A DNA stretch of 40,000 nt, taken from Pseudomonas sp. (lineage in GTDB: Bacteria > Pseudomonadota > Gammaproteobacteria > Pseudomonadales > Pseudomonadaceae). The notes under the pieces were generated by a model. It did no database searches. It was not told the DNA's origin and saw only the letters and a program-made list of their open reading frames with translations. The position numbers and the translations under genes were made by a program. This document shows, piece by piece, positions 1 to 40,000 of the stretch. Numbering within the stretch: the stretch's first letter is position 1; every line of letters begins with the position of its first letter. The stretch is from assembly GCA_034676485.1 (NCBI GenBank), contig JAUCCC010000015.1, forward strand, positions 962,355-1,002,354, in the 5' to 3' direction.

Positions 1-66
1 AACTCGAAGCATTCAGAATCAGACGAGCCTTATATCAATCGTGATAACAACACCGTTGATCAACGA

Positions 67-165
67 GTGCTTCGGGGTTGGTGTGACAAGCGAACCAGGG
101 ATGGTGAGCGCCGGAGTTGAACCCAGGATGGGTTCGTCGACGGATAAACACCTACCCCGAAGCAC
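67..165. other. Unassigned long stem-loop / structured intergenic element
   Basis: Arms 67-83 (GTGCTTCGGGGTTGGTG) and 149-165 (CACCTACCCCGAAGCAC) are complementary at 16/17 positions. The ~65-nt interior holds a direct repeat GAACCAGGGATGG / GAACCCAGGATGG. I see no coding signal and no tRNA or riboswitch signature. Confidence 0.3.
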
Positions 166-291
166 GGCATACACCACGCTTGCTCTTAAGAAAAAGAAAT
201 ACAACATATAGAACTGCTCTTCCTTCAACGCTGCGCGCCGCTTTATTTGTTACACTGCGCGAATAATTTTAACCACGATAATGAGCAGTTT

Positions 292-954
292 ATGTTGCAG
301 CAGGAAGCAGGCGGTGTGACTCAAAGTATTGCTGATGCGTTAGCAAAACGCATTATTTGCGGTGAGCTGCCCGGCGGCATAGCGCTGCGTGAAGTAGCAA
401 TAGCCCAAGAGTATCAAGTGGGTCGCAGCTCAGTACGTGAAGCCCTACTATTGTTGCAGCGCCGCTACTTGGTCGATATTTTCCCGCGACGTGGTGCACA
501 GGTTCGTGTGCTCACTGCACAGAACGTGCAAGACTTGTATGATTTGAGCACCGGATTATATATATTGCACGGCACTTTTCTGGCGCAGCGTTGGCAACAT
601 GAAAGCCAGTTGCTGCCTTTATTCGAGGTACACCAAGCGATGCAGCTGAGCGTGCAAAACAATGATGCTGCGGGTTTTATTCAGCATTGTTTTGCTGTAG
701 TGGATGTGGCTGCCCCTATTGTTAATAATCCATACTTACAGCAAGCGTTAACTAATATTATTCCTGCAGTCAGCCGCACCTATCATTTAGCTTTCAAACA
801 GCGCAGTGCTGAGATGGGACCGCTTACAGGTATCTTCGGCCAGCTCTTAACCGCTGTTCAGGCGCGTCAAGTTGAAGAGATTCATCTACTGCTACACTCG
901 TATGCGCAAAAAAACTGCCAGATGGTGTTGAGTGCACTATCGAGTGAGCGCTGA
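292..954 (+). CDS. GntR-family (FadR/FCD-like) transcriptional regulator
   Basis: ORF 247-954, with the in-frame ATG at 292 preferred. The N-terminal winged-helix GntR signature is present (GELPGGIALREVAIAQEYQVGRSSVREALLLLQ), followed by an all-helical C-terminal effector domain. Confidence 0.8.
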   Translation: MLQQEAGGVTQSIADALAKRIICGELPGGIALREVAIAQEYQVGRSSVREALLLLQRRYLVDIFPRRGAQVRVLTAQNVQDLYDLSTGLYILHGTFLAQRWQHESQLLPLFEVHQAMQLSVQNNDAAGFIQHCFAVVDVAAPIVNNPYLQQALTNIIPAVSRTYHLAFKQRSAEMGPLTGIFGQLLTAVQARQVEEIHLLLHSYAQKNCQMVLSALSSER

Positions 955-957
955 TTT

Positions 958-3900
958 ATGCGTTTGAAATGCATCCGCTTAGCCGGCTTTAAATCCTTTG
1001 TTGATCCCACCACCGCTAGCTTTCCCAGCAATATGACCGCTGTGGTCGGCCCCAATGGCTGCGGTAAATCCAATATTATTGATGCGGTGCGTTGGGTGCT
1101 GGGTGAGAGTTCAGCCAAGAACCTGCGCGGCGAGTCAATGACTGATGTGATTTTTAACGGCTCCAATACGCGCAAGCCGGTTTCGCAAGCCAGCATTGAA
1201 CTGGTATTTGATAACAGCGACGGCACCTTGCAGGGCGAATATGGCAGTTATGCAGAAATCTCCATTCGCCGCCGCGTCACCCGCGAAGCACAAAGCACCT
1301 ATTATTTAAACGGGGTGAAATGCCGCCGCCGCGATATCACCGATATTTTCCTCGGCACCGGTCTGGGCCCGCGCAGCTACGCGATTATTGAACAGGGCAT
1401 GATTTCTCGCTTGGTCGAGGCGCGCCCAGATGACTTGCGTATTTTTATTGAAGAAGCTGCAGGTATTTCTAAATACAAAGAACGCCGCCGTGAAACTGAA
1501 AACCGCATTCGCCGCACCCAAGAAAACCTTGAGCGCTTACTCGATTTGCGTGAAGAATTGGGCCGACAAATTGAACGCCTGCAACGCCAAGCCAATGCCG
1601 CAGAAAAGTATCAAGAATATAAAGCTGAACAACACACGCTTAACGCCGAGCTGACTGCGCTGCGCTGGCAGCAACTCAATGGCCAAGCGGGCGTACATGA
1701 GGCGCAAATTGTAGAGTTAGAAACTGCGCTAGAAGCCTGCATTGCCGAACAGCGCCAAGCCGATGCGAAAATTGAGCTGCTGCGCGACGGTCATCATGAA
1801 TTATCCGATACCTTTAACCGGGTGCAAGGGCGCTTTTATGCGATTGGTGCTGATATTGCCCGCCATGAGCAAAGTATTCAGCATGCCCAGCAGCGTTTGC
1901 GTCAGTTACACGATGATTTAAAAGAGGCTGAGCGCGCCCGTGTCGAAATGGAAAGTCACTTAGCCAGCGACCGTGAGTTATTAAGCAGTTTAGATGAAGA
2001 GTTGCTGATCCTGACTGAACAACACGCCGAAGCGCAGCTCAATGAAGAGTGTTCAGCGGCTGCCTTTGTCCAGGCCGAAGAGGCCATGCATGATTGGCAA
2101 GAGCGCTGGAACAGTATCACCGAGCAAAGTGCGCAACCGCGCAGTGAAGCGGGTGTGCAACGCACGCGCATTGATCAGCTGGAACACAACAATCAGCGTT
2201 TAGTCACCCGTCAGCAGCGCTTACAAGAGGAACAACACAGCCTCGACGCTGATCCGATGGCAGAGACGGTAGATGAGTTACAGGATCGGGTTGATGAAGC
2301 GCAAGCGCAGCTTGAAGAGTTATCTGCAACGCAGCAACTGCAAGCCGAACAATTGCAAGACACCCAAGAGCAATTAACCGAGAAAAATCAGCAACAACAG
2401 CAGGTGCAAGGCCAACTGCAGCGCTTGCACGGGCGTATTTCTGCCTTAGAAGCATTGCAGCAAGCGGCTCTCAACCCTGATCAAGGCGTGCAAGAGTGGC
2501 TGGAAAATCAGCAACTGCAACAGCAGCCGCGCTTACTGGAAGGCTTAAAGGTCGCCGCAGGCTGGGAGTTGGCGGTGGAAACAGTGTTGGCCGCAGATTT
2601 ACAAGCCGTACAGATTGAAAGCTGGGCTGATCTTGAGTTAAGCAGTTTAAGCAGTGGCCATTTGCGCCTAGTCAGCCATGGCGCAGCCGTTATTCCAGTT
2701 AAAGACAGTTTGTTGAGTAAAGTGCTGTCGGCCTCACTGGATGTATCGCCATGGCTTGCCAGTGTCTATGCGGTTGAGTCATTGGATGAGGCGTTACAGC
2801 TGCGTCCGCAGTTAAACAGCGGCGAAAGCGTGGTCAGCAAAGACGGTTACTGGCTCGCAGCACACTTTTTAACCGTGCAGCGCGGTGATCAGCAGAGCAG
2901 TGGCGTGCTGGCCCGCGCGCAAGAATTGGATGAGCTGCTATTAAGCGTTGCGCAGCTGGATGAGCAGAAGCAGACCCTCGACGAGCAATTACAGGAATTG
3001 CATAGCGCCCGTCATTTAGTGCAAGAACAGAGCGAGCAATTGCGCCGTGATGAGCAAGGCGCACACCGTGTTTTAAGTGAATTAAAAAGCCAGCTGTCAG
3101 GCAAAATAGCGCGCATTGAACAATTGCAATTGCGCCGCACTGCGTTGGCTGCAGAGCTAGCCGATGTTAGCGAACAGCAGCAGATCGAAGTCGAGCAGAT
3201 CGCCGAGGCACGCTTACTATTGCAAGATGCGCTAGACAACATGGCCAATGCCGAGCAGCAACAGCAACAGCTGCAAGCCGAACAAGGACAGTTGCGCAGC
3301 CAGTTTGAGCAACTACGCCAGCAAGCGCAGCAGGATAAAAACACCCAGCATCAGTTGGCCTTGCGCATCAGCACCTTAAGCACGCAAAAGCGCTCAACCG
3401 AGCAAGCCTTGCAACGTTTAGAGCAGCAGTTTGCGCAAGCCGATCAGCGCCGCGAACAACTCAACCTAAACCTTGAAGAAGGCGAGTCGCCGATTGATGA
3501 GTTGCGTGCGCAATTGGAAGAGTTTTTGCAGGTGCGTTTAGCCACCGATGATGAATTGCGCGCCGCACGCACGGCCTTAGAAGATGCCGATACGCACATG
3601 CGTGAAGCCGACAAACAACGCAGCCAAGCCGAGCAGCGTGCGCATGCTGTACGTGAGCAACTTGAGCAACAACGTTTGGCCATGCAAACCCTGACGGTAC
3701 AAAAAGACACCCTTAATCAGCAACTGCAAGCACTGCAGATGAACGTGCATCAGCTGCTTGAGCAATTGCCCGCAGAGGCTGAGATCAGTCAATGGGAGCA
3801 ACAGCTCACTGCTGTCGCCACACGTATTGAGCGATTGGGTGCGATCAACTTGGCGGCGATTGAAGAGTACCGCCAGCAGTCCGAGCGCAAAACCTATCTG

Positions 3901-4449
3901 GATGCGCAAAACGATGACTTGGTCGAAGCGCTGGACACTCTAGAAAACGTGATTGGCAAAATCGATCGCGAAACCCGCAACCGCTTTAAAGAAACTTTTG
4001 ATTTAATCAATAGCGGCTTGCAAGAGCTGTTTCCGAAAGTCTTTGGCGGCGGCCACGCCAGCTTAGAAATGACTGGCGATGACTTGCTCAGCACTGGCGT
4101 GGCAATCATGGCGCGCCCACCGGGTAAGAAAAACAGCACCATCCACTTACTCTCCGGCGGCGAGAAAGCCCTCACCGCGCTGGCGCTGGTCTTTGCTATT
4201 TTCCAACTCAATCCCGCCCCCTTTTGCATGCTCGATGAAGTCGATGCGCCATTGGATGACGCCAACGTCGTGCGCTATTCACGTTTGGTTAAAGAAATGT
4301 CAGAGAAAGTGCAATTCATCTACATCACCCACAACAAAATCGCCATGGAAATGGCCGATCAACTGCTCGGTGTGACCATGCATGAGCCCGGTTGCTCGCG
4401 TTTGGTGGCGGTGAATGTGGAAGAAGCCGCGGCGTTGGCGGAGAGTTAA
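958..4449 (+). CDS. smc: Chromosome segregation protein SMC
   Basis: 1163-aa ORF. It has the Walker A GPNGCGKSN, long Q/E/L/A-rich coiled coils with a central hinge, the C-terminal signature LSGGEKALTALALVFAIFQ and the Walker B FCMLDEVDAPLD. Confidence 0.95.
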   Translation: MRLKCIRLAGFKSFVDPTTASFPSNMTAVVGPNGCGKSNIIDAVRWVLGESSAKNLRGESMTDVIFNGSNTRKPVSQASIELVFDNSDGTLQGEYGSYAEISIRRRVTREAQSTYYLNGVKCRRRDITDIFLGTGLGPRSYAIIEQGMISRLVEARPDDLRIFIEEAAGISKYKERRRETENRIRRTQENLERLLDLREELGRQIERLQRQANAAEKYQEYKAEQHTLNAELTALRWQQLNGQAGVHEAQIVELETALEACIAEQRQADAKIELLRDGHHELSDTFNRVQGRFYAIGADIARHEQSIQHAQQRLRQLHDDLKEAERARVEMESHLASDRELLSSLDEELLILTEQHAEAQLNEECSAAAFVQAEEAMHDWQERWNSITEQSAQPRSEAGVQRTRIDQLEHNNQRLVTRQQRLQEEQHSLDADPMAETVDELQDRVDEAQAQLEELSATQQLQAEQLQDTQEQLTEKNQQQQQVQGQLQRLHGRISALEALQQAALNPDQGVQEWLENQQLQQQPRLLEGLKVAAGWELAVETVLAADLQAVQIESWADLELSSLSSGHLRLVSHGAAVIPVKDSLLSKVLSASLDVSPWLASVYAVESLDEALQLRPQLNSGESVVSKDGYWLAAHFLTVQRGDQQSSGVLARAQELDELLLSVAQLDEQKQTLDEQLQELHSARHLVQEQSEQLRRDEQGAHRVLSELKSQLSGKIARIEQLQLRRTALAAELADVSEQQQIEVEQIAEARLLLQDALDNMANAEQQQQQLQAEQGQLRSQFEQLRQQAQQDKNTQHQLALRISTLSTQKRSTEQALQRLEQQFAQADQRREQLNLNLEEGESPIDELRAQLEEFLQVRLATDDELRAARTALEDADTHMREADKQRSQAEQRAHAVREQLEQQRLAMQTLTVQKDTLNQQLQALQMNVHQLLEQLPAEAEISQWEQQLTAVATRIERLGAINLAAIEEYRQQSERKTYLDAQNDDLVEALDTLENVIGKIDRETRNRFKETFDLINSGLQELFPKVFGGGHASLEMTGDDLLSTGVAIMARPPGKKNSTIHLLSGGEKALTALALVFAIFQLNPAPFCMLDEVDAPLDDANVVRYSRLVKEMSEKVQFIYITHNKIAMEMADQLLGVTMHEPGCSRLVAVNVEEAAALAES

Positions 4450-4747
4450 GCAAGCTTGAAGCTGTTTACCTATACAGCCTATTAGGGCTGATATGCGTTT
4501 ATATGCTCGTTTGCAAGCTTAGAGATGCTTATTTTCCTGCGGTGTTTTAATTTAAAGCTATAAATATCAATGAGTTATAAGTTATGCGGGCGGGATAGTG
4601 TGCATGCCGTTAGCATGATAGGGGCATGCTCGAATTGCTGCTGGGGAATGCCTTGTCTTTTGTGATAAAGGCTTTAATATTCAGGACGTTATATTAATTT
4701 ATAGTTAGTGTGAACGATCCGCAAATCGAGCATGCTTACTAATAAGC

Positions 4748-4754
4748 GTTAGGC
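4748..4754 (+). repeat. Lone GTTAGGC core site at the start of the first cassette (relic attI or attC R' box)
   Basis: AAGCGTTAGGCAC sits 36 nt upstream of ATG 4790. I could not identify a convincing R''/L'' partner upstream. Confidence 0.4.
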
Positions 4755-4789
4755 ACTACATTTAAAACCCATACTTGAAGGAGAGAAAG

Positions 4790-5140
4790 ATGTCTCATAA
4801 TGAAGTCAGAAAGGGAATGACCAATGCAAAGTTCAATGAAGAGCAATCGGGAATTCTATTTGGAGAGATATTTATAATTGCTATTGGCTTGGGCTTGTAC
4901 GCGCAGTCTTGGTGGATTTTTGGTATGACTTTAATCGGGCTTATTATTGCTTTGTTTATCCCGGCAATAGCAATTCCATTGATGATTCTTCTTAGTATTG
5001 GCTGGGGTATTATCGGCTTCGGCATTGGAGCAATATTTGGTTCAACTGGGGCATCGGTAGTACTAGGTATAATTGGGCTTTTAGCCGGTCTTGGCGCGCA
5101 TTTCGCAGCTTTGCAATGGGCCAAAGACATTGGTGAATAA
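4790..5140 (+). CDS. Small Gly/Ile-rich multi-pass membrane protein (cassette 1)
   Basis: The RBS AAGGAGAG precedes ATG 4790. Hydrophobic glycine-zipper-like segments are present (GWGIIGFGIGAIFGSTGASVVLGIIGLLAGLG). attC_1 follows 3 nt after the stop. Confidence 0.5.
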   Translation: MSHNEVRKGMTNAKFNEEQSGILFGEIFIIAIGLGLYAQSWWIFGMTLIGLIIALFIPAIAIPLMILLSIGWGIIGFGIGAIFGSTGASVVLGIIGLLAGLGAHFAALQWAKDIGE

Positions 5141-5142
5141 TA

Positions 5143-5230
5143 GCCTAACAAGGCGCATCAGTCGCGGCCTGCGGCCGCTGGGACGTAAAACCGCTGACGC
5201 GTTTTTCCGCCCCTGTGCTATGCGTTAGCT
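5143..5230 (+). repeat. attC_1 (88 bp)
   Basis: GCCTAACAAGGCGC...GCTATGCGTTAGCT. It has R'' GCCTAAC, R' GTTAGCT and an imperfect internal dyad. Confidence 0.8.
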
Positions 5231-5294
5231 TTTTGTGCAAGCCCACGAATCTATAAACAAGCTGGCGAGCACGCAATTTTAAGTGAGTGGATAA

Positions 5295-7235
5295 ATGGCT
5301 GTTACTTACCCTGACCTAGAGAACATTCAGCGCCTTAAAGTCCCGCCAACTTCTGGGGAGTGGTCTTTGATAAATTATCTAAAAGACCATCTTGATGATA
5401 CCTATGAAGTGTTTTTTAACCCTTATCTGGACGGTGATAGGCCTGACATTATCATTTTGAAAGAGCGTAGCTCTGCTTTCATTATAGAAGTCAAAGACTG
5501 GGATTTAAAAAACTACTCAATTACCGAAAATAATAAGTGGAAAGTCTTTAATGGTTCAAAATTATCTACCATAGCATCTCCGCAATCTCAGGTTTTTCGA
5601 TACAAAAAGAACCTCTACGATTTGCATTTACCAGTAATAGGTCTAGCAAGAATCACAAACCCCAACTTTTATAATCTAGTTCACTGCTTTGTATATTTTC
5701 ATAATTCAGACAAAAACGTAATTGATTCGCTGTACTCTCCGGCAGAAGAAAAACATAAAGAGGAGCAATCGAGACTAAACCAAGCTGTCAAGGAAAAAAT
5801 GATAGCCTTTGATTCTTACGAGAAAAAAAGTGATTATCTAACTCGACAAAAGCGTAATTTGCAAAGAGATAAGAATATGTCTTTTGGTGATGATCGATTG
5901 GCTAACCTTGTAAAAAAGATCAAGCAAAATTCGATACATTCACTATTTGACGAAAATGTATATAGAGATTTTAAGCGAAGGCTTAGTCCGCCCGAACATA
6001 CACTCAATCAAGGGCGGTCAATCAAGTTTGATAATAAGCAATTAGCTCTAACGAAAAGTGAGAATGGAAATAACAAAATTAAAGGTGTTGCTGGTTGTGG
6101 TAAAACATCAATTTTATCTCAGCGTGCTATAAATGCTTCTCAAAGGCACAATTCAACTGTTCTTATATTGACATTTAACATTACTCTGAAAAATTACATC
6201 AGGGATAAGATTAGTGATATTCAGGGAAGTAGGGATTTTTCAACCTTTGAAATTTCAAATTATCACCAGTTTTTTAACTCTCAAGTTAATAACAGTAATC
6301 AAGATTTCGGCGAGTTGGTCGAGAAATATGGAATAAGCAGGATCTATTTTGTTGATGTTTTTCAAGATATGGATTTACCACGGTATCAAACAATTCTTAT
6401 TGATGAGATACAAGATTATCAATCAGAGTGGGTAAAAATTATTCGTGATAACTTCCTTCAGGACGATGGCGAAATGATTCTATTCGGAGATGAATCTCAG
6501 AACATTTACCAGAGAGACGTTTCTAGATCCCCTGTTATAGCTCAAGGGTTTGGGCGGTGGGTTAAGCTTACTCGATCTTATAGAACGAATTTAGATTCAC
6601 CATTGAACCAGTTGTTTAAAGATTTCCAAATAAAATTTCTGCTTGAAAAGAATTCAGACATAGAAATAACTGATGTAAGTCCTACCCAAATGGGAATAGG
6701 GTTTAGCCTTTTAAAATATGAGGAGACTGGATTGGACGATTGGAAAAAGTCGGTTTTTGATTCAGTCAAGAGCTATATCATAAGTTACAATTTGCATCCA
6801 AATGACGTAGTTATTTTGTCTTCAAAAATATCTCTGGTTAGGCAATTAAACGAATTATGGATAGAAAATGAAAGAACACACTGTATGTTCGAAACGTATG
6901 AAGAGTTATCTGCATGCACTAACATGAGCTTAGATAAGTTACAAAGATTAGACGAAAGTGGGATAAACATTCTCGTAAATCACAATAAAGAAAAAATCGA
7001 TAGAGTGAGAAGGGCAAAGAAGAATCACTTTTACGCTAATAGCGGTCTAGTAAAGTTCTCTACTATCCATAGTTATAAGGGGCTTGAGTCAAAAACTGTT
7101 TTTTATGTTATGGACGAGAGTGATGATCCGGAAATCGTATACACTTCGATAACGCGATCCTCAGAAAATCTCGTAGTCTTTGATGTTGGATGTAAAAACA
7201 AATGCTCTGAGTTTCTGAAAATCGCTATTAATTGA
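5295..7235 (+). CDS. NERD-domain / UvrD-like SF1 helicase fusion protein (cassette 2)
   Basis: The N-terminus has a NERD/PD-(D/E)xK-like motif (GDRPDIIILKERSSAFIIEVKDW). Helicase motifs follow: Walker A GVAGCGKTS, DExx ILIDEIQDY, LFGDESQNIY, RSYRTN, and the C-terminal FSTIHSYKGLESKTVFYV...YTSITRS. Confidence 0.7.
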   Translation: MAVTYPDLENIQRLKVPPTSGEWSLINYLKDHLDDTYEVFFNPYLDGDRPDIIILKERSSAFIIEVKDWDLKNYSITENNKWKVFNGSKLSTIASPQSQVFRYKKNLYDLHLPVIGLARITNPNFYNLVHCFVYFHNSDKNVIDSLYSPAEEKHKEEQSRLNQAVKEKMIAFDSYEKKSDYLTRQKRNLQRDKNMSFGDDRLANLVKKIKQNSIHSLFDENVYRDFKRRLSPPEHTLNQGRSIKFDNKQLALTKSENGNNKIKGVAGCGKTSILSQRAINASQRHNSTVLILTFNITLKNYIRDKISDIQGSRDFSTFEISNYHQFFNSQVNNSNQDFGELVEKYGISRIYFVDVFQDMDLPRYQTILIDEIQDYQSEWVKIIRDNFLQDDGEMILFGDESQNIYQRDVSRSPVIAQGFGRWVKLTRSYRTNLDSPLNQLFKDFQIKFLLEKNSDIEITDVSPTQMGIGFSLLKYEETGLDDWKKSVFDSVKSYIISYNLHPNDVVILSSKISLVRQLNELWIENERTHCMFETYEELSACTNMSLDKLQRLDESGINILVNHNKEKIDRVRRAKKNHFYANSGLVKFSTIHSYKGLESKTVFYVMDESDDPEIVYTSITRSSENLVVFDVGCKNKCSEFLKIAIN

Positions 7236-7251
7236 CATCAGACTAAGAAAA

Positions 7252-7322
7252 GCCAACAAGGCGCTGCTGTCAGACACATTTTTCGCTACGCTCCAAATGT
7301 GCTGCAGAGCGCGGCGTAGCTT
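7252..7322 (+). repeat. attC_2 (71 bp, aberrant R')
   Basis: GCCAACAAGGCGCTGC...GCAGAGCGCGGCGTAGCTT. The arms CACATTT/AAATGTG and GCGCTGC/GCAG(A)GCGC pair. R' reads GTAGCTT, one T short of GTTAGCT. Confidence 0.65.
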
Positions 7323-7345
7323 TGAAATCAACATTGGAGTATAAA

Positions 7346-7975
7346 ATGAGAAAACTCATAATTCTGACCGTTTTTTGTGCAGCTATCGCAGCCACTGCCG
7401 GTTGCGCATTACAAAAAGCCAAAGGTTGGGATCAGTATGCAAAATATATGGCTGCTTATGATGTCTTGAGCGCCGACTGTCTTGAATTGAACGAAAATGA
7501 CAGGGATTACATAAATTATCGAATTGCTGCGTCAAAGCTCCTAACGGTCATGGAGATTGATTCCGAGCTTTATAACAGTACATACAAAACAATCTATACA
7601 AACTCTCGCTCCGCTACCCGCGAAGAAAATATGGAATGGTGTGAAAAATTACGTCCAGCGATAGTTAATGAGACCGAGGGAATGGAGGGCGACTACCAGC
7701 TTGGCTTGAAGGTGGTTGATATATCTAGAAGAGAAAGAGCGGAGGCTTGGGCAACAGCTTTAGAGGCCACTGCTGCAATAGCCATGGCAGTTGGTGAGGG
7801 AATCCAGTCGGCAAACCAACAAGCAGCTCTTCAATACCGCTATATTCCAATGCCCTCAGGAAAGGTGACTTTCGGGCAAAACACTAAGAGCAATTACAAT
7901 CATTATCTGGTTAATACGCCCAGCGGAATGAGACAGTGCCATGTGGCTAGCTCAGGCTATGTTTTTTGCAACTAG
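7346..7975 (+). CDS. Putative lipoprotein, unknown function (cassette 3, gene 1)
   Basis: Signal peptide plus lipobox MRKLIILTVFCAAIAATAGC. ATG 7346 is in frame within ORF 7322-7975. Confidence 0.55.
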   Translation: MRKLIILTVFCAAIAATAGCALQKAKGWDQYAKYMAAYDVLSADCLELNENDRDYINYRIAASKLLTVMEIDSELYNSTYKTIYTNSRSATREENMEWCEKLRPAIVNETEGMEGDYQLGLKVVDISRRERAEAWATALEATAAIAMAVGEGIQSANQQAALQYRYIPMPSGKVTFGQNTKSNYNHYLVNTPSGMRQCHVASSGYVFCN

Positions 7976-8015
7976 ATAATATCAGCTATAAATAGAACCC
8001 CATAAAATAACGTAT

Positions 8016-8486
8016 ATGTGCGAATTTGAAAAACTATTAGCTTCTTTAGCGCCTCTGCTTTCTGCCGTTGCTGCAATTGCTGCCGCAATTGCAGCCTTTC
8101 AAGCAAACAATATATCTAAGTCGCTCAAAAGGCTTCAAAGGAATAGCATACTAAATCAGCGAGAAATTCAACTATTAAATCGTGCTCTTGAACTACTGAA
8201 GATTTATGAGGTTTGGTGTACTGATAGTGGAGCTGGTTCCGATGTTAATTTCCATGACAGCAATGAATCGAACTACAAATCAAGAGATGATGCATGGAGC
8301 CAAATTCCTCGCGATATTAAATATATACTCATCCAGCTTTCCTCGCACAGTGAACGCCTTGAGAATCTTCTCTCGCGCTGGGAGCAGGGCTTTATAAACA
8401 AAGTCGCAGAGTCCTACGCGTTGAAGGACGAGCAGGTGAAGGAAAAAATAAGTTCTTTGCGTGAAATTATTTCAGGCGGTCTATAA
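8016..8486 (+). CDS. N-terminally membrane-anchored hypothetical protein (cassette 3, gene 2)
   Basis: 156-aa ORF with one N-terminal hydrophobic helix (LLASLAPLLSAVAAIAAAIAAF), then a helical soluble part. No attC separates it from 7346-7975. Confidence 0.5.
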   Translation: MCEFEKLLASLAPLLSAVAAIAAAIAAFQANNISKSLKRLQRNSILNQREIQLLNRALELLKIYEVWCTDSGAGSDVNFHDSNESNYKSRDDAWSQIPRDIKYILIQLSSHSERLENLLSRWEQGFINKVAESYALKDEQVKEKISSLREIISGGL

Positions 8487-8563
8487 AGCTAATCGGGTAG
8501 CCGAGGGTTTCTAGCCCTCAGCCCCCACAACACCCTGCATGCGGCTCCGCACAGGGCGTTTCA

Positions 8564-8922
8564 CTAAGAATGGTGAAGCTTAATCCAACCATCGCGCAAT
8601 GCGTACAGACCCTGAGATTTTAAGTAAGCATTTGATAATGCCTGATTAATTCCCGGAGTTTTAGAGCTACGCCATGGGCCTTTGCTGGTGATACCGCATG
8701 CAACTGCAGCTTGCACATGAACGCCCAACCGCATTAAGTTTCTTACTTTAGTGCGCGGCTTGCGCCACTGTCGCCAATAGGCCATTCGCACTCTGCGCCG
8801 GATCCAATGATCCAGTTCAACGCAGTGCTGATAGCCACTGGCAATACCAAAGTAGTTTATCCAGCCGCGTAAATATTGGCTGACCTTAAACAGCTGGTAT
8901 TTCATTGACACGCCCCAGTTAC
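8564..8922 (-). pseudogene. Group II intron RT/maturase, C-terminal fragment (copy A)
   Basis: It matches residues ...SMKYQLFK(V/I)SQYLRGWINYFG...KLHHS of the intact copy B ORF. It is cut off at the IS66 insertion point. Confidence 0.85.
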
Positions 8923-9005
8923 GTAAGCGCCCTTAAATCAGCATCTTTTAAGCCAACCTATACAGCTTCACACTAATACCTGTCTTTTTCAAAGAGGTAT
9001 TAGCG

Positions 9006-9311
9006 ATGAAATCACAAGAACGTCAGCAGTTTTGGCAGCAGCATGTTGATGCTTGGCAGGCATCGGATTTATCCGGTGCTGCGTTTTGCAAGCAGCATGA
9101 TTTGAATTATGCACAATTTAATTATTGGCGTAGAAAGTTTCAGCCGGTAGACGCGGCTGCAAAGTCTGCTGGCTTTGCTCAGGTTACGCAGCTAGCTACC
9201 TCTGCTAGCAGTGCTGATGGGTTGGCTGTTCATCTGCCCAGCGGCATAAGTTTTTCTGGAGTGAATGCAGGTAATCTCGATGTAGTACTGGCGATGCTGA
9301 GGCAGTTGTAA
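9006..9311 (+). CDS. tnpA: IS66-family accessory protein TnpA
   Basis: 101-aa ORF, first gene of the IS66 module. Its stop overlaps the tnpB start (TAATG). Confidence 0.75.
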   Translation: MKSQERQQFWQQHVDAWQASDLSGAAFCKQHDLNYAQFNYWRRKFQPVDAAAKSAGFAQVTQLATSASSADGLAVHLPSGISFSGVNAGNLDVVLAMLRQL

Positions 9312-9679
9312 TGAAGGTGCGTTATTTACGGCCAGCCAAGCAGATGCCGGAAATTTATCTGTACCGTGCGCCGGTGGATTTTAGGAAGCAAGCCAATGGC
9401 TTGGCTTTGCTGGTTGAGCAAGAACTTGGCCACAATCCGTTCAGTGGTGCGCTGTATGCCTTTACCAATCGCCAGCGTAATAAAATCAAGTGCGTGATGT
9501 GGGAAGACAACGGTTTTGTCATGTATTACAAGGCATTGGCAGAAGAGAAGTTTAAGTGGCCTAAGCCCGCTGATGAGTTACTGTCTTTAACCGGTGAGCA
9601 AATAAATTGGCTGTTAGATGGCTACGATATTAGTCTGTTTAAAGGCCATAAAAAACTACAATACGATAGCTTAGGATAG
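9311..9679 (+). CDS. tnpB: IS66-family Orf2 protein TnpB
   Basis: The typical IS66 Orf2 sequence is present (IYLYRAPVDFRKQANGLALLVEQELGHNPFSGALYAFTNRQRNKIKCVMWEDNGF). Confidence 0.8.
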   Translation: MKVRYLRPAKQMPEIYLYRAPVDFRKQANGLALLVEQELGHNPFSGALYAFTNRQRNKIKCVMWEDNGFVMYYKALAEEKFKWPKPADELLSLTGEQINWLLDGYDISLFKGHKKLQYDSLG

Positions 9680-9747
9680 CTTGATTTTACTGGGTTTTAG
9701 CTGCTTTTAAGGGTGCTTTTGATGGTGGGTTTTGCTATAATTTCGGC

Positions 9748-11348
9748 ATGAAAAAACAGCCTAAAACCACCATAAAAACCCCTGATTTAAGCGGCCTTAG
9801 TGCCGCTGAATTACGTTTGGTTGTGGCACAGTTTCAAGCTGTTATTGATGAGCAGAACACTGCTTTGCAAGATGCCCATCGCCGTATCGAACTACTGGAA
9901 GAAATGAACCGCCTGCTGAAAACACAAAAGTTCAGTGCCAGCAGCGAAAAGTCTAAGTTTCAGCTCAACCTCTTTGATGAATCCGAGCTCGAAGCCCAGC
10001 TCGATGAATTGTTTGATACTTTGCCTGAAACGTCTGATGAAGGTGAAGGCATTGCTCAGCACCGTAAAGAGCGCCAGACACGTAAACGTGGTTTTTCTGC
10101 AAGCCTTGTGCGTGAACGCATTGAACACAAGCTCACTGAGCTGGAAAAAGCCGGTGCTAGTAAAACCTTCTTCACTAAAGTAAAAGAAGAACTGCACTAC
10201 ATTCCAGCGCAACTCAAAGTGCTGGAGCACTGGCAAGAAAAAGCCGTGTTCACGGCTGAAACTGATACACAAGACGAGCAGATGGTAGCCGCACAGCGCC
10301 CCGTACATCCTTTTGGCAAGTGCTCAGTTACCACCGCCTTGATTGCCCACGTTATTGTCGATAAATACCAGTACGGTATGCCGCTATATCGCCAAGAAAG
10401 TAAATTTAAAGGCTTAGGCCAACCGGTTTACCGCAACAACATGGCGCAGTGGTGTATACGCTTTGGTGGTGCAGCCAAACCCTTGCTGCAGCTGATGCGT
10501 GAGGTGCAAAATAGCGGTAATTACTTGCAAGCGGACGAAACCCGTCTGCAAGTGCTTAAAGAAGACGGTAAAACAGCGCAATCGGATAAATGGATGTGGG
10601 TTATCCGTGGCGGACCGCCCGAAAAACTCAGCGTGCTCTTTGAATATGATCCTTCGCGTGCAGGCAGTGTGGCTGTGCGCTTGCTGGATGATTTTAAAGG
10701 CGTGCTGCAAGCCGATGGTTTTTTCTGGTTATAACGCAGTATGCAAAGCCAACTCGATTACGCGCATCGGCTGCTGGGACCATGCACGGCGTAAGTTTGT
10801 TGAAGCAGATAAAGGCGCTAATCCCAAGGCTAAAACCAAGAAAGGCACCGTAAGCAAAGCCGATGTAGCGCTCAGTTACATCCGCAAACTCTATCGCATA
10901 GAAAGCAACATAGCTGACAAAACCGATGAAGAGCGTTTAAAAGCACGCCAAGAAATCAGCCTGCCAATACTCAACGAGTTTAAACAATGGCTTGAGAAAA
11001 ACGCTGGCAAAGTGATGAAAGGTAGCGCGCTCAGAAAAAGCCATCGACTACACCTTAAATCAATGGCAATACCTCATTGGCTACTGCGAACGCGGCGACC
11101 TGATGATCAGCAATATCATGGCCGAAAATGCCATCCGTCCCTTCGCCATTGGCCGCAAAAATTGGTTGTTTGCTGACACCCGTAAAGGCGCAGAAGCCAG
11201 CGCCGCTTGTTACTCACTGATAGAAACCGCCAAAGCTAACAACCTCGATCCGCAAAGCTACATCAAGCATATTCTTGACCACATAACTGTCGCTGACACA
11301 TTAGAAAAACTAGAAGCTCTGCTGCCCTGGAATGTAGAACTGGATTAA
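9748..11348 (+). pseudogene. tnpC: IS66-family transposase TnpC, interrupted by two +1 frameshifts
   Basis: Three ORF-track pieces (9748-10734, 10499-11176, 11103-11348) join into one ~533-codon reading. The shifts lie at a T6 run (10719-10724) and an A5 run (11035-11039). Removing one base at each restores ...LQADGFSGYNAV... and ...GSALRKAIDYTLNQWQYL... Confidence 0.8.
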
Positions 11349-11392
11349 GCTAAGTAGCCGTTCTGCAAGGGTGCTGATTTAAGGGCGCTTAC

Positions 11393-12418
11393 CCAGTTAC
11401 GATTCGTGAGTTTGCGAACATTCTGCTTAAACTTCAGCAGCGTTTTCGGGTGCCAATGAATGCGGTTCGCCTTGAACGTAAAGCCCAAGAACTGGCTTTC
11501 ATTGGTTTTAACCACACGACTTTTGTCAGTGTTGACCACTAACTTCAAACGGCTTTGCAAGTACTGACTGATACTGCGCAACACGCGCTCTCCAGCTCGC
11601 TGGCTCTTCACTAGAATCGTGAAATCATCCGCGTAGCGGGCAAACTTATGACCGCGTTTTTCAAGTTCTTTATCCAAAGAGTCGAGCATGATATTCGCCA
11701 GTAACGGCGACAATGGCCCACCTTGCGGTACACCCACTCGACTCTCACCTTTGAACTGATTATCGATAAACCCAGCTCTCAGGTAACGTTTAATCAGTCT
11801 AAGCAGACGTTTGTCTTTCACCTTGTCGCCAAGGCGCGTCATCAGTAGATCGTGATTAACTCGGTCAAAGAACTTCGACAGATCAACATCCACCGCGAAG
11901 CGGCGTCCTTCCTTGATGATGCTCTGTACCTGCTTAACCGCTTGCTGCCCATTACGACCTGGACGGAATCCAAAACTGTGTTCAGAAAACTCAGGGTCGA
12001 AAATAGGTGTTAATACTTGGGTAATGGCTTGTTGGATTACACGATCAGTAACGGTTGGAATACCCAGCTGACGAGTGCCGCCATCTGGTTTAGCTATTTC
12101 AACACGCCTTACCGGTGAGGGTTGATAACAGCCTGTTACCAGTTGTTGTTTCAATGCTTTCCAGTTGCCGGATCTTACCCAAGCGGGGAATTCATCGATG
12201 GTCATGCCATCGATGCCAGCGGCCCCTTTATTGGCTCGAACGCGTTTCCATGCCGCAGAGAGGTTATCTTCCTGCAGCACGTGCTCGAATAGATCGTTGC
12301 TAAAGGCTGGCTTCATATCGCTACGCTGAGTCACGTCATCGCCGGACGGCGTTCGTGTGTTCAAGTGTGACAAGGCTCCTCCTTTGTTCTTAATGTTCAG
12401 GCCTTCACCGTGTCCCAA
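11393..12418 (-). pseudogene. Group II intron RT/maturase, N-terminal fragment (copy A)
   Basis: It is identical to copy B apart from a few substitutions, up to ...RKLTNRNW. The frame then runs into the IS66 right end. Confidence 0.85.
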
Positions 12419-12895
12419 CCATTACGATGGGCGTTTGGCTACTATGCCGTCTGCTGACTTCTGCTTAATCACTCACAGAGTTGCCTCTGTTCGCGCTATC
12501 GGTTTGCATCTAATTCGCTCTCCAAGGTCGATACATTCCTTAGAGCCAAGGCACTTATTAACCAGAGCCTCACTGGTGAATTACCGATCGCTTGTTAAGC
12601 AGATCTCCCCAGATAAGAGCATGTACTGTCACTGCACTGCTGCATCATTTACGGTGGTCGTTAGATCACATGGCTTCGTTGTCTTGTGCCAACTCGCCTT
12701 CAGCCTACGCCTCATATGATGTTTTTGTTCATCAGCTCGCAGCTTTGCGTCCGGCTTCCTCCAGACAACTCCTCGCGGAGCTGCCCTTGCCATTCGCTAG
12801 TAGTTAACATCTAATAACGATCATAAATCGCTAAGGATGGTGACCTTCCTACAGAGGACTTTCACCTCATTAGTTCATGCCCATGCTGGGCGTAC

Positions 12896-12968
12896 ACAAG
12901 GCGCGCCAATTCGCAACCTTCGGTTGCCGGACGCTCGCAAGCTCGCGCCGTTGCGCTTTGCGTTGGGC
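12896..12968 (+). repeat. attC_3, 3' part (the 5' part AGCTA is at 8487-8491, separated by intron A)
   Basis: Joining the two flanks gives AGCTA|ACAAGGCGCGCC...GCGCTTTGCGTTGGGC. This matches the AACAAGGCGC family of attC_1 and attC_2, with R' GTTGGGC. Confidence 0.75.
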
Positions 12969-12997
12969 TACATACGAAATTGCATCGGAGATGATCC

Positions 12998-14332
12998 ATG
13001 AAGCGCATTAAGGTTTCACTTTTGGCAGTACTGCTATTGCTGACTGCGTTATGGCTGGCCGCCGATACGCTGTTGCCCGAGCCGTTCACGTACTTCTCGT
13101 TTCGCACCGTGTTCATGCAGTACAGCGGGGTGATCGGCATCGGCTTGATGAGCGTGGCCATGCTGCTGGCGCTGCGCCCGAAATGGCTGGAGCCGCATCT
13201 GGACGGGCTGGACAAGATGTATCGCCTGCACAAGTGGTTGGGCATCGCCGCCCTGGTGGTCGCCATCGTTCACTGGTGGTGGGGAAAAGGCACCAAATGG
13301 ATGGTGGGTTGGGGCTGGCTGGAAAAGCCCGTGCGCAAACCGGTGGCCGGAGAAACCCTCGGCAACATCGAAGGCTGGCTGCGCAGCCAGCGGGGGTTTG
13401 CCGAATCCGTCGGCGAATGGGCGTTCTACGCGGCCGCCGTGCTGATCGTTCTGGCTTTGGTCAAGCGCTTCCCCTACCACTGGTTCGTCAAAACCCACAA
13501 ATGGATCGCAGTCGCCTACCTTGCCCTGGCCTATCACTCCGCCGTGCTCACTAAGGTGGAGTATTGGACGCAGCCGGTCGGCTGGCTAATGGCGGCCTTG
13601 CTGCTGGGCGGCACCGTGACCGCGCTGCTGACCCTGACGGGGCGGATCGGCACCGGCCGCAAGGTTACGGGAACCATCGCGGGTCTGATCGATTATCCCG
13701 CGCTGCGCGTGCTCGAGACCGCCGTCGTGCTAGAGGACGGCTGGCGCGGCCATGCCGCCGGGCAGTTCGCCTTCATCACCTCGGACAGGAGCGAAGGCGC
13801 ACATCCCTATACCATCGCCTCGGCCTGGAATCCCGCCGACCGTCGGCTCGTCTTCATCACCAAGGCGCTGGGCGACCACACCAGCCGCTTGCGGGAAAGA
13901 TTGAAGATCGGCATGCCGGTGACAGTGGAAGGTCCTTACGGCTGCTTCAACTTCGAGGATGCGCAGCCACGTCAGATTTGGGTGGGTGCGGGGATCGGCA
14001 TCACGCCGTTCATCGCCCGCATGAAGCAGCGCGCCACGACGCCGGACGCAAAGACGATCGATCTCTTTCATCCGACTGCCGAGTTCGAACAGGCCGCCAT
14101 CGACCGCCTCACGGCAGATGCCAAGGCCGCGGGCGTGCGGCTGCACCTGCTGGTCGATGGCAAGGATGGGCGCTTGAATGGCGAACGTATCCGTGCCGTC
14201 ATTCCGGAATGGCAGTCCGCCAGCATCTGGTTCTGCGGCCCGCCGAGGTTTGGTCAGGCGCTGCGCGAGGACTTCCTCGCCCACGGCCTGCCACCAGAGC
14301 GTTTCCATCAAGAACTGTTTCAGATGCGTTGA
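12998..14332 (+). CDS. Ferric-reductase-domain (NOX-like) transmembrane flavocytochrome with FAD/NAD(P)-binding domain (cassette 4)
   Basis: Two His pairs lie in TM helices: H-x13-H (LHKWLGIAALVVAIVHWW) and H-x12-H (THKWIAVAYLALAYHS). It also has an HPYTIAS FAD motif, a GAGIGITPF nucleotide-binding motif and a C-terminal FCGPP. Confidence 0.8.
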   Translation: MKRIKVSLLAVLLLLTALWLAADTLLPEPFTYFSFRTVFMQYSGVIGIGLMSVAMLLALRPKWLEPHLDGLDKMYRLHKWLGIAALVVAIVHWWWGKGTKWMVGWGWLEKPVRKPVAGETLGNIEGWLRSQRGFAESVGEWAFYAAAVLIVLALVKRFPYHWFVKTHKWIAVAYLALAYHSAVLTKVEYWTQPVGWLMAALLLGGTVTALLTLTGRIGTGRKVTGTIAGLIDYPALRVLETAVVLEDGWRGHAAGQFAFITSDRSEGAHPYTIASAWNPADRRLVFITKALGDHTSRLRERLKIGMPVTVEGPYGCFNFEDAQPRQIWVGAGIGITPFIARMKQRATTPDAKTIDLFHPTAEFEQAAIDRLTADAKAAGVRLHLLVDGKDGRLNGERIRAVIPEWQSASIWFCGPPRFGQALREDFLAHGLPPERFHQELFQMR

Positions 14333-14377
14333 TGGCAGCCCTAATGCAGCTTATCCGATGAGGTTTATCCACTGAAT

Positions 14378-14447
14378 GCCCAACCCATCATTCCACCGGA
14401 CGCTGCGCGATAAAGCCGCGCAGCACCGGTGAATTCAAACGTTATAT
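14378..14447 (+). repeat. attC_4 (70 bp)
   Basis: GCCCAACCCATCATTCCACCGGACGCTGCGCGATAAAGCCGCGCAGCACCGGTGAATTCAAACGTTATAT. It is about 90% identical to attC_6. Confidence 0.85.
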
Positions 14448-14473
14448 ACCAGTCACAAAAAAGGAGTTGCCTG

Positions 14474-14794
14474 ATGTCAAATAAAATAGAATTACCCAAT
14501 AGCTGGGTCTGTACTGGCGGCGAACTCAAGCCAAAATCAGGCGCTTCCTTATCCAACACCTGGGTGCTATCCGGCAAAGAGATCAAACCAAAATCTGGTG
14601 CAACTCTATCCAATACTTGGGTATGGGACGGGAAGGAGCTTAAACCAAAATCTGGTGCAACCCTCTCAAATACTTGGGTAGTGTCTGGTGGCAAGGTAAA
14701 ACCAAAATCAGGCGCAACACTTTCAAACACATTCGAAATTGGAACACTTCCAATCCTCGTAGTAGCTGGGAAATTAGTGCTTCGACTTTGGTAA
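14474..14794 (+). CDS. Tandem-repeat protein (4 x 19 aa, WVxxGxExKPKSGATLSNT) with hydrophobic C-terminus (cassette 5, gene 1)
   Basis: The RBS AAGGAG precedes ATG 14474. There are four in-frame 57-bp repeats. The orientation agrees with the cassette. Confidence 0.55.
   Translation: MSNKIELPNSWVCTGGELKPKSGASLSNTWVLSGKEIKPKSGATLSNTWVWDGKELKPKSGATLSNTWVVSGGKVKPKSGATLSNTFEIGTLPILVVAGKLVLRLW
14504..14731 (+). repeat. Four tandem 57-bp coding repeats
   Basis: The units begin TGGGT(C/G/A)... and each encodes W-V-x-x-G-x-E/K-x-K-P-K-S-G-A-x-L-S-N-T. Confidence 0.85.
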
Positions 14795-14807
14795 AAGGAA
14801 ATTCAAC

Positions 14808-15275
14808 ATGAAATCCGATGCTGAACTATCAAAATGCAGAACGTATCGCTATGCGTTATGGAGAACATGGGACGAATCAAAACCTTTTGCTATGTTTGTC
14901 GGCCTTAACCCGTCAACAGCCGACGAGCTCGAAGACGATCCCACAATAAGACGTTGCATAAACTTCTCAAAGCTCTGGGGTTACGGCGGCTTATGCATGG
15001 TCAATTTATTTGCATATCGCGCAACAGATCCAACCGCACTATTCCTAGTCCAAGACCCAATCGGCCCAGAAAATGATAGGTGGCTGCGTAAGCTTTCAGA
15101 AAACGCCGGCATCATCATTGGGGCGTGGGGAAATACTGGCGCACATCTAAATCGTTCAAGCGACGTCAGAAAAATGTTTAAAGAACTCCACTGCCTAAAA
15201 TTAAACAAAACAGGTGAGCCTGCACATCCTCTATACCAACCAAACACAGCTACTCCTATTCCAGTTGGTATATAA
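14808..15275 (+). CDS. DUF1643-family protein (cassette 5, gene 2)
   Basis: The sequence CRTYRYALWRTWDESKPFAMFVGLNPSTADELEDDPTIRRCINFSKLWGYGGLCMVNLFAYRATDP matches my recollection of the DUF1643 pattern. The stop TAA lies inside R'' of attC_5. Confidence 0.7.
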   Translation: MKSDAELSKCRTYRYALWRTWDESKPFAMFVGLNPSTADELEDDPTIRRCINFSKLWGYGGLCMVNLFAYRATDPTALFLVQDPIGPENDRWLRKLSENAGIIIGAWGNTGAHLNRSSDVRKMFKELHCLKLNKTGEPAHPLYQPNTATPIPVGI

Positions 15276-15340
15276 CAACTGGTTCAATTCGCTCGCTTTG
15301 CTCACTGGGACGGGCTAAAGCCCGCCCCTTAACCAAACGT
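15270..15340 (+). repeat. attC_5, 5' part (R' completed by TGCAC at 17229-17233 after intron C)
   Basis: ATATAACAACTGGTTCAA...GGGACGGGCTAAAGCCCGCCCCTTAACCAAACGT|. The L''/L' arms AACTGGTTCAA / TTAACCAAACG pair. Joined exons give R' GTTGCAC. Confidence 0.6.
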
Positions 15341-17228
15341 GTGTGCCGGGCATGGCACTTAACTAGCGAGGTGCAAGTCCTCGTGCCAGGTATTCGCAGA
15401 GCCGAAGGTTAGCGAAAGGACAAGGGCGTTGTCGCGAGGCAGGGTCTGAAGGAAGTCCAACGCGAAATCGCGGGGCGATGAACAAGAACTCAATATGAGG
15501 TGTGACATATTCGGGGCCAGCGGGCACGTGACTGTTAAGCCCTCCATCTGCAACTGGAATATGTTTTATAAATTGAGCGTCTACGCGAGGAAAGTTAAGT
15601 GTCTTACCCCGGGAGGTCTGCAGTGTGTTGAAGGATCAACTGACAATGGAGCAATCGATTGTGACCGCATTGCAGAAATCAGCAGAAGGCATACGACTGC
15701 ATGGATGCAGGAGGTAGAGCAATGCATGGAGCAATTGCCGAGTAGGCCGCACTCTTGCAGCTGAAGGCCTGAACAAATCACGGAAAGTACTCGCTGGGGA
15801 AGTGTTTCTGAATGGCACCTGTTAAGCAGTTATCACTGCCTCTGGAAAGTGCAGAGGGTGAATCAGAAATGGGAAACCCAGTTGAACCAAAATCCACCTT
15901 TTGTTCATCATTGATTGGCCGTGTAATAGATAGGAATAATCTACTGCGCGCGTTGAAACAAGTTCGCCGCAATAAAGGTGCTCCGGGCATCGACGGCATG
16001 AATGTTGATGACCTCCTTGATCATCTTAAGCAACACTGGCCGCAGATTCGGCAACAACTCATCGACGGGCACTACAAGCCCAAGCCGGTTAGACGTGTTG
16101 AAATTCCAAAGCCAGATGGTCGCAAGCGCAAGCTGGGCATCCCGACTGTATTGGATCGATTTATACAGCAGGCCATTGCTCAGGTGTTGCAAGAAGAGTG
16201 GGATGTTGATTTCCATGATCAGAGTTATGGTTTTCGACCCAATAGAAATGCACACCAAGCCATGCGCTACGCACAAAAAACAGTACGGCAGGGCTATAGC
16301 TGGACTGTTGATTGTGACTTGGAAGCTTTCTTTGATGGTGTAAACCATGACTTGCTTATGGAACAGCTCAAAGCAAAACACCAAGACCGACAATTGCTTA
16401 GGCTGATCAACCGCTATCTAAAAGCGGGAATCCAGATAAATGGCGTAACACAAACCAGTACCGAAGGCGTGCCACAGGGTGGGCCGTTGTCACCGGTACT
16501 CTCGAATATTGTGTTGAACCAGTTGGACTGGGAGCTAGAACGTCGGAAGCACCGTTTCGTTCGCTATGCTGATGACTTTGTTGTGTTTGTTAAAAGTCGA
16601 GAAGCGGGTGAGCGCGTGATGAAAAGTCTGCAGCGCTATATTGGCGACTCGCTACGGCTCAAAGTGAATACCCAAAAGAGTGCAGTAGATCGGCCATGGA
16701 AACGAACCTTTCTTGGCTTTACGTTCAGTCAACGAGACCAAAGAATCAAGGTGGCAGATAAATCGCTACTGAAGCTCAAAGCTACGGTTAAATTGCTGAG
16801 CCGTCGAACAAGAGGCCATTCACTCAAACACATTATCGCAGAGCTAAGAAAGTCCCTGCTTGGTTGGAAAGCGTACTTCGACATAGCTGAAGTGCTGAGC
16901 CCTCTGCGTGATGTGGATAAATGGATTCGACGACGATTGCGTAGTTATATTTGGAAGCAATGGGGGCGCAAAGGCTATCGGATGCTTAGGCGCTTGGGTG
17001 TTGATCGATGGCTGGCATGGAATACTGCTAAGTCGGCTCATGGCCCGTGGCGATTAAGCGCAAGTCCTGCCCTTTACCGAGCGCTACCAAACAGATACTT
17101 TAAGAACTTGGGGCTGCCAGAACTGGCGGCAAGATGAAATTTAAAGAGATTTGAACCGCCGTGGTACGTGACCCGTATGCCCGGTGGTGTGGGAGGAGAG
17201 ACGTCGTGAGGCGTCTCCCTATCCCGAT
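15341..17228 (+). mobile_element. Group II intron copy C (class C-like, divergent from A/B), sense-oriented in the array
   Basis: The 5' end GTGTGCCGGGCATGGCACTTAACTAGCGAGGTGCAAGTCCTC parallels copy B. A domain V-like hairpin and a domain VI follow the ORF, ending CCCTATCCCGAT. There is an internal RT ORF. Confidence 0.8.
15812..17137 (+). CDS. Group II intron reverse transcriptase/maturase (no endonuclease domain)
   Basis: RT motifs are present (KGAPGIDG, VRRVEIPKPDGRKRKLGIPTVLDR, YGFRPNRNAHQA, VPQGGPLSPVLSNI, RYADDFVVF), with a maturase X region (LLGWKAYF). At 441 aa there is no room for an En domain. Confidence 0.9.
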   Translation: MAPVKQLSLPLESAEGESEMGNPVEPKSTFCSSLIGRVIDRNNLLRALKQVRRNKGAPGIDGMNVDDLLDHLKQHWPQIRQQLIDGHYKPKPVRRVEIPKPDGRKRKLGIPTVLDRFIQQAIAQVLQEEWDVDFHDQSYGFRPNRNAHQAMRYAQKTVRQGYSWTVDCDLEAFFDGVNHDLLMEQLKAKHQDRQLLRLINRYLKAGIQINGVTQTSTEGVPQGGPLSPVLSNIVLNQLDWELERRKHRFVRYADDFVVFVKSREAGERVMKSLQRYIGDSLRLKVNTQKSAVDRPWKRTFLGFTFSQRDQRIKVADKSLLKLKATVKLLSRRTRGHSLKHIIAELRKSLLGWKAYFDIAEVLSPLRDVDKWIRRRLRSYIWKQWGRKGYRMLRRLGVDRWLAWNTAKSAHGPWRLSASPALYRALPNRYFKNLGLPELAAR

Positions 17229-17233
17229 TGCAC

Positions 17234-18545
17234 ATAGCCGCTACGCGGCAGAGTATTAGTATTAGAGTTGTGTATATAACAACTGAGGACAAAGGATATG
17301 TCCAGTCGAGCCATACAAAATCTGTTTGCTTGTTACTCTGAGCAACTTAAGAATACTAAGCAACCGCTTAAAAACCTCAAAGCGATTGATGCGCTAACCC
17401 ATTGCCGTACACGTGCATTGGGTGCCAGTTATTACCGCTGCAAGTTAAATCATGCCGAGATAGAGCAACTGCACTCGTGTCGCCATCGCAGCTGTTATGT
17501 CTGCGCCCATAAACAACGTCTTGATTGGATTGAGAGGCAAAAAGCGCGGCTGCTCGACGTGCCGCACTTTCATGTAATTTTCACCTTGCCGCATGAGTAC
17601 TTATCGCTCTGGCGTTATAACGAAGCACTATTTGCGCGGATTCTATTTAAAGCCAGCCAAGAAACATTACTGCAACTACTCGCGCAGCAGCGCCATGGCG
17701 GTGTCACGCCCGGAATTTTAATAGCGCTGCATACGTGGGGGCGACAGCTCACACTCCATCCACATACTCATTGTTTGGTGACTGCCGGTGGTCTTGACTC
17801 AAGCAATGACTGGAAGGCGCTGGGGGATTACCTCGTGCCCAGCACGGTGATTCGTTCGGTCTATCGTGGCAAGCTGCAATCTTTTATTAAAGCGGCGTTT
17901 GATGCAGGAGAACTGATCTTGCCGCCAACGATGTCGGCAGCGCAGTTTTGGTCGATGTATCGGAGTGTGTACAAAAAGCATTGGTGTGTGCGTATTGAAG
18001 AACGTTATGCGCATGGTAAAGGTGTGGTGCTTTATCTGGCGCGTTATTGTAAAGGTGGGCCTGTTGATCCGCGACAATTAAAACAAATGACTGCCGACGT
18101 TGTAACAATGAGCTATCTGGATCATCGTGATAAACGCATCAAACAGCAACGGCTCAAGCCGATGGATTTTATAACGCGGCTACTCCAGCACGTACCGCCC
18201 AAAGGCATACATACCATTCGGTATTACGGGCTGTATGCTTCGGCGAGTAGGTTACGGTATGAACGATGCAAGGAAGAGTGCGGCACGGTCGAGTCTATGC
18301 TGCATGCAAGTAGTGTCGATAGGCTATCCATGGTAGTTTATTGCAAAACCTGTGGCGGGCCAGCGCAGTTAAGTCGTCGCTGGTGGGCACGTCGGTCAAA
18401 AGGAATTTCCATTAATAAAGAAGCGCTGAGCATTTGTGTCAGCGGCTCTGTACAACAAGTCGATGAACCGCTCCTTGCGGGTGGTTTTTACAATACGTCC
18501 TAAAGCTCCGAATGGATCTTTTTTTTGGTGAAGCAAGGACGGTTA
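17234..18545 (+). mobile_element. IS91-family element (ends not resolved)
   Basis: The transposase gene fills the interval between the 3' end of intron C and the GTTGGGC core at 18553. I could not recognise oriIS/terIS-type ends by eye, so the coordinates are approximate. Confidence 0.4.
17298..18503 (+). CDS. IS91-family (HUH, Y2) rolling-circle transposase
   Basis: It has an N-terminal Cys/His zinc-binding region (HCRTRALG...YRCKLNHAEIEQLHSCRHRSCYVC), an HUH-like LHPHTHCLV motif and the tyrosine pair YLARY. Confidence 0.85.
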   Translation: MSSRAIQNLFACYSEQLKNTKQPLKNLKAIDALTHCRTRALGASYYRCKLNHAEIEQLHSCRHRSCYVCAHKQRLDWIERQKARLLDVPHFHVIFTLPHEYLSLWRYNEALFARILFKASQETLLQLLAQQRHGGVTPGILIALHTWGRQLTLHPHTHCLVTAGGLDSSNDWKALGDYLVPSTVIRSVYRGKLQSFIKAAFDAGELILPPTMSAAQFWSMYRSVYKKHWCVRIEERYAHGKGVVLYLARYCKGGPVDPRQLKQMTADVVTMSYLDHRDKRIKQQRLKPMDFITRLLQHVPPKGIHTIRYYGLYASASRLRYERCKEECGTVESMLHASSVDRLSMVVYCKTCGGPAQLSRRWWARRSKGISINKEALSICVSGSVQQVDEPLLAGGFYNTS

Positions 18546-18552
18546 TCTAAGC

Positions 18553-18559
18553 GTTGGGC
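18553..18559 (+). repeat. GTTGGGC core site opening the amidase cassette
   Basis: CTAAGCGTTGGGC has the same ending as attC_3. Its 5' partner is not identifiable and has probably been displaced by the IS91 element. Confidence 0.4.
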
Positions 18560-18610
18560 ATCAAACATCATACACATGTGTGAATATTCCGCGTATTTCG
18601 CAGGCTACCA

Positions 18611-19861
18611 ATGAAAACTTACGATTTCCAGTCCTCCAACGCTTTTGTTGAACTCTTTGAAATAGCCCCCTATGCATCTGGCGCATTGGATGGTTTGTGC
18701 TTTGCAGTTAAAGACAACATCGATATTCGTGATCGATTTACCTCCTATGGTAGTAAGTCATGGCGTGAAGCACACCCGCGAGCTGCGTACCATGCGGTTT
18801 GTGTGGAACAACTGTTGATGGCTGGAGCGCGTTGCGTCGGCAAAACAATAGCTGACGAATTTACCTATAGTCTGGACGGCGAGAGCTACTTCTACGGTAC
18901 GCCAGTGAACCCACGCGCCCCGGATCGGATTCCCGGCGGGTCTTCGAGTGGCTCGGCGTCGGCAGTCGCATGTGGGTTGGTAGACTTTGCGCTGGGTACT
19001 GACTGCGGCGGATCAATCCGGATTCCCGCCAGCCTTTGTGGGGTGTTTGGCATGCGGCCAAGTCTGCATCGCATCTCCGAAGCCGGAGTACTTCCTTTTG
19101 CACCAAGTGTCAGCACTGTTGGCGTATTGGCTCAAAATCTTCCTGTTCTGCGCCAAGCGATGCGTGTACTTCTTCGCAGCCATGACGCTGCCCTACCACC
19201 AGTGAAAAATATCTATTTGGTGAAGGAAGCCTTCGCACTAGCCGACCCCGCGATCCAGAACGCCTTGTCCGAGTGCATTGCGCATTTGAGTACTTTCCCT
19301 AATATCACCGTCGCTTCCATTTCTATGCGCGACATCACCGGCTTGAACGTCAGTCTAAAATCGTGCAACGAGGATGCGCTTCGGGTACTCCAGACGGCGG
19401 AAATTGCCAACACCATTGGAGGGTGGATTCAGGAAAATGGACCCGAACAAGGACCGAACTTCCAGGCAGGATATCGTAACGTCGAACAGTTCGACCGCAG
19501 CACGATGAGCGATGCCCTGAACTTATGCGAAGCCCTCTTTTCACGGGTTGCCGGGTTCACTCAGCCGGGCGATGTTTTCTGTTACCCGACGGCACCTGTG
19601 CTTGCCCCGAAGAGAGGCACACTCACAGGTAGTAACCTTAATTCTGTACTCGATTATTATGGCCGTACTATGGCCGTCACATCATTTGCTGGTGTTGCCC
19701 GGTTACCCGAGATCACCATTCCACTGGCTCAGGTTAATGGTATTCCTGTCGGGCTTTCTCTGGCAGCTGGTCACTATCAAGATGAGTTTCTACTCGACGC
19801 CAGTCTGCGCTTGTGGGGTTCGCAACCAATGGGGTTAGACTTATGTTCTGTAACTACGTAA
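18611..19861 (+). CDS. Amidase-signature family amidase (cassette 6)
   Basis: It carries the AS signature GGSSSGSASAVACG and the upstream lysine motif FAVKDNID. The ORF is 416 aa. Confidence 0.85.
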   Translation: MKTYDFQSSNAFVELFEIAPYASGALDGLCFAVKDNIDIRDRFTSYGSKSWREAHPRAAYHAVCVEQLLMAGARCVGKTIADEFTYSLDGESYFYGTPVNPRAPDRIPGGSSSGSASAVACGLVDFALGTDCGGSIRIPASLCGVFGMRPSLHRISEAGVLPFAPSVSTVGVLAQNLPVLRQAMRVLLRSHDAALPPVKNIYLVKEAFALADPAIQNALSECIAHLSTFPNITVASISMRDITGLNVSLKSCNEDALRVLQTAEIANTIGGWIQENGPEQGPNFQAGYRNVEQFDRSTMSDALNLCEALFSRVAGFTQPGDVFCYPTAPVLAPKRGTLTGSNLNSVLDYYGRTMAVTSFAGVARLPEITIPLAQVNGIPVGLSLAAGHYQDEFLLDASLRLWGSQPMGLDLCSVTT

Positions 19862-19875
19862 CACAGAGCCCAGAT

Positions 19876-19945
19876 GCCCAACCAATCATTCCACCGGACA
19901 CTGCGCGATAAAGCGGCGCATCGCCGGTGAATGCAAACGTTAATG
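19876..19945 (+). repeat. attC_6 (70 bp)
   Basis: GCCCAACCAATCATTCCACCGGACACTGCGCGATAAAGCGGCGCATCGCCGGTGAATGCAAACGTTAATG. Confidence 0.85.
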
Positions 19946-19987
19946 CGTACAGAATAGTTTTATCGTACCAACCAAAAGGAGCTCAAA

Positions 19988-20311
19988 GTGAGTGACATCC
20001 AAAAGAATGCAAAAGACATACTCAATGATCCAAAAAAGCTGAAAGAGTTTGCAGATCTGAGCCGGCTCACTCCAGAAGCAGCGAAAGCTCTACTTGAGCG
20101 CATGATGAAAGAGCCTGAAATGTCTAAAGCAGCGGAAGATTTCATTTCCTCCGCTGAGCGCACAGACGAATTTAAGGCTTACACGGCTGGTGAGGAAAAG
20201 GGTTACGTTCGTGGCCAGGAAGCTGGCTTTGCAAAAGGGGCTGTTGTAGGTGCAATGGCAGTGATCGGCACTATGACCGTCGCCGGACTTACCTATTTGG
20301 CGCGCAGGTAA
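19988..20311 (+). CDS. Hypothetical protein with C-terminal hydrophobic anchor (cassette 7)
   Basis: A GTG start follows the RBS AAAGGAG. The 107-aa ORF ends GAVVGAMAVIGTMTVAGLTYLARR. Confidence 0.45.
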   Translation: MSDIQKNAKDILNDPKKLKEFADLSRLTPEAAKALLERMMKEPEMSKAAEDFISSAERTDEFKAYTAGEEKGYVRGQEAGFAKGAVVGAMAVIGTMTVAGLTYLARR

Positions 20312-20316
20312 GTACT

Positions 20317-20376
20317 CCCTAACAATTCATTCAAGGCGGCGCTGCTCTGCGGCGCTGCTTAATTCAAGCGTTAAAG
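20317..20376 (+). repeat. attC_7 (60 bp)
   Basis: CCCTAACAATTCATTCAAGGCGGCGCTGCTCTGCGGCGCTGCTTAATTCAAGCGTTAAAG. Its form resembles the attC of aadA-type cassettes. Confidence 0.85.
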
Positions 20377-20451
20377 CGTAAAAACCGAGTCGTGGCACAG
20401 GCAATTAATCTGTGTCAAAATTGAGCAACACGAGAATGAGAGGCTTTATTT

Positions 20452-20676
20452 ATGAATCTCCAGAGGATTGAAGACGAAGCGCTCCATCTTACCAAAGAGG
20501 AGCGGGCTCAATTGGTCCAGCGGCTGGTATTGAGCCTAGAGTTTCCATCAAAAGAAGAACTTAGGTCCGATTGGCTGCATGAGGCTCGACGTAGAGCTGA
20601 AGAACTCGACAGTGGCTCAGTGCAGGCAGTATCCGGCGAGGATGTTATGAGAAAGGCTCGAGCTCTGATCAAGTGA
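20452..20676 (+). CDS. Putative addiction-module antitoxin component (cassette 8)
   Basis: This 74-aa acidic helical protein (LHLTKEERAQLVQRLVLSLE) overlaps the downstream toxin gene by 4 nt. Confidence 0.65.
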   Translation: MNLQRIEDEALHLTKEERAQLVQRLVLSLEFPSKEELRSDWLHEARRRAEELDSGSVQAVSGEDVMRKARALIK

Positions 20677-20966
20677 ATTATTCTTTTCACCCGGCAGCGG
20701 AAGCCGAATTCTTGGAATCAGTTGGTTATTACGAATCACAAGTTCCGGGATTGGGTGGTGCCTTGATAGAGGAGTTTGAGGCCTTAGCCAATTTGATTGG
20801 CGAGACACCGAAAGGCTGGCAGGTCGAGTTGCCGCCAGATATTCGTAGAGCGCCCCTTCACAGGTTTCCGCTATCCATCGTTTACCGAGAGAAACCTGAT
20901 GACTTTCAAATTCTGGCTGTTGCTCATGATCGGCGACGTCCGCAGTACTGGCTTGATAGGCTTTAA
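20673..20966 (+). CDS. RelE/ParE-superfamily toxin (cassette 8)
   Basis: 97 aa with a typical ParE-like ending (HRFPLSIVYREKPDDFQILAVAHDRRRPQYW). The stop TAA lies inside R'' of attC_8. Confidence 0.7.
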   Translation: MNYSFHPAAEAEFLESVGYYESQVPGLGGALIEEFEALANLIGETPKGWQVELPPDIRRAPLHRFPLSIVYREKPDDFQILAVAHDRRRPQYWLDRL

Positions 20967-21038
20967 CAATCGGCTGCACCGCGACCGATTTTCCGCCGCT
21001 TCGCTGCTCCAAACCAGCGCGTGAGCCGGGCGTTATGA
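20961..21038 (+). repeat. attC_8 (78 bp)
   Basis: CTTTAACAATCGGCTGCACCGCGACCG...CCAGCGCGTGAGCCGGGCGTTATGA. Confidence 0.85.
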
Positions 21039-21062
21039 GTTACAGCGATGTAGAGGTATACA

Positions 21063-21377
21063 GTGGAGTCTTCGGAATACGAACATAGATGCCAATTCAT
21101 CCCTAGTAACGATATCCACGTTTATCGTTCAGAGGAGTTCTTAGACAGTGAAGTGTGGGAGTGGTGTTTAGTCATCCAGAGAAGTGCAAGTGAGAGTGAC
21201 ATTGAAAAGAATCATTACCTTGATGAGGTCGGCGATTCGATATGGCAAACTATTGTCGGTATCTCACATTGTCCGTATTGTGGCGAATATCTTGAATCAG
21301 TGAAGTGCAACGACATCTCCCGCGAGGGGGAGTTCTTTCATATCGATTCTTCCGGGTGGACAGGTAGAGTTCTTTAG
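21063..21377 (+). CDS. Hypothetical protein with a CPYCG motif (cassette 9)
   Basis: A GTG start follows GAGGT. The ORF is 104 aa, with no family recognised. Confidence 0.4.
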   Translation: MESSEYEHRCQFIPSNDIHVYRSEEFLDSEVWEWCLVIQRSASESDIEKNHYLDEVGDSIWQTIVGISHCPYCGEYLESVKCNDISREGEFFHIDSSGWTGRVL

Positions 21378-21395
21378 TGATACCAATAACTCATA

Positions 21396-23419
21396 ATCGG
21401 GTAGCCGAGGGTTTCTAGCCCTCAGCCCCCACAACACCCTGCATGCGGCTCCGCACAGGGCGTTTCACTAAGAGTGGTGAAGCTTAATCCAACCATCGCG
21501 CAATGCGTACAGACCCTGAGATTTTAAGTAAGCATTTGATAACGCCTGATTAATCCCCGGAGTTTTAGAGCTACGCCATGGGCCTTTGCTGGTAATACCG
21601 CATGCAACTGCAGCTTGCACATGAACACCCAGCCGCATTAAGTTTCTTACTTTAGTGCGCGGCTTGCGCCACTGTCGCCAATAGGCCATTCGCACCCTGC
21701 GCCGGATCCAATGATCCAGCTCAACGCAGTGCTGATAGCCACTGGCAATACCAAAGTAGTTTATCCAGCCGCGTAAATATTGGCTGATCTTAAACAGCTG
21801 GTATTTCATTGACACGCCCCAGTTGCGATTCGTGAGTTTGCGAACATTCTGCTTAAATTTCAGCAGCGTTTTCGGGTGCCAATGAATGCGATTCGCCTTG
21901 AACGTAAAGCCCAAGAACTGGCTTTCATTGGTTTTAACCACACGACTTTTGTTAGTGTTGACCACTAACTTCAAACGGCTTTGCAAGTACTGACTGATAC
22001 TGCGCAGCACTCGTTCTCCAGCTCGCTGGCTCTTCACTAGAATCGTGAAATCATCCGCGTAGCGGGCAAACTTATGACCGCGTTTTCCAAGTTCTTTATC
22101 CAAAGAGTCGAGCATGATATTCGCCAGTAACGGCGACAATGGCCCACCTTGCGGTACACCCACTCGACTCTCACCTTTGAACTGATTATCGATAAACCCA
22201 GCTCTCAGGTAACGTTTAATCAGTTTAAGAAGACGTTTGTCTTTCACCTTGTCGCCAAGGCGCGTCATCAGTAGATCGTGATTAACTCGGTCAAAGAATT
22301 TCGACAGATCAACATCCACCGCGAAGCGGCGTCCTTCCTTGATGATGCTCTGTACCTGCTTAACCGCTTGCTGCCCATTACGACCTGGACGGAATCCAAA
22401 ACTGTGTTCAGAAAACTCAGGGTCGAAAATAGGTGTTAATACTTGGGTAATGGCTTGTTGGATTACACGATCAGTAACGGTTGGAATACCCAGCTGACGA
22501 GTGCCGCCATCTGGTTTAGCTATTTCAACACGCCTTACCGGTGAGGGTTGATAACAGCCTGTTACCAGTTGTTGTTTCAATGCTTTCCAGTTGCCGGATC
22601 TTACCCAAGCGGGGAATTCATCGATGGTCATGCCATCGATGCCAGCGGCCCCTTTATTGGCTCGAACGCGTTTCCATGCCGCAGAGAGGTTATCTTCCTG
22701 CAGCACGTGCTCGAATAGATCGTTGCTAAAGGCTGGCTTCATATCGCTACGCTGAGTCACGTCATCGCCGGACGGCGTTCGTGTGTTCAAGTGTGACAAG
22801 GCTCCTCCTTTGTTCTTAATGTTCAGGCCTTCACCGTGTCCCAACCATTACGATGGGCGTTTGGCTACTCGGCAATTGCTCCATGCATTGCTCTACCTCC
22901 TGCATCCATGCAGTCGTATGCCGTCTGCTGAAATCTCATGGATGGAGTGAATGCAAAGAATGTTGGAACATTTTTGGTCTTCTGCTTAATCACTCACAGA
23001 GTTGCCTCTGTTCGCGCTATCGGTTTGCATCTAATTCGCTCTCCAAGGTCGATACATTCCTTAGAGCCAAGGCACTTATTAACCAGAGCCTCACTGGTGG
23101 ATTACCGATCGCTTGTTAAGCAGATCTCTCCCCAGATAAGAGCATGTACTGTCACTGCACTGCTGCATCATTTACGGTGGGCCGTTAGATCACATGGCTT
23201 CGTTGTCTTGTGCCAACTCGCCTTCAGCCTACGCCTCATATGATGTTTTTGTTCATCAGCTCGCAGCTTTGCGTCCGGCTTCCTCCAGACAACTCCTCGC
23301 GGAGCTGCCCTTGCCATTCGCTAGTAGTTAACATCTAATAACGATCATAAATCGCTAAGGATGGTGACCTTCCTACAGAGGACTTTCACCTCATTAGTTC
23401 ATGCCCATGCTGGGCGTAC
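21396..23419 (-). mobile_element. Group II intron copy B (class C / attC-type), intact, antisense to the cassettes
   Basis: It has the same ends as copy A. Removing 21396-23419 restores TCATA|ACAATCAACTGCACAGCGACCG, an attC of the attC_8 family. The RT ORF is intact. Confidence 0.85.
21468..22844 (-). CDS. Group II intron reverse transcriptase/maturase (start codon uncertain; maximal ORF given)
   Basis: RT motifs are present (KGAAGIDG, VRRVEIAKPDGGTRQLGIPTVTDR, FGFRPGRNGQQA, VPQGGPLSPLLANI, RYADDFTILV), with a maturase region (LRGWINYFG). There is no En domain. Possible starts are TTG 22844, an internal TTG after AAGGAGG, or ATG 22742. Confidence 0.9.
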   Translation of the reverse strand: MGHGEGLNIKNKGGALSHLNTRTPSGDDVTQRSDMKPAFSNDLFEHVLQEDNLSAAWKRVRANKGAAGIDGMTIDEFPAWVRSGNWKALKQQLVTGCYQPSPVRRVEIAKPDGGTRQLGIPTVTDRVIQQAITQVLTPIFDPEFSEHSFGFRPGRNGQQAVKQVQSIIKEGRRFAVDVDLSKFFDRVNHDLLMTRLGDKVKDKRLLKLIKRYLRAGFIDNQFKGESRVGVPQGGPLSPLLANIMLDSLDKELGKRGHKFARYADDFTILVKSQRAGERVLRSISQYLQSRLKLVVNTNKSRVVKTNESQFLGFTFKANRIHWHPKTLLKFKQNVRKLTNRNWGVSMKYQLFKISQYLRGWINYFGIASGYQHCVELDHWIRRRVRMAYWRQWRKPRTKVRNLMRLGVHVQAAVACGITSKGPWRSSKTPGINQALSNAYLKSQGLYALRDGWIKLHHS

Positions 23420-23492
23420 ACAATCAACTGCACAGCGACCGGTTTTCCGCCGCTTCGCGGCTCCAAACCGGCGCGTGAGCCGGGCGTTAGCA
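23420..23492 (+). repeat. attC_9, 3' part (the 5' part TCATA is at 21391-21395, separated by intron B)
   Basis: ACAATCAACTGCACAGCGACCGGTTTTCCGCCGCTTCGCGGCTCCAAACCGGCGCGTGAGCCGGGCGTTAGCA is collinear with attC_8. Confidence 0.8.
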
Positions 23493-23552
23493 GTTGCACT
23501 ACTACTCCTTCCGTATCTTGCAGGCTGAGTAAAAAGGGGGTAATTTATACTC

Positions 23553-23816
23553 ATGGAAGAATTTGAATTCGACGAAGCCAAAAGTCAGGCAAATTTGGAT
23601 AAGCACGGTATTGATTTTGTGGCGGCTCAAGAGCTATGGAAAGATCCGCATTTACTGGAAGTTAGAGCAAAATCAGAGGATGAGTCAAGGTTTGCACTGA
23701 TAGGCAAGGTTGGTGAAAAGCACTGGTCGGCTGTCGTCACGTACAGGGAAGGTCGTATTCGTCTGATTTCAGTCAGGCGTTCTCGTAAGAAGGAGGTTGA
23801 GTTCTATGAAAGCTAA
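23553..23816 (+). CDS. brnT: BrnT-family (DUF497) toxin (cassette 10)
   Basis: MEEFEFDEAKSQANLDKHGIDF...RIRLISVRRSRKKE is a typical BrnT pattern. It overlaps the downstream antitoxin gene. Confidence 0.75.
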   Translation: MEEFEFDEAKSQANLDKHGIDFVAAQELWKDPHLLEVRAKSEDESRFALIGKVGEKHWSAVVTYREGRIRLISVRRSRKKEVEFYES

Positions 23817-24075
23817 AGACTTCGATAAAAAATTCGACGAAGGTCAAGAAGATATTATTGAAGACCTTGATTTGTCCACCGCCCGTCGTACTAATCTCAA
23901 ACAAAAACGAATCAACGTGGACTTTCCCGCTTGGGTCGTAGAATCGTTGGATCGTGAGGCTGCGCGCATTGGTGTTACCCGCCAATCAATCATCAAAGTC
24001 TGGCTGGTTGAGCGTCTTCAAGCAGAAACTGCTAACAAACCGATCAAGGATGACGCCGTAGGCGGCGCACATTAG
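23797..24075 (+). CDS. brnA: BrnA-type antitoxin (ribbon-helix-helix)
   Basis: NVDFPAWVVESLDREAARIGVTRQSIIKVWLVERL is an RHH motif. The start is probably ATG 23806. Its 3' end overlaps attC_10. Confidence 0.7.
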   Translation: MSSMKAKDFDKKFDEGQEDIIEDLDLSTARRTNLKQKRINVDFPAWVVESLDREAARIGVTRQSIIKVWLVERLQAETANKPIKDDAVGGAH

Positions 24076-24088
24076 CGGAGCGTTAGGC
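24031..24088 (+). repeat. attC_10 (58 bp)
   Basis: GCTAACAAACCGATCAAGGATGACGCCGTAGGCGGCGCACATTAGCGGAGCGTTAGGC, with central stem CGCCG/CGGCG. Confidence 0.7.
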
Positions 24089-24104
24089 ACACAAGGAGGT
24101 ATTA

Positions 24105-24380
24105 ATGCTATTTCAACGACGAAACCGGACGTTCCGCGAGTGGTGGCGGGCACCTATTACTTCTAGAGAACGGAGTTCGGGCGTGCTCATTGGTGGCCTA
24201 GGCGGTTTCTGGATTGGAGCACTCGGTCGCATTGCCCTTGGTACAACACCAGTGTCCCTTGGTGAGGTGGCAGTTTTGGGGTTGGCCGTGGCTACTTGTT
24301 GCGCAGTTGCTGGTTTTGTATTTCCAAAACTTGTAACTATTATTCTCTTTCCATTCTCAACCTTTGGCGGCAGCAACTAA
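24105..24380 (+). CDS. Small two-TM membrane protein (cassette 11)
   Basis: The RBS AAGGAGG precedes the ATG. It has two hydrophobic segments (VLIGGLGGFWIGALG; VLGLAVATCCAVAGFVF). Confidence 0.45.
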   Translation: MLFQRRNRTFREWWRAPITSRERSSGVLIGGLGGFWIGALGRIALGTTPVSLGEVAVLGLAVATCCAVAGFVFPKLVTIILFPFSTFGGSN

Positions 24381-24410
24381 GGTGGTCATTCCGGTAGCTG
24401 CTCGGTTGAT

Positions 24411-24470
24411 GCCTAACAATTCATTCAAGCCGACGCCTCTTCGTGGTGCGTTTTAATTCAGGCGTTAGGC
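24411..24470 (+). repeat. attC_11 (60 bp)
   Basis: GCCTAACAATTCATTCAAGCCGACGCCTCTTCGTGGTGCGTTTTAATTCAGGCGTTAGGC. Confidence 0.9.
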
Positions 24471-24495
24471 CTTAAACTAGCAGCAGGGGGGGTAT

Positions 24496-25062
24496 ATGTA
24501 TTGTACGAAATGCGGGCAAAAAAACGAAAACGAGACGCTCTACTGTCCAACTTGCGGAACAGCAACGCGTCAGCAAGGATTGACCCACCCGCCAACCAGA
24601 AAGGTTGCAGCAGACTTTTCATCATCCATATGTTATGCCGGGTTTTGGTTCCGTGCGCTGGCGTTGTTTATTGACGTTATTTTCTCAACCATCATGACCA
24701 TTATTATTGTGTTGCCTCTTGCTTTTTCATTCGGCCTATCAATGGCTGATAGTGCAACAACCAAAGAGCTAGAGGTAATGGGAGAGGCAATGGGAAATGT
24801 GCTAGGTTGGATTGTCTCTTGGCTATATTTCACTATTTCCGAGTCGTCTAGGTGGCAAGCAACCCCAGGAAAGAAACTTCTTGGTCTTCGCGTTACTGAT
24901 TTAAATGGTGGGAGGATTGGTTTTGGCAAAGCCAATGGACGCTACTGGGCTCAGATACTTTCTGTTATCACTTTGCTTATCGGCTATATCATGGCTGCTT
25001 TCACTGCGAAAAAACAGGCCTTGCATGACATGATGGCTGGCACGCTTGTTGTTAGGGGTTAA
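24496..25062 (+). CDS. Zinc-ribbon / RDD-family membrane protein (cassette 12)
   Basis: The N-terminus has MYCTKCGQKNENETLYCPTCG. RDD-type TM core follows (YAGFWFRALALFIDVIF...RIGFGKANGRYW...LHDMMAGTLVV). Confidence 0.75.
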   Translation: MYCTKCGQKNENETLYCPTCGTATRQQGLTHPPTRKVAADFSSSICYAGFWFRALALFIDVIFSTIMTIIIVLPLAFSFGLSMADSATTKELEVMGEAMGNVLGWIVSWLYFTISESSRWQATPGKKLLGLRVTDLNGGRIGFGKANGRYWAQILSVITLLIGYIMAAFTAKKQALHDMMAGTLVVRG

Positions 25063-25071
25063 GCAAGAGCG

Positions 25072-25117
25072 GCCTAACAATTCATTCACGTCGCGACGGT
25101 TTAATTCCAACTTTAAT
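25072..25117 (+). repeat. attC_12 (short, degenerate R')
   Basis: GCCTAACAATTCATTCACGTCGCGACGGTTTAATTCCAACTTTAAT is collinear with attC_11, but R' reads CTTTAAT instead of GTTRRRY. Confidence 0.5.
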
Positions 25118-25267
25118 CTTCACAAAATGAAGCTGACTAACATCGAACCGTAGAGAGCTTTCAATGTCGCAAATAATTGAAAATTTTACCCGGCGGCTAT
25201 ATGAAGATTGGTTGCCTTCATTTTGTGGGGACCTCACCGGAACTATAGTTCGGCTGGGTTTAAAGGG

Positions 25268-25858
25268 ATGTCGATCAAAAATTTATGTGAGCACGATGCC
25301 TATTGGTTTATGCGCGCTGTCGATTCACATCTAGTTTCCGAGTCGGATGGTTTCTTTATGGCACCCCGAGGCATGGCTAAGGAGCAAGTATTTTGGCAAG
25401 GAGCGAAGAATAAAAAACCGCGCCCGGTAACTTTATGGGTTGAGCCAGTCATTACTATAGGTGCACTAGCCAGACTTAATAAGCAATACGGTTGGCCTGC
25501 GTCTAATCTTGGCGCCCAATCGAAAAGTTGGGCCTTTGATTTAGTGTGCTATGAAACCTCGTCCGATGGTGAGTTGATGTGCTGTGAAGTGAAGAAGCAG
25601 TCTGATGAGATTAGTGAGCTACTCAAATATATGTACGTTCATAGCTCGGAGCCTGTTCAGGAGTACGAGCCGGCAGATGCCAAGGAGCGAAATGCCTATC
25701 GAAAAGTTCAGGGAATTAGGGTTTCTTGGCCTTCTTATTTCTGGGCGCTTGGCCCAAGTGGGAAGGGGCAAGTATTTCAAGTACAGCGAGAGCATGAATC
25801 GCAGAATTTTAGTCTCATACCATGCAATGAAGAGTTGCTAAGGTATACAGGCGCTTAA
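25268..25858 (+). CDS. Hypothetical protein with a PD-(D/E)xK-like motif (cassette 13)
   Basis: ATG 25268 lies within ORF 25208-25858. The motif is WAFDLVCY-x-CCEVKK (D-x15-E-x-K). The stop TAA lies inside R'' of attC_13. An overlapping out-of-frame ORF from ATG 25164 hints at a frameshift. Confidence 0.5.
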   Translation: MSIKNLCEHDAYWFMRAVDSHLVSESDGFFMAPRGMAKEQVFWQGAKNKKPRPVTLWVEPVITIGALARLNKQYGWPASNLGAQSKSWAFDLVCYETSSDGELMCCEVKKQSDEISELLKYMYVHSSEPVQEYEPADAKERNAYRKVQGIRVSWPSYFWALGPSGKGQVFQVQREHESQNFSLIPCNEELLRYTGA

Positions 25859-25914
25859 CAAACCGCTGCAACCGACGTTCGTCACCTCAAACGTGTCTGA
25901 GCTCGGCGTTAAAT
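25853..25914 (+). repeat. attC_13 (62 bp)
   Basis: GCTTAACAAACCGCTGCAACCGACG...CTGAGCTCGGCGTTAAAT. Confidence 0.7.
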
Positions 25915-25930
25915 AACACGGGTGGAATCT

Positions 25931-26407
25931 ATGCTTGCTCGAGAAGTAACAGAAGATGATATTGAACAAATCTGTAAGTTAGCAGAAACACGAGAAGAGC
26001 TTTTTTACTGCTTTCCTAGGGCAACCTTTCCGTTATCTGTGGCTGATGTGCGCCATAGTATTCAAACGCGTGCGAGTGCAACTGTGATAGAAAAGGATGG
26101 GCGTGTTGTTGCTTTTGCAAATTTTTATCGCTGGCAAGAAGGCGTATGCTCGATTGGCAATGTCATTGTTTCATCTGACTGCAGGGGAATCGGTGTAGGT
26201 CGTTATTTAATCTCGCATATGACCAAGCTAGCATTTGAAAAGTACCATGCAGAAACTGTAACGGTGTCATGTTTTAACCGAAATGTGGCGGGGCTTCTTT
26301 TTTACCCAAAACTTGGTTTTTGTCCTTACGAGACTGAGTCGCGAATAGATTATAGTGGAGAGCAAGTTGCTCTCATCCACTTCAAAGTCGAGCCGTATGC
26401 AATTTAA
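25931..26407 (+). CDS. GNAT-family N-acetyltransferase (cassette 14)
   Basis: The acetyl-CoA motif A is present (VIVSSDCRGIGVGRYLISHM), on a beta-strand-rich ~160-aa scaffold. Confidence 0.8.
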   Translation: MLAREVTEDDIEQICKLAETREELFYCFPRATFPLSVADVRHSIQTRASATVIEKDGRVVAFANFYRWQEGVCSIGNVIVSSDCRGIGVGRYLISHMTKLAFEKYHAETVTVSCFNRNVAGLLFYPKLGFCPYETESRIDYSGEQVALIHFKVEPYAI

Positions 26408-26465
26408 CGCGTTGCTCAAGGAGTGTTCACTAGGTTCGCTGGGCAGCCCCTTAACTCTGTATTGG
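26402..26465 (+). repeat. attC_14 (uncertain R')
   Basis: ATTTAACGCGTTGCTCAAGGAG...GCAGCCCCTTAACTCTGTATTGG. The L' arm CCCCTTAAC is shared with attC_5. R' reads GTATTGG, which is non-canonical. Confidence 0.45.
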
Positions 26466-26483
26466 CCACTGTAGTGTAGCTTT

Positions 26484-26541
26484 GAATTATTGCAGCACAA
26501 AACGCAAATTTTAATATTTGCGTTTTGTGCTGCAATAATTC
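26484..26541. repeat. Perfect 26-bp inverted repeat with 6-nt spacer
   Basis: GAATTATTGCAGCACAAAACGCAAAT-TTTAAT-ATTTGCGTTTTGTGCTGCAATAATTC, located 40 nt upstream of the Fic start codon. Confidence 0.9.
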
Positions 26542-26581
26542 ACCATTAAATGGTAATCACTAAGAATTTAGAGAGTGAGTC

Positions 26582-28052
<1,471 letters not shown>

Positions 28053-28086
28053 ATTTAATAATAAAGTTGTAGGTATATAGAAATGG

Positions 28087-28156
28087 AATTAACATATTCA
28101 CTGCGCTCGTAGGAAAAGTTGGACAGGAAGTGTTGAGGGTAAGTGAATATTTTGAT
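28087..28156 (+). repeat. Possible degenerate attC_15
   Basis: AATTAACATATTCACT...AGTGAATATTTTGAT. The arms CATATTCACT/AGTGAATAT pair, but R' reads TTTTGAT with the G lost. Confidence 0.35.
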
Positions 28157-28290
28157 TTTATATTAGAGTTGTAGTGTTTTTTATCTTCAATTTATTGCTC
28201 AAAGTTTGGCTAAGCAAATTAATTTCATTTTATAAAATAAAATCGCACCATTAACAAAATAAGAAGATGATATCGTTAGCATCGTTTTAG

Positions 28291-28683
28291 ATCCCGCTAA
28301 AAGCGATACTGAAAAATAGCCTAATTAAATCTCGTATTGGGCAAGGTCGATTTAGGCGCGATTTACTCACTATGTGGGATGGATGTTCAGTAACAGGTTG
28401 TGTAACTTTTGATCTGCTCGCCGCAAGCCATATTAAACCTTGGAGTGCATCAAACAATGAAGAGTGGCTTGATCTATATAATGGTTTTTTATTAGTCGCG
28501 CACTTGGATAAAGCATTCGATTCAGGCCTTATTAGTTTTGATTCTAAAGGTCAGATCATGATTTCTAATGCGTTCAATGAGCAGCAATTGATTGGTATAA
28601 CTCAAAATATTAAAATTGCGTTAAGGCCTCGGCGTGAAAAGTATTTGCAACATCATCGAACTGCTGTGTTCAAAAAAGCATAA
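28291..28683 (+). pseudogene. HNH endonuclease, 5'-truncated remnant
   Basis: The open frame starts just after a stop at 28288-28290. It retains RIGQGRFRRDLL...CSVTGC...LLAASHIKPW...NGFLLVAHLDKAFDSGLISF but lacks the N-terminal half I would expect in full-length relatives. Confidence 0.55.
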
Positions 28684-28748
28684 AAACGACTGTTGTTGGA
28701 AGTGGGCACGGCTTAGAACAAACGAAACAGTCACTTGGTGGACGCATC

Positions 28749-28808
28749 ATATAACAAGGGACTCAAACAAGAGCGTGCTAGACCATGCGGTAAGGCTTTG
28801 CGTTAGTC
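28749..28808 (+). repeat. attC_16 (60 bp), last recognisable attC
   Basis: ATATAACAAGGGACTCAAACAAGAGCGTGCTAGACCATGCGGTAAGGCTTTGCGTTAGTC. It belongs to the AACAAGG...CTTTGCGTT family, as attC_3 does. Confidence 0.75.
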
Positions 28809-29057
28809 AGAAAAAGATAAGATAAATGAAAAAACGTCTGTCGGGCTGGTTTTCTGCTTCGCTTCAAGCCAGCCGTAAATGCGGGTATTAGTACAAAATG
28901 AAATATCGAGGCTCTCTTTGTATGGCTTTAACTCACACCCTAGCCGTCGACCCCATCGCAAGATCAGCTCAATTTCTAACTATGATGTATCAACATGAAA
29001 AAACTACTCAAAATCGATATTTACATGGTGTTTAGATGAGTTTTGAGGAGTAAAGCC

Positions 29058-29603
29058 ATGCGCAGAGTATTCTTCGGAGTGGAGATTCCCGCTGAGATTA
29101 AAGAGCGTCTGTTGCAGGCGAGGGCGGAGGTGTCAGGTGCCAGTTGGCAAAGCGTTGAGCAGTTGCACCTGACTTTGTTGTTCCTTGGCAATATAGGAAA
29201 AGAGCGTTTATTGGTGGTGCGTGAAGCTGCCCATAATATCGTTTTTACGGCGTTTAATTTGAATATTGTGGGTTTAGGGTGTTTCGGCCAGTCTTATGCA
29301 CCCAAGTACCTTTGGGCAGGTGTTCAGTCAGAATCTCCGGTCATTAGCCTGCACAGTGCGATTAAAAACCAAGTCGAGAGTCTCGGAATACACACTGAGC
29401 GTCATGCTTATTGTCCTCATATCACTCTCGCTAGATTTAAGCGCGAGCCCGGTTCAGTTGAGCATTTGCTAGGTGAGTACTGTGAACTACTTTTCGGAAG
29501 CTTTCAGGTGGATGAGTTCGTACTTTTTGAGAGTCAGCAAGGCTCTGCTGGCTCGATTTATACCGTACTTGAGCGTTATGCGTTATCACGTCCTAGGGGT
29601 TAG
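29058..29603 (+). CDS. thpR: RNA 2',3'-cyclic phosphodiesterase / 2'-5' RNA ligase family (2H phosphoesterase)
   Basis: It has two H-x-T-x motifs (HLTLLFLG and HITLARF). The RBS GAGGAG precedes ATG 29058. Confidence 0.8.
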   Translation: MRRVFFGVEIPAEIKERLLQARAEVSGASWQSVEQLHLTLLFLGNIGKERLLVVREAAHNIVFTAFNLNIVGLGCFGQSYAPKYLWAGVQSESPVISLHSAIKNQVESLGIHTERHAYCPHITLARFKREPGSVEHLLGEYCELLFGSFQVDEFVLFESQQGSAGSIYTVLERYALSRPRG

Positions 29604-29770
29604 CTACTGGATTAGGCCTGTACTCAGATAAGCTCGGGCGCTTGCGCCTGACTATTGCGACTCAGTCAGCAGAGTAGTTGGTAAGGTTTTAATTGCACAC
29701 TGTCGGGTAAGCGCAGTGGTATTTGCTAGTATGAGCGTTTTTAATCCTGATAACGATTAAGTCTCGCCAC

Positions 29771-31540
29771 ATGAATGCACCCTTTACACTGCGGCCTTAC
29801 CAACAGGAAGCCGTGGATGCCACTTTAAAACACTTTCGCAAATCCGATGAATCGGCGGTGATTGTGTTGCCGACCGGTGCCGGTAAAAGTCTGGTGATTG
29901 CCGAATTGGCGCGTCTGGCTCGGCGTAAAATACTGGTGGTGACTCACGTTAAAGAGCTGGTTGAGCAGAATCACGCCAAGTACCAGAGCTATGGCGTGCT
30001 GGGTGGTATTTTTTCTGCGGGATTAAGCCGTAAGGAAAGTCAGTATCAGGTGACCTTTGCCAGCGTGCAGTCGGTGGCGGCCAATCTTGAGCAGTTCAAA
30101 GATGAATATTCATTGATCATTATTGATGAGTGCCATCGCATCAGTGCTGATGAAAACAGTCAGTATCAACGGATTATCGAGCAGCTGCGCCAACAGAATA
30201 AAGGTCTGAAAGTATTGGGGCTGACCGCCACGCCCTATCGTTTAGGTATGGGCTGGATTTATCGTTATCACTATCGGGGCTTTGTTCGTAGTGAAGAAGA
30301 TAAGCCTTTTGTGCACTGCATTTATGAGCTGCCGCTGATCTATATGATCAGTCGAGGTTATCTGACTAAGCCTGACTTAATTGACGCCGCGGTGGCGCAA
30401 TACGATTTCTCGATGCTGGCGCAGAATCGCTTTGGCGAATACGCGGAAAAAGATGTGAATACGTTGTTGGGTAAACATCAAAGGGTTACTCGCGCGATTA
30501 TTGAGCAGGTGATGGGGCTGGCGGTTAAACGCCAAGCGGTAATGATCTTTGCCGCAACGGTGGATCACGCTAAAGAAATCACCGGCTATTTGCCGCCAGA
30601 GCACACTGCCTTGATTACCGGCGCCACTGATCAGCGTGAAAGGGATCAGCTGATTCAGCGCTTTAAGCAGCGCCAGTTAAAATATTTAGTGAATGTCTCG
30701 GTACTCACCACCGGTTTTGATGCGCCGCATGTGGACTTTATCGCTATTTTGCGCCCGACTCAGTCGGTCAGTTTGTATCAACAAATCGTCGGCCGTGGTC
30801 TGCGTCTGGACCAAGGTAAGCAAGATTGTCTGGTGATTGATTACGCCGGAAATACTGTCAATTTGTATCACCCTGAAGTCGGCGAGAAGAAACCAAACTC
30901 CGACAGTGAGCCGGTGCAGGTGCTGTGTCCGGGTTGTGGCTTTGCCAATATTTTTTGGGGTAAAACAGACGGTGCAGGGCAGGTGACGGAACACTACGGA
31001 CGCCGTTGTCATGGACTGCTGGAGTGGGAAGACGAGGATGAATCGGCAGCGCCGCAGCAATGTGATTACCGTTTTCGTTTCAAAGAATGCCCGCACTGCG
31101 GCGGCGAAAATGATATCGCTGCGCGCAATTGTCACCAGTGTAAAAAGGCCATTATCGATCCCGATGATCAACTGCGCGATGCGCTCAAACTCAAAGATGC
31201 CATGGTGATTCGTTGTGCAGGAATCACTCTCAGTGCCCATGACAGCAATAATGCCAGCAAGCTGAAAATCACCTATCACGCTGAAGATGGCGAGGAGCTG
31301 AGTGAGTCTTTTGATTTCAGTAAAGCGGCGCAGCGCAAGGTGTTCAATAAGCTGTTTGGGCGGCGTTTAGCCAAGGGTCAAGCGCCGCAAGAATTCAGCA
31401 AAATTGCAGACGTGCTTGAGATGCAAGCTTTAGTACCCGTCCCGGATTTTGTGATTGCGCGTAAGAAAAAGCACTACTGGCAGGTGCAAGAGCGGATTTT
31501 TGATTACCAAGGCAATTACCGTAAAGCGAATGAAATATAA
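29771..31540 (+). CDS. radD: SF2 DEAH-box helicase, RadD (YejH)-like
   Basis: The N-terminus [18 protein letters not shown]...VLPTGAGKS, the DECH box, TATPYRL and a C-terminal pair of CxxC zinc motifs are present. The 589-aa length matches what I recall of E. coli RadD. Confidence 0.7.
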
Positions 31541-31854
31541 AACGAGGCAGGCTAAAAAAGACCAGCAGATTTAAACTGATTTTTCCGCTAGCCGTAGCAC
31601 TTCTGCTACCAATCTGATGCGGCATGTGTTGGATAAACAGCAACAGTTAACCCAACGTTTGACCGATTCATATCCTCTCTGCAAAAGCAGAGATAGTCAG
31701 CCGAGGGTGGCGAAGGCGGCCTGTTGGCTGTACCCTTTCGTTTACATATAGATCTAACTTGGTAATAAATTAGATAGATTCAGACGCGATCAGCGCAGCG
31801 GCGCGGCCTCATTCTAAGCAGTGTTAACTGCCGTCTGAATACAAGAGGAATACT

Positions 31855-32526
31855 ATGGACGACCCGGATAAAACCGACTGCAGCCAAGGAGGGCTTAAGC
31901 GTAATGCCTTCCTTTCGGTGCTTGATTCAATCGATCGTGGGCTCGGTTGGATTGAACGCACTGTCATTGCCAGTAGCGTGCTCCTCATGGCATTTCTCAT
32001 GAGTGCCCACGTGGTAGGTAACCTTCTTTTCAATCGCGGCATTCCCGGTACCTACGAAATCACAGAAATGCTGATTGTGATTATCACCTTCGTCGGTGTC
32101 GGTTACGCTGCTCGCCACGCCCGACATATCCGCATGTCGGCGGTGTACGACCTTCTCAGTGGGCGCTTGCGTAAAGCTCTGCTCATTACCATCAGTGTTG
32201 GTACCGCCGCCTTAATGTTTTATTTTGCTTACAAGTCAGCGCAATACGACCTTGCACTCTATGCGCGCGGGCGCACCAGTTCTGCGCTGCATATTCCTAT
32301 GTGGATGATCAATTTGGCGTTACCCGTAGGTTTCACTTTGGCGGGTATTCAGTACAGCTTGACCACCATACGCAACCTGTTCAGTGATGATATCTACCGT
32401 TCCTTCCGTGAAAAGGAAGAATATTCAGACATACCGCTCGATAACAGTGATGAGCACCTCTGCCCAAAGGGCATCTCGGTCCCTGACAAAAACACCCAAC
32501 CGACTGAGCGGAGTGAAACATGCTGA
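31855..32526 (+). CDS. TRAP transporter small permease (DctQ-like) with extended C-terminal tail
   Basis: It has four hydrophobic helices. Its stop overlaps the start of the large permease (ATGCTGA). Confidence 0.7.
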   Translation: MDDPDKTDCSQGGLKRNAFLSVLDSIDRGLGWIERTVIASSVLLMAFLMSAHVVGNLLFNRGIPGTYEITEMLIVIITFVGVGYAARHARHIRMSAVYDLLSGRLRKALLITISVGTAALMFYFAYKSAQYDLALYARGRTSSALHIPMWMINLALPVGFTLAGIQYSLTTIRNLFSDDIYRSFREKEEYSDIPLDNSDEHLCPKGISVPDKNTQPTERSETC

Positions 32527-33803
32527 TCTTATTGTGCGTAATCATGCTGGTGCTGCTGTTGCTTGGGTTTCCGATGATGGTGCCCCTCGCTGTAGGGACA
32601 CTCTTTATGATGTTTACGGATATGACTTTTTTTGGTCCGGACCAAGCCATCAGCTGGATGGCCAATGGCGTGAGTAGTTGGGTATTGGCTGCCGTGCCGA
32701 TGTTTATTTTTGCTGCCGACATCCTGACCAAGGGCCATACCGCGAATCGGCTACTCGATTTAGTCGACTCTTTTACCCGTCATGTTCGTGGTGGATTGCC
32801 GATCACCACCGCCATTTCTTGTGCCTTGTTCGGTGCCGTCTCAGGCTCAACCCAGGCAACTGTGGTGGCTATGGGTGGGCCGATGCGTCCGCGTTTGCTG
32901 GCCAAGGGCTATCCGGACTCCTTTACCTTAGCGTTGATCATCAATGCCAGTGATATTGCCCTGCTGATTCCGCCAAGTATAGGCTTCATCATTTATGGTG
33001 TGGTGATGAAAGCTTCAATCGGTGATCTGTTTCTGGCGGGGATTTTGCCAGGGCTGATGATCATGCTGATGTTTTCGGCCTATTGTTATATCTGGGCGCG
33101 GGTCAAAGGTATGTCCTCAGATCCGAAAGCGCCTTGGTCTGAGCGTTTCAGGGCCTTGCGCAAGGCTATTCTGCCGATGGGCTTCCCAGTTATTGTGGTT
33201 GGTGGGATATACGGCGGTTATTTCAGTGCAGTTGAAGCGTCAGCCGTTGCTGTCGCTTATGCACTGCTATTAGAAGTGGTGATCTATAGAAAGGTCTCTA
33301 TTCGTGACCTCGGCGGTTTGGCGCTGTCGACTGGCATGATTACTGCGGTAGTCTTTATTTTAGTGGCCATCGGTGCGGCGTTTTCCCAAGCGTTGGGCAC
33401 TGCAGGTATCCCAGAACAACTGCTCGGTCCGACGATCGAACGGGTTGGCGACAATCAAACCCTAGCGTTGTTGCTGATTGCTATCGCATTCTTCATCGGT
33501 TGCATGTTTGTCGATCCTATTGTGGTCATTCTTATTTTGGTACCCATTTTTAAACCATTGATCCAGTCCACGGGGCTGGACCCGATTCACGTGGGTGTCA
33601 TTGTTACACTGCAGGCGGCGATCGGTTCGGCAACACCGCCTTTTGGTTGCGATATCTTTACTGCCATTGCTGTGTTTCGCCGGCCGTATATGGATGTTAT
33701 TCGCGGTACTCCACCGTTTGTCTTAATCTTGCTGCTGGCGACAGTCATTCTGATTTTGTTTCCGCAGATCTCATTATTTTTGCCTTCGCTGGGTGGGAGT
33801 TGA
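32520..33803 (+). CDS. TRAP transporter large permease (DctM family)
   Basis: This 427-aa polytopic protein is collinear with 37007-38311. Confidence 0.9.
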   Translation: MLILLCVIMLVLLLLGFPMMVPLAVGTLFMMFTDMTFFGPDQAISWMANGVSSWVLAAVPMFIFAADILTKGHTANRLLDLVDSFTRHVRGGLPITTAISCALFGAVSGSTQATVVAMGGPMRPRLLAKGYPDSFTLALIINASDIALLIPPSIGFIIYGVVMKASIGDLFLAGILPGLMIMLMFSAYCYIWARVKGMSSDPKAPWSERFRALRKAILPMGFPVIVVGGIYGGYFSAVEASAVAVAYALLLEVVIYRKVSIRDLGGLALSTGMITAVVFILVAIGAAFSQALGTAGIPEQLLGPTIERVGDNQTLALLLIAIAFFIGCMFVDPIVVILILVPIFKPLIQSTGLDPIHVGVIVTLQAAIGSATPPFGCDIFTAIAVFRRPYMDVIRGTPPFVLILLLATVILILFPQISLFLPSLGGS

Positions 33804-33826
33804 AGGCCTGCTGAGCAGCAAAAGAA

Positions 33827-33865
33827 AAGCCGGTGGCACTGGTTATTAATCAGCTCCACCGGCTT
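33827..33865. terminator. Hairpin between convergent genes (putative bidirectional terminator)
   Basis: AAGCCGGTGG...CCACCGGCTT forms a 10-bp stem. Confidence 0.45.
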
Positions 33866-33915
33866 CAAGGTTAGGCATCAGATGCTGGGGTTGCATCTAT
33901 GCTGCCGGGCTTATA

Positions 33916-34932
33916 TTAAGAGTCGGACATACCGTACTCGCGCAATAAAATATCCAGCGACTGTTTGCCGCGCTCGCCAACCTCATCAATAAAGACTTGG
34001 CGTACGGGCTCAGCTAACTTGCGGAATGCGTCCTGCTGCTCGTCATTGAGTTCGATAATATTAATATCACTCTTCGACTTGATGGTGTCCAAACGCTCTT
34101 CGTTGAATGTGCTCTGGATATCGTGACCTGTCTGCACCAGCTGACTGGTCACATCCTTGAGCATCGTTTGTTCTTTATCTGAAAGCCCTTCATACCAGTC
34201 TAGGTTACCCATAAGAGTGGCGACAAACTGCGCTTGGCCGGCGAAGATCATGTGCTTCTGCACTTCGTAGAACCCCATTTCTTCATGGGCAAACACCGGC
34301 TGAATATTCCCTTGCGCCTGTCCTTGTTGCAACGCACTGTAGAGCTCGCCATAAGCAATGGTGATCGGGGATGCGCCGTAGGCATTGTAGGTTGAGCGCA
34401 ACAGGCTATTGTCCATCACCCGGATAGCCAGATTTTTCATATCAGCAGGGCTCTCGATGACTTTGTTCGAGGTCCAGGCCTGATAGCCTTCTGCTAGCTC
34501 AGCCAGCGGCACCAGCCCCCGCTTACGGAAAGATTGCTGCCATGGTTCGCTGTCAATAAACTCTGGCGAGTTGAGTACTTTAACGGTTTCCAACTGATCG
34601 GTGGGCATAACAAAGTTCAGGCTGAGCAACTGACTCTCGGGTACGGTTCCGCCCAAAGCGCCAGAGCCAAAGCCGATCTGGATAGCACCACCTTGTATGG
34701 CATCGTAAAGCTCAGAATAGCTGGAACCCCATTTACCATAGGGCAGCAGTTGCACGGTGATATCACCGCTACTTTTTTCTTCTATGAGTTCCTTGAACGC
34801 TTCTGCATATTTTGCCTGGACACTGCCCTCGATTTCTTCGAGGCCAAATCGCCATGTTTCTGCGCTTGCAGCGCTAGTCGCTGTGACAAGACCAAGGACT
34901 GCAGCAACGCACAGTTTTTTATAGCGGTTCAT
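33916..34932 (-). CDS. TRAP transporter substrate-binding protein (DctP family)
   Basis: Signal peptide MNRYKKLCVAAVLGLVTATSAASA and a DctP-type fold pattern. Confidence 0.85.
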   Translation of the reverse strand: MNRYKKLCVAAVLGLVTATSAASAETWRFGLEEIEGSVQAKYAEAFKELIEEKSSGDITVQLLPYGKWGSSYSELYDAIQGGAIQIGFGSGALGGTVPESQLLSLNFVMPTDQLETVKVLNSPEFIDSEPWQQSFRKRGLVPLAELAEGYQAWTSNKVIESPADMKNLAIRVMDNSLLRSTYNAYGASPITIAYGELYSALQQGQAQGNIQPVFAHEEMGFYEVQKHMIFAGQAQFVATLMGNLDWYEGLSDKEQTMLKDVTSQLVQTGHDIQSTFNEERLDTIKSKSDINIIELNDEQQDAFRKLAEPVRQVFIDEVGERGKQSLDILLREYGMSDS

Positions 34933-35443
34933 AATTTCTCCTTCAGAAAATTCTGATTTTTGTTTTTTATTGCATTGAGCGTGTCAGTTCGTTTCCCAGC
35001 CTAGGCAGTGCTAAAGCTGGTAGCTCTTTATATTTTCTAGCATCTCCTTTGGTTACATTTGTATGCACTTTGAATAGGTAAAACCTGTTCGGTAAAGTTG
35101 CGATCAGGCGACCCATGCAACCTTACAATCAACGTAACCATGGCAAACATATTTATTTATAGCAAGAAAACTACAATGATTATTCTTTTTTGCTGAATGT
35201 TTATATGGCACAGTTTAAATAATTTCACAGTGTCCTTTGCTATCAATAAATCGACCTAGCGTAACGTCTTTGATACATTTTTTGACTGATGCTTAGCCAA
35301 TACCTCGTTACTGATAGCTTACGGCAGGCCGTGGCGGTTAGCTGCAGATCGAAGAGATGACCCAAGCATTCTTCAATAAAATAAAGTCTTACTATTAGAC
35401 TCTGCTAATATCATGCCCCCAAAAAATAACGACGGAGACTGCA

Positions 35444-36448
35444 ATGCGAATCAAAAAATGGCTGTTACTCAGTGCTGCATGCTTGGCTTTTAGTGCTACA
35501 TCTACTGTTGCTGAGGAAACTCACGAGTTTTCTGTTTCAACCGTGTTATCCGAAGCCTTCCCTTGGGGCCAGGCGGCTGCTAAATGGGCAGAGCTGGTAG
35601 AGGAGCGTTCAGAAGGTCGCATTACACTAAAAGTTTACCCAAATGCACAGCTGGTATCCGGCGACCAGACTCGCGAGTTTTCTGCGATGCGCAGTGGTTT
35701 GATCGATATGGCAGTGGGTTCTACCATTAACTGGTCCACGCAAGTGCCTGAAGTCAACCTGTTCTCTTTACCTTTTTTGATGCCTGATAACGCCGCTGTA
35801 GATGCGATTACCCAAGGCAAGACCGGAGAAATGGTATTTGCTGCCATTGAAAAGCGTGGTGTTATGCCCCTAGCGTGGGGTGAAAATGGTTTCCGTGAAA
35901 TCTCTAACTCGCGTGGTGTGTTGAACGAGCCAGCTGACCTGAAAGGCTTAAAAGTACGGGTGGTGGGTTCACCGCTATTTTTAGATACCTTTAATGCCTT
36001 GGGCGCAAACCCGACACAAATGAGTTGGACCGATGCTTTGCCAGCACTCACCACCGGTGCCGTTGATGGTCAAGAAAACCCGCTGGCTGTGTTTGATGTG
36101 GCCCGTGCCGACCGCGCTGATCAGAAATTTCTGACACTTTGGCATTATATGAATGATCCGCTGATTTTCGGTGTGAGTAAGCGTGTGTGGTCAACGCTGT
36201 CAACTGATGATCAGGCTCTGCTCAAACAAGCAGCAATTGATGCCGGCGCTTGGGAAATAGAAAAGTCCCGTTCCGAGTTGGATGACACTCTGCAAGCGAT
36301 CCGTGAGCGTGGCGTCGAAGTGACTGAACTGACACCTGAGCAGCATCAAGCGTTTGTTGATGCGACGCAGAAAGTCTATGAGAAATGGACTCCGCGCATT
36401 GGTAAGAAACTGGTTGATAGCGCGCAAGACGCCATCAAAAGTCGTTAA
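35444..36448 (+). CDS. dctP: TRAP transporter substrate-binding protein (DctP family)
   Basis: It has a signal peptide and is the first gene of a P-Q-M operon. The typical DctP motif is present (LPFLMPD...LKVRV). Confidence 0.9.
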   Translation: MRIKKWLLLSAACLAFSATSTVAEETHEFSVSTVLSEAFPWGQAAAKWAELVEERSEGRITLKVYPNAQLVSGDQTREFSAMRSGLIDMAVGSTINWSTQVPEVNLFSLPFLMPDNAAVDAITQGKTGEMVFAAIEKRGVMPLAWGENGFREISNSRGVLNEPADLKGLKVRVVGSPLFLDTFNALGANPTQMSWTDALPALTTGAVDGQENPLAVFDVARADRADQKFLTLWHYMNDPLIFGVSKRVWSTLSTDDQALLKQAAIDAGAWEIEKSRSELDDTLQAIRERGVEVTELTPEQHQAFVDATQKVYEKWTPRIGKKLVDSAQDAIKSR

Positions 36449-36462
36449 TATTTACTAACTGC

Positions 36463-36501
36463 AAAACCCAGCCTCGGTACCGCTTACCGGCGCTGGGTTT
36501 T
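36463..36501 (+). terminator. Stem-loop between dctP and dctQ (attenuator/terminator-like)
   Basis: AAAACCCAGC...GCTGGGTTTT forms a 10-bp stem whose 3' arm ends in a T run. Confidence 0.5.
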
Positions 36502-36524
36502 GGCTTCTCTGGTTGCAATTATTT

Positions 36525-37010
36525 ATGTCAAAAAAACCAATCACCCTCGAGTCTTGGCTGGGCATTATTGCCTTGGCTGGGATTAGCCTGATTAGCCTGG
36601 CTAACGTTGTCGTACGCTATACCACTAACGCATCTTTTGCTTTTACTGAAGAGTTTTCCGTGTTTTTAATGGTGGTGCTGGCTTTTTCTGGTGCCGCAGT
36701 TGCAGCACGCAGCAATGAGCATATTCGTATCACGTTGTTAGAAAACTATTTAGGTTTAGTTGGACGTCGTATTGTTTATATCCTGCAGTGGCTCGGCAGT
36801 AGTGTAGTGCTAGGCTTGGTCGTGTGGTACGGCGGATTGCTCACCTATGAAGAATACTCTTGGGAATCACTGTCGCCGGGATTGGGCTACCCAACTTGGA
36901 TTTACTTCATTTGGTTACCTGTATTAGCCAGTGCCATCATCGTTCGCTGCACACAAAACCTCTTTGATCGTTTACGTGATGGTGATCCGAAGATAGGGGA
37001 CGAGCAATGA
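36525..37010 (+). CDS. dctQ: TRAP transporter small permease (DctQ family)
   Basis: ATG 36525 lies within ORF 36513-37010. It has four TM helices, and its stop overlaps the dctM start. Confidence 0.85.
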   Translation: MSKKPITLESWLGIIALAGISLISLANVVVRYTTNASFAFTEEFSVFLMVVLAFSGAAVAARSNEHIRITLLENYLGLVGRRIVYILQWLGSSVVLGLVVWYGGLLTYEEYSWESLSPGLGYPTWIYFIWLPVLASAIIVRCTQNLFDRLRDGDPKIGDEQ

Positions 37011-38311
37011 GCCCTGACTTATGGATGTTGTTAATTTTTGCGGCGTGTTTGGCGTTAGGTATGCCGGTCGCTTTTGCTTTAGGTTTGGGTGGTGCCGCAG
37101 GCATTGTTACCGGCTTATCACCGGATATGCTGGCAACACTGGGTACCAACACCTATAACAGTATTGCCAAATACCCGCTGATTGCGATTCCGCTGTTTAT
37201 TTTGACAGGTATTATTTTTGAACGGGCAGGGGTGGCGGCCAGTCTGGTTAATTTTGCCCAATCACTGATTGGACGCCGGCATGGCGGCTTAGCACTGGTG
37301 GCGGTGCTGGTCTGTTTGATTATGGGCGGTATGAGTGGCTCAGGACCTGCCGATGCTGCCGCAGTGGCGATGGTGATGTTGCCCAGCATGACTAAAGCAG
37401 GTTATCCGCGTCCGTTCTCGGCCTCTTTAATTGCCGCAGCCTCGTCCACAGCGATACTTATTCCGCCGTCCATTGCGTTGATTTTATATTCAGTGATGAT
37501 GCCCGGTTTGGATTTGCGTGCGCTATTTGCCGCAGGTTTATTCCCAGGTTTATTAGCGGGTGCATCTTTACTGGTGCCCGCGTACTTCTTGGCCAAGCGT
37601 AATGGCTGGGAAACGGTAAAGAACTCTGATGAAGAGTTGCCATCGATTCGAGCCAGTTTTGTCAAAGCCATTCCGGCTTTATTAGCGCCGGTGATTATTT
37701 TAGGTGGCTTACGCTCTGGGCTGTTTACCCCGACTGAAGCAGCGGTTGTGGCGGTGACCTATGGTTTATTGATTGGCACTTTTGTATATCGACAGCTTAA
37801 CTGGTCTGGCCTGATTGAGATGTTTAACGAGGCAGTAAAAATCTCTGGCATCGTATTAATCATTATTTCCTTAGCCGGTATTTTTGCGTGGGCGGGTACC
37901 ACGCTAGGCACCTTTACTCGTTTAGCAGACGTTATTCTTTCCATCTCTGACAGCTCGTTGGTCTTGCTATTATTAGTGATGCTGCTGGTGTTATTGGCGG
38001 GTATGTTGCTGGATGCCATTTCGATCTATTTGATTTTGACGCCGATCCTTGTGCCATTAATCCAATACTTTGAATGGAACCCTGTGTGGTTTGGTATTTT
38101 GTTGGCGATGAATATTGCCATTGGCCAGTTCACCCCGCCGGTGGCGATCAACCTGATGGTGACTACCAAAGTCGCCAATATACGGCTAGAAGAAACCTTT
38201 GGTTGGGCGATGCTATTTATGCTCACCATGTTTAGCGCACTGCTGCTGGTCTTGTTCTTTCCGCAAATTGCACTCTGGCTCCCTGAGTACTTGGGTTACT
38301 CCACAACTTAA
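37007..38311 (+). CDS. dctM: TRAP transporter large permease (DctM family)
   Basis: 434-aa polytopic membrane protein. Confidence 0.9.
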   Translation: MSPDLWMLLIFAACLALGMPVAFALGLGGAAGIVTGLSPDMLATLGTNTYNSIAKYPLIAIPLFILTGIIFERAGVAASLVNFAQSLIGRRHGGLALVAVLVCLIMGGMSGSGPADAAAVAMVMLPSMTKAGYPRPFSASLIAAASSTAILIPPSIALILYSVMMPGLDLRALFAAGLFPGLLAGASLLVPAYFLAKRNGWETVKNSDEELPSIRASFVKAIPALLAPVIILGGLRSGLFTPTEAAVVAVTYGLLIGTFVYRQLNWSGLIEMFNEAVKISGIVLIIISLAGIFAWAGTTLGTFTRLADVILSISDSSLVLLLLVMLLVLLAGMLLDAISIYLILTPILVPLIQYFEWNPVWFGILLAMNIAIGQFTPPVAINLMVTTKVANIRLEETFGWAMLFMLTMFSALLLVLFFPQIALWLPEYLGYSTT

Positions 38312-38318
38312 AAATCAT

Positions 38319-38355
38319 ACCCTGCCTATTAGATTTAACAATGAGTAGGCAGGGT
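38319..38355. terminator. Hairpin between convergent genes (putative bidirectional terminator)
   Basis: ACCCTGCCTA...TAGGCAGGGT forms a 10-bp stem. Confidence 0.5.
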
Positions 38356-38410
38356 GCGGGGAAAATAAACGCTTAATCCAATGAGGATTGGTTTTTCAGT
38401 CTAAATTGTA

Positions 38411-39157
38411 TCAATTCGACAGTACCCGTGACAGAAAGGTTTGTGTGCGTTCATTTTGCGCGTTGTCGAATATCTGCTCTGGTGTTCCCTCTTCAATGAT
38501 GCAGCCTTCATGAATGTAGATCACACGGTCTGCCACTTCACGGGCGAAACCCATTTCGTGGGTGACCACTATCATGGTCATCCCTTCTTTAGCCAGCCCA
38601 CGCATCACATCCAAAACCTCACCCACCATTTCTGGATCAAGGGCTGAAGTGGGCTCATCAAACAGCATCAGGCGCGGCTCCATGGCTAATGCTCTGGCAA
38701 TGGCTACACGCTGTTGTTGGCCACCAGACAGTTGGCCAGGGTGTTTATGGGCTTGGTCAGCAATACCCACACGATCCAATAAGCGATCAGTGAGTTGTGC
38801 TGCGCTTTTTGCGTCTTGGTGTTTCACTTTCATGGGCGCTAGCATGATATTGCGCTGCACCGTGAGATGCGGGAAGAGATTAAACTGTTGAAAAACCATG
38901 CCGACTTCTTTGCGAATGTTATTCAACGCCTGCTGACTTTTACCCTTGGGTTCAAGGGTCTGGCCATCCACCTCGAGCTCCCCTGAATTGTACTGTTCAA
39001 GCCCATTAATACAGCGAATCAAGGTGGATTTGCCCGAGCCACTGGCACCAATAACCACCACCACTTCGCCTGCTTCCACTTGCAGGTCAATATCTTTAAG
39101 CACATGCAGTTGATCAAAATACTTGTTGAGCTTGCGCATTTTTACAATATGAGACAT
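38411..39157 (-). CDS. Polar amino-acid ABC transporter ATP-binding protein
   Basis: It carries the Walker [10 protein letters not shown], the signature [15 protein letters not shown] and the Walker [13 protein letters not shown]. The ATG follows the RBS GAGGAG. Confidence 0.9.
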
Positions 39158-39168
39158 GACGTGACTCC

Positions 39169-39840
39169 TCAAACTGCGGACTTGCCGCGGTGTTCATAAA
39201 TACGCAGCAGAAGAGAAAGGGATAAGGTGATGGCTAAGTACATCAGCGCAATGGCAAAGTACACTTCAAAGGCAGTAAAGGTATTGGCGATGTACACCTG
39301 CCCTTGGCGGACCAACTCACCGACACCAATCACAGAAAACAGTGAGGTGTCTTTGATACTGACAATGGCCTGATTACCCAATGGTGGAATCATGCGGCGC
39401 AGGGCTTGCGGCCATGTCACATACCAAAATGCCTGCACTCGGGTTAAGCCCAAGGAAAGACCGGCTTCTTGCTGACCTTTGGCAATCGACTGTACACCGC
39501 CACGCACCACCTCAGAAATATACGCCCCTGAGTTTAAAGCAATGGCGACAATGGCTGCGGTAACCGGGTCAATCGGCGCACCAATCAAATCAGGTAAGCC
39601 GTAAAAAATAAACAGCACTTGCACCAAAATGGGTGTGCCGCGGAAAATTTCTATATAGGCGGTTGCCGGCCAGCGCAGATACCACTTTTTATTAAGACTG
39701 AGCAGACCAAATACAATACCCAACAAAAAACCAATGGCGATACCGCCAAAGGAAATCATTAAGGTATAAGGAAGGCCTTTTAATAAAAAGGGGATAGAGT
39801 TGATTGCTGCTTGCCAGTCGAATTGGAACTGGTTTTCCAC
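39169..39840 (-). CDS. Polar amino-acid ABC transporter permease
   Basis: His/Glu/Gln/Arg-type permease pattern ([21 protein letters not shown]; [33 protein letters not shown]). Confidence 0.9.
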
Positions 39841-39900
39841 GTAAGAATGCTCCGGTAATTATAAGGAAAGGCCGGAGATATTCCCGGCCTTAAGCTGAAT

Positions 39901-40000
39901 TACTTCGTTTCCGGCATTTCACCGAACCATTTTTCGTAGATTGTTTTGTAGGTACCGTCGGCTTTCATTTCAGCCAAGGCTGCGTTAACTTTTTCAACCC
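39901..40000 (-). CDS. Amino-acid ABC transporter substrate-binding protein, C-terminal end (partial, runs off the window)
   Basis: The minus-strand translation is ...VEKVNAALAEMKADGTYKTIYEKWFGEMPETK*. Confidence 0.6.

Follow-up and report, generated by a model that had tools for sequence, protein, structure and literature searches.

An integrase-less attC cassette array between smc and thpR in Pseudomonas, probably the decayed form of an IntI2-lineage chromosomal integron

In a Pseudomonas chromosome, a cassette array of ~24 kb, comprising ~16 cassettes and 16 co-oriented attC-type sites (5143-28808) and headed by a GTTAGGC core at 4748-4754, lies between smc and thpR, and raises the question of whether it is what remains of an integron that once stood at this position or a collection of cassettes assembled by an integrase acting from elsewhere. 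Clusters of attC sites lacking an integron-integrase are known as CALINs, and integrase loss is among their proposed origins (Cury et al. 2016, PMC4889954). Pfam and other searches of the window (the whole stretch of 40,000 nucleotides that was analysed) found no tyrosine recombinase or integrase, as a first-pass annotation had already noted, and the locus, an attC array in a window without an integrase, counts as a CALIN in the sense of IntegronFinder. The reading developed here, to which we give a probability of roughly 0.85, is that a chromosomal integron of the class 2-like IntI2 lineage, in a Thiopseudomonas-like gammaproteobacterium, has decayed, losing its integrase and having its left flank rearranged.

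The attC sites were assessed with a covariance model, R1, for which 11 plasmid-borne class 1 attC sites were the sole training set, and which was run over the window with filters off. Nine sites were matched, all on the + strand and inside 5143-25914, at 21-49 bits; the highest scores belong to 24411-24470 (48.9 bits), 20317-20376 (43.2) and 25853-25914 (35.1), followed by 14378-14447 (33.6), 18450-18559 (29.6) and 19876-19944 (27.3), and then by 20961-21038 (26.0), 7251-7321 (22.0) and 5143-5230 (21.4). The same search of the whole window gave no match with E<1 on the - strand or beyond the limits of the array, and the maximum in a control set of 79 related chromosomal loci (1.5 Mb) was 18.6 bits. 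In addition, site 24411-24470 shares 84-90% identity with attC sites of aadA6/aadA10/aadA16 cassettes, found in >5000 plasmids. Three sites are canonical only once a group II intron is removed (8487-8491 + 12896-12968; 15270-15340 + 17229-17233; 21391-21395 + 23420-23492), and four are weak or degenerate, namely 24030-24088 (10.4 bits), 25072-25118 (11.2 bits, R' mutated to CTTTAAT) and the terminal pair 26401-~26474 and 28749-28808, to which R1 assigned no score; 6 of the 16 sites are either split (three, by introns) or carry mutated cores (three further). The earlier claim of a co-oriented attC array therefore stands after the covariance-model search, and the sequence also bears out that TAA stop codons of cassette ORFs lie within R'' boxes, that the attC sites fall into several sequence families, and that cassette composition swings widely (G+C 0.36-0.62 vs 0.49-0.53 in the flanks). 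A lone core had been described as well at 18553, but it belongs, as R', to a complete attC of 110 nt (18450-18559).

The core gene smc (958-4449, + strand; Pfam SMC_N, SMC_hinge) ends with a stop codon at 4447-4449, ~5 nt short of a leader (4455-4754, + strand) that is homologous to the class 2 intI2-attI2 intergenic region, with 68.8% identity over 96% of the leader length; in the 217 plasmids concerned the homologue fills the gap that separates the intI2 start codon from the first cassette, and the alignment spans from ~15 nt past that start codon through the attI2 core. In class 2 integrons this segment includes PintI2 with the LexA-box region, the Pc region and attI. The first-pass annotation had considered the intI-attI module to be missing, which is correct for intI, but the attI/promoter portion is present. 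The leader terminates precisely at the attI core (R box) GTTAGGC (4748-4754, + strand), which is preceded by GCTTAC-TAATAAGC and after whose G cassette 1 starts. The 3' ends of the leaders in the window, in four related loci (L092, L087, L108, L103) and in class 2 all read CTAATAnnn(n)G|TT, and sequence divergence sets in past the GTT. Near the other end, a LexA-box-like palindrome, CTGTTTACCTATACAG (4462-4477), aligns with the putative LexA operator overlapping PintI2, reported as CTGTATAGGCAGACAG (PMC5559693), and would be its counterpart, LexA binding being predicted. A simple sigma-70 scan of the leader found no promoter.

When the leader is set against Tn7's class 2 integron (intI2*-attI2-dfrA1-sat2-aadA1), the likeness extends over the whole intI2-attI2 intergenic region (69%), taking in both the LexA-box-like palindrome at PintI2 and the core GCATGCTTACTAATAA..GTTAGGC. 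The window differs, however, in being a chromosomal locus without Tn7 tns genes and without intI2 or its pseudogene, and in carrying non-resistance genes as cassettes. Judged by its sequence, the locus is a relative of class 2 and not class 2 itself, because identity is just ~69%.

The first eight cassettes, all on the + strand like those that follow them, are varied in content. Cassette 1 (4749-5224) holds a small membrane protein ORF (4775-5140), for which a Pfam search gave no match, and the attC 5143-5230 (GCCTAAC...GTTAGCT); the AT-rich cassette 2 (5225-7316; G+C 0.36) encodes a NERD-UvrD-type helicase (5295-7235, Pfam) and ends in an attC (7251-7322) whose R' is defective (GTAGCTT, one T lost). 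Cassette 3 (7317-12962), with ORFs 7322-7975 and 8016-8486, has an attC in two halves, 8487-8491 (AGCTA) and 12896-12968 (ACAAGGCGCGCC...GCGTTGGGC), split by intron copy 1 at the bottom-strand TTGT|T. It is followed by the GC-rich (0.62) cassette 4 (12963-14441), which encodes a ferric-reductase-like flavoprotein (12998-14332, Pfam) and has the attC 14378-14447 (GCCCAAC...GTTATAT), and by cassette 5 (14442-15340), with an ORF ending at 14794 and a DUF1643 ORF (14808-15275, Pfam), whose attC (15270-15340 + 17229-17233, ATATAAC...AAACGT|TGCAC) is split by intron 3, the junction having been compared with that in plasmid pPp47. The cargo of cassette 6 (17229-18553) is an IS91-family (Y2) transposase gene (17298-18503; Pfam Y2_Tnp, Zn_Tnp_IS91) with the attC 18450-18559 (GTACAAC...GTTGGGC), which is also present in L094 (91% identity). 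Cassette 7 (18554-19939) carries an amidase ORF (18611-19861, Pfam) and the attC 19876-19945, while cassette 8 (19940-20370) carries ORF 19988-20311 and an attC of the aadA/catB3-like type (20317-20376).

In the second half of the array, cassette 9 (20371-21032) holds a toxin-antitoxin pair (20452-20676, Unstab_antitox, Pfam; 20673-20966) with the attC 20961-21038, and recurs at other array positions in L098 (87%) and L111 (81%). Cassette 10 (21033-23486), with ORF 21063-21377, has its attC split by intron copy 2 into 21391-21395 (TCATA) and 23420-23492 (ACAATCAAC...GGCGTTAGCA), the 3' part giving a weak R1 score of 10.6 bits, and cassette 11 (23487-24082) contains a BrnT/BrnA toxin-antitoxin pair (23553-23816, 23797-24075; Pfam), the end of which overlaps the low-scoring attC 24030-24088. 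Cassette 12 (24083-24464; ORF 24105-24380) ends in the aadA-like attC 24411-24470 (GCCTAAC...GTTAGGC). Cassette 13 (24465-25112) encodes an RDD-family membrane protein (24496-25062, Pfam) and its attC (25072-25118) is shortened, the G of R' being lost; cassette 14 (25113-25908) holds ORF 25208-25858 and the attC 25853-25914. The boundary of cassette 15 (25909-26470), which encodes a GNAT acetyltransferase (25922-26407, Pfam), is approximate because its attC remnant (26401-~26474), an R'' ATTTAAC with an L-type helix, is devoid of a GTT core. The AT-rich (0.38) cassette 16 (26471-28802), with a Fic-domain ORF (26582-27397), ORF 27453-28052 and an HNH ORF (28372-28683; Pfam), possibly consists of fused cassettes, and its weak attC with poor helices (28749-28808, ATATAAC...GTTAGTC) marks the array end. 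Beyond lies the conserved right flank, thpR (RNA 2',3'-cyclic phosphodiesterase; 29058-29603, + strand; Pfam LigT_PEase), with a helicase downstream (29771-31540); an independent contig, L100, shares the HNH-thpR junction at 99.6% identity.

Approximately 8.3 kb of the array consists of three group II introns, one of them with an IS66-family element inside; the first-pass annotation had overlooked these elements and had not recognised the IS91-like transposase gene as cassette-borne. Copy 1 of a group IIC-attC intron (8492-12895, - strand; Rfam RF02001, RF01998, RF00029; Pfam RVT_1, GIIM) is antisense to the cassettes, and its reverse transcriptase/maturase ORF is cut into 11345-12418 and 8564-8911 by the IS66-family insertion (8923-11392, + strand; Pfam TnpB_IS66, DDE_Tnp_IS66 and related models), which has TnpA-like, TnpB and TnpC ORFs, the last broken into three, a terminal inverted repeat GTAAGCGCCCTTAAATCAGCA and an 8-bp target duplication CCAGTTAC at 8915-8922 and 11393-11400. 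Copy 2 (21396-23419, - strand; RT/maturase ORF 21468-22844; Rfam, Pfam) is intact, likewise antisense, about 98-99% identical to copy 1, and 99% identical to plasmid class 1 integron introns located in aadA1, catB3 and catB2 attC sites, with which it shares the TTGT|T insertion site and the antisense orientation. Intron 3 is a class C-like group II intron in the sense orientation (15341-17228, + strand; RF02001 at 121.9 bits; RT/maturase ORF 15812-17137, Pfam), whose insertion point is the top-strand GT|T within the R' core of the attC. A class 1 integron of Proteus penneri pPp47 has an intron of 96.5% identity in its aac(6')-Ib4 attC, with identical insertion site and orientation, although the host of intron 3 is a chromosomal integrase-less array.

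The IIC-attC introns enter the bottom strand and lie antisense (PMC3001079). Copies 1 and 2 resemble the S.ma.I2-type members of this group (PMC3001079, PMC7923331) in their RT/maturase devoid of an endonuclease domain, in their antisense placement at bottom-strand TTGT|T and in their 99% identity to plasmid class 1 copies; they differ in that two copies occur 12.9 kb apart in a single chromosomal array, that copy 1 is disrupted by an IS66-family element, and that copy 2 has ~96 extra nucleotides upstream of its ORF.

Comparison with related loci links the leader to a presumably lost integrase gene. In intact integrons of the clade (L108 and L112) the leader adjoins intI; L108 represents the complete form, in which an intI (80% to IntI2) is followed by the leader, the GTT and the window's Y2-transposase cassette, whose start, GTTGCACATAGCCGCTACGCG, comes immediately after the attI core. 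The leader of the window is 80% identical to those of L112-L114, each beside an intact chromosomal IntI (88% to IntI2), about 86-89% identical to that of L092 (two alignments), and 74% and 72% identical to those of L087 and L108, respectively, and in relatives the leader is followed by differing first cassettes. Arrays with attC matches lie upstream of thpR in L086, L087, L097 and L098, with cassettes different from those of the window, while the thpR of L094 lacks one immediately upstream. In L086 (Thiopseudomonas), the thpR-linked array is headed by an intI2-like pseudogene (residues 1-72, 64% identity, in-frame stops), and in L087 the same leader heads an array behind a different left flank, intI being cleanly absent. 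Same-leader arrays upstream of thpR in several related lineages speak against the earlier proposal of piecemeal insertion wedged between smc and thpR; none of the relatives, as that annotation had implied, carries the same genes as a conserved core free of repeats. The left flank varies by lineage (smc, metE, fba, rlmB-like, prpF), and Pseudomonas smc is normally followed by genes other than thpR. The smc-leader junction is unlikely to be an assembly chimera, since L001 and L092, which are independent contigs, have the same junction.

We favour a decayed chromosomal integron with a rearranged left flank because thpR-linked arrays share the leader and because one relative retains an intI2-like pseudogene. 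From leader homology and relatives we infer that an intI formerly stood here; the window itself holds no intI remnant. Three parts are retained, namely the attI/promoter leader, the GTTAGGC core and the co-oriented 16-cassette array, every cassette of which is closed by an attC site, while the integrase gene, expected divergent just left of the leader, would have been lost, a deletion or rearrangement having left the leader abutting the smc 3' end. Cassette excision, reshuffling and addition would then occur only with an integrase supplied in trans, by another genomic integron or an incoming plasmid. The Pc2 promoters of class 2 integrons are located inside attI2 and not in intI (PMC5559693), so that leader-proximal cassettes may still be transcribed here, a promoter activity predicted by analogy with class 2, and the toxin-antitoxin cassettes may help to retain the array. 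Elements that recognise folded attC DNA have colonised it: two IIC-attC introns occupy the bottom-strand TTGT|T of R'' in antisense, one having later been struck by the IS66-family element, and one sense-oriented class C-like intron occupies the top-strand GT|T of R'. Each intron splits an attC site, and recombination there should be blocked; the array would be partly frozen, given three intron-split attC sites and three further mutated cores.

That an IntI2-like integrase encoded elsewhere in the genome still uses the orphan attI and attC sites, with cassettes being gained and lost, is a tentative possibility, short of an even chance. It would fit the junction shared by two species, in which smc third codon positions are just 54.5% identical between the window and L092 whereas the leader is about 86-89% identical, yet conservation of the leader could also stem from promoter function or recent exchange and not from attI use. 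The first cassette after G|TT differs between the window and L092, but deletion can produce such differences. Intact IntI2-like genes do occur at other loci of related metagenome-assembled genomes, although none of the genomes examined is shown to combine an intact intI with a platform that lacks its integrase; cassettes common to several arrays at differing positions, and the near-identity of introns and one attC to counterparts in present-day plasmid integrons, point towards activity, and the 6/16 split or mutated attC sites away from it. A split integron, in which a rearrangement moved an intact intI elsewhere on the chromosome and both parts still function as one, is improbable: CALINs are known to arise when a rearrangement splits an integron (PMC4889954), and such an event agrees with the variable left flanks and the unusual smc-thpR neighbourhood, but it requires a break no more than ~15 nt from the start codon of intI, stripping intI of its promoter, and L086 has in-situ intI decay at the homologous position, while L087 simply has no intI.

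Very improbable, in turn, is that no integron was ever present and that a foreign integrase added cassettes serially at an attG-type GTT past smc, generating a CALIN de novo. Such secondary-site insertion is a documented route (PMC4889954), also described in a preprint (bioRxiv 10.1101/2022.09.11.507474), and the attC sites are heterogeneous, with types matching mobile integrons; however, the 300 nt ahead of the first core have, over their full length, a homologue in the intI-attI region both of class 2 and of related chromosomal integrons, this leader also stands at the head of arrays with a different left flank and is absent at 79 other smc loci, and an intI pseudogene stands at the array head in one relative. 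The chance is negligible that the repeats are no more than REP-like elements, terminators or other common palindromes between the genes of a conserved operon region. The minimum-free-energy folds of several sites do differ from the textbook attC structure, and the two terminal sites have no R1 score, but this candidate is refuted by the near-identity of one site to aadA attC and by R1 scores from an independent model that exceed the 18.6-bit control maximum, are confined to the array and fall on one strand; attC-specific introns are inserted at canonical positions, and relatives carry different genes with no conserved operon.

The array belongs to a well-known type of element, and some of its details are instructive. 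It shares with CALINs at least two co-oriented attC sites without a nearby intI, cassettes that are mostly unknown or non-resistance, and IS elements within the array or close by. CALINs have <6 sites in 83% of cases and >10 in 6.6% (PMC4889954), so that the 16 sites found here are above most, and a full-length attI/promoter leader assignable to a lineage is a further difference, most CALINs having no recognisable integrase-side remnant. Sedentary chromosomal integrons with decayed integrases, such as the Xanthomonas arrays beside ilvD, offer another comparison. They are described in a preprint (bioRxiv 10.1101/2025.06.18.660453), and the likeness lies in a fixed chromosomal neighbourhood (here thpR) with lineage-variable cassettes, an integrase that certain lineages have inactivated or lost, and the presence of toxin-antitoxin cassettes; in contrast, the integrase-side flank is unconserved here, the integrase is wholly absent and not pseudogenised, and the attC sites do not form one species-specific family. 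The attC heterogeneity of this array is above that usual in large sedentary integrons, which counts against the favoured reading.

Upstream of the array lie gntR (247-954) and smc (958-4449), and at its far end thpR (29058-29603) is followed by a DEAD/ResIII helicase gene and then by TRAP transporter genes; the + strand ORFs between smc and thpR are of very uneven composition. Reading of the inter-ORF DNA reveals a RYYYAAC...GTTRRRY unit of 58-110 nt behind every gene or gene pair. The first-pass annotation had attributed attC architecture to these units, and this was examined with R1, a covariance model that is a small stand-in for the IntegronFinder attC model and encodes the R and L helices as well as the bulged base. 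R1 was built from the aligned attC sites of 11 plasmid class 1 integron cassettes (blaIMP-4, qacG2, aacA4, blaVIM-2, aadA1, catB3, dfrA14, qnrVC4, catB2, dfrB1, and blaVIM-1), and window sequence was not used in its training. With filters off, it recognized nine window sites at E<=1.3e-3, all on the + strand between 5143 and 25914, together with three weaker matches to candidates earlier read as degenerate or intron-split, and no further match at E<1 was obtained elsewhere in the window. The top score in a 1.5-Mb control, made up of 79 chromosomal loci from related bacteria, was 18.6 bits, and on plasmid loci the model regained its training sites as well as other annotated cassette junctions. 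In addition, the attC at 24411-24470 is 84-90% identical to the aadA6, aadA10, and aadA16 attC sites found on more than 5000 plasmids, and L''/L' helices with a bulged base are visible in the array sites. The model, its control, the aadA-type identity and the helices bear out the proposed architecture: the array is a series of co-oriented cassettes, each closed by an attC site that marks its boundary, the two terminal sites being recognized by reading alone. A core at 18553 that had been taken as a lone one belongs to a full 110-nt attC (18450-18559, 29.6 bits). A strict regular expression demanding R''/R' complementarity recovered a single site and was discarded as too strict, since R' is half-derived from the adjoining cassette, while minimum-free-energy DNA folds of the bottom strands often lacked the canonical attC fold, and the covariance model was therefore relied upon.

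No window ORF carries a tyrosine-recombinase domain in Pfam searches (no Phage_integrase in the sizeable ORFs), tblastn with IntI2 gave no window match at E<1, and neither an integrase nor a remnant of one was found in the sequence flanking the array (4.7 kb on its left side, 11 kb on its right). The pairing of intI with attI that characterizes a complete integron does not occur in the window; with 16 clustered attC sites and no intI nearby, the locus is a CALIN (cluster of attC sites without integrase), a definition for which IntegronFinder employs a distance of 4 kb, 10 kb having been used for pseudogene searches, and it exceeds most CALINs in size (PMC4889954). It is not a class 2 integron, as the window holds neither intI2 nor tns genes; its link to that class consists only of attI2-region homology (69%), so that it resembles class 2 in the leader but differs in the absence of IntI2 (or its codon-179 stop pseudogene) and of the Tn7 context. 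Sedentary chromosomal integrons with decayed integrases are its other closest named relative. Every component of the locus belongs to a known kind of element; what is new is that the lineage of this CALIN can be traced, that its orphan attI2-like leader is conserved, and that chromosomal relatives of IntI2 lie beside leaders of this kind.

The intI-attI module had been described as missing altogether, a statement that holds for intI but not for attI. The leader, which runs from smc to the first core (4455-4754), matches 217 plasmids with 68.8% identity over 96% of its length, and the plasmid matches cover exactly the interval from the intI2 start codon to the first class 2 cassette. The alignment opens at a CTGT-N8-ACAG palindrome whose class 2 counterpart overlaps PintI2, and closes at GCATGCTTACTAATAA..GTTAGGC, the attI2 core. 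In contigs L112-L114, which have an intact chromosomal IntI 88% identical to IntI2, the non-coding region adjoining that gene is closer still to the leader (80%). The leader is also conserved after smc in L001 and L092, the closest relatives in smc sequence, and after metE in L087-L091, always ending in ...CTAATAnnnG|TT, and the relatives diverge exactly after G|TT, with different first cassettes beyond. By homology, an attI can thus be assigned to the head of the array and, because the leader is homologous to intI2-attI2 regions, sequence comparison indicates that the integron platform retains its attI/promoter half and lacks only intI. The aligned position of the intI start codon (~4440) falls within the last smc codons, which places the fusion point between smc and leader only a few bases from where the lost gene began.

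The class 2 promoters Pc2A and Pc2B are located in the region homologous to the leader (PMC5559693). Since a Pc of the class 2 type resides in attI and not in intI, transcription may still begin in the leader, and loss of the integrase need not silence the array; promoters within attI would provide a concrete reason why integrase-less arrays could persist. A consensus scan of the leader for sigma-70 sites and terminators detected no strong sigma-70 site and nothing above background, a candidate TTGTCT-16-TAATAT coming from reading only, and Rfam at a permissive threshold gave no match in it. Small leader ORFs (23-52 aa) found no support, and a LexA-regulated small gene was dropped in favor of a PintI remnant after the class 2 alignment. 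The leader carries a putative LexA-box-like sequence, CTGTTTACCTATACAG, and the PintI-like region, kept at 4462-4520, reads in the - strand direction, facing the 3' end of smc; if active, it would result in antisense smc transcription.

Among thpR homologues in Thiopseudomonas-type genomes, short or long co-oriented arrays with attC matches lie directly upstream of the gene in L086, L087/88, and L097/98; thpR-linked arrays occur in at least four lineages, with one genome seen per lineage. A sedentary chromosomal integron is characterized by a constant chromosomal location in a species or clade, a large array, and attC sites of homogeneous type, whereas the attC sites of the window are heterogeneous. 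In L094-L096 no array is present directly upstream of thpR, a CBS-domain gene lying 42 nt before it. In L094 a small separate attC cluster (1-830) is located ~7 kb further upstream, past cho and an ABC transporter; among its sites are one at 752-829 (23 bits) and the attC that belongs to the Y2-transposase cassette described below, which shares 91% identity with window positions 18464-18555. A search of genome contigs with the smc C-terminus found thpR downstream of smc in 0 of 80 loci and recovered a single close relative, whose contig stops within the leader. Relatives with the same gene order as a repeat-free core region, which would have spoken against an array, were not encountered; the relatives hold different cassettes as well as attC sites. 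In L086, metE and the leader are separated by an intI2-like pseudogene, which covers residues 1-72 at 64% identity and has in-frame stops, and complete integrons with an attI core of the same type and different neighbors are found in L108, L103 (Thiopseudomonas), and L111, whose integrases are 80%, 76%, and 77% identical to IntI2. The relatives display intact, pseudogenized, and integrase-deleted forms of one platform. The locus would thus have descended from a complete IntI2-type chromosomal integron, and movement of its cassettes would now depend on an integrase acting in trans. CALINs are common and their origin is usually untraceable, 95% having no recognizable integrase remnant nearby; here the origin appears to be readable, as the leader assigns the array to the IntI2 lineage.

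The window and L092 share one smc-leader junction, and loss of the integrase therefore predates their split. Between the two, third codon positions of smc are 54.5% identical and first and second positions 89%, the non-coding leader is 86% (MAFFT) or 89% (BLAST) identical, and the first cassettes differ. Such a pattern fits a leader that is still functional, be it as a promoter, as an attI that is used in trans, or both. The most far-reaching reading is that the leader, instead of being a fossil, is a maintained integrase-less platform for cassette recruitment that predates the split between the two species, is kept under purifying selection, and still has its first cassette swapped by an IntI2-like integrase in trans; this reading is tentative, and we give it a probability of roughly 0.3. 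A recent exchange of the leader would be an alternative account of its conservation between the window and L092. Were the maintained platform to exist, a single integrase could serve several attI platforms per genome, and the Thiopseudomonas-like clade, with IntI up to 88% identical to IntI2 and a homologous attI, would become a candidate source of the clinical class 2 integron.

Intact chromosomal integrases 76-88% identical to IntI2 are present in L112-L115 (ENA metagenome contigs), L108, L103, and L111, next to MesX/metE-like/greA-B/ccm genes, an rlmB-like gene, fba, or prpF, and the intI-proximal non-coding regions there are homologous to the class 2 attI2 region (71% for L112). Further matches carry the names Marinospirillum, Thiopseudomonas, and Psychrobacter. 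These integrases may mark the clade from which class 2 integrons arose. Through the locus, the class 2 attI2 region and IntI2 gain chromosomal relatives, for which no description was found in the literature searched; no paper tying Thiopseudomonas to integrons of this type was found either, in a literature of incomplete coverage.

The gene for an IS91-like Y2 transposase (17298-18503) is itself a gene cassette. The transposase domains are present, but G|TT cassette junctions and an attC of its own (18450-18559), which overlaps the 3' end of the ORF, delimit the unit. An IS91-family element has ori-IS and ter-IS ends and inserts at a GTTC/CTTG target; no IS91-type ends were identified for this unit. 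The unit begins G|TTGCACATAGCC, and the identical start is found behind the attI core in L108. A plain IS insertion was considered and is ruled out by the full attC over the ORF end and by the L108 unit located after attI. The 13-nt repeat TATATAACAACTG occurs at ~15268-15280, where it forms the R'' end of the attC that follows DUF1643, and a second time at ~17277-17289, in the 5' untranslated stretch of the Y2-transposase cassette, and may be what is left of an attC half-site from a cassette fusion. The toxin-antitoxin cassette (20371-21032) recurs at other array positions in L098 (87%) and L111 (81%). The terminal unit (26471-28802) is AT-rich (0.38), with a strong positive GC skew of up to 0.40 at 27001-28500, and contains three ORFs (Fic, unknown, HNH) and no internal attC; it could represent fused cassettes or a different type of insertion. 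The independent contig L100, of the same species, matches its last 650 bp with 99.6% identity and has the last cassette in common with the window.

Three group II introns are detected in the array by Rfam. Copies 1 (8492-12895) and 2 (21396-23419) lie on the - strand, antisense to the cassettes, are about 98-99% identical to each other, and each split an attC at bottom-strand TTGT|T (junctions CCTTGT|intron|TAGC and GATTGT|intron|TATG), the rejoined flanks being AGCTAAC...GTTGGGC and TCATAAC...GTTAGCA; an intron in the aadA1 attC on pVIM_Pse-KSS435 has an identical layout. Plasmid class 1 integrons of Pseudomonas putida, Providencia, and Enterobacter have introns 99% identical to these copies in aadA1, catB3, and catB2 attC sites, inserted antisense at the same point. 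Matches to RF02001, RF01998, and RF00029, with RVT_1 and GIIM as the only Pfam domains of the reverse transcriptase/maturase ORF and no endonuclease domain, identify group IIC-attC introns, whose published behavior copies 1 and 2 follow (PMC3001079, PMC7923331). Intron 3 (15341-17228), in contrast, lies in cassette orientation (+) in the top strand, where it interrupts the R' core at GT|T, and not at the bottom-strand site; an intron that shares 96.5% identity with it occupies the equivalent position in the aac(6')-Ib4 attC of a class 1 integron on Proteus penneri pPp47. [quoted passage not shown] With introns 96-99% identical to plasmid class 1 copies and one aadA-type attC, an environmental or digester bacterium is linked to the clinical integron pool. 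Recombination would come to a dead end both at the three sites split by introns and at three others whose cores are defective (7251-7322, 25072-25118, and 26401-~26474).

Copy 2 holds two extra segments (about 49 and 47 nt, within 22869-22977) that flank ATGCCGTCTGCTGA just 5' of the reverse transcriptase ORF; neither copy 1 nor the 99%-identical copies on plasmids have these segments, and because of them RF01998 matches copy 1 only. The two copies form direct 2-kb repeats in the same orientation, 12.9 kb apart, and homologous recombination between them would remove cassettes 4-10 in a single step (12.9-kb deletion). Inside copy 1, an IS66-family element (8923-11392) displays TnpA, TnpB, and TnpC ORFs (Pfam), terminal inverted repeats, and an 8-bp target duplication, CCAGTTAC; it is probably inactive, as TnpC is frameshifted.

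Beyond the array, one TRAP set lies 3' of the helicase gene on the - strand (dctQM 31855-33803 and dctP 33916-34932), and a second (dctPQM, 35444-38311) is syntenic with L094 and L097; both sets (31855-38311) are ordinary core content.

Follow-up and report, generated by a model that had tools for sequence, protein, structure and literature searches.

Group II introns of integrons are generally described in reviews as antisense, bottom-strand insertions that prevent transcription of the cassettes and bring outward promoters of their own. The IIC-attC introns (S.ma.I2 type) were reportedly the subject of Quiroga 2008 and of Leon & Roy 2009-2010, and class C introns that target transcription terminators (B.h.I1, GsI-IIC) are said to have been treated by Robart, Seo & Zimmerly 2007. 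IIC-attC introns occupy the R'' box of the bottom strand, antisense to the cassettes (PMC3001079, PMC7923331), with the IBS1/IBS3 consensus TTGT/T (PMC7923331). Because they are antisense they would not be spliceable from cassette transcripts. Sense-oriented introns have also been published. Sonbol & Siam 2021 (PMC7923331) describe UHB.I2, a group IIB1/CL1 intron in sense orientation directly downstream of an attC, and cite Rodriguez-Martinez, Nordmann, Poirel (J Bacteriol 2012;194:150) for an 'unusual' sense group IIC intron in a class 1 integron of Enterobacter cloacae. The sense orientation of an intron in Shewanella algae pKC-Na-R1 was noted in 2022 (PMC9229058).

We analysed a window of 40,000 nucleotides from a Pseudomonas sp. 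contig in which a cassette array carries the group II introns A, B and C. The initial annotation had presented a sense intron in an attC (intron C) as a novelty. This part did not survive: apart from the published precedents (PMC7923331, PMC9229058) we counted ~30 sites in species genomes, nine plasmid records and >120 protein clusters, the homologous-protein search having returned close relatives only (≥73% identity). Intron C is thus a further member of a known, little-described kind. We consider it very probable that it is a class C (IIC) intron from a distinct sub-lineage specialised on the top (cassette-sense) strand of attC sites.

Structure, boundaries and class of intron C

The features of intron C are as follows:

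15341-17228, + strand: group II intron C, class C (IIC), identified from sequence, Rfam and boundaries common to ~30 relatives
15428-15602, + strand: domain I core, Rfam RF02001 (group II D1-D4), 121.9 bits
15524-15531, + strand: loop of the EBS1 hairpin, GCACGTGA, within the domain I core; EBS1 = ACGT at 15526-15529
15693-15740, + strand: 48-nt insertion, absent from the 1840-nt relatives
15812-17137, + strand: RT/maturase, 441 aa, YADD present, no endonuclease domain (RVT_1 9e-40, GIIM 6e-14)
17154-17228, + strand: domains V and VI, by an RF00029 alignment that ends exactly at the terminal AU

Read from the sequence, the intron is 1888 nt long, starts with 5' GUGUG and ends with 3' AU. The junctions are ...CCCCTTAACCAAACGT|GTGTGCCGGGCA at 15340/15341 and CTCCCTATCCCGAT|TGCACATAGCC at 17228/17229, and the flanking exons, once joined, give AAACGT|TGCAC and hence an R' box GTTGCAC. 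The GUGYG...AY consensus, together with the Rfam alignment, settles a 1-nt ambiguity between the T at −1 and the final T of the intron. Three lines of evidence confirm the boundaries: two more copies in the same genome sit in another attC (...GAAGCGT|intron|TATACGC), the similarity among ~30 relatives ends at the identical two points, and uninterrupted attC copies supply the undisturbed site, the same genome having a no-intron junction ...GGGGCGTTGCACATAGCC on its contig C29. Such agreement is far beyond chance.

Protein, ribozyme and target all point to class C. The RT combines RT and maturase (X) domains without a DNA-binding/endonuclease domain, and its nearest solved structures are the GsI-IIC RT (1e-125) and the E. 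rectale IIC maturase (1e-98), with LtrA (IIA) at 7e-40. The RNA has 5' GUGYG, 3' AY, a domain V and a domain VI with a bulged A within CCUAUCCC before the last two bases AU, although the RF00029 match to domains V and VI is weak at 24.8 bits, under the gathering score of 40. In that alignment domain V begins CCGCC and places CGC in the triad position. A CGC triad is typical of class C. The 3' end CCCTATCCCGAT is kept in all relatives. In the target a stem-loop precedes a short IBS1 and IBS3, and a hairpin lies upstream at all sites of the lineage. A terminator-like site on the + strand was looked for within the intron and none was found.

The host attC site and its cassette array

The exons of intron C are composed of the following elements:

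14808-15275, + strand: DUF1643 gene (Pfam PF07799, E 1.7e-49), last gene of the cassette owning attC_5
15270-15340, + strand: 5' part of attC_5, top strand, the 5' exon (sequence, DNA fold, family homology)
15270-15276, + strand: R'' box ATATAAC, followed by the spacer AAC and L'' TGGTTCAA at 15280-15287
between L'' and L', + strand: variable hairpin GGGACGGGC-TAAA-GCCCGCCCC
15329-15335, + strand: L' TTAACCA, followed by the spacer AAC
15339-15340, + strand: GT, first two bases of R'; IBS1 = ACGT at 15337-15340
17229-17233, + strand: TGCAC, remainder of R' with the first bases of the next cassette (from sequence); IBS3 = T17229
17229-18559, + strand: downstream unit, the 3' exon context, with an IS91-family transposase gene at 17298-18503 (Y2_Tnp and Zn_Tnp_IS91)

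The TAA stop codon of the DUF1643 gene (15273-15275) falls within the R'' box, and the DNA fold of attC_5 contains CAAC/GTTG and TGGTT/AACCA pairs. The site displays the architecture of an attC: it closes a cassette on the 3' side, recurs in arrays and forms an imperfect R''-L''...L'-R' palindrome with AAC/GTT cores, in which the R''-L'' arm carries extra bases. It belongs to a family of ~76-nt attCs that occurs uninterrupted, with 91-97% identity, in the arrays of 102 of 201 related genomes. These copies are spaced a few hundred to ~1500 bp apart, each follows a different sequence, all end GTTARRY, and a compensatory CG/GC change is seen in the hairpin. The uninterrupted copies read ...CCAAACGTTARRY and likewise ...CCAAACGTTAGGC, with R' complete. 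As had been proposed, intron C lies on the top strand and cuts R' at GT|T. Family homology and architecture together indicate that attC_5 is a genuine attC, and its hairpin is not followed by a T-run. A pattern search of its own genome allowing ≤3 mismatches returned attC_5 only. RNAalifold on eleven attCs (60-88 nt) gave no pairs, and the MAFFT alignment yielded no common structure. A crude regex/Smith-Waterman scan for attCs was unspecific and served as a pointer only.

Between ~4750 and ~28800 the array has at least 14 attCs, each of which reads ...TAACAA...GCGTTA... on the + strand, and the ORFs are also on +, so we take the + strand as the top strand of the array. The IS91-type unit downstream of the intron behaves like a cassette: it ends in an attC-like site at ~18450-18559 with R' GTTGGGC (from the crude scan and the sequence), it recurs after other attC/attI-like sites, and on contig C29 the TTGCACATAGCC... 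unit joins the G of another attC without interruption.

Introns A and B and the EBS1/IBS1 pairing

The window holds two further introns:

21396-23419, − strand: intron B, a classic IIC-attC intron with 5' exon TTGT| and EBS1 loop GCACAAGA
8492-12895, − strand: intron A, of the same type as B, broken by an IS66 element

Both cut the complement of R'' at TTGT|T on the bottom strand and show IBS1/IBS3 TTGT/T. Intron C, in the R' box of the top strand, is their mirror image, as the initial annotation had described it. GTGTACG was considered as the 5' boundary of A and B and discarded: with TTGT|GUACG the xxTAAC cores are restored, no gaps are needed in the alignment to the GUGUG of intron C, and EBS1 ACAA agrees. 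The RT of intron B is 98-99% identical to those of antisense introns of class 1 integrons, where its relatives are all antisense. It shares 48% identity with the RT of intron C, in agreement with the earlier estimate by eye of about half of the positions.

When the EBS1 loop was compared with the end of the 5' exon across five lineages of introns, the middle four bases of the loop were found to covary with the exon, and the flanking stem covaries too. In the C lineage ACGU faces RCGU and in introns A and B ACAA faces UUGU (DNA TTGT); the corresponding pairs are AGA/UCU in Rhizobium, ACA/UGU in Cupriavidus and AUG/CAU in Providencia. An array with both kinds of intron offers a clean contrast, in which one attC provides TTGT|T and RCGT|T, read by EBS1 ACAA and ACGU, respectively.

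A lineage on the cassette-sense strand

Relatives of intron C (RT 58-99% identical) account for ~30 independent insertions at RCGT|TA. Of 29 sites, at least 25 are attC-like on the top strand, among them the aacA4, aadA1 and aadA2 attCs of class 1 integrons on clinical plasmids. We aligned 29 distinct 5' exons, together with that of intron C, and observed C at −3 in 29/29, G at −2 in 28/29 and T at −1 in 29/29; on the 3' side T occurs at +1 in 33/33 and A at +2 in 29/33. Conservation among the 29 sites is confined to −4 to +2. In 25 of 28 loci an ORF on the same strand ends 44-147 nt upstream of the intron. The lineage is abundant in environmental Gammaproteobacteria, and one attC of Denitrificimonas halotolerans holds both a sense and an antisense intron.

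In class 1 integrons the sense orientation is unambiguous, namely in blaIMP-4-qacG2-aacA4-intron in pPp47, ...blaOXA-10-aadA1-intron-qacEdelta1 in pVb0267 and pKC-Na-R1, and intI1-aadA2-intron in pOXA436. The pPp47 RT is 98.9% identical to that of intron C, and since so similar an RT is found in a blaIMP-4 integron on a Proteus plasmid, the intron can serve as a marker of traffic between chromosomal arrays and clinical integrons. Members of the clade also lie off attC sites: one is behind a plain terminator (locus L024) and one in an IS110-like gene (locus L017). Such copies sit wherever ..CGT|T follows, which is typical IIC behaviour.

The RT tree separates the sense clade and the IIC-attC clade, each with 100/100 support, and five terminator-inserting IIC introns join the sense clade at 99/98. 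Here the sample outside attCs comprised six IIC introns only, taken from the best plasmid matches, and the outgroups came from plasmid records. A single clade of all attC-targeting introns was rejected by the AU test, moderately only (p = 0.023), for a group defined after the tree had been seen. As the two clades are split by terminator-targeting introns, the RT sequences would fit independent origins of attC targeting. The claim that two separate intron lineages reside at attC cores in one array is borne out by the 100/100 clades and the AU test.

Proposed insertion mechanism and its consequences

We propose that the RNA-protein particle of intron C would reverse-splice into transient single-stranded DNA immediately behind a folded hairpin, on its 3' side, as other endonuclease-less IIC introns do, with the attC top strand as the hairpin in place of a transcription terminator. 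Two pairings would set the position: that of EBS1 (5'-ACGU) with the final four bases of the 5' exon (A/G-C-G-U), and that of EBS3 with the next T. Every attC would be expected to end ...RCGT|TRRRY on the top and ...TTGT|TRRRY on the bottom strand; because the strands end in RCGT and TTGT, a 2-nt difference in EBS1 (ACGU vs ACAA) would select the strand. GC skew identifies the + strand as the leading strand, i.e. the lagging-strand template, and targeting of single-stranded DNA at replication forks is therefore plausible for intron C. The replication strand is not a strict rule, because introns A and B occupy the opposite strand of the same array.

The insertion point and the integrase crossover (G|TT) are one base apart, with the insertion on the 3' side. 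As GT and TGCAC are now 1.9 kb apart, attC_5 should be unable to fold as a recombination site and its function was probably lost, and the DUF1643 cassette would be welded to intron C and the IS91-type unit. Given its sense orientation relative to the cassettes, intron C would be carried in a read-through transcript as a true intron and could splice, which may spare the array a polar effect. The predicted ligated-exon RNA reads AAACGU|UGCAC, i.e. ...CCAAACGU|UGCACAUAGCC.

A broader scheme is offered tentatively, as one that we find possible rather than probable. In this scheme the sense attC introns form a large clade whose attC targeting evolved independently of IIC-attC, from terminator-targeting ancestors and through the adaptation of two EBS1 bases to the RCGT end of the attC top strand; they would be spliceable, non-polar residents on the lagging-strand template of chromosomal arrays and provide a route for making cassettes. 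If this is true, a copy behind a gene terminator (as in L024) and a copy in an attC could recombine, and splicing followed by reverse transcription would join the gene and its hairpin straight to a GTTRRRY core, more directly than in the published bottom-strand model of cassette formation.

Alternative explanations

As an attC is an imperfect palindrome with ...AAC...GTT... on both strands, intron C might be an ordinary IIC-attC intron (S.ma.I2 type) in the bottom strand of an inverted attC, with nothing mirrored. We give this almost no credence. The site starts at the stop codon of a + strand gene, has its extra (bulged) bases on the 5' arm and reads TAACAAC...AAACGTT, as do all uninterrupted family copies and the other attCs of the array. 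Furthermore, the 5' exon ends in ACGT and not TTGT, EBS1 is ACGU and not ACAA, the RT is outside the IIC-attC clade, and the members of its clade in class 1 integrons are sense to cassettes whose direction is defined by intI1. It is also very unlikely that chance placed a terminator-targeting IIC intron behind the GC-rich hairpin, the attC being incidental. The nearest outgroup introns do insert after hairpin-plus-T-run terminators, and L024 and L017 demonstrate that members of the clade can lie after a plain terminator or inside a gene. However, at least 25 of the 29 independent sites are attC-like, all at GT|T of R' and including textbook attCs (aacA4, aadA1, aadA2); the attC_5 hairpin lacks the T-run, and the conserved EBS1 ACGU fits the conserved top-strand end RCGT.

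Specialisation on the attC top strand remains our preferred reading, and a separate issue is the state of this particular copy. The 48-nt block falls within the hairpin of the RF01998 match (conserved D2/D3 region), whose score is 28 bits compared to 54 bits in the related pVb0267 intron without the block, and from its position the block may impair the intron. In the extreme case it kills the ribozyme and intron C is a dead passenger that neither splices nor moves, i.e. polar junk fusing two cassettes; the occurrence of the block in this genome only, inside the conserved GGCAU|AGUAG motif, speaks for this. We nevertheless regard it as rather unlikely. Intron B and an intron on contig C23 have an identical block in the same place (GGCAT|AGTAG), and the RT ORF of intron B is intact. 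The Rfam alignment places the block as an insertion inside a stem-loop. The RT ORF, EBS1, domains V and VI and both ends of intron C are intact, with just 11-15 substitutions outside the block relative to mobile-looking relatives, so that the copy may well be active at present.

Comparison with known systems

Terminator-targeting IIC introns from Burkholderia, Cupriavidus and Rhizobium plasmids are the nearest RT relatives outside the sense clade (~50-53% identical). They share with intron C the 5' GUGUGCC, the 3' CCCUAUCCCGAU, the EBS1 hairpin and insertion just after a DNA hairpin, but their hairpin is an intrinsic terminator with a T-run, their EBS1 fits the T-rich tail and they do not lie in cassette arrays. 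UHB.I2 resembles intron C in being sense in a cassette array, whereas it belongs to class IIB, has other boundaries and takes no defined position inside the R' core.

The IIC-attC introns, to which A and B belong, agree with intron C in the class C ribozyme and RT, in using a folded attC strand as the upstream stem-loop, in the GT|T of the core box and in relying on just the short EBS1/IBS1 and EBS3/IBS3 pairings. Intron C shares the insertion into an attC but departs from the group in the following: it is found on the top strand, in R' and in sense orientation instead of on the bottom strand, in R'' and antisense; its IBS1/IBS3 is ACGT/T (RCGT/T in the clade) in place of TTGT/T with EBS1 ACAA; and its RT falls outside their clade, with the 99/98 branch in between and p = 0.023 in the AU test for a small outgroup sample. 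Pipelines that expect antisense introns or an uninterrupted attC will miss boundaries like that of attC_5 and report fused 'cassettes'.

The closest match is with the published sense introns. Like intron C, the introns of pKC-Na-R1, pVb0267 and pOXA436 are class C introns at GT|T of R' and sense to the cassettes; they interrupt an aadA1 or aadA2 attC at GCGT|TAGAT, their EBS1 loop is GCACGUGA as in intron C, and their RTs lie inside the same 100/100 clade, which indicates common descent. The RTs of the pVb0267 type and of the pKC-Na-R1 intron match that of intron C with equal identity, span and score. Judging by the VEB-1-type array, the E. cloacae intron is probably of the pKC-Na-R1 type as well. 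The pKC-Na-R1-type RT is only 66% identical to that of intron C, which thus represents a different branch of the clade, and where those introns occupy class 1 integrons, intron C interrupts a ~76-nt attC on the chromosome, in an array that lacks an integrase gene of its own.

Intron C and its host site

At least 14 attC sites lie at ~4750-28800. Since all of them read ...TAACAA...GCGTTA... on the + strand, and the ORFs are also on +, the + strand is the top strand of the array. The introns and the parts of intron C are as follows.

8492-12895, minus: intron A, of the classic IIC-attC type, in R'' of another attC
15341-17228, +: intron C, in attC_5
15428-15602, +: match to Rfam RF02001 (group II domain I-IV), 121.9 bits
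15812-17137: intron C ORF, 441 aa
17154-17228: match to RF00029 (domain V/VI), 24.8 bits only, at a relaxed threshold
21396-23419, minus: intron B, also of the classic IIC-attC type

The coordinates of intron C in the initial annotation proved exact, judged by the junction sequence and the Rfam matches. On the + strand the junctions read ...GGGACGGGCTAAAGCCCGCCCCTTAACCAAACGT/GTGTGCCGGGCATGG...GTCTCCCTATCCCGAT/TGCACATAGCC, the slashes falling at 15340/15341 and 17228/17229 (slashes within sequences mark insertion points throughout). The boundary is ambiguous by one base (the T at -1 versus the intron's last T), which is resolved by the GUGYG...AY rule and the Rfam alignment. In the RF00029 alignment domain V starts with CCGCC, domain VI has a bulged A and the final AU is the alignment end. 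The ORF encodes an RT (RT C) with RVT_1 and group II maturase domains and no other domain; its closest solved relatives are class C enzymes (GsI-IIC RT, 1e-125; E. rectale IIC maturase, 1e-98). Intron C is thus a full-length class C group II intron, oriented as the cassette genes.

The host site attC_5 begins where the DUF1643 gene has its stop codon. On the + strand it consists of R'' ATATAAC, spacer AAC, L'' TGGTTCAA, a variable hairpin, L' TTAACCA, spacer AAC and GT/TGCAC. In the DNA fold AAC pairs with GTT and TGGTT with AACCA. Of 201 genomes from the same bacterial family, 102 carry its 72 nt at 91-97% identity, often in tens of copies per genome, arranged in arrays with a spacing of a few hundred to ~1500 bp. 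Each of the 19 copies that we read was preceded by a different sequence and ran uninterrupted into ...CCAAACGT-TAGGC, TATGT or TAGAT, so that R' is GTTARRY; the inner hairpin of the family shows a compensatory CG-to-GC change. For the 3' exon, a TTGCACATAGCCGCTACGCGG... unit on another contig (C29) follows the G of a different attC without an intron (...GGGGCGTTGCACATAGCC). The family-wide copies and this junction argue that attC_5 is a genuine attC whose R' core is split by intron C at GT/T, one base 3' of the conventional crossover between G and TT. The sense insertion into the top strand of R' that had been claimed was therefore borne out by the array strand, the family copies and the C29 junction.

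At the DNA level the R' core is split by 1.9 kb and the bottom strand would lose its R box, which should leave the DUF1643 cassette permanently joined to intron C and the following IS91-type unit. A + strand transcript would carry the intron in spliceable sense; a search for terminator-like sites on the + strand inside it found none, which is weak evidence. The cumulative GC skew of the whole contig C15, which holds the window, has its minimum near 170-180 kb and is then positive and rising to the contig end, window included. The cassette top strand is therefore the leading strand, i.e. the lagging-strand template, as described for sedentary chromosomal integrons. In general, the lagging-strand template is thought to be a source of single-stranded targets and primers for endonuclease-less introns (PMC4424553), and by analogy intron C may have used it. 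Such a preference would be no strict rule, because introns A and B lie on the opposite strand.

Site preference of the lineage

Two further copies of intron C lie within an inverted duplication on contig C26 (1840 nt, 96-97% identical). Both lie at ...CTAACAAGTCAAAGCAC...GGTGTTTGAAGCGT/intron/TATACGC, a canonical 60-nt attC. Species-representative genomes were scanned and yielded 44 loci whose RTs share 58-99% identity with RT C; their hosts are Marinospirillum, Denitrificimonas, Pseudomonas, Vibrio, Endozoicomonadaceae, Kistimonas, Parashewanella, Cellvibrionaceae and others; in the protein database more than 120 clusters match RT C at 73% identity or above. In all related loci the likeness to intron C ends at the same two points.

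Insertion sites of the relatives (29 distinct 5' exons, 33 distinct 3' exons)
Position -4: G or A, 28/29
Position -3: C, 29/29
Position -2: G, 28/29
Position -1: T, 29/29
Position +1: T, 33/33
Position +2: A, 29/33

At least 25 of the 29 distinct upstream sequences were attC-like, with a YTAACAA start 50-100 nt upstream. An ORF on the same strand ended 44-147 nt before the intron in 25 of 28 loci. Insertion into the attC top strand is thus a trait of this lineage (the sense clade) and no accident. Two exceptions were seen: a Kistimonas copy follows a plain terminator (...GCGGGCTTTATTTTTGCGT/T, ending TTTTGCGT/T), and a copy in a Gammaproteobacteria MAG lies inside an IS110-like transposase gene (...CAGTCGT/TG). 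Class C introns ordinarily target a short IBS1 (the exon bases at the insertion site) that is accompanied by a hairpin or lies in ssDNA. The sense clade keeps this general ability, retrotransposing wherever ..CGT/T is exposed.

In the Rfam alignment a domain I hairpin loop reads GCACGUGA in every sense-clade member versus GCACAAGA in introns A and B. The central four bases of this loop can pair with the 3' end of the 5' exon in each case, and the closing stem covaries (GCGG with CUGC, GUGG with CCAU, GUUG with CAAC, GCGA with UCGC, GCAA with UUGC). Because of this complementarity and covariation we take the loop to be EBS1, the partner of IBS1.

Putative EBS1 and 5' exon ends
Sense clade (intron C): ACGU; exon ACGU, or GCGU with one G-U pair
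Introns A and B: ACAA; exon UUGU
Rhizobium intron (terminator type): AGA; exon UCU
Cupriavidus intron (terminator type): ACA; exon UGU
Providencia intron (terminator type): AUG; exon CAU

Two EBS1 bases would suffice for strand selection, because every attC ends in ...RCGT/T on the top strand and ...TTGT/T on the bottom strand (for attC_5, CCAGTTGT/TATATA). One attC of Denitrificimonas halotolerans (locus L020, ~1878-2090) was hit twice, by a B-type intron at R'' (bottom strand, ...GGGCGTAC/ACAAAGC...) and by a C-type intron at R' (top strand, ...TTTTGACGT/GTGTGCC).

Class 1 integrons and plasmids

In plasmid records, sense-clade introns in class 1 integrons are always sense to the cassettes. 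Intron B relatives in such integrons, with RTs 70-99% identical, all lie antisense.

Sense-clade introns in class 1 integrons
Proteus penneri pPp47 (silver gull isolate; intron at 3578-5417 of locus L061): intI1-blaIMP-4-qacG2-aacA4-[intron]-qacG2; aacA4 attC ...CATGTCAAACGT/TAGATGC; RT 98.9% identical to RT C
V. parahaemolyticus pVb0267, S. algae pKC-Na-R1: ...cmlA5-blaOXA-10-aadA1-[intron]-qacEdelta1; ...CTCAAGCGT/TAGATGC; RT 66% identical to RT C
E. asburiae pOXA436: intI1-aadA2-[intron]

Among the matches listed, the best PLSDB matches at 60% identity or above comprised at least 9 records for RT C versus at least 183 for RT B. Copies with RTs 97-99% identical are also present in genomes of Marinospirillum, Denitrificimonas, Pseudomonas and Vibrio. 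Such near-identical sequences suggest that the intron has recently moved between environmental arrays and a clinical-type integron.

Array neighbours and copy state

The unit at 17229-18559 holds a transposase gene of the IS91 family and behaves as a cassette. Its start, TTGCACATAGCCGCTACGCGG, lies directly after the G of three different attC/attI-like sites in this genome (elsewhere at C29 1-140 and 2340-2640), its end is an attC-like site with R' GTTGGGC, and its left end is also seen in other genomes of the genus. For Shewanella, a comparable 'IS91-like element adjacent to an attC' is described (PMC9229058).

The array head (~4450-4754) is an attI-like region with TACTAATAAGC at 4737-4747 and then GTTAGGC. 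It is homologous to the region (C23:341146) beside the genome's only integron integrase gene (C23:339893-340759); the window holds no intI. Further attI-like copies head other arrays (C23:10193, C26:230034, C29:3), so one integrase gene is accompanied by several attI-headed arrays. The RT gene of intron A is broken by an IS66-family element (IS66 genes 9006-11176; Pfam DDE_Tnp_IS66 9748-10734).

Compared with the 1840-nt copies, intron C has 11-18 substitutions and carries a single 48-nt insertion within the conserved GGCAU/AGUAG motif. Three introns of this genome, which belong to different lineages, share the identical block (ACGACTGCATGGATGCAGGAGGTAGAGCAATGCATGGAGCAATTGCCG) at the same GGCAT/AGTAG position.

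15693-15740: intron C
22870-22917, minus: intron B
around 7384 of contig C23: third intron

Intron A, the two other C copies and all relatives elsewhere lack the block, even a plasmid intron with an RT 99% identical to that of B. The flanking homology amounts to only ~13 + 5 nt; the block may have arisen by site-specific insertion, or by template switching of the RT between intron RNAs present in the same cell.

Relationship to known introns

The RT C sequence is 48% identical to RT B, which agrees with the 'about half' estimated initially. A maximum-likelihood tree of the RTs (35 rows) gave 100/100 support to both the sense clade and the IIC-attC clade (S.ma.I2 type). Five class C introns from Burkholderia, Cupriavidus, Providencia, Rhizobium and Mesorhizobium plasmids fell on the sense-clade side of a 99/98 branch. 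The four whose ends were read (all but Mesorhizobium) are inserted after classic hairpin-plus-T-run terminators, and so is the Alicyclobacillus outgroup. Forcing all attC-targeting introns into a single clade cost 12.9 log-likelihood units (AU p = 0.023). The tree and this test support the view that two lineages converged on attC, with outgroups that are a small sample chosen by similarity to C and an AU group named after the tree had been seen.

In the literature examined we found no statement of a lineage-wide RCGT/T rule, of the ACGU versus ACAA contrast in EBS1, of a sense clade next to terminator-targeting introns, or of both lineages in one array or, as in L020, one attC. The observation on intron C is confirmed and its reading as a top-strand insertion by a separate lineage is supported, with splicing from array transcripts as a possible consequence, apart from the novelty initially attached to a sense-oriented attC intron, against which stand the 44 related loci, the class 1 integron copies and a published exception. 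Integron-borne IIC introns were described as lying in the bottom strand, opposite to cassette transcription (Léon et al. 2010, PMC3001079), and Sonbol & Siam (2021, PMC7923331) gave a TTGT/T rule and cited one exception, reported in 2012 from an Enterobacter cloacae class 1 integron. A sense-oriented intron was also noted on S. algae pKC-Na-R1 (PMC9229058). By RT tree and RT match the pKC-Na-R1 intron falls into the same clade as intron C, which belongs to a known but little-described kind.
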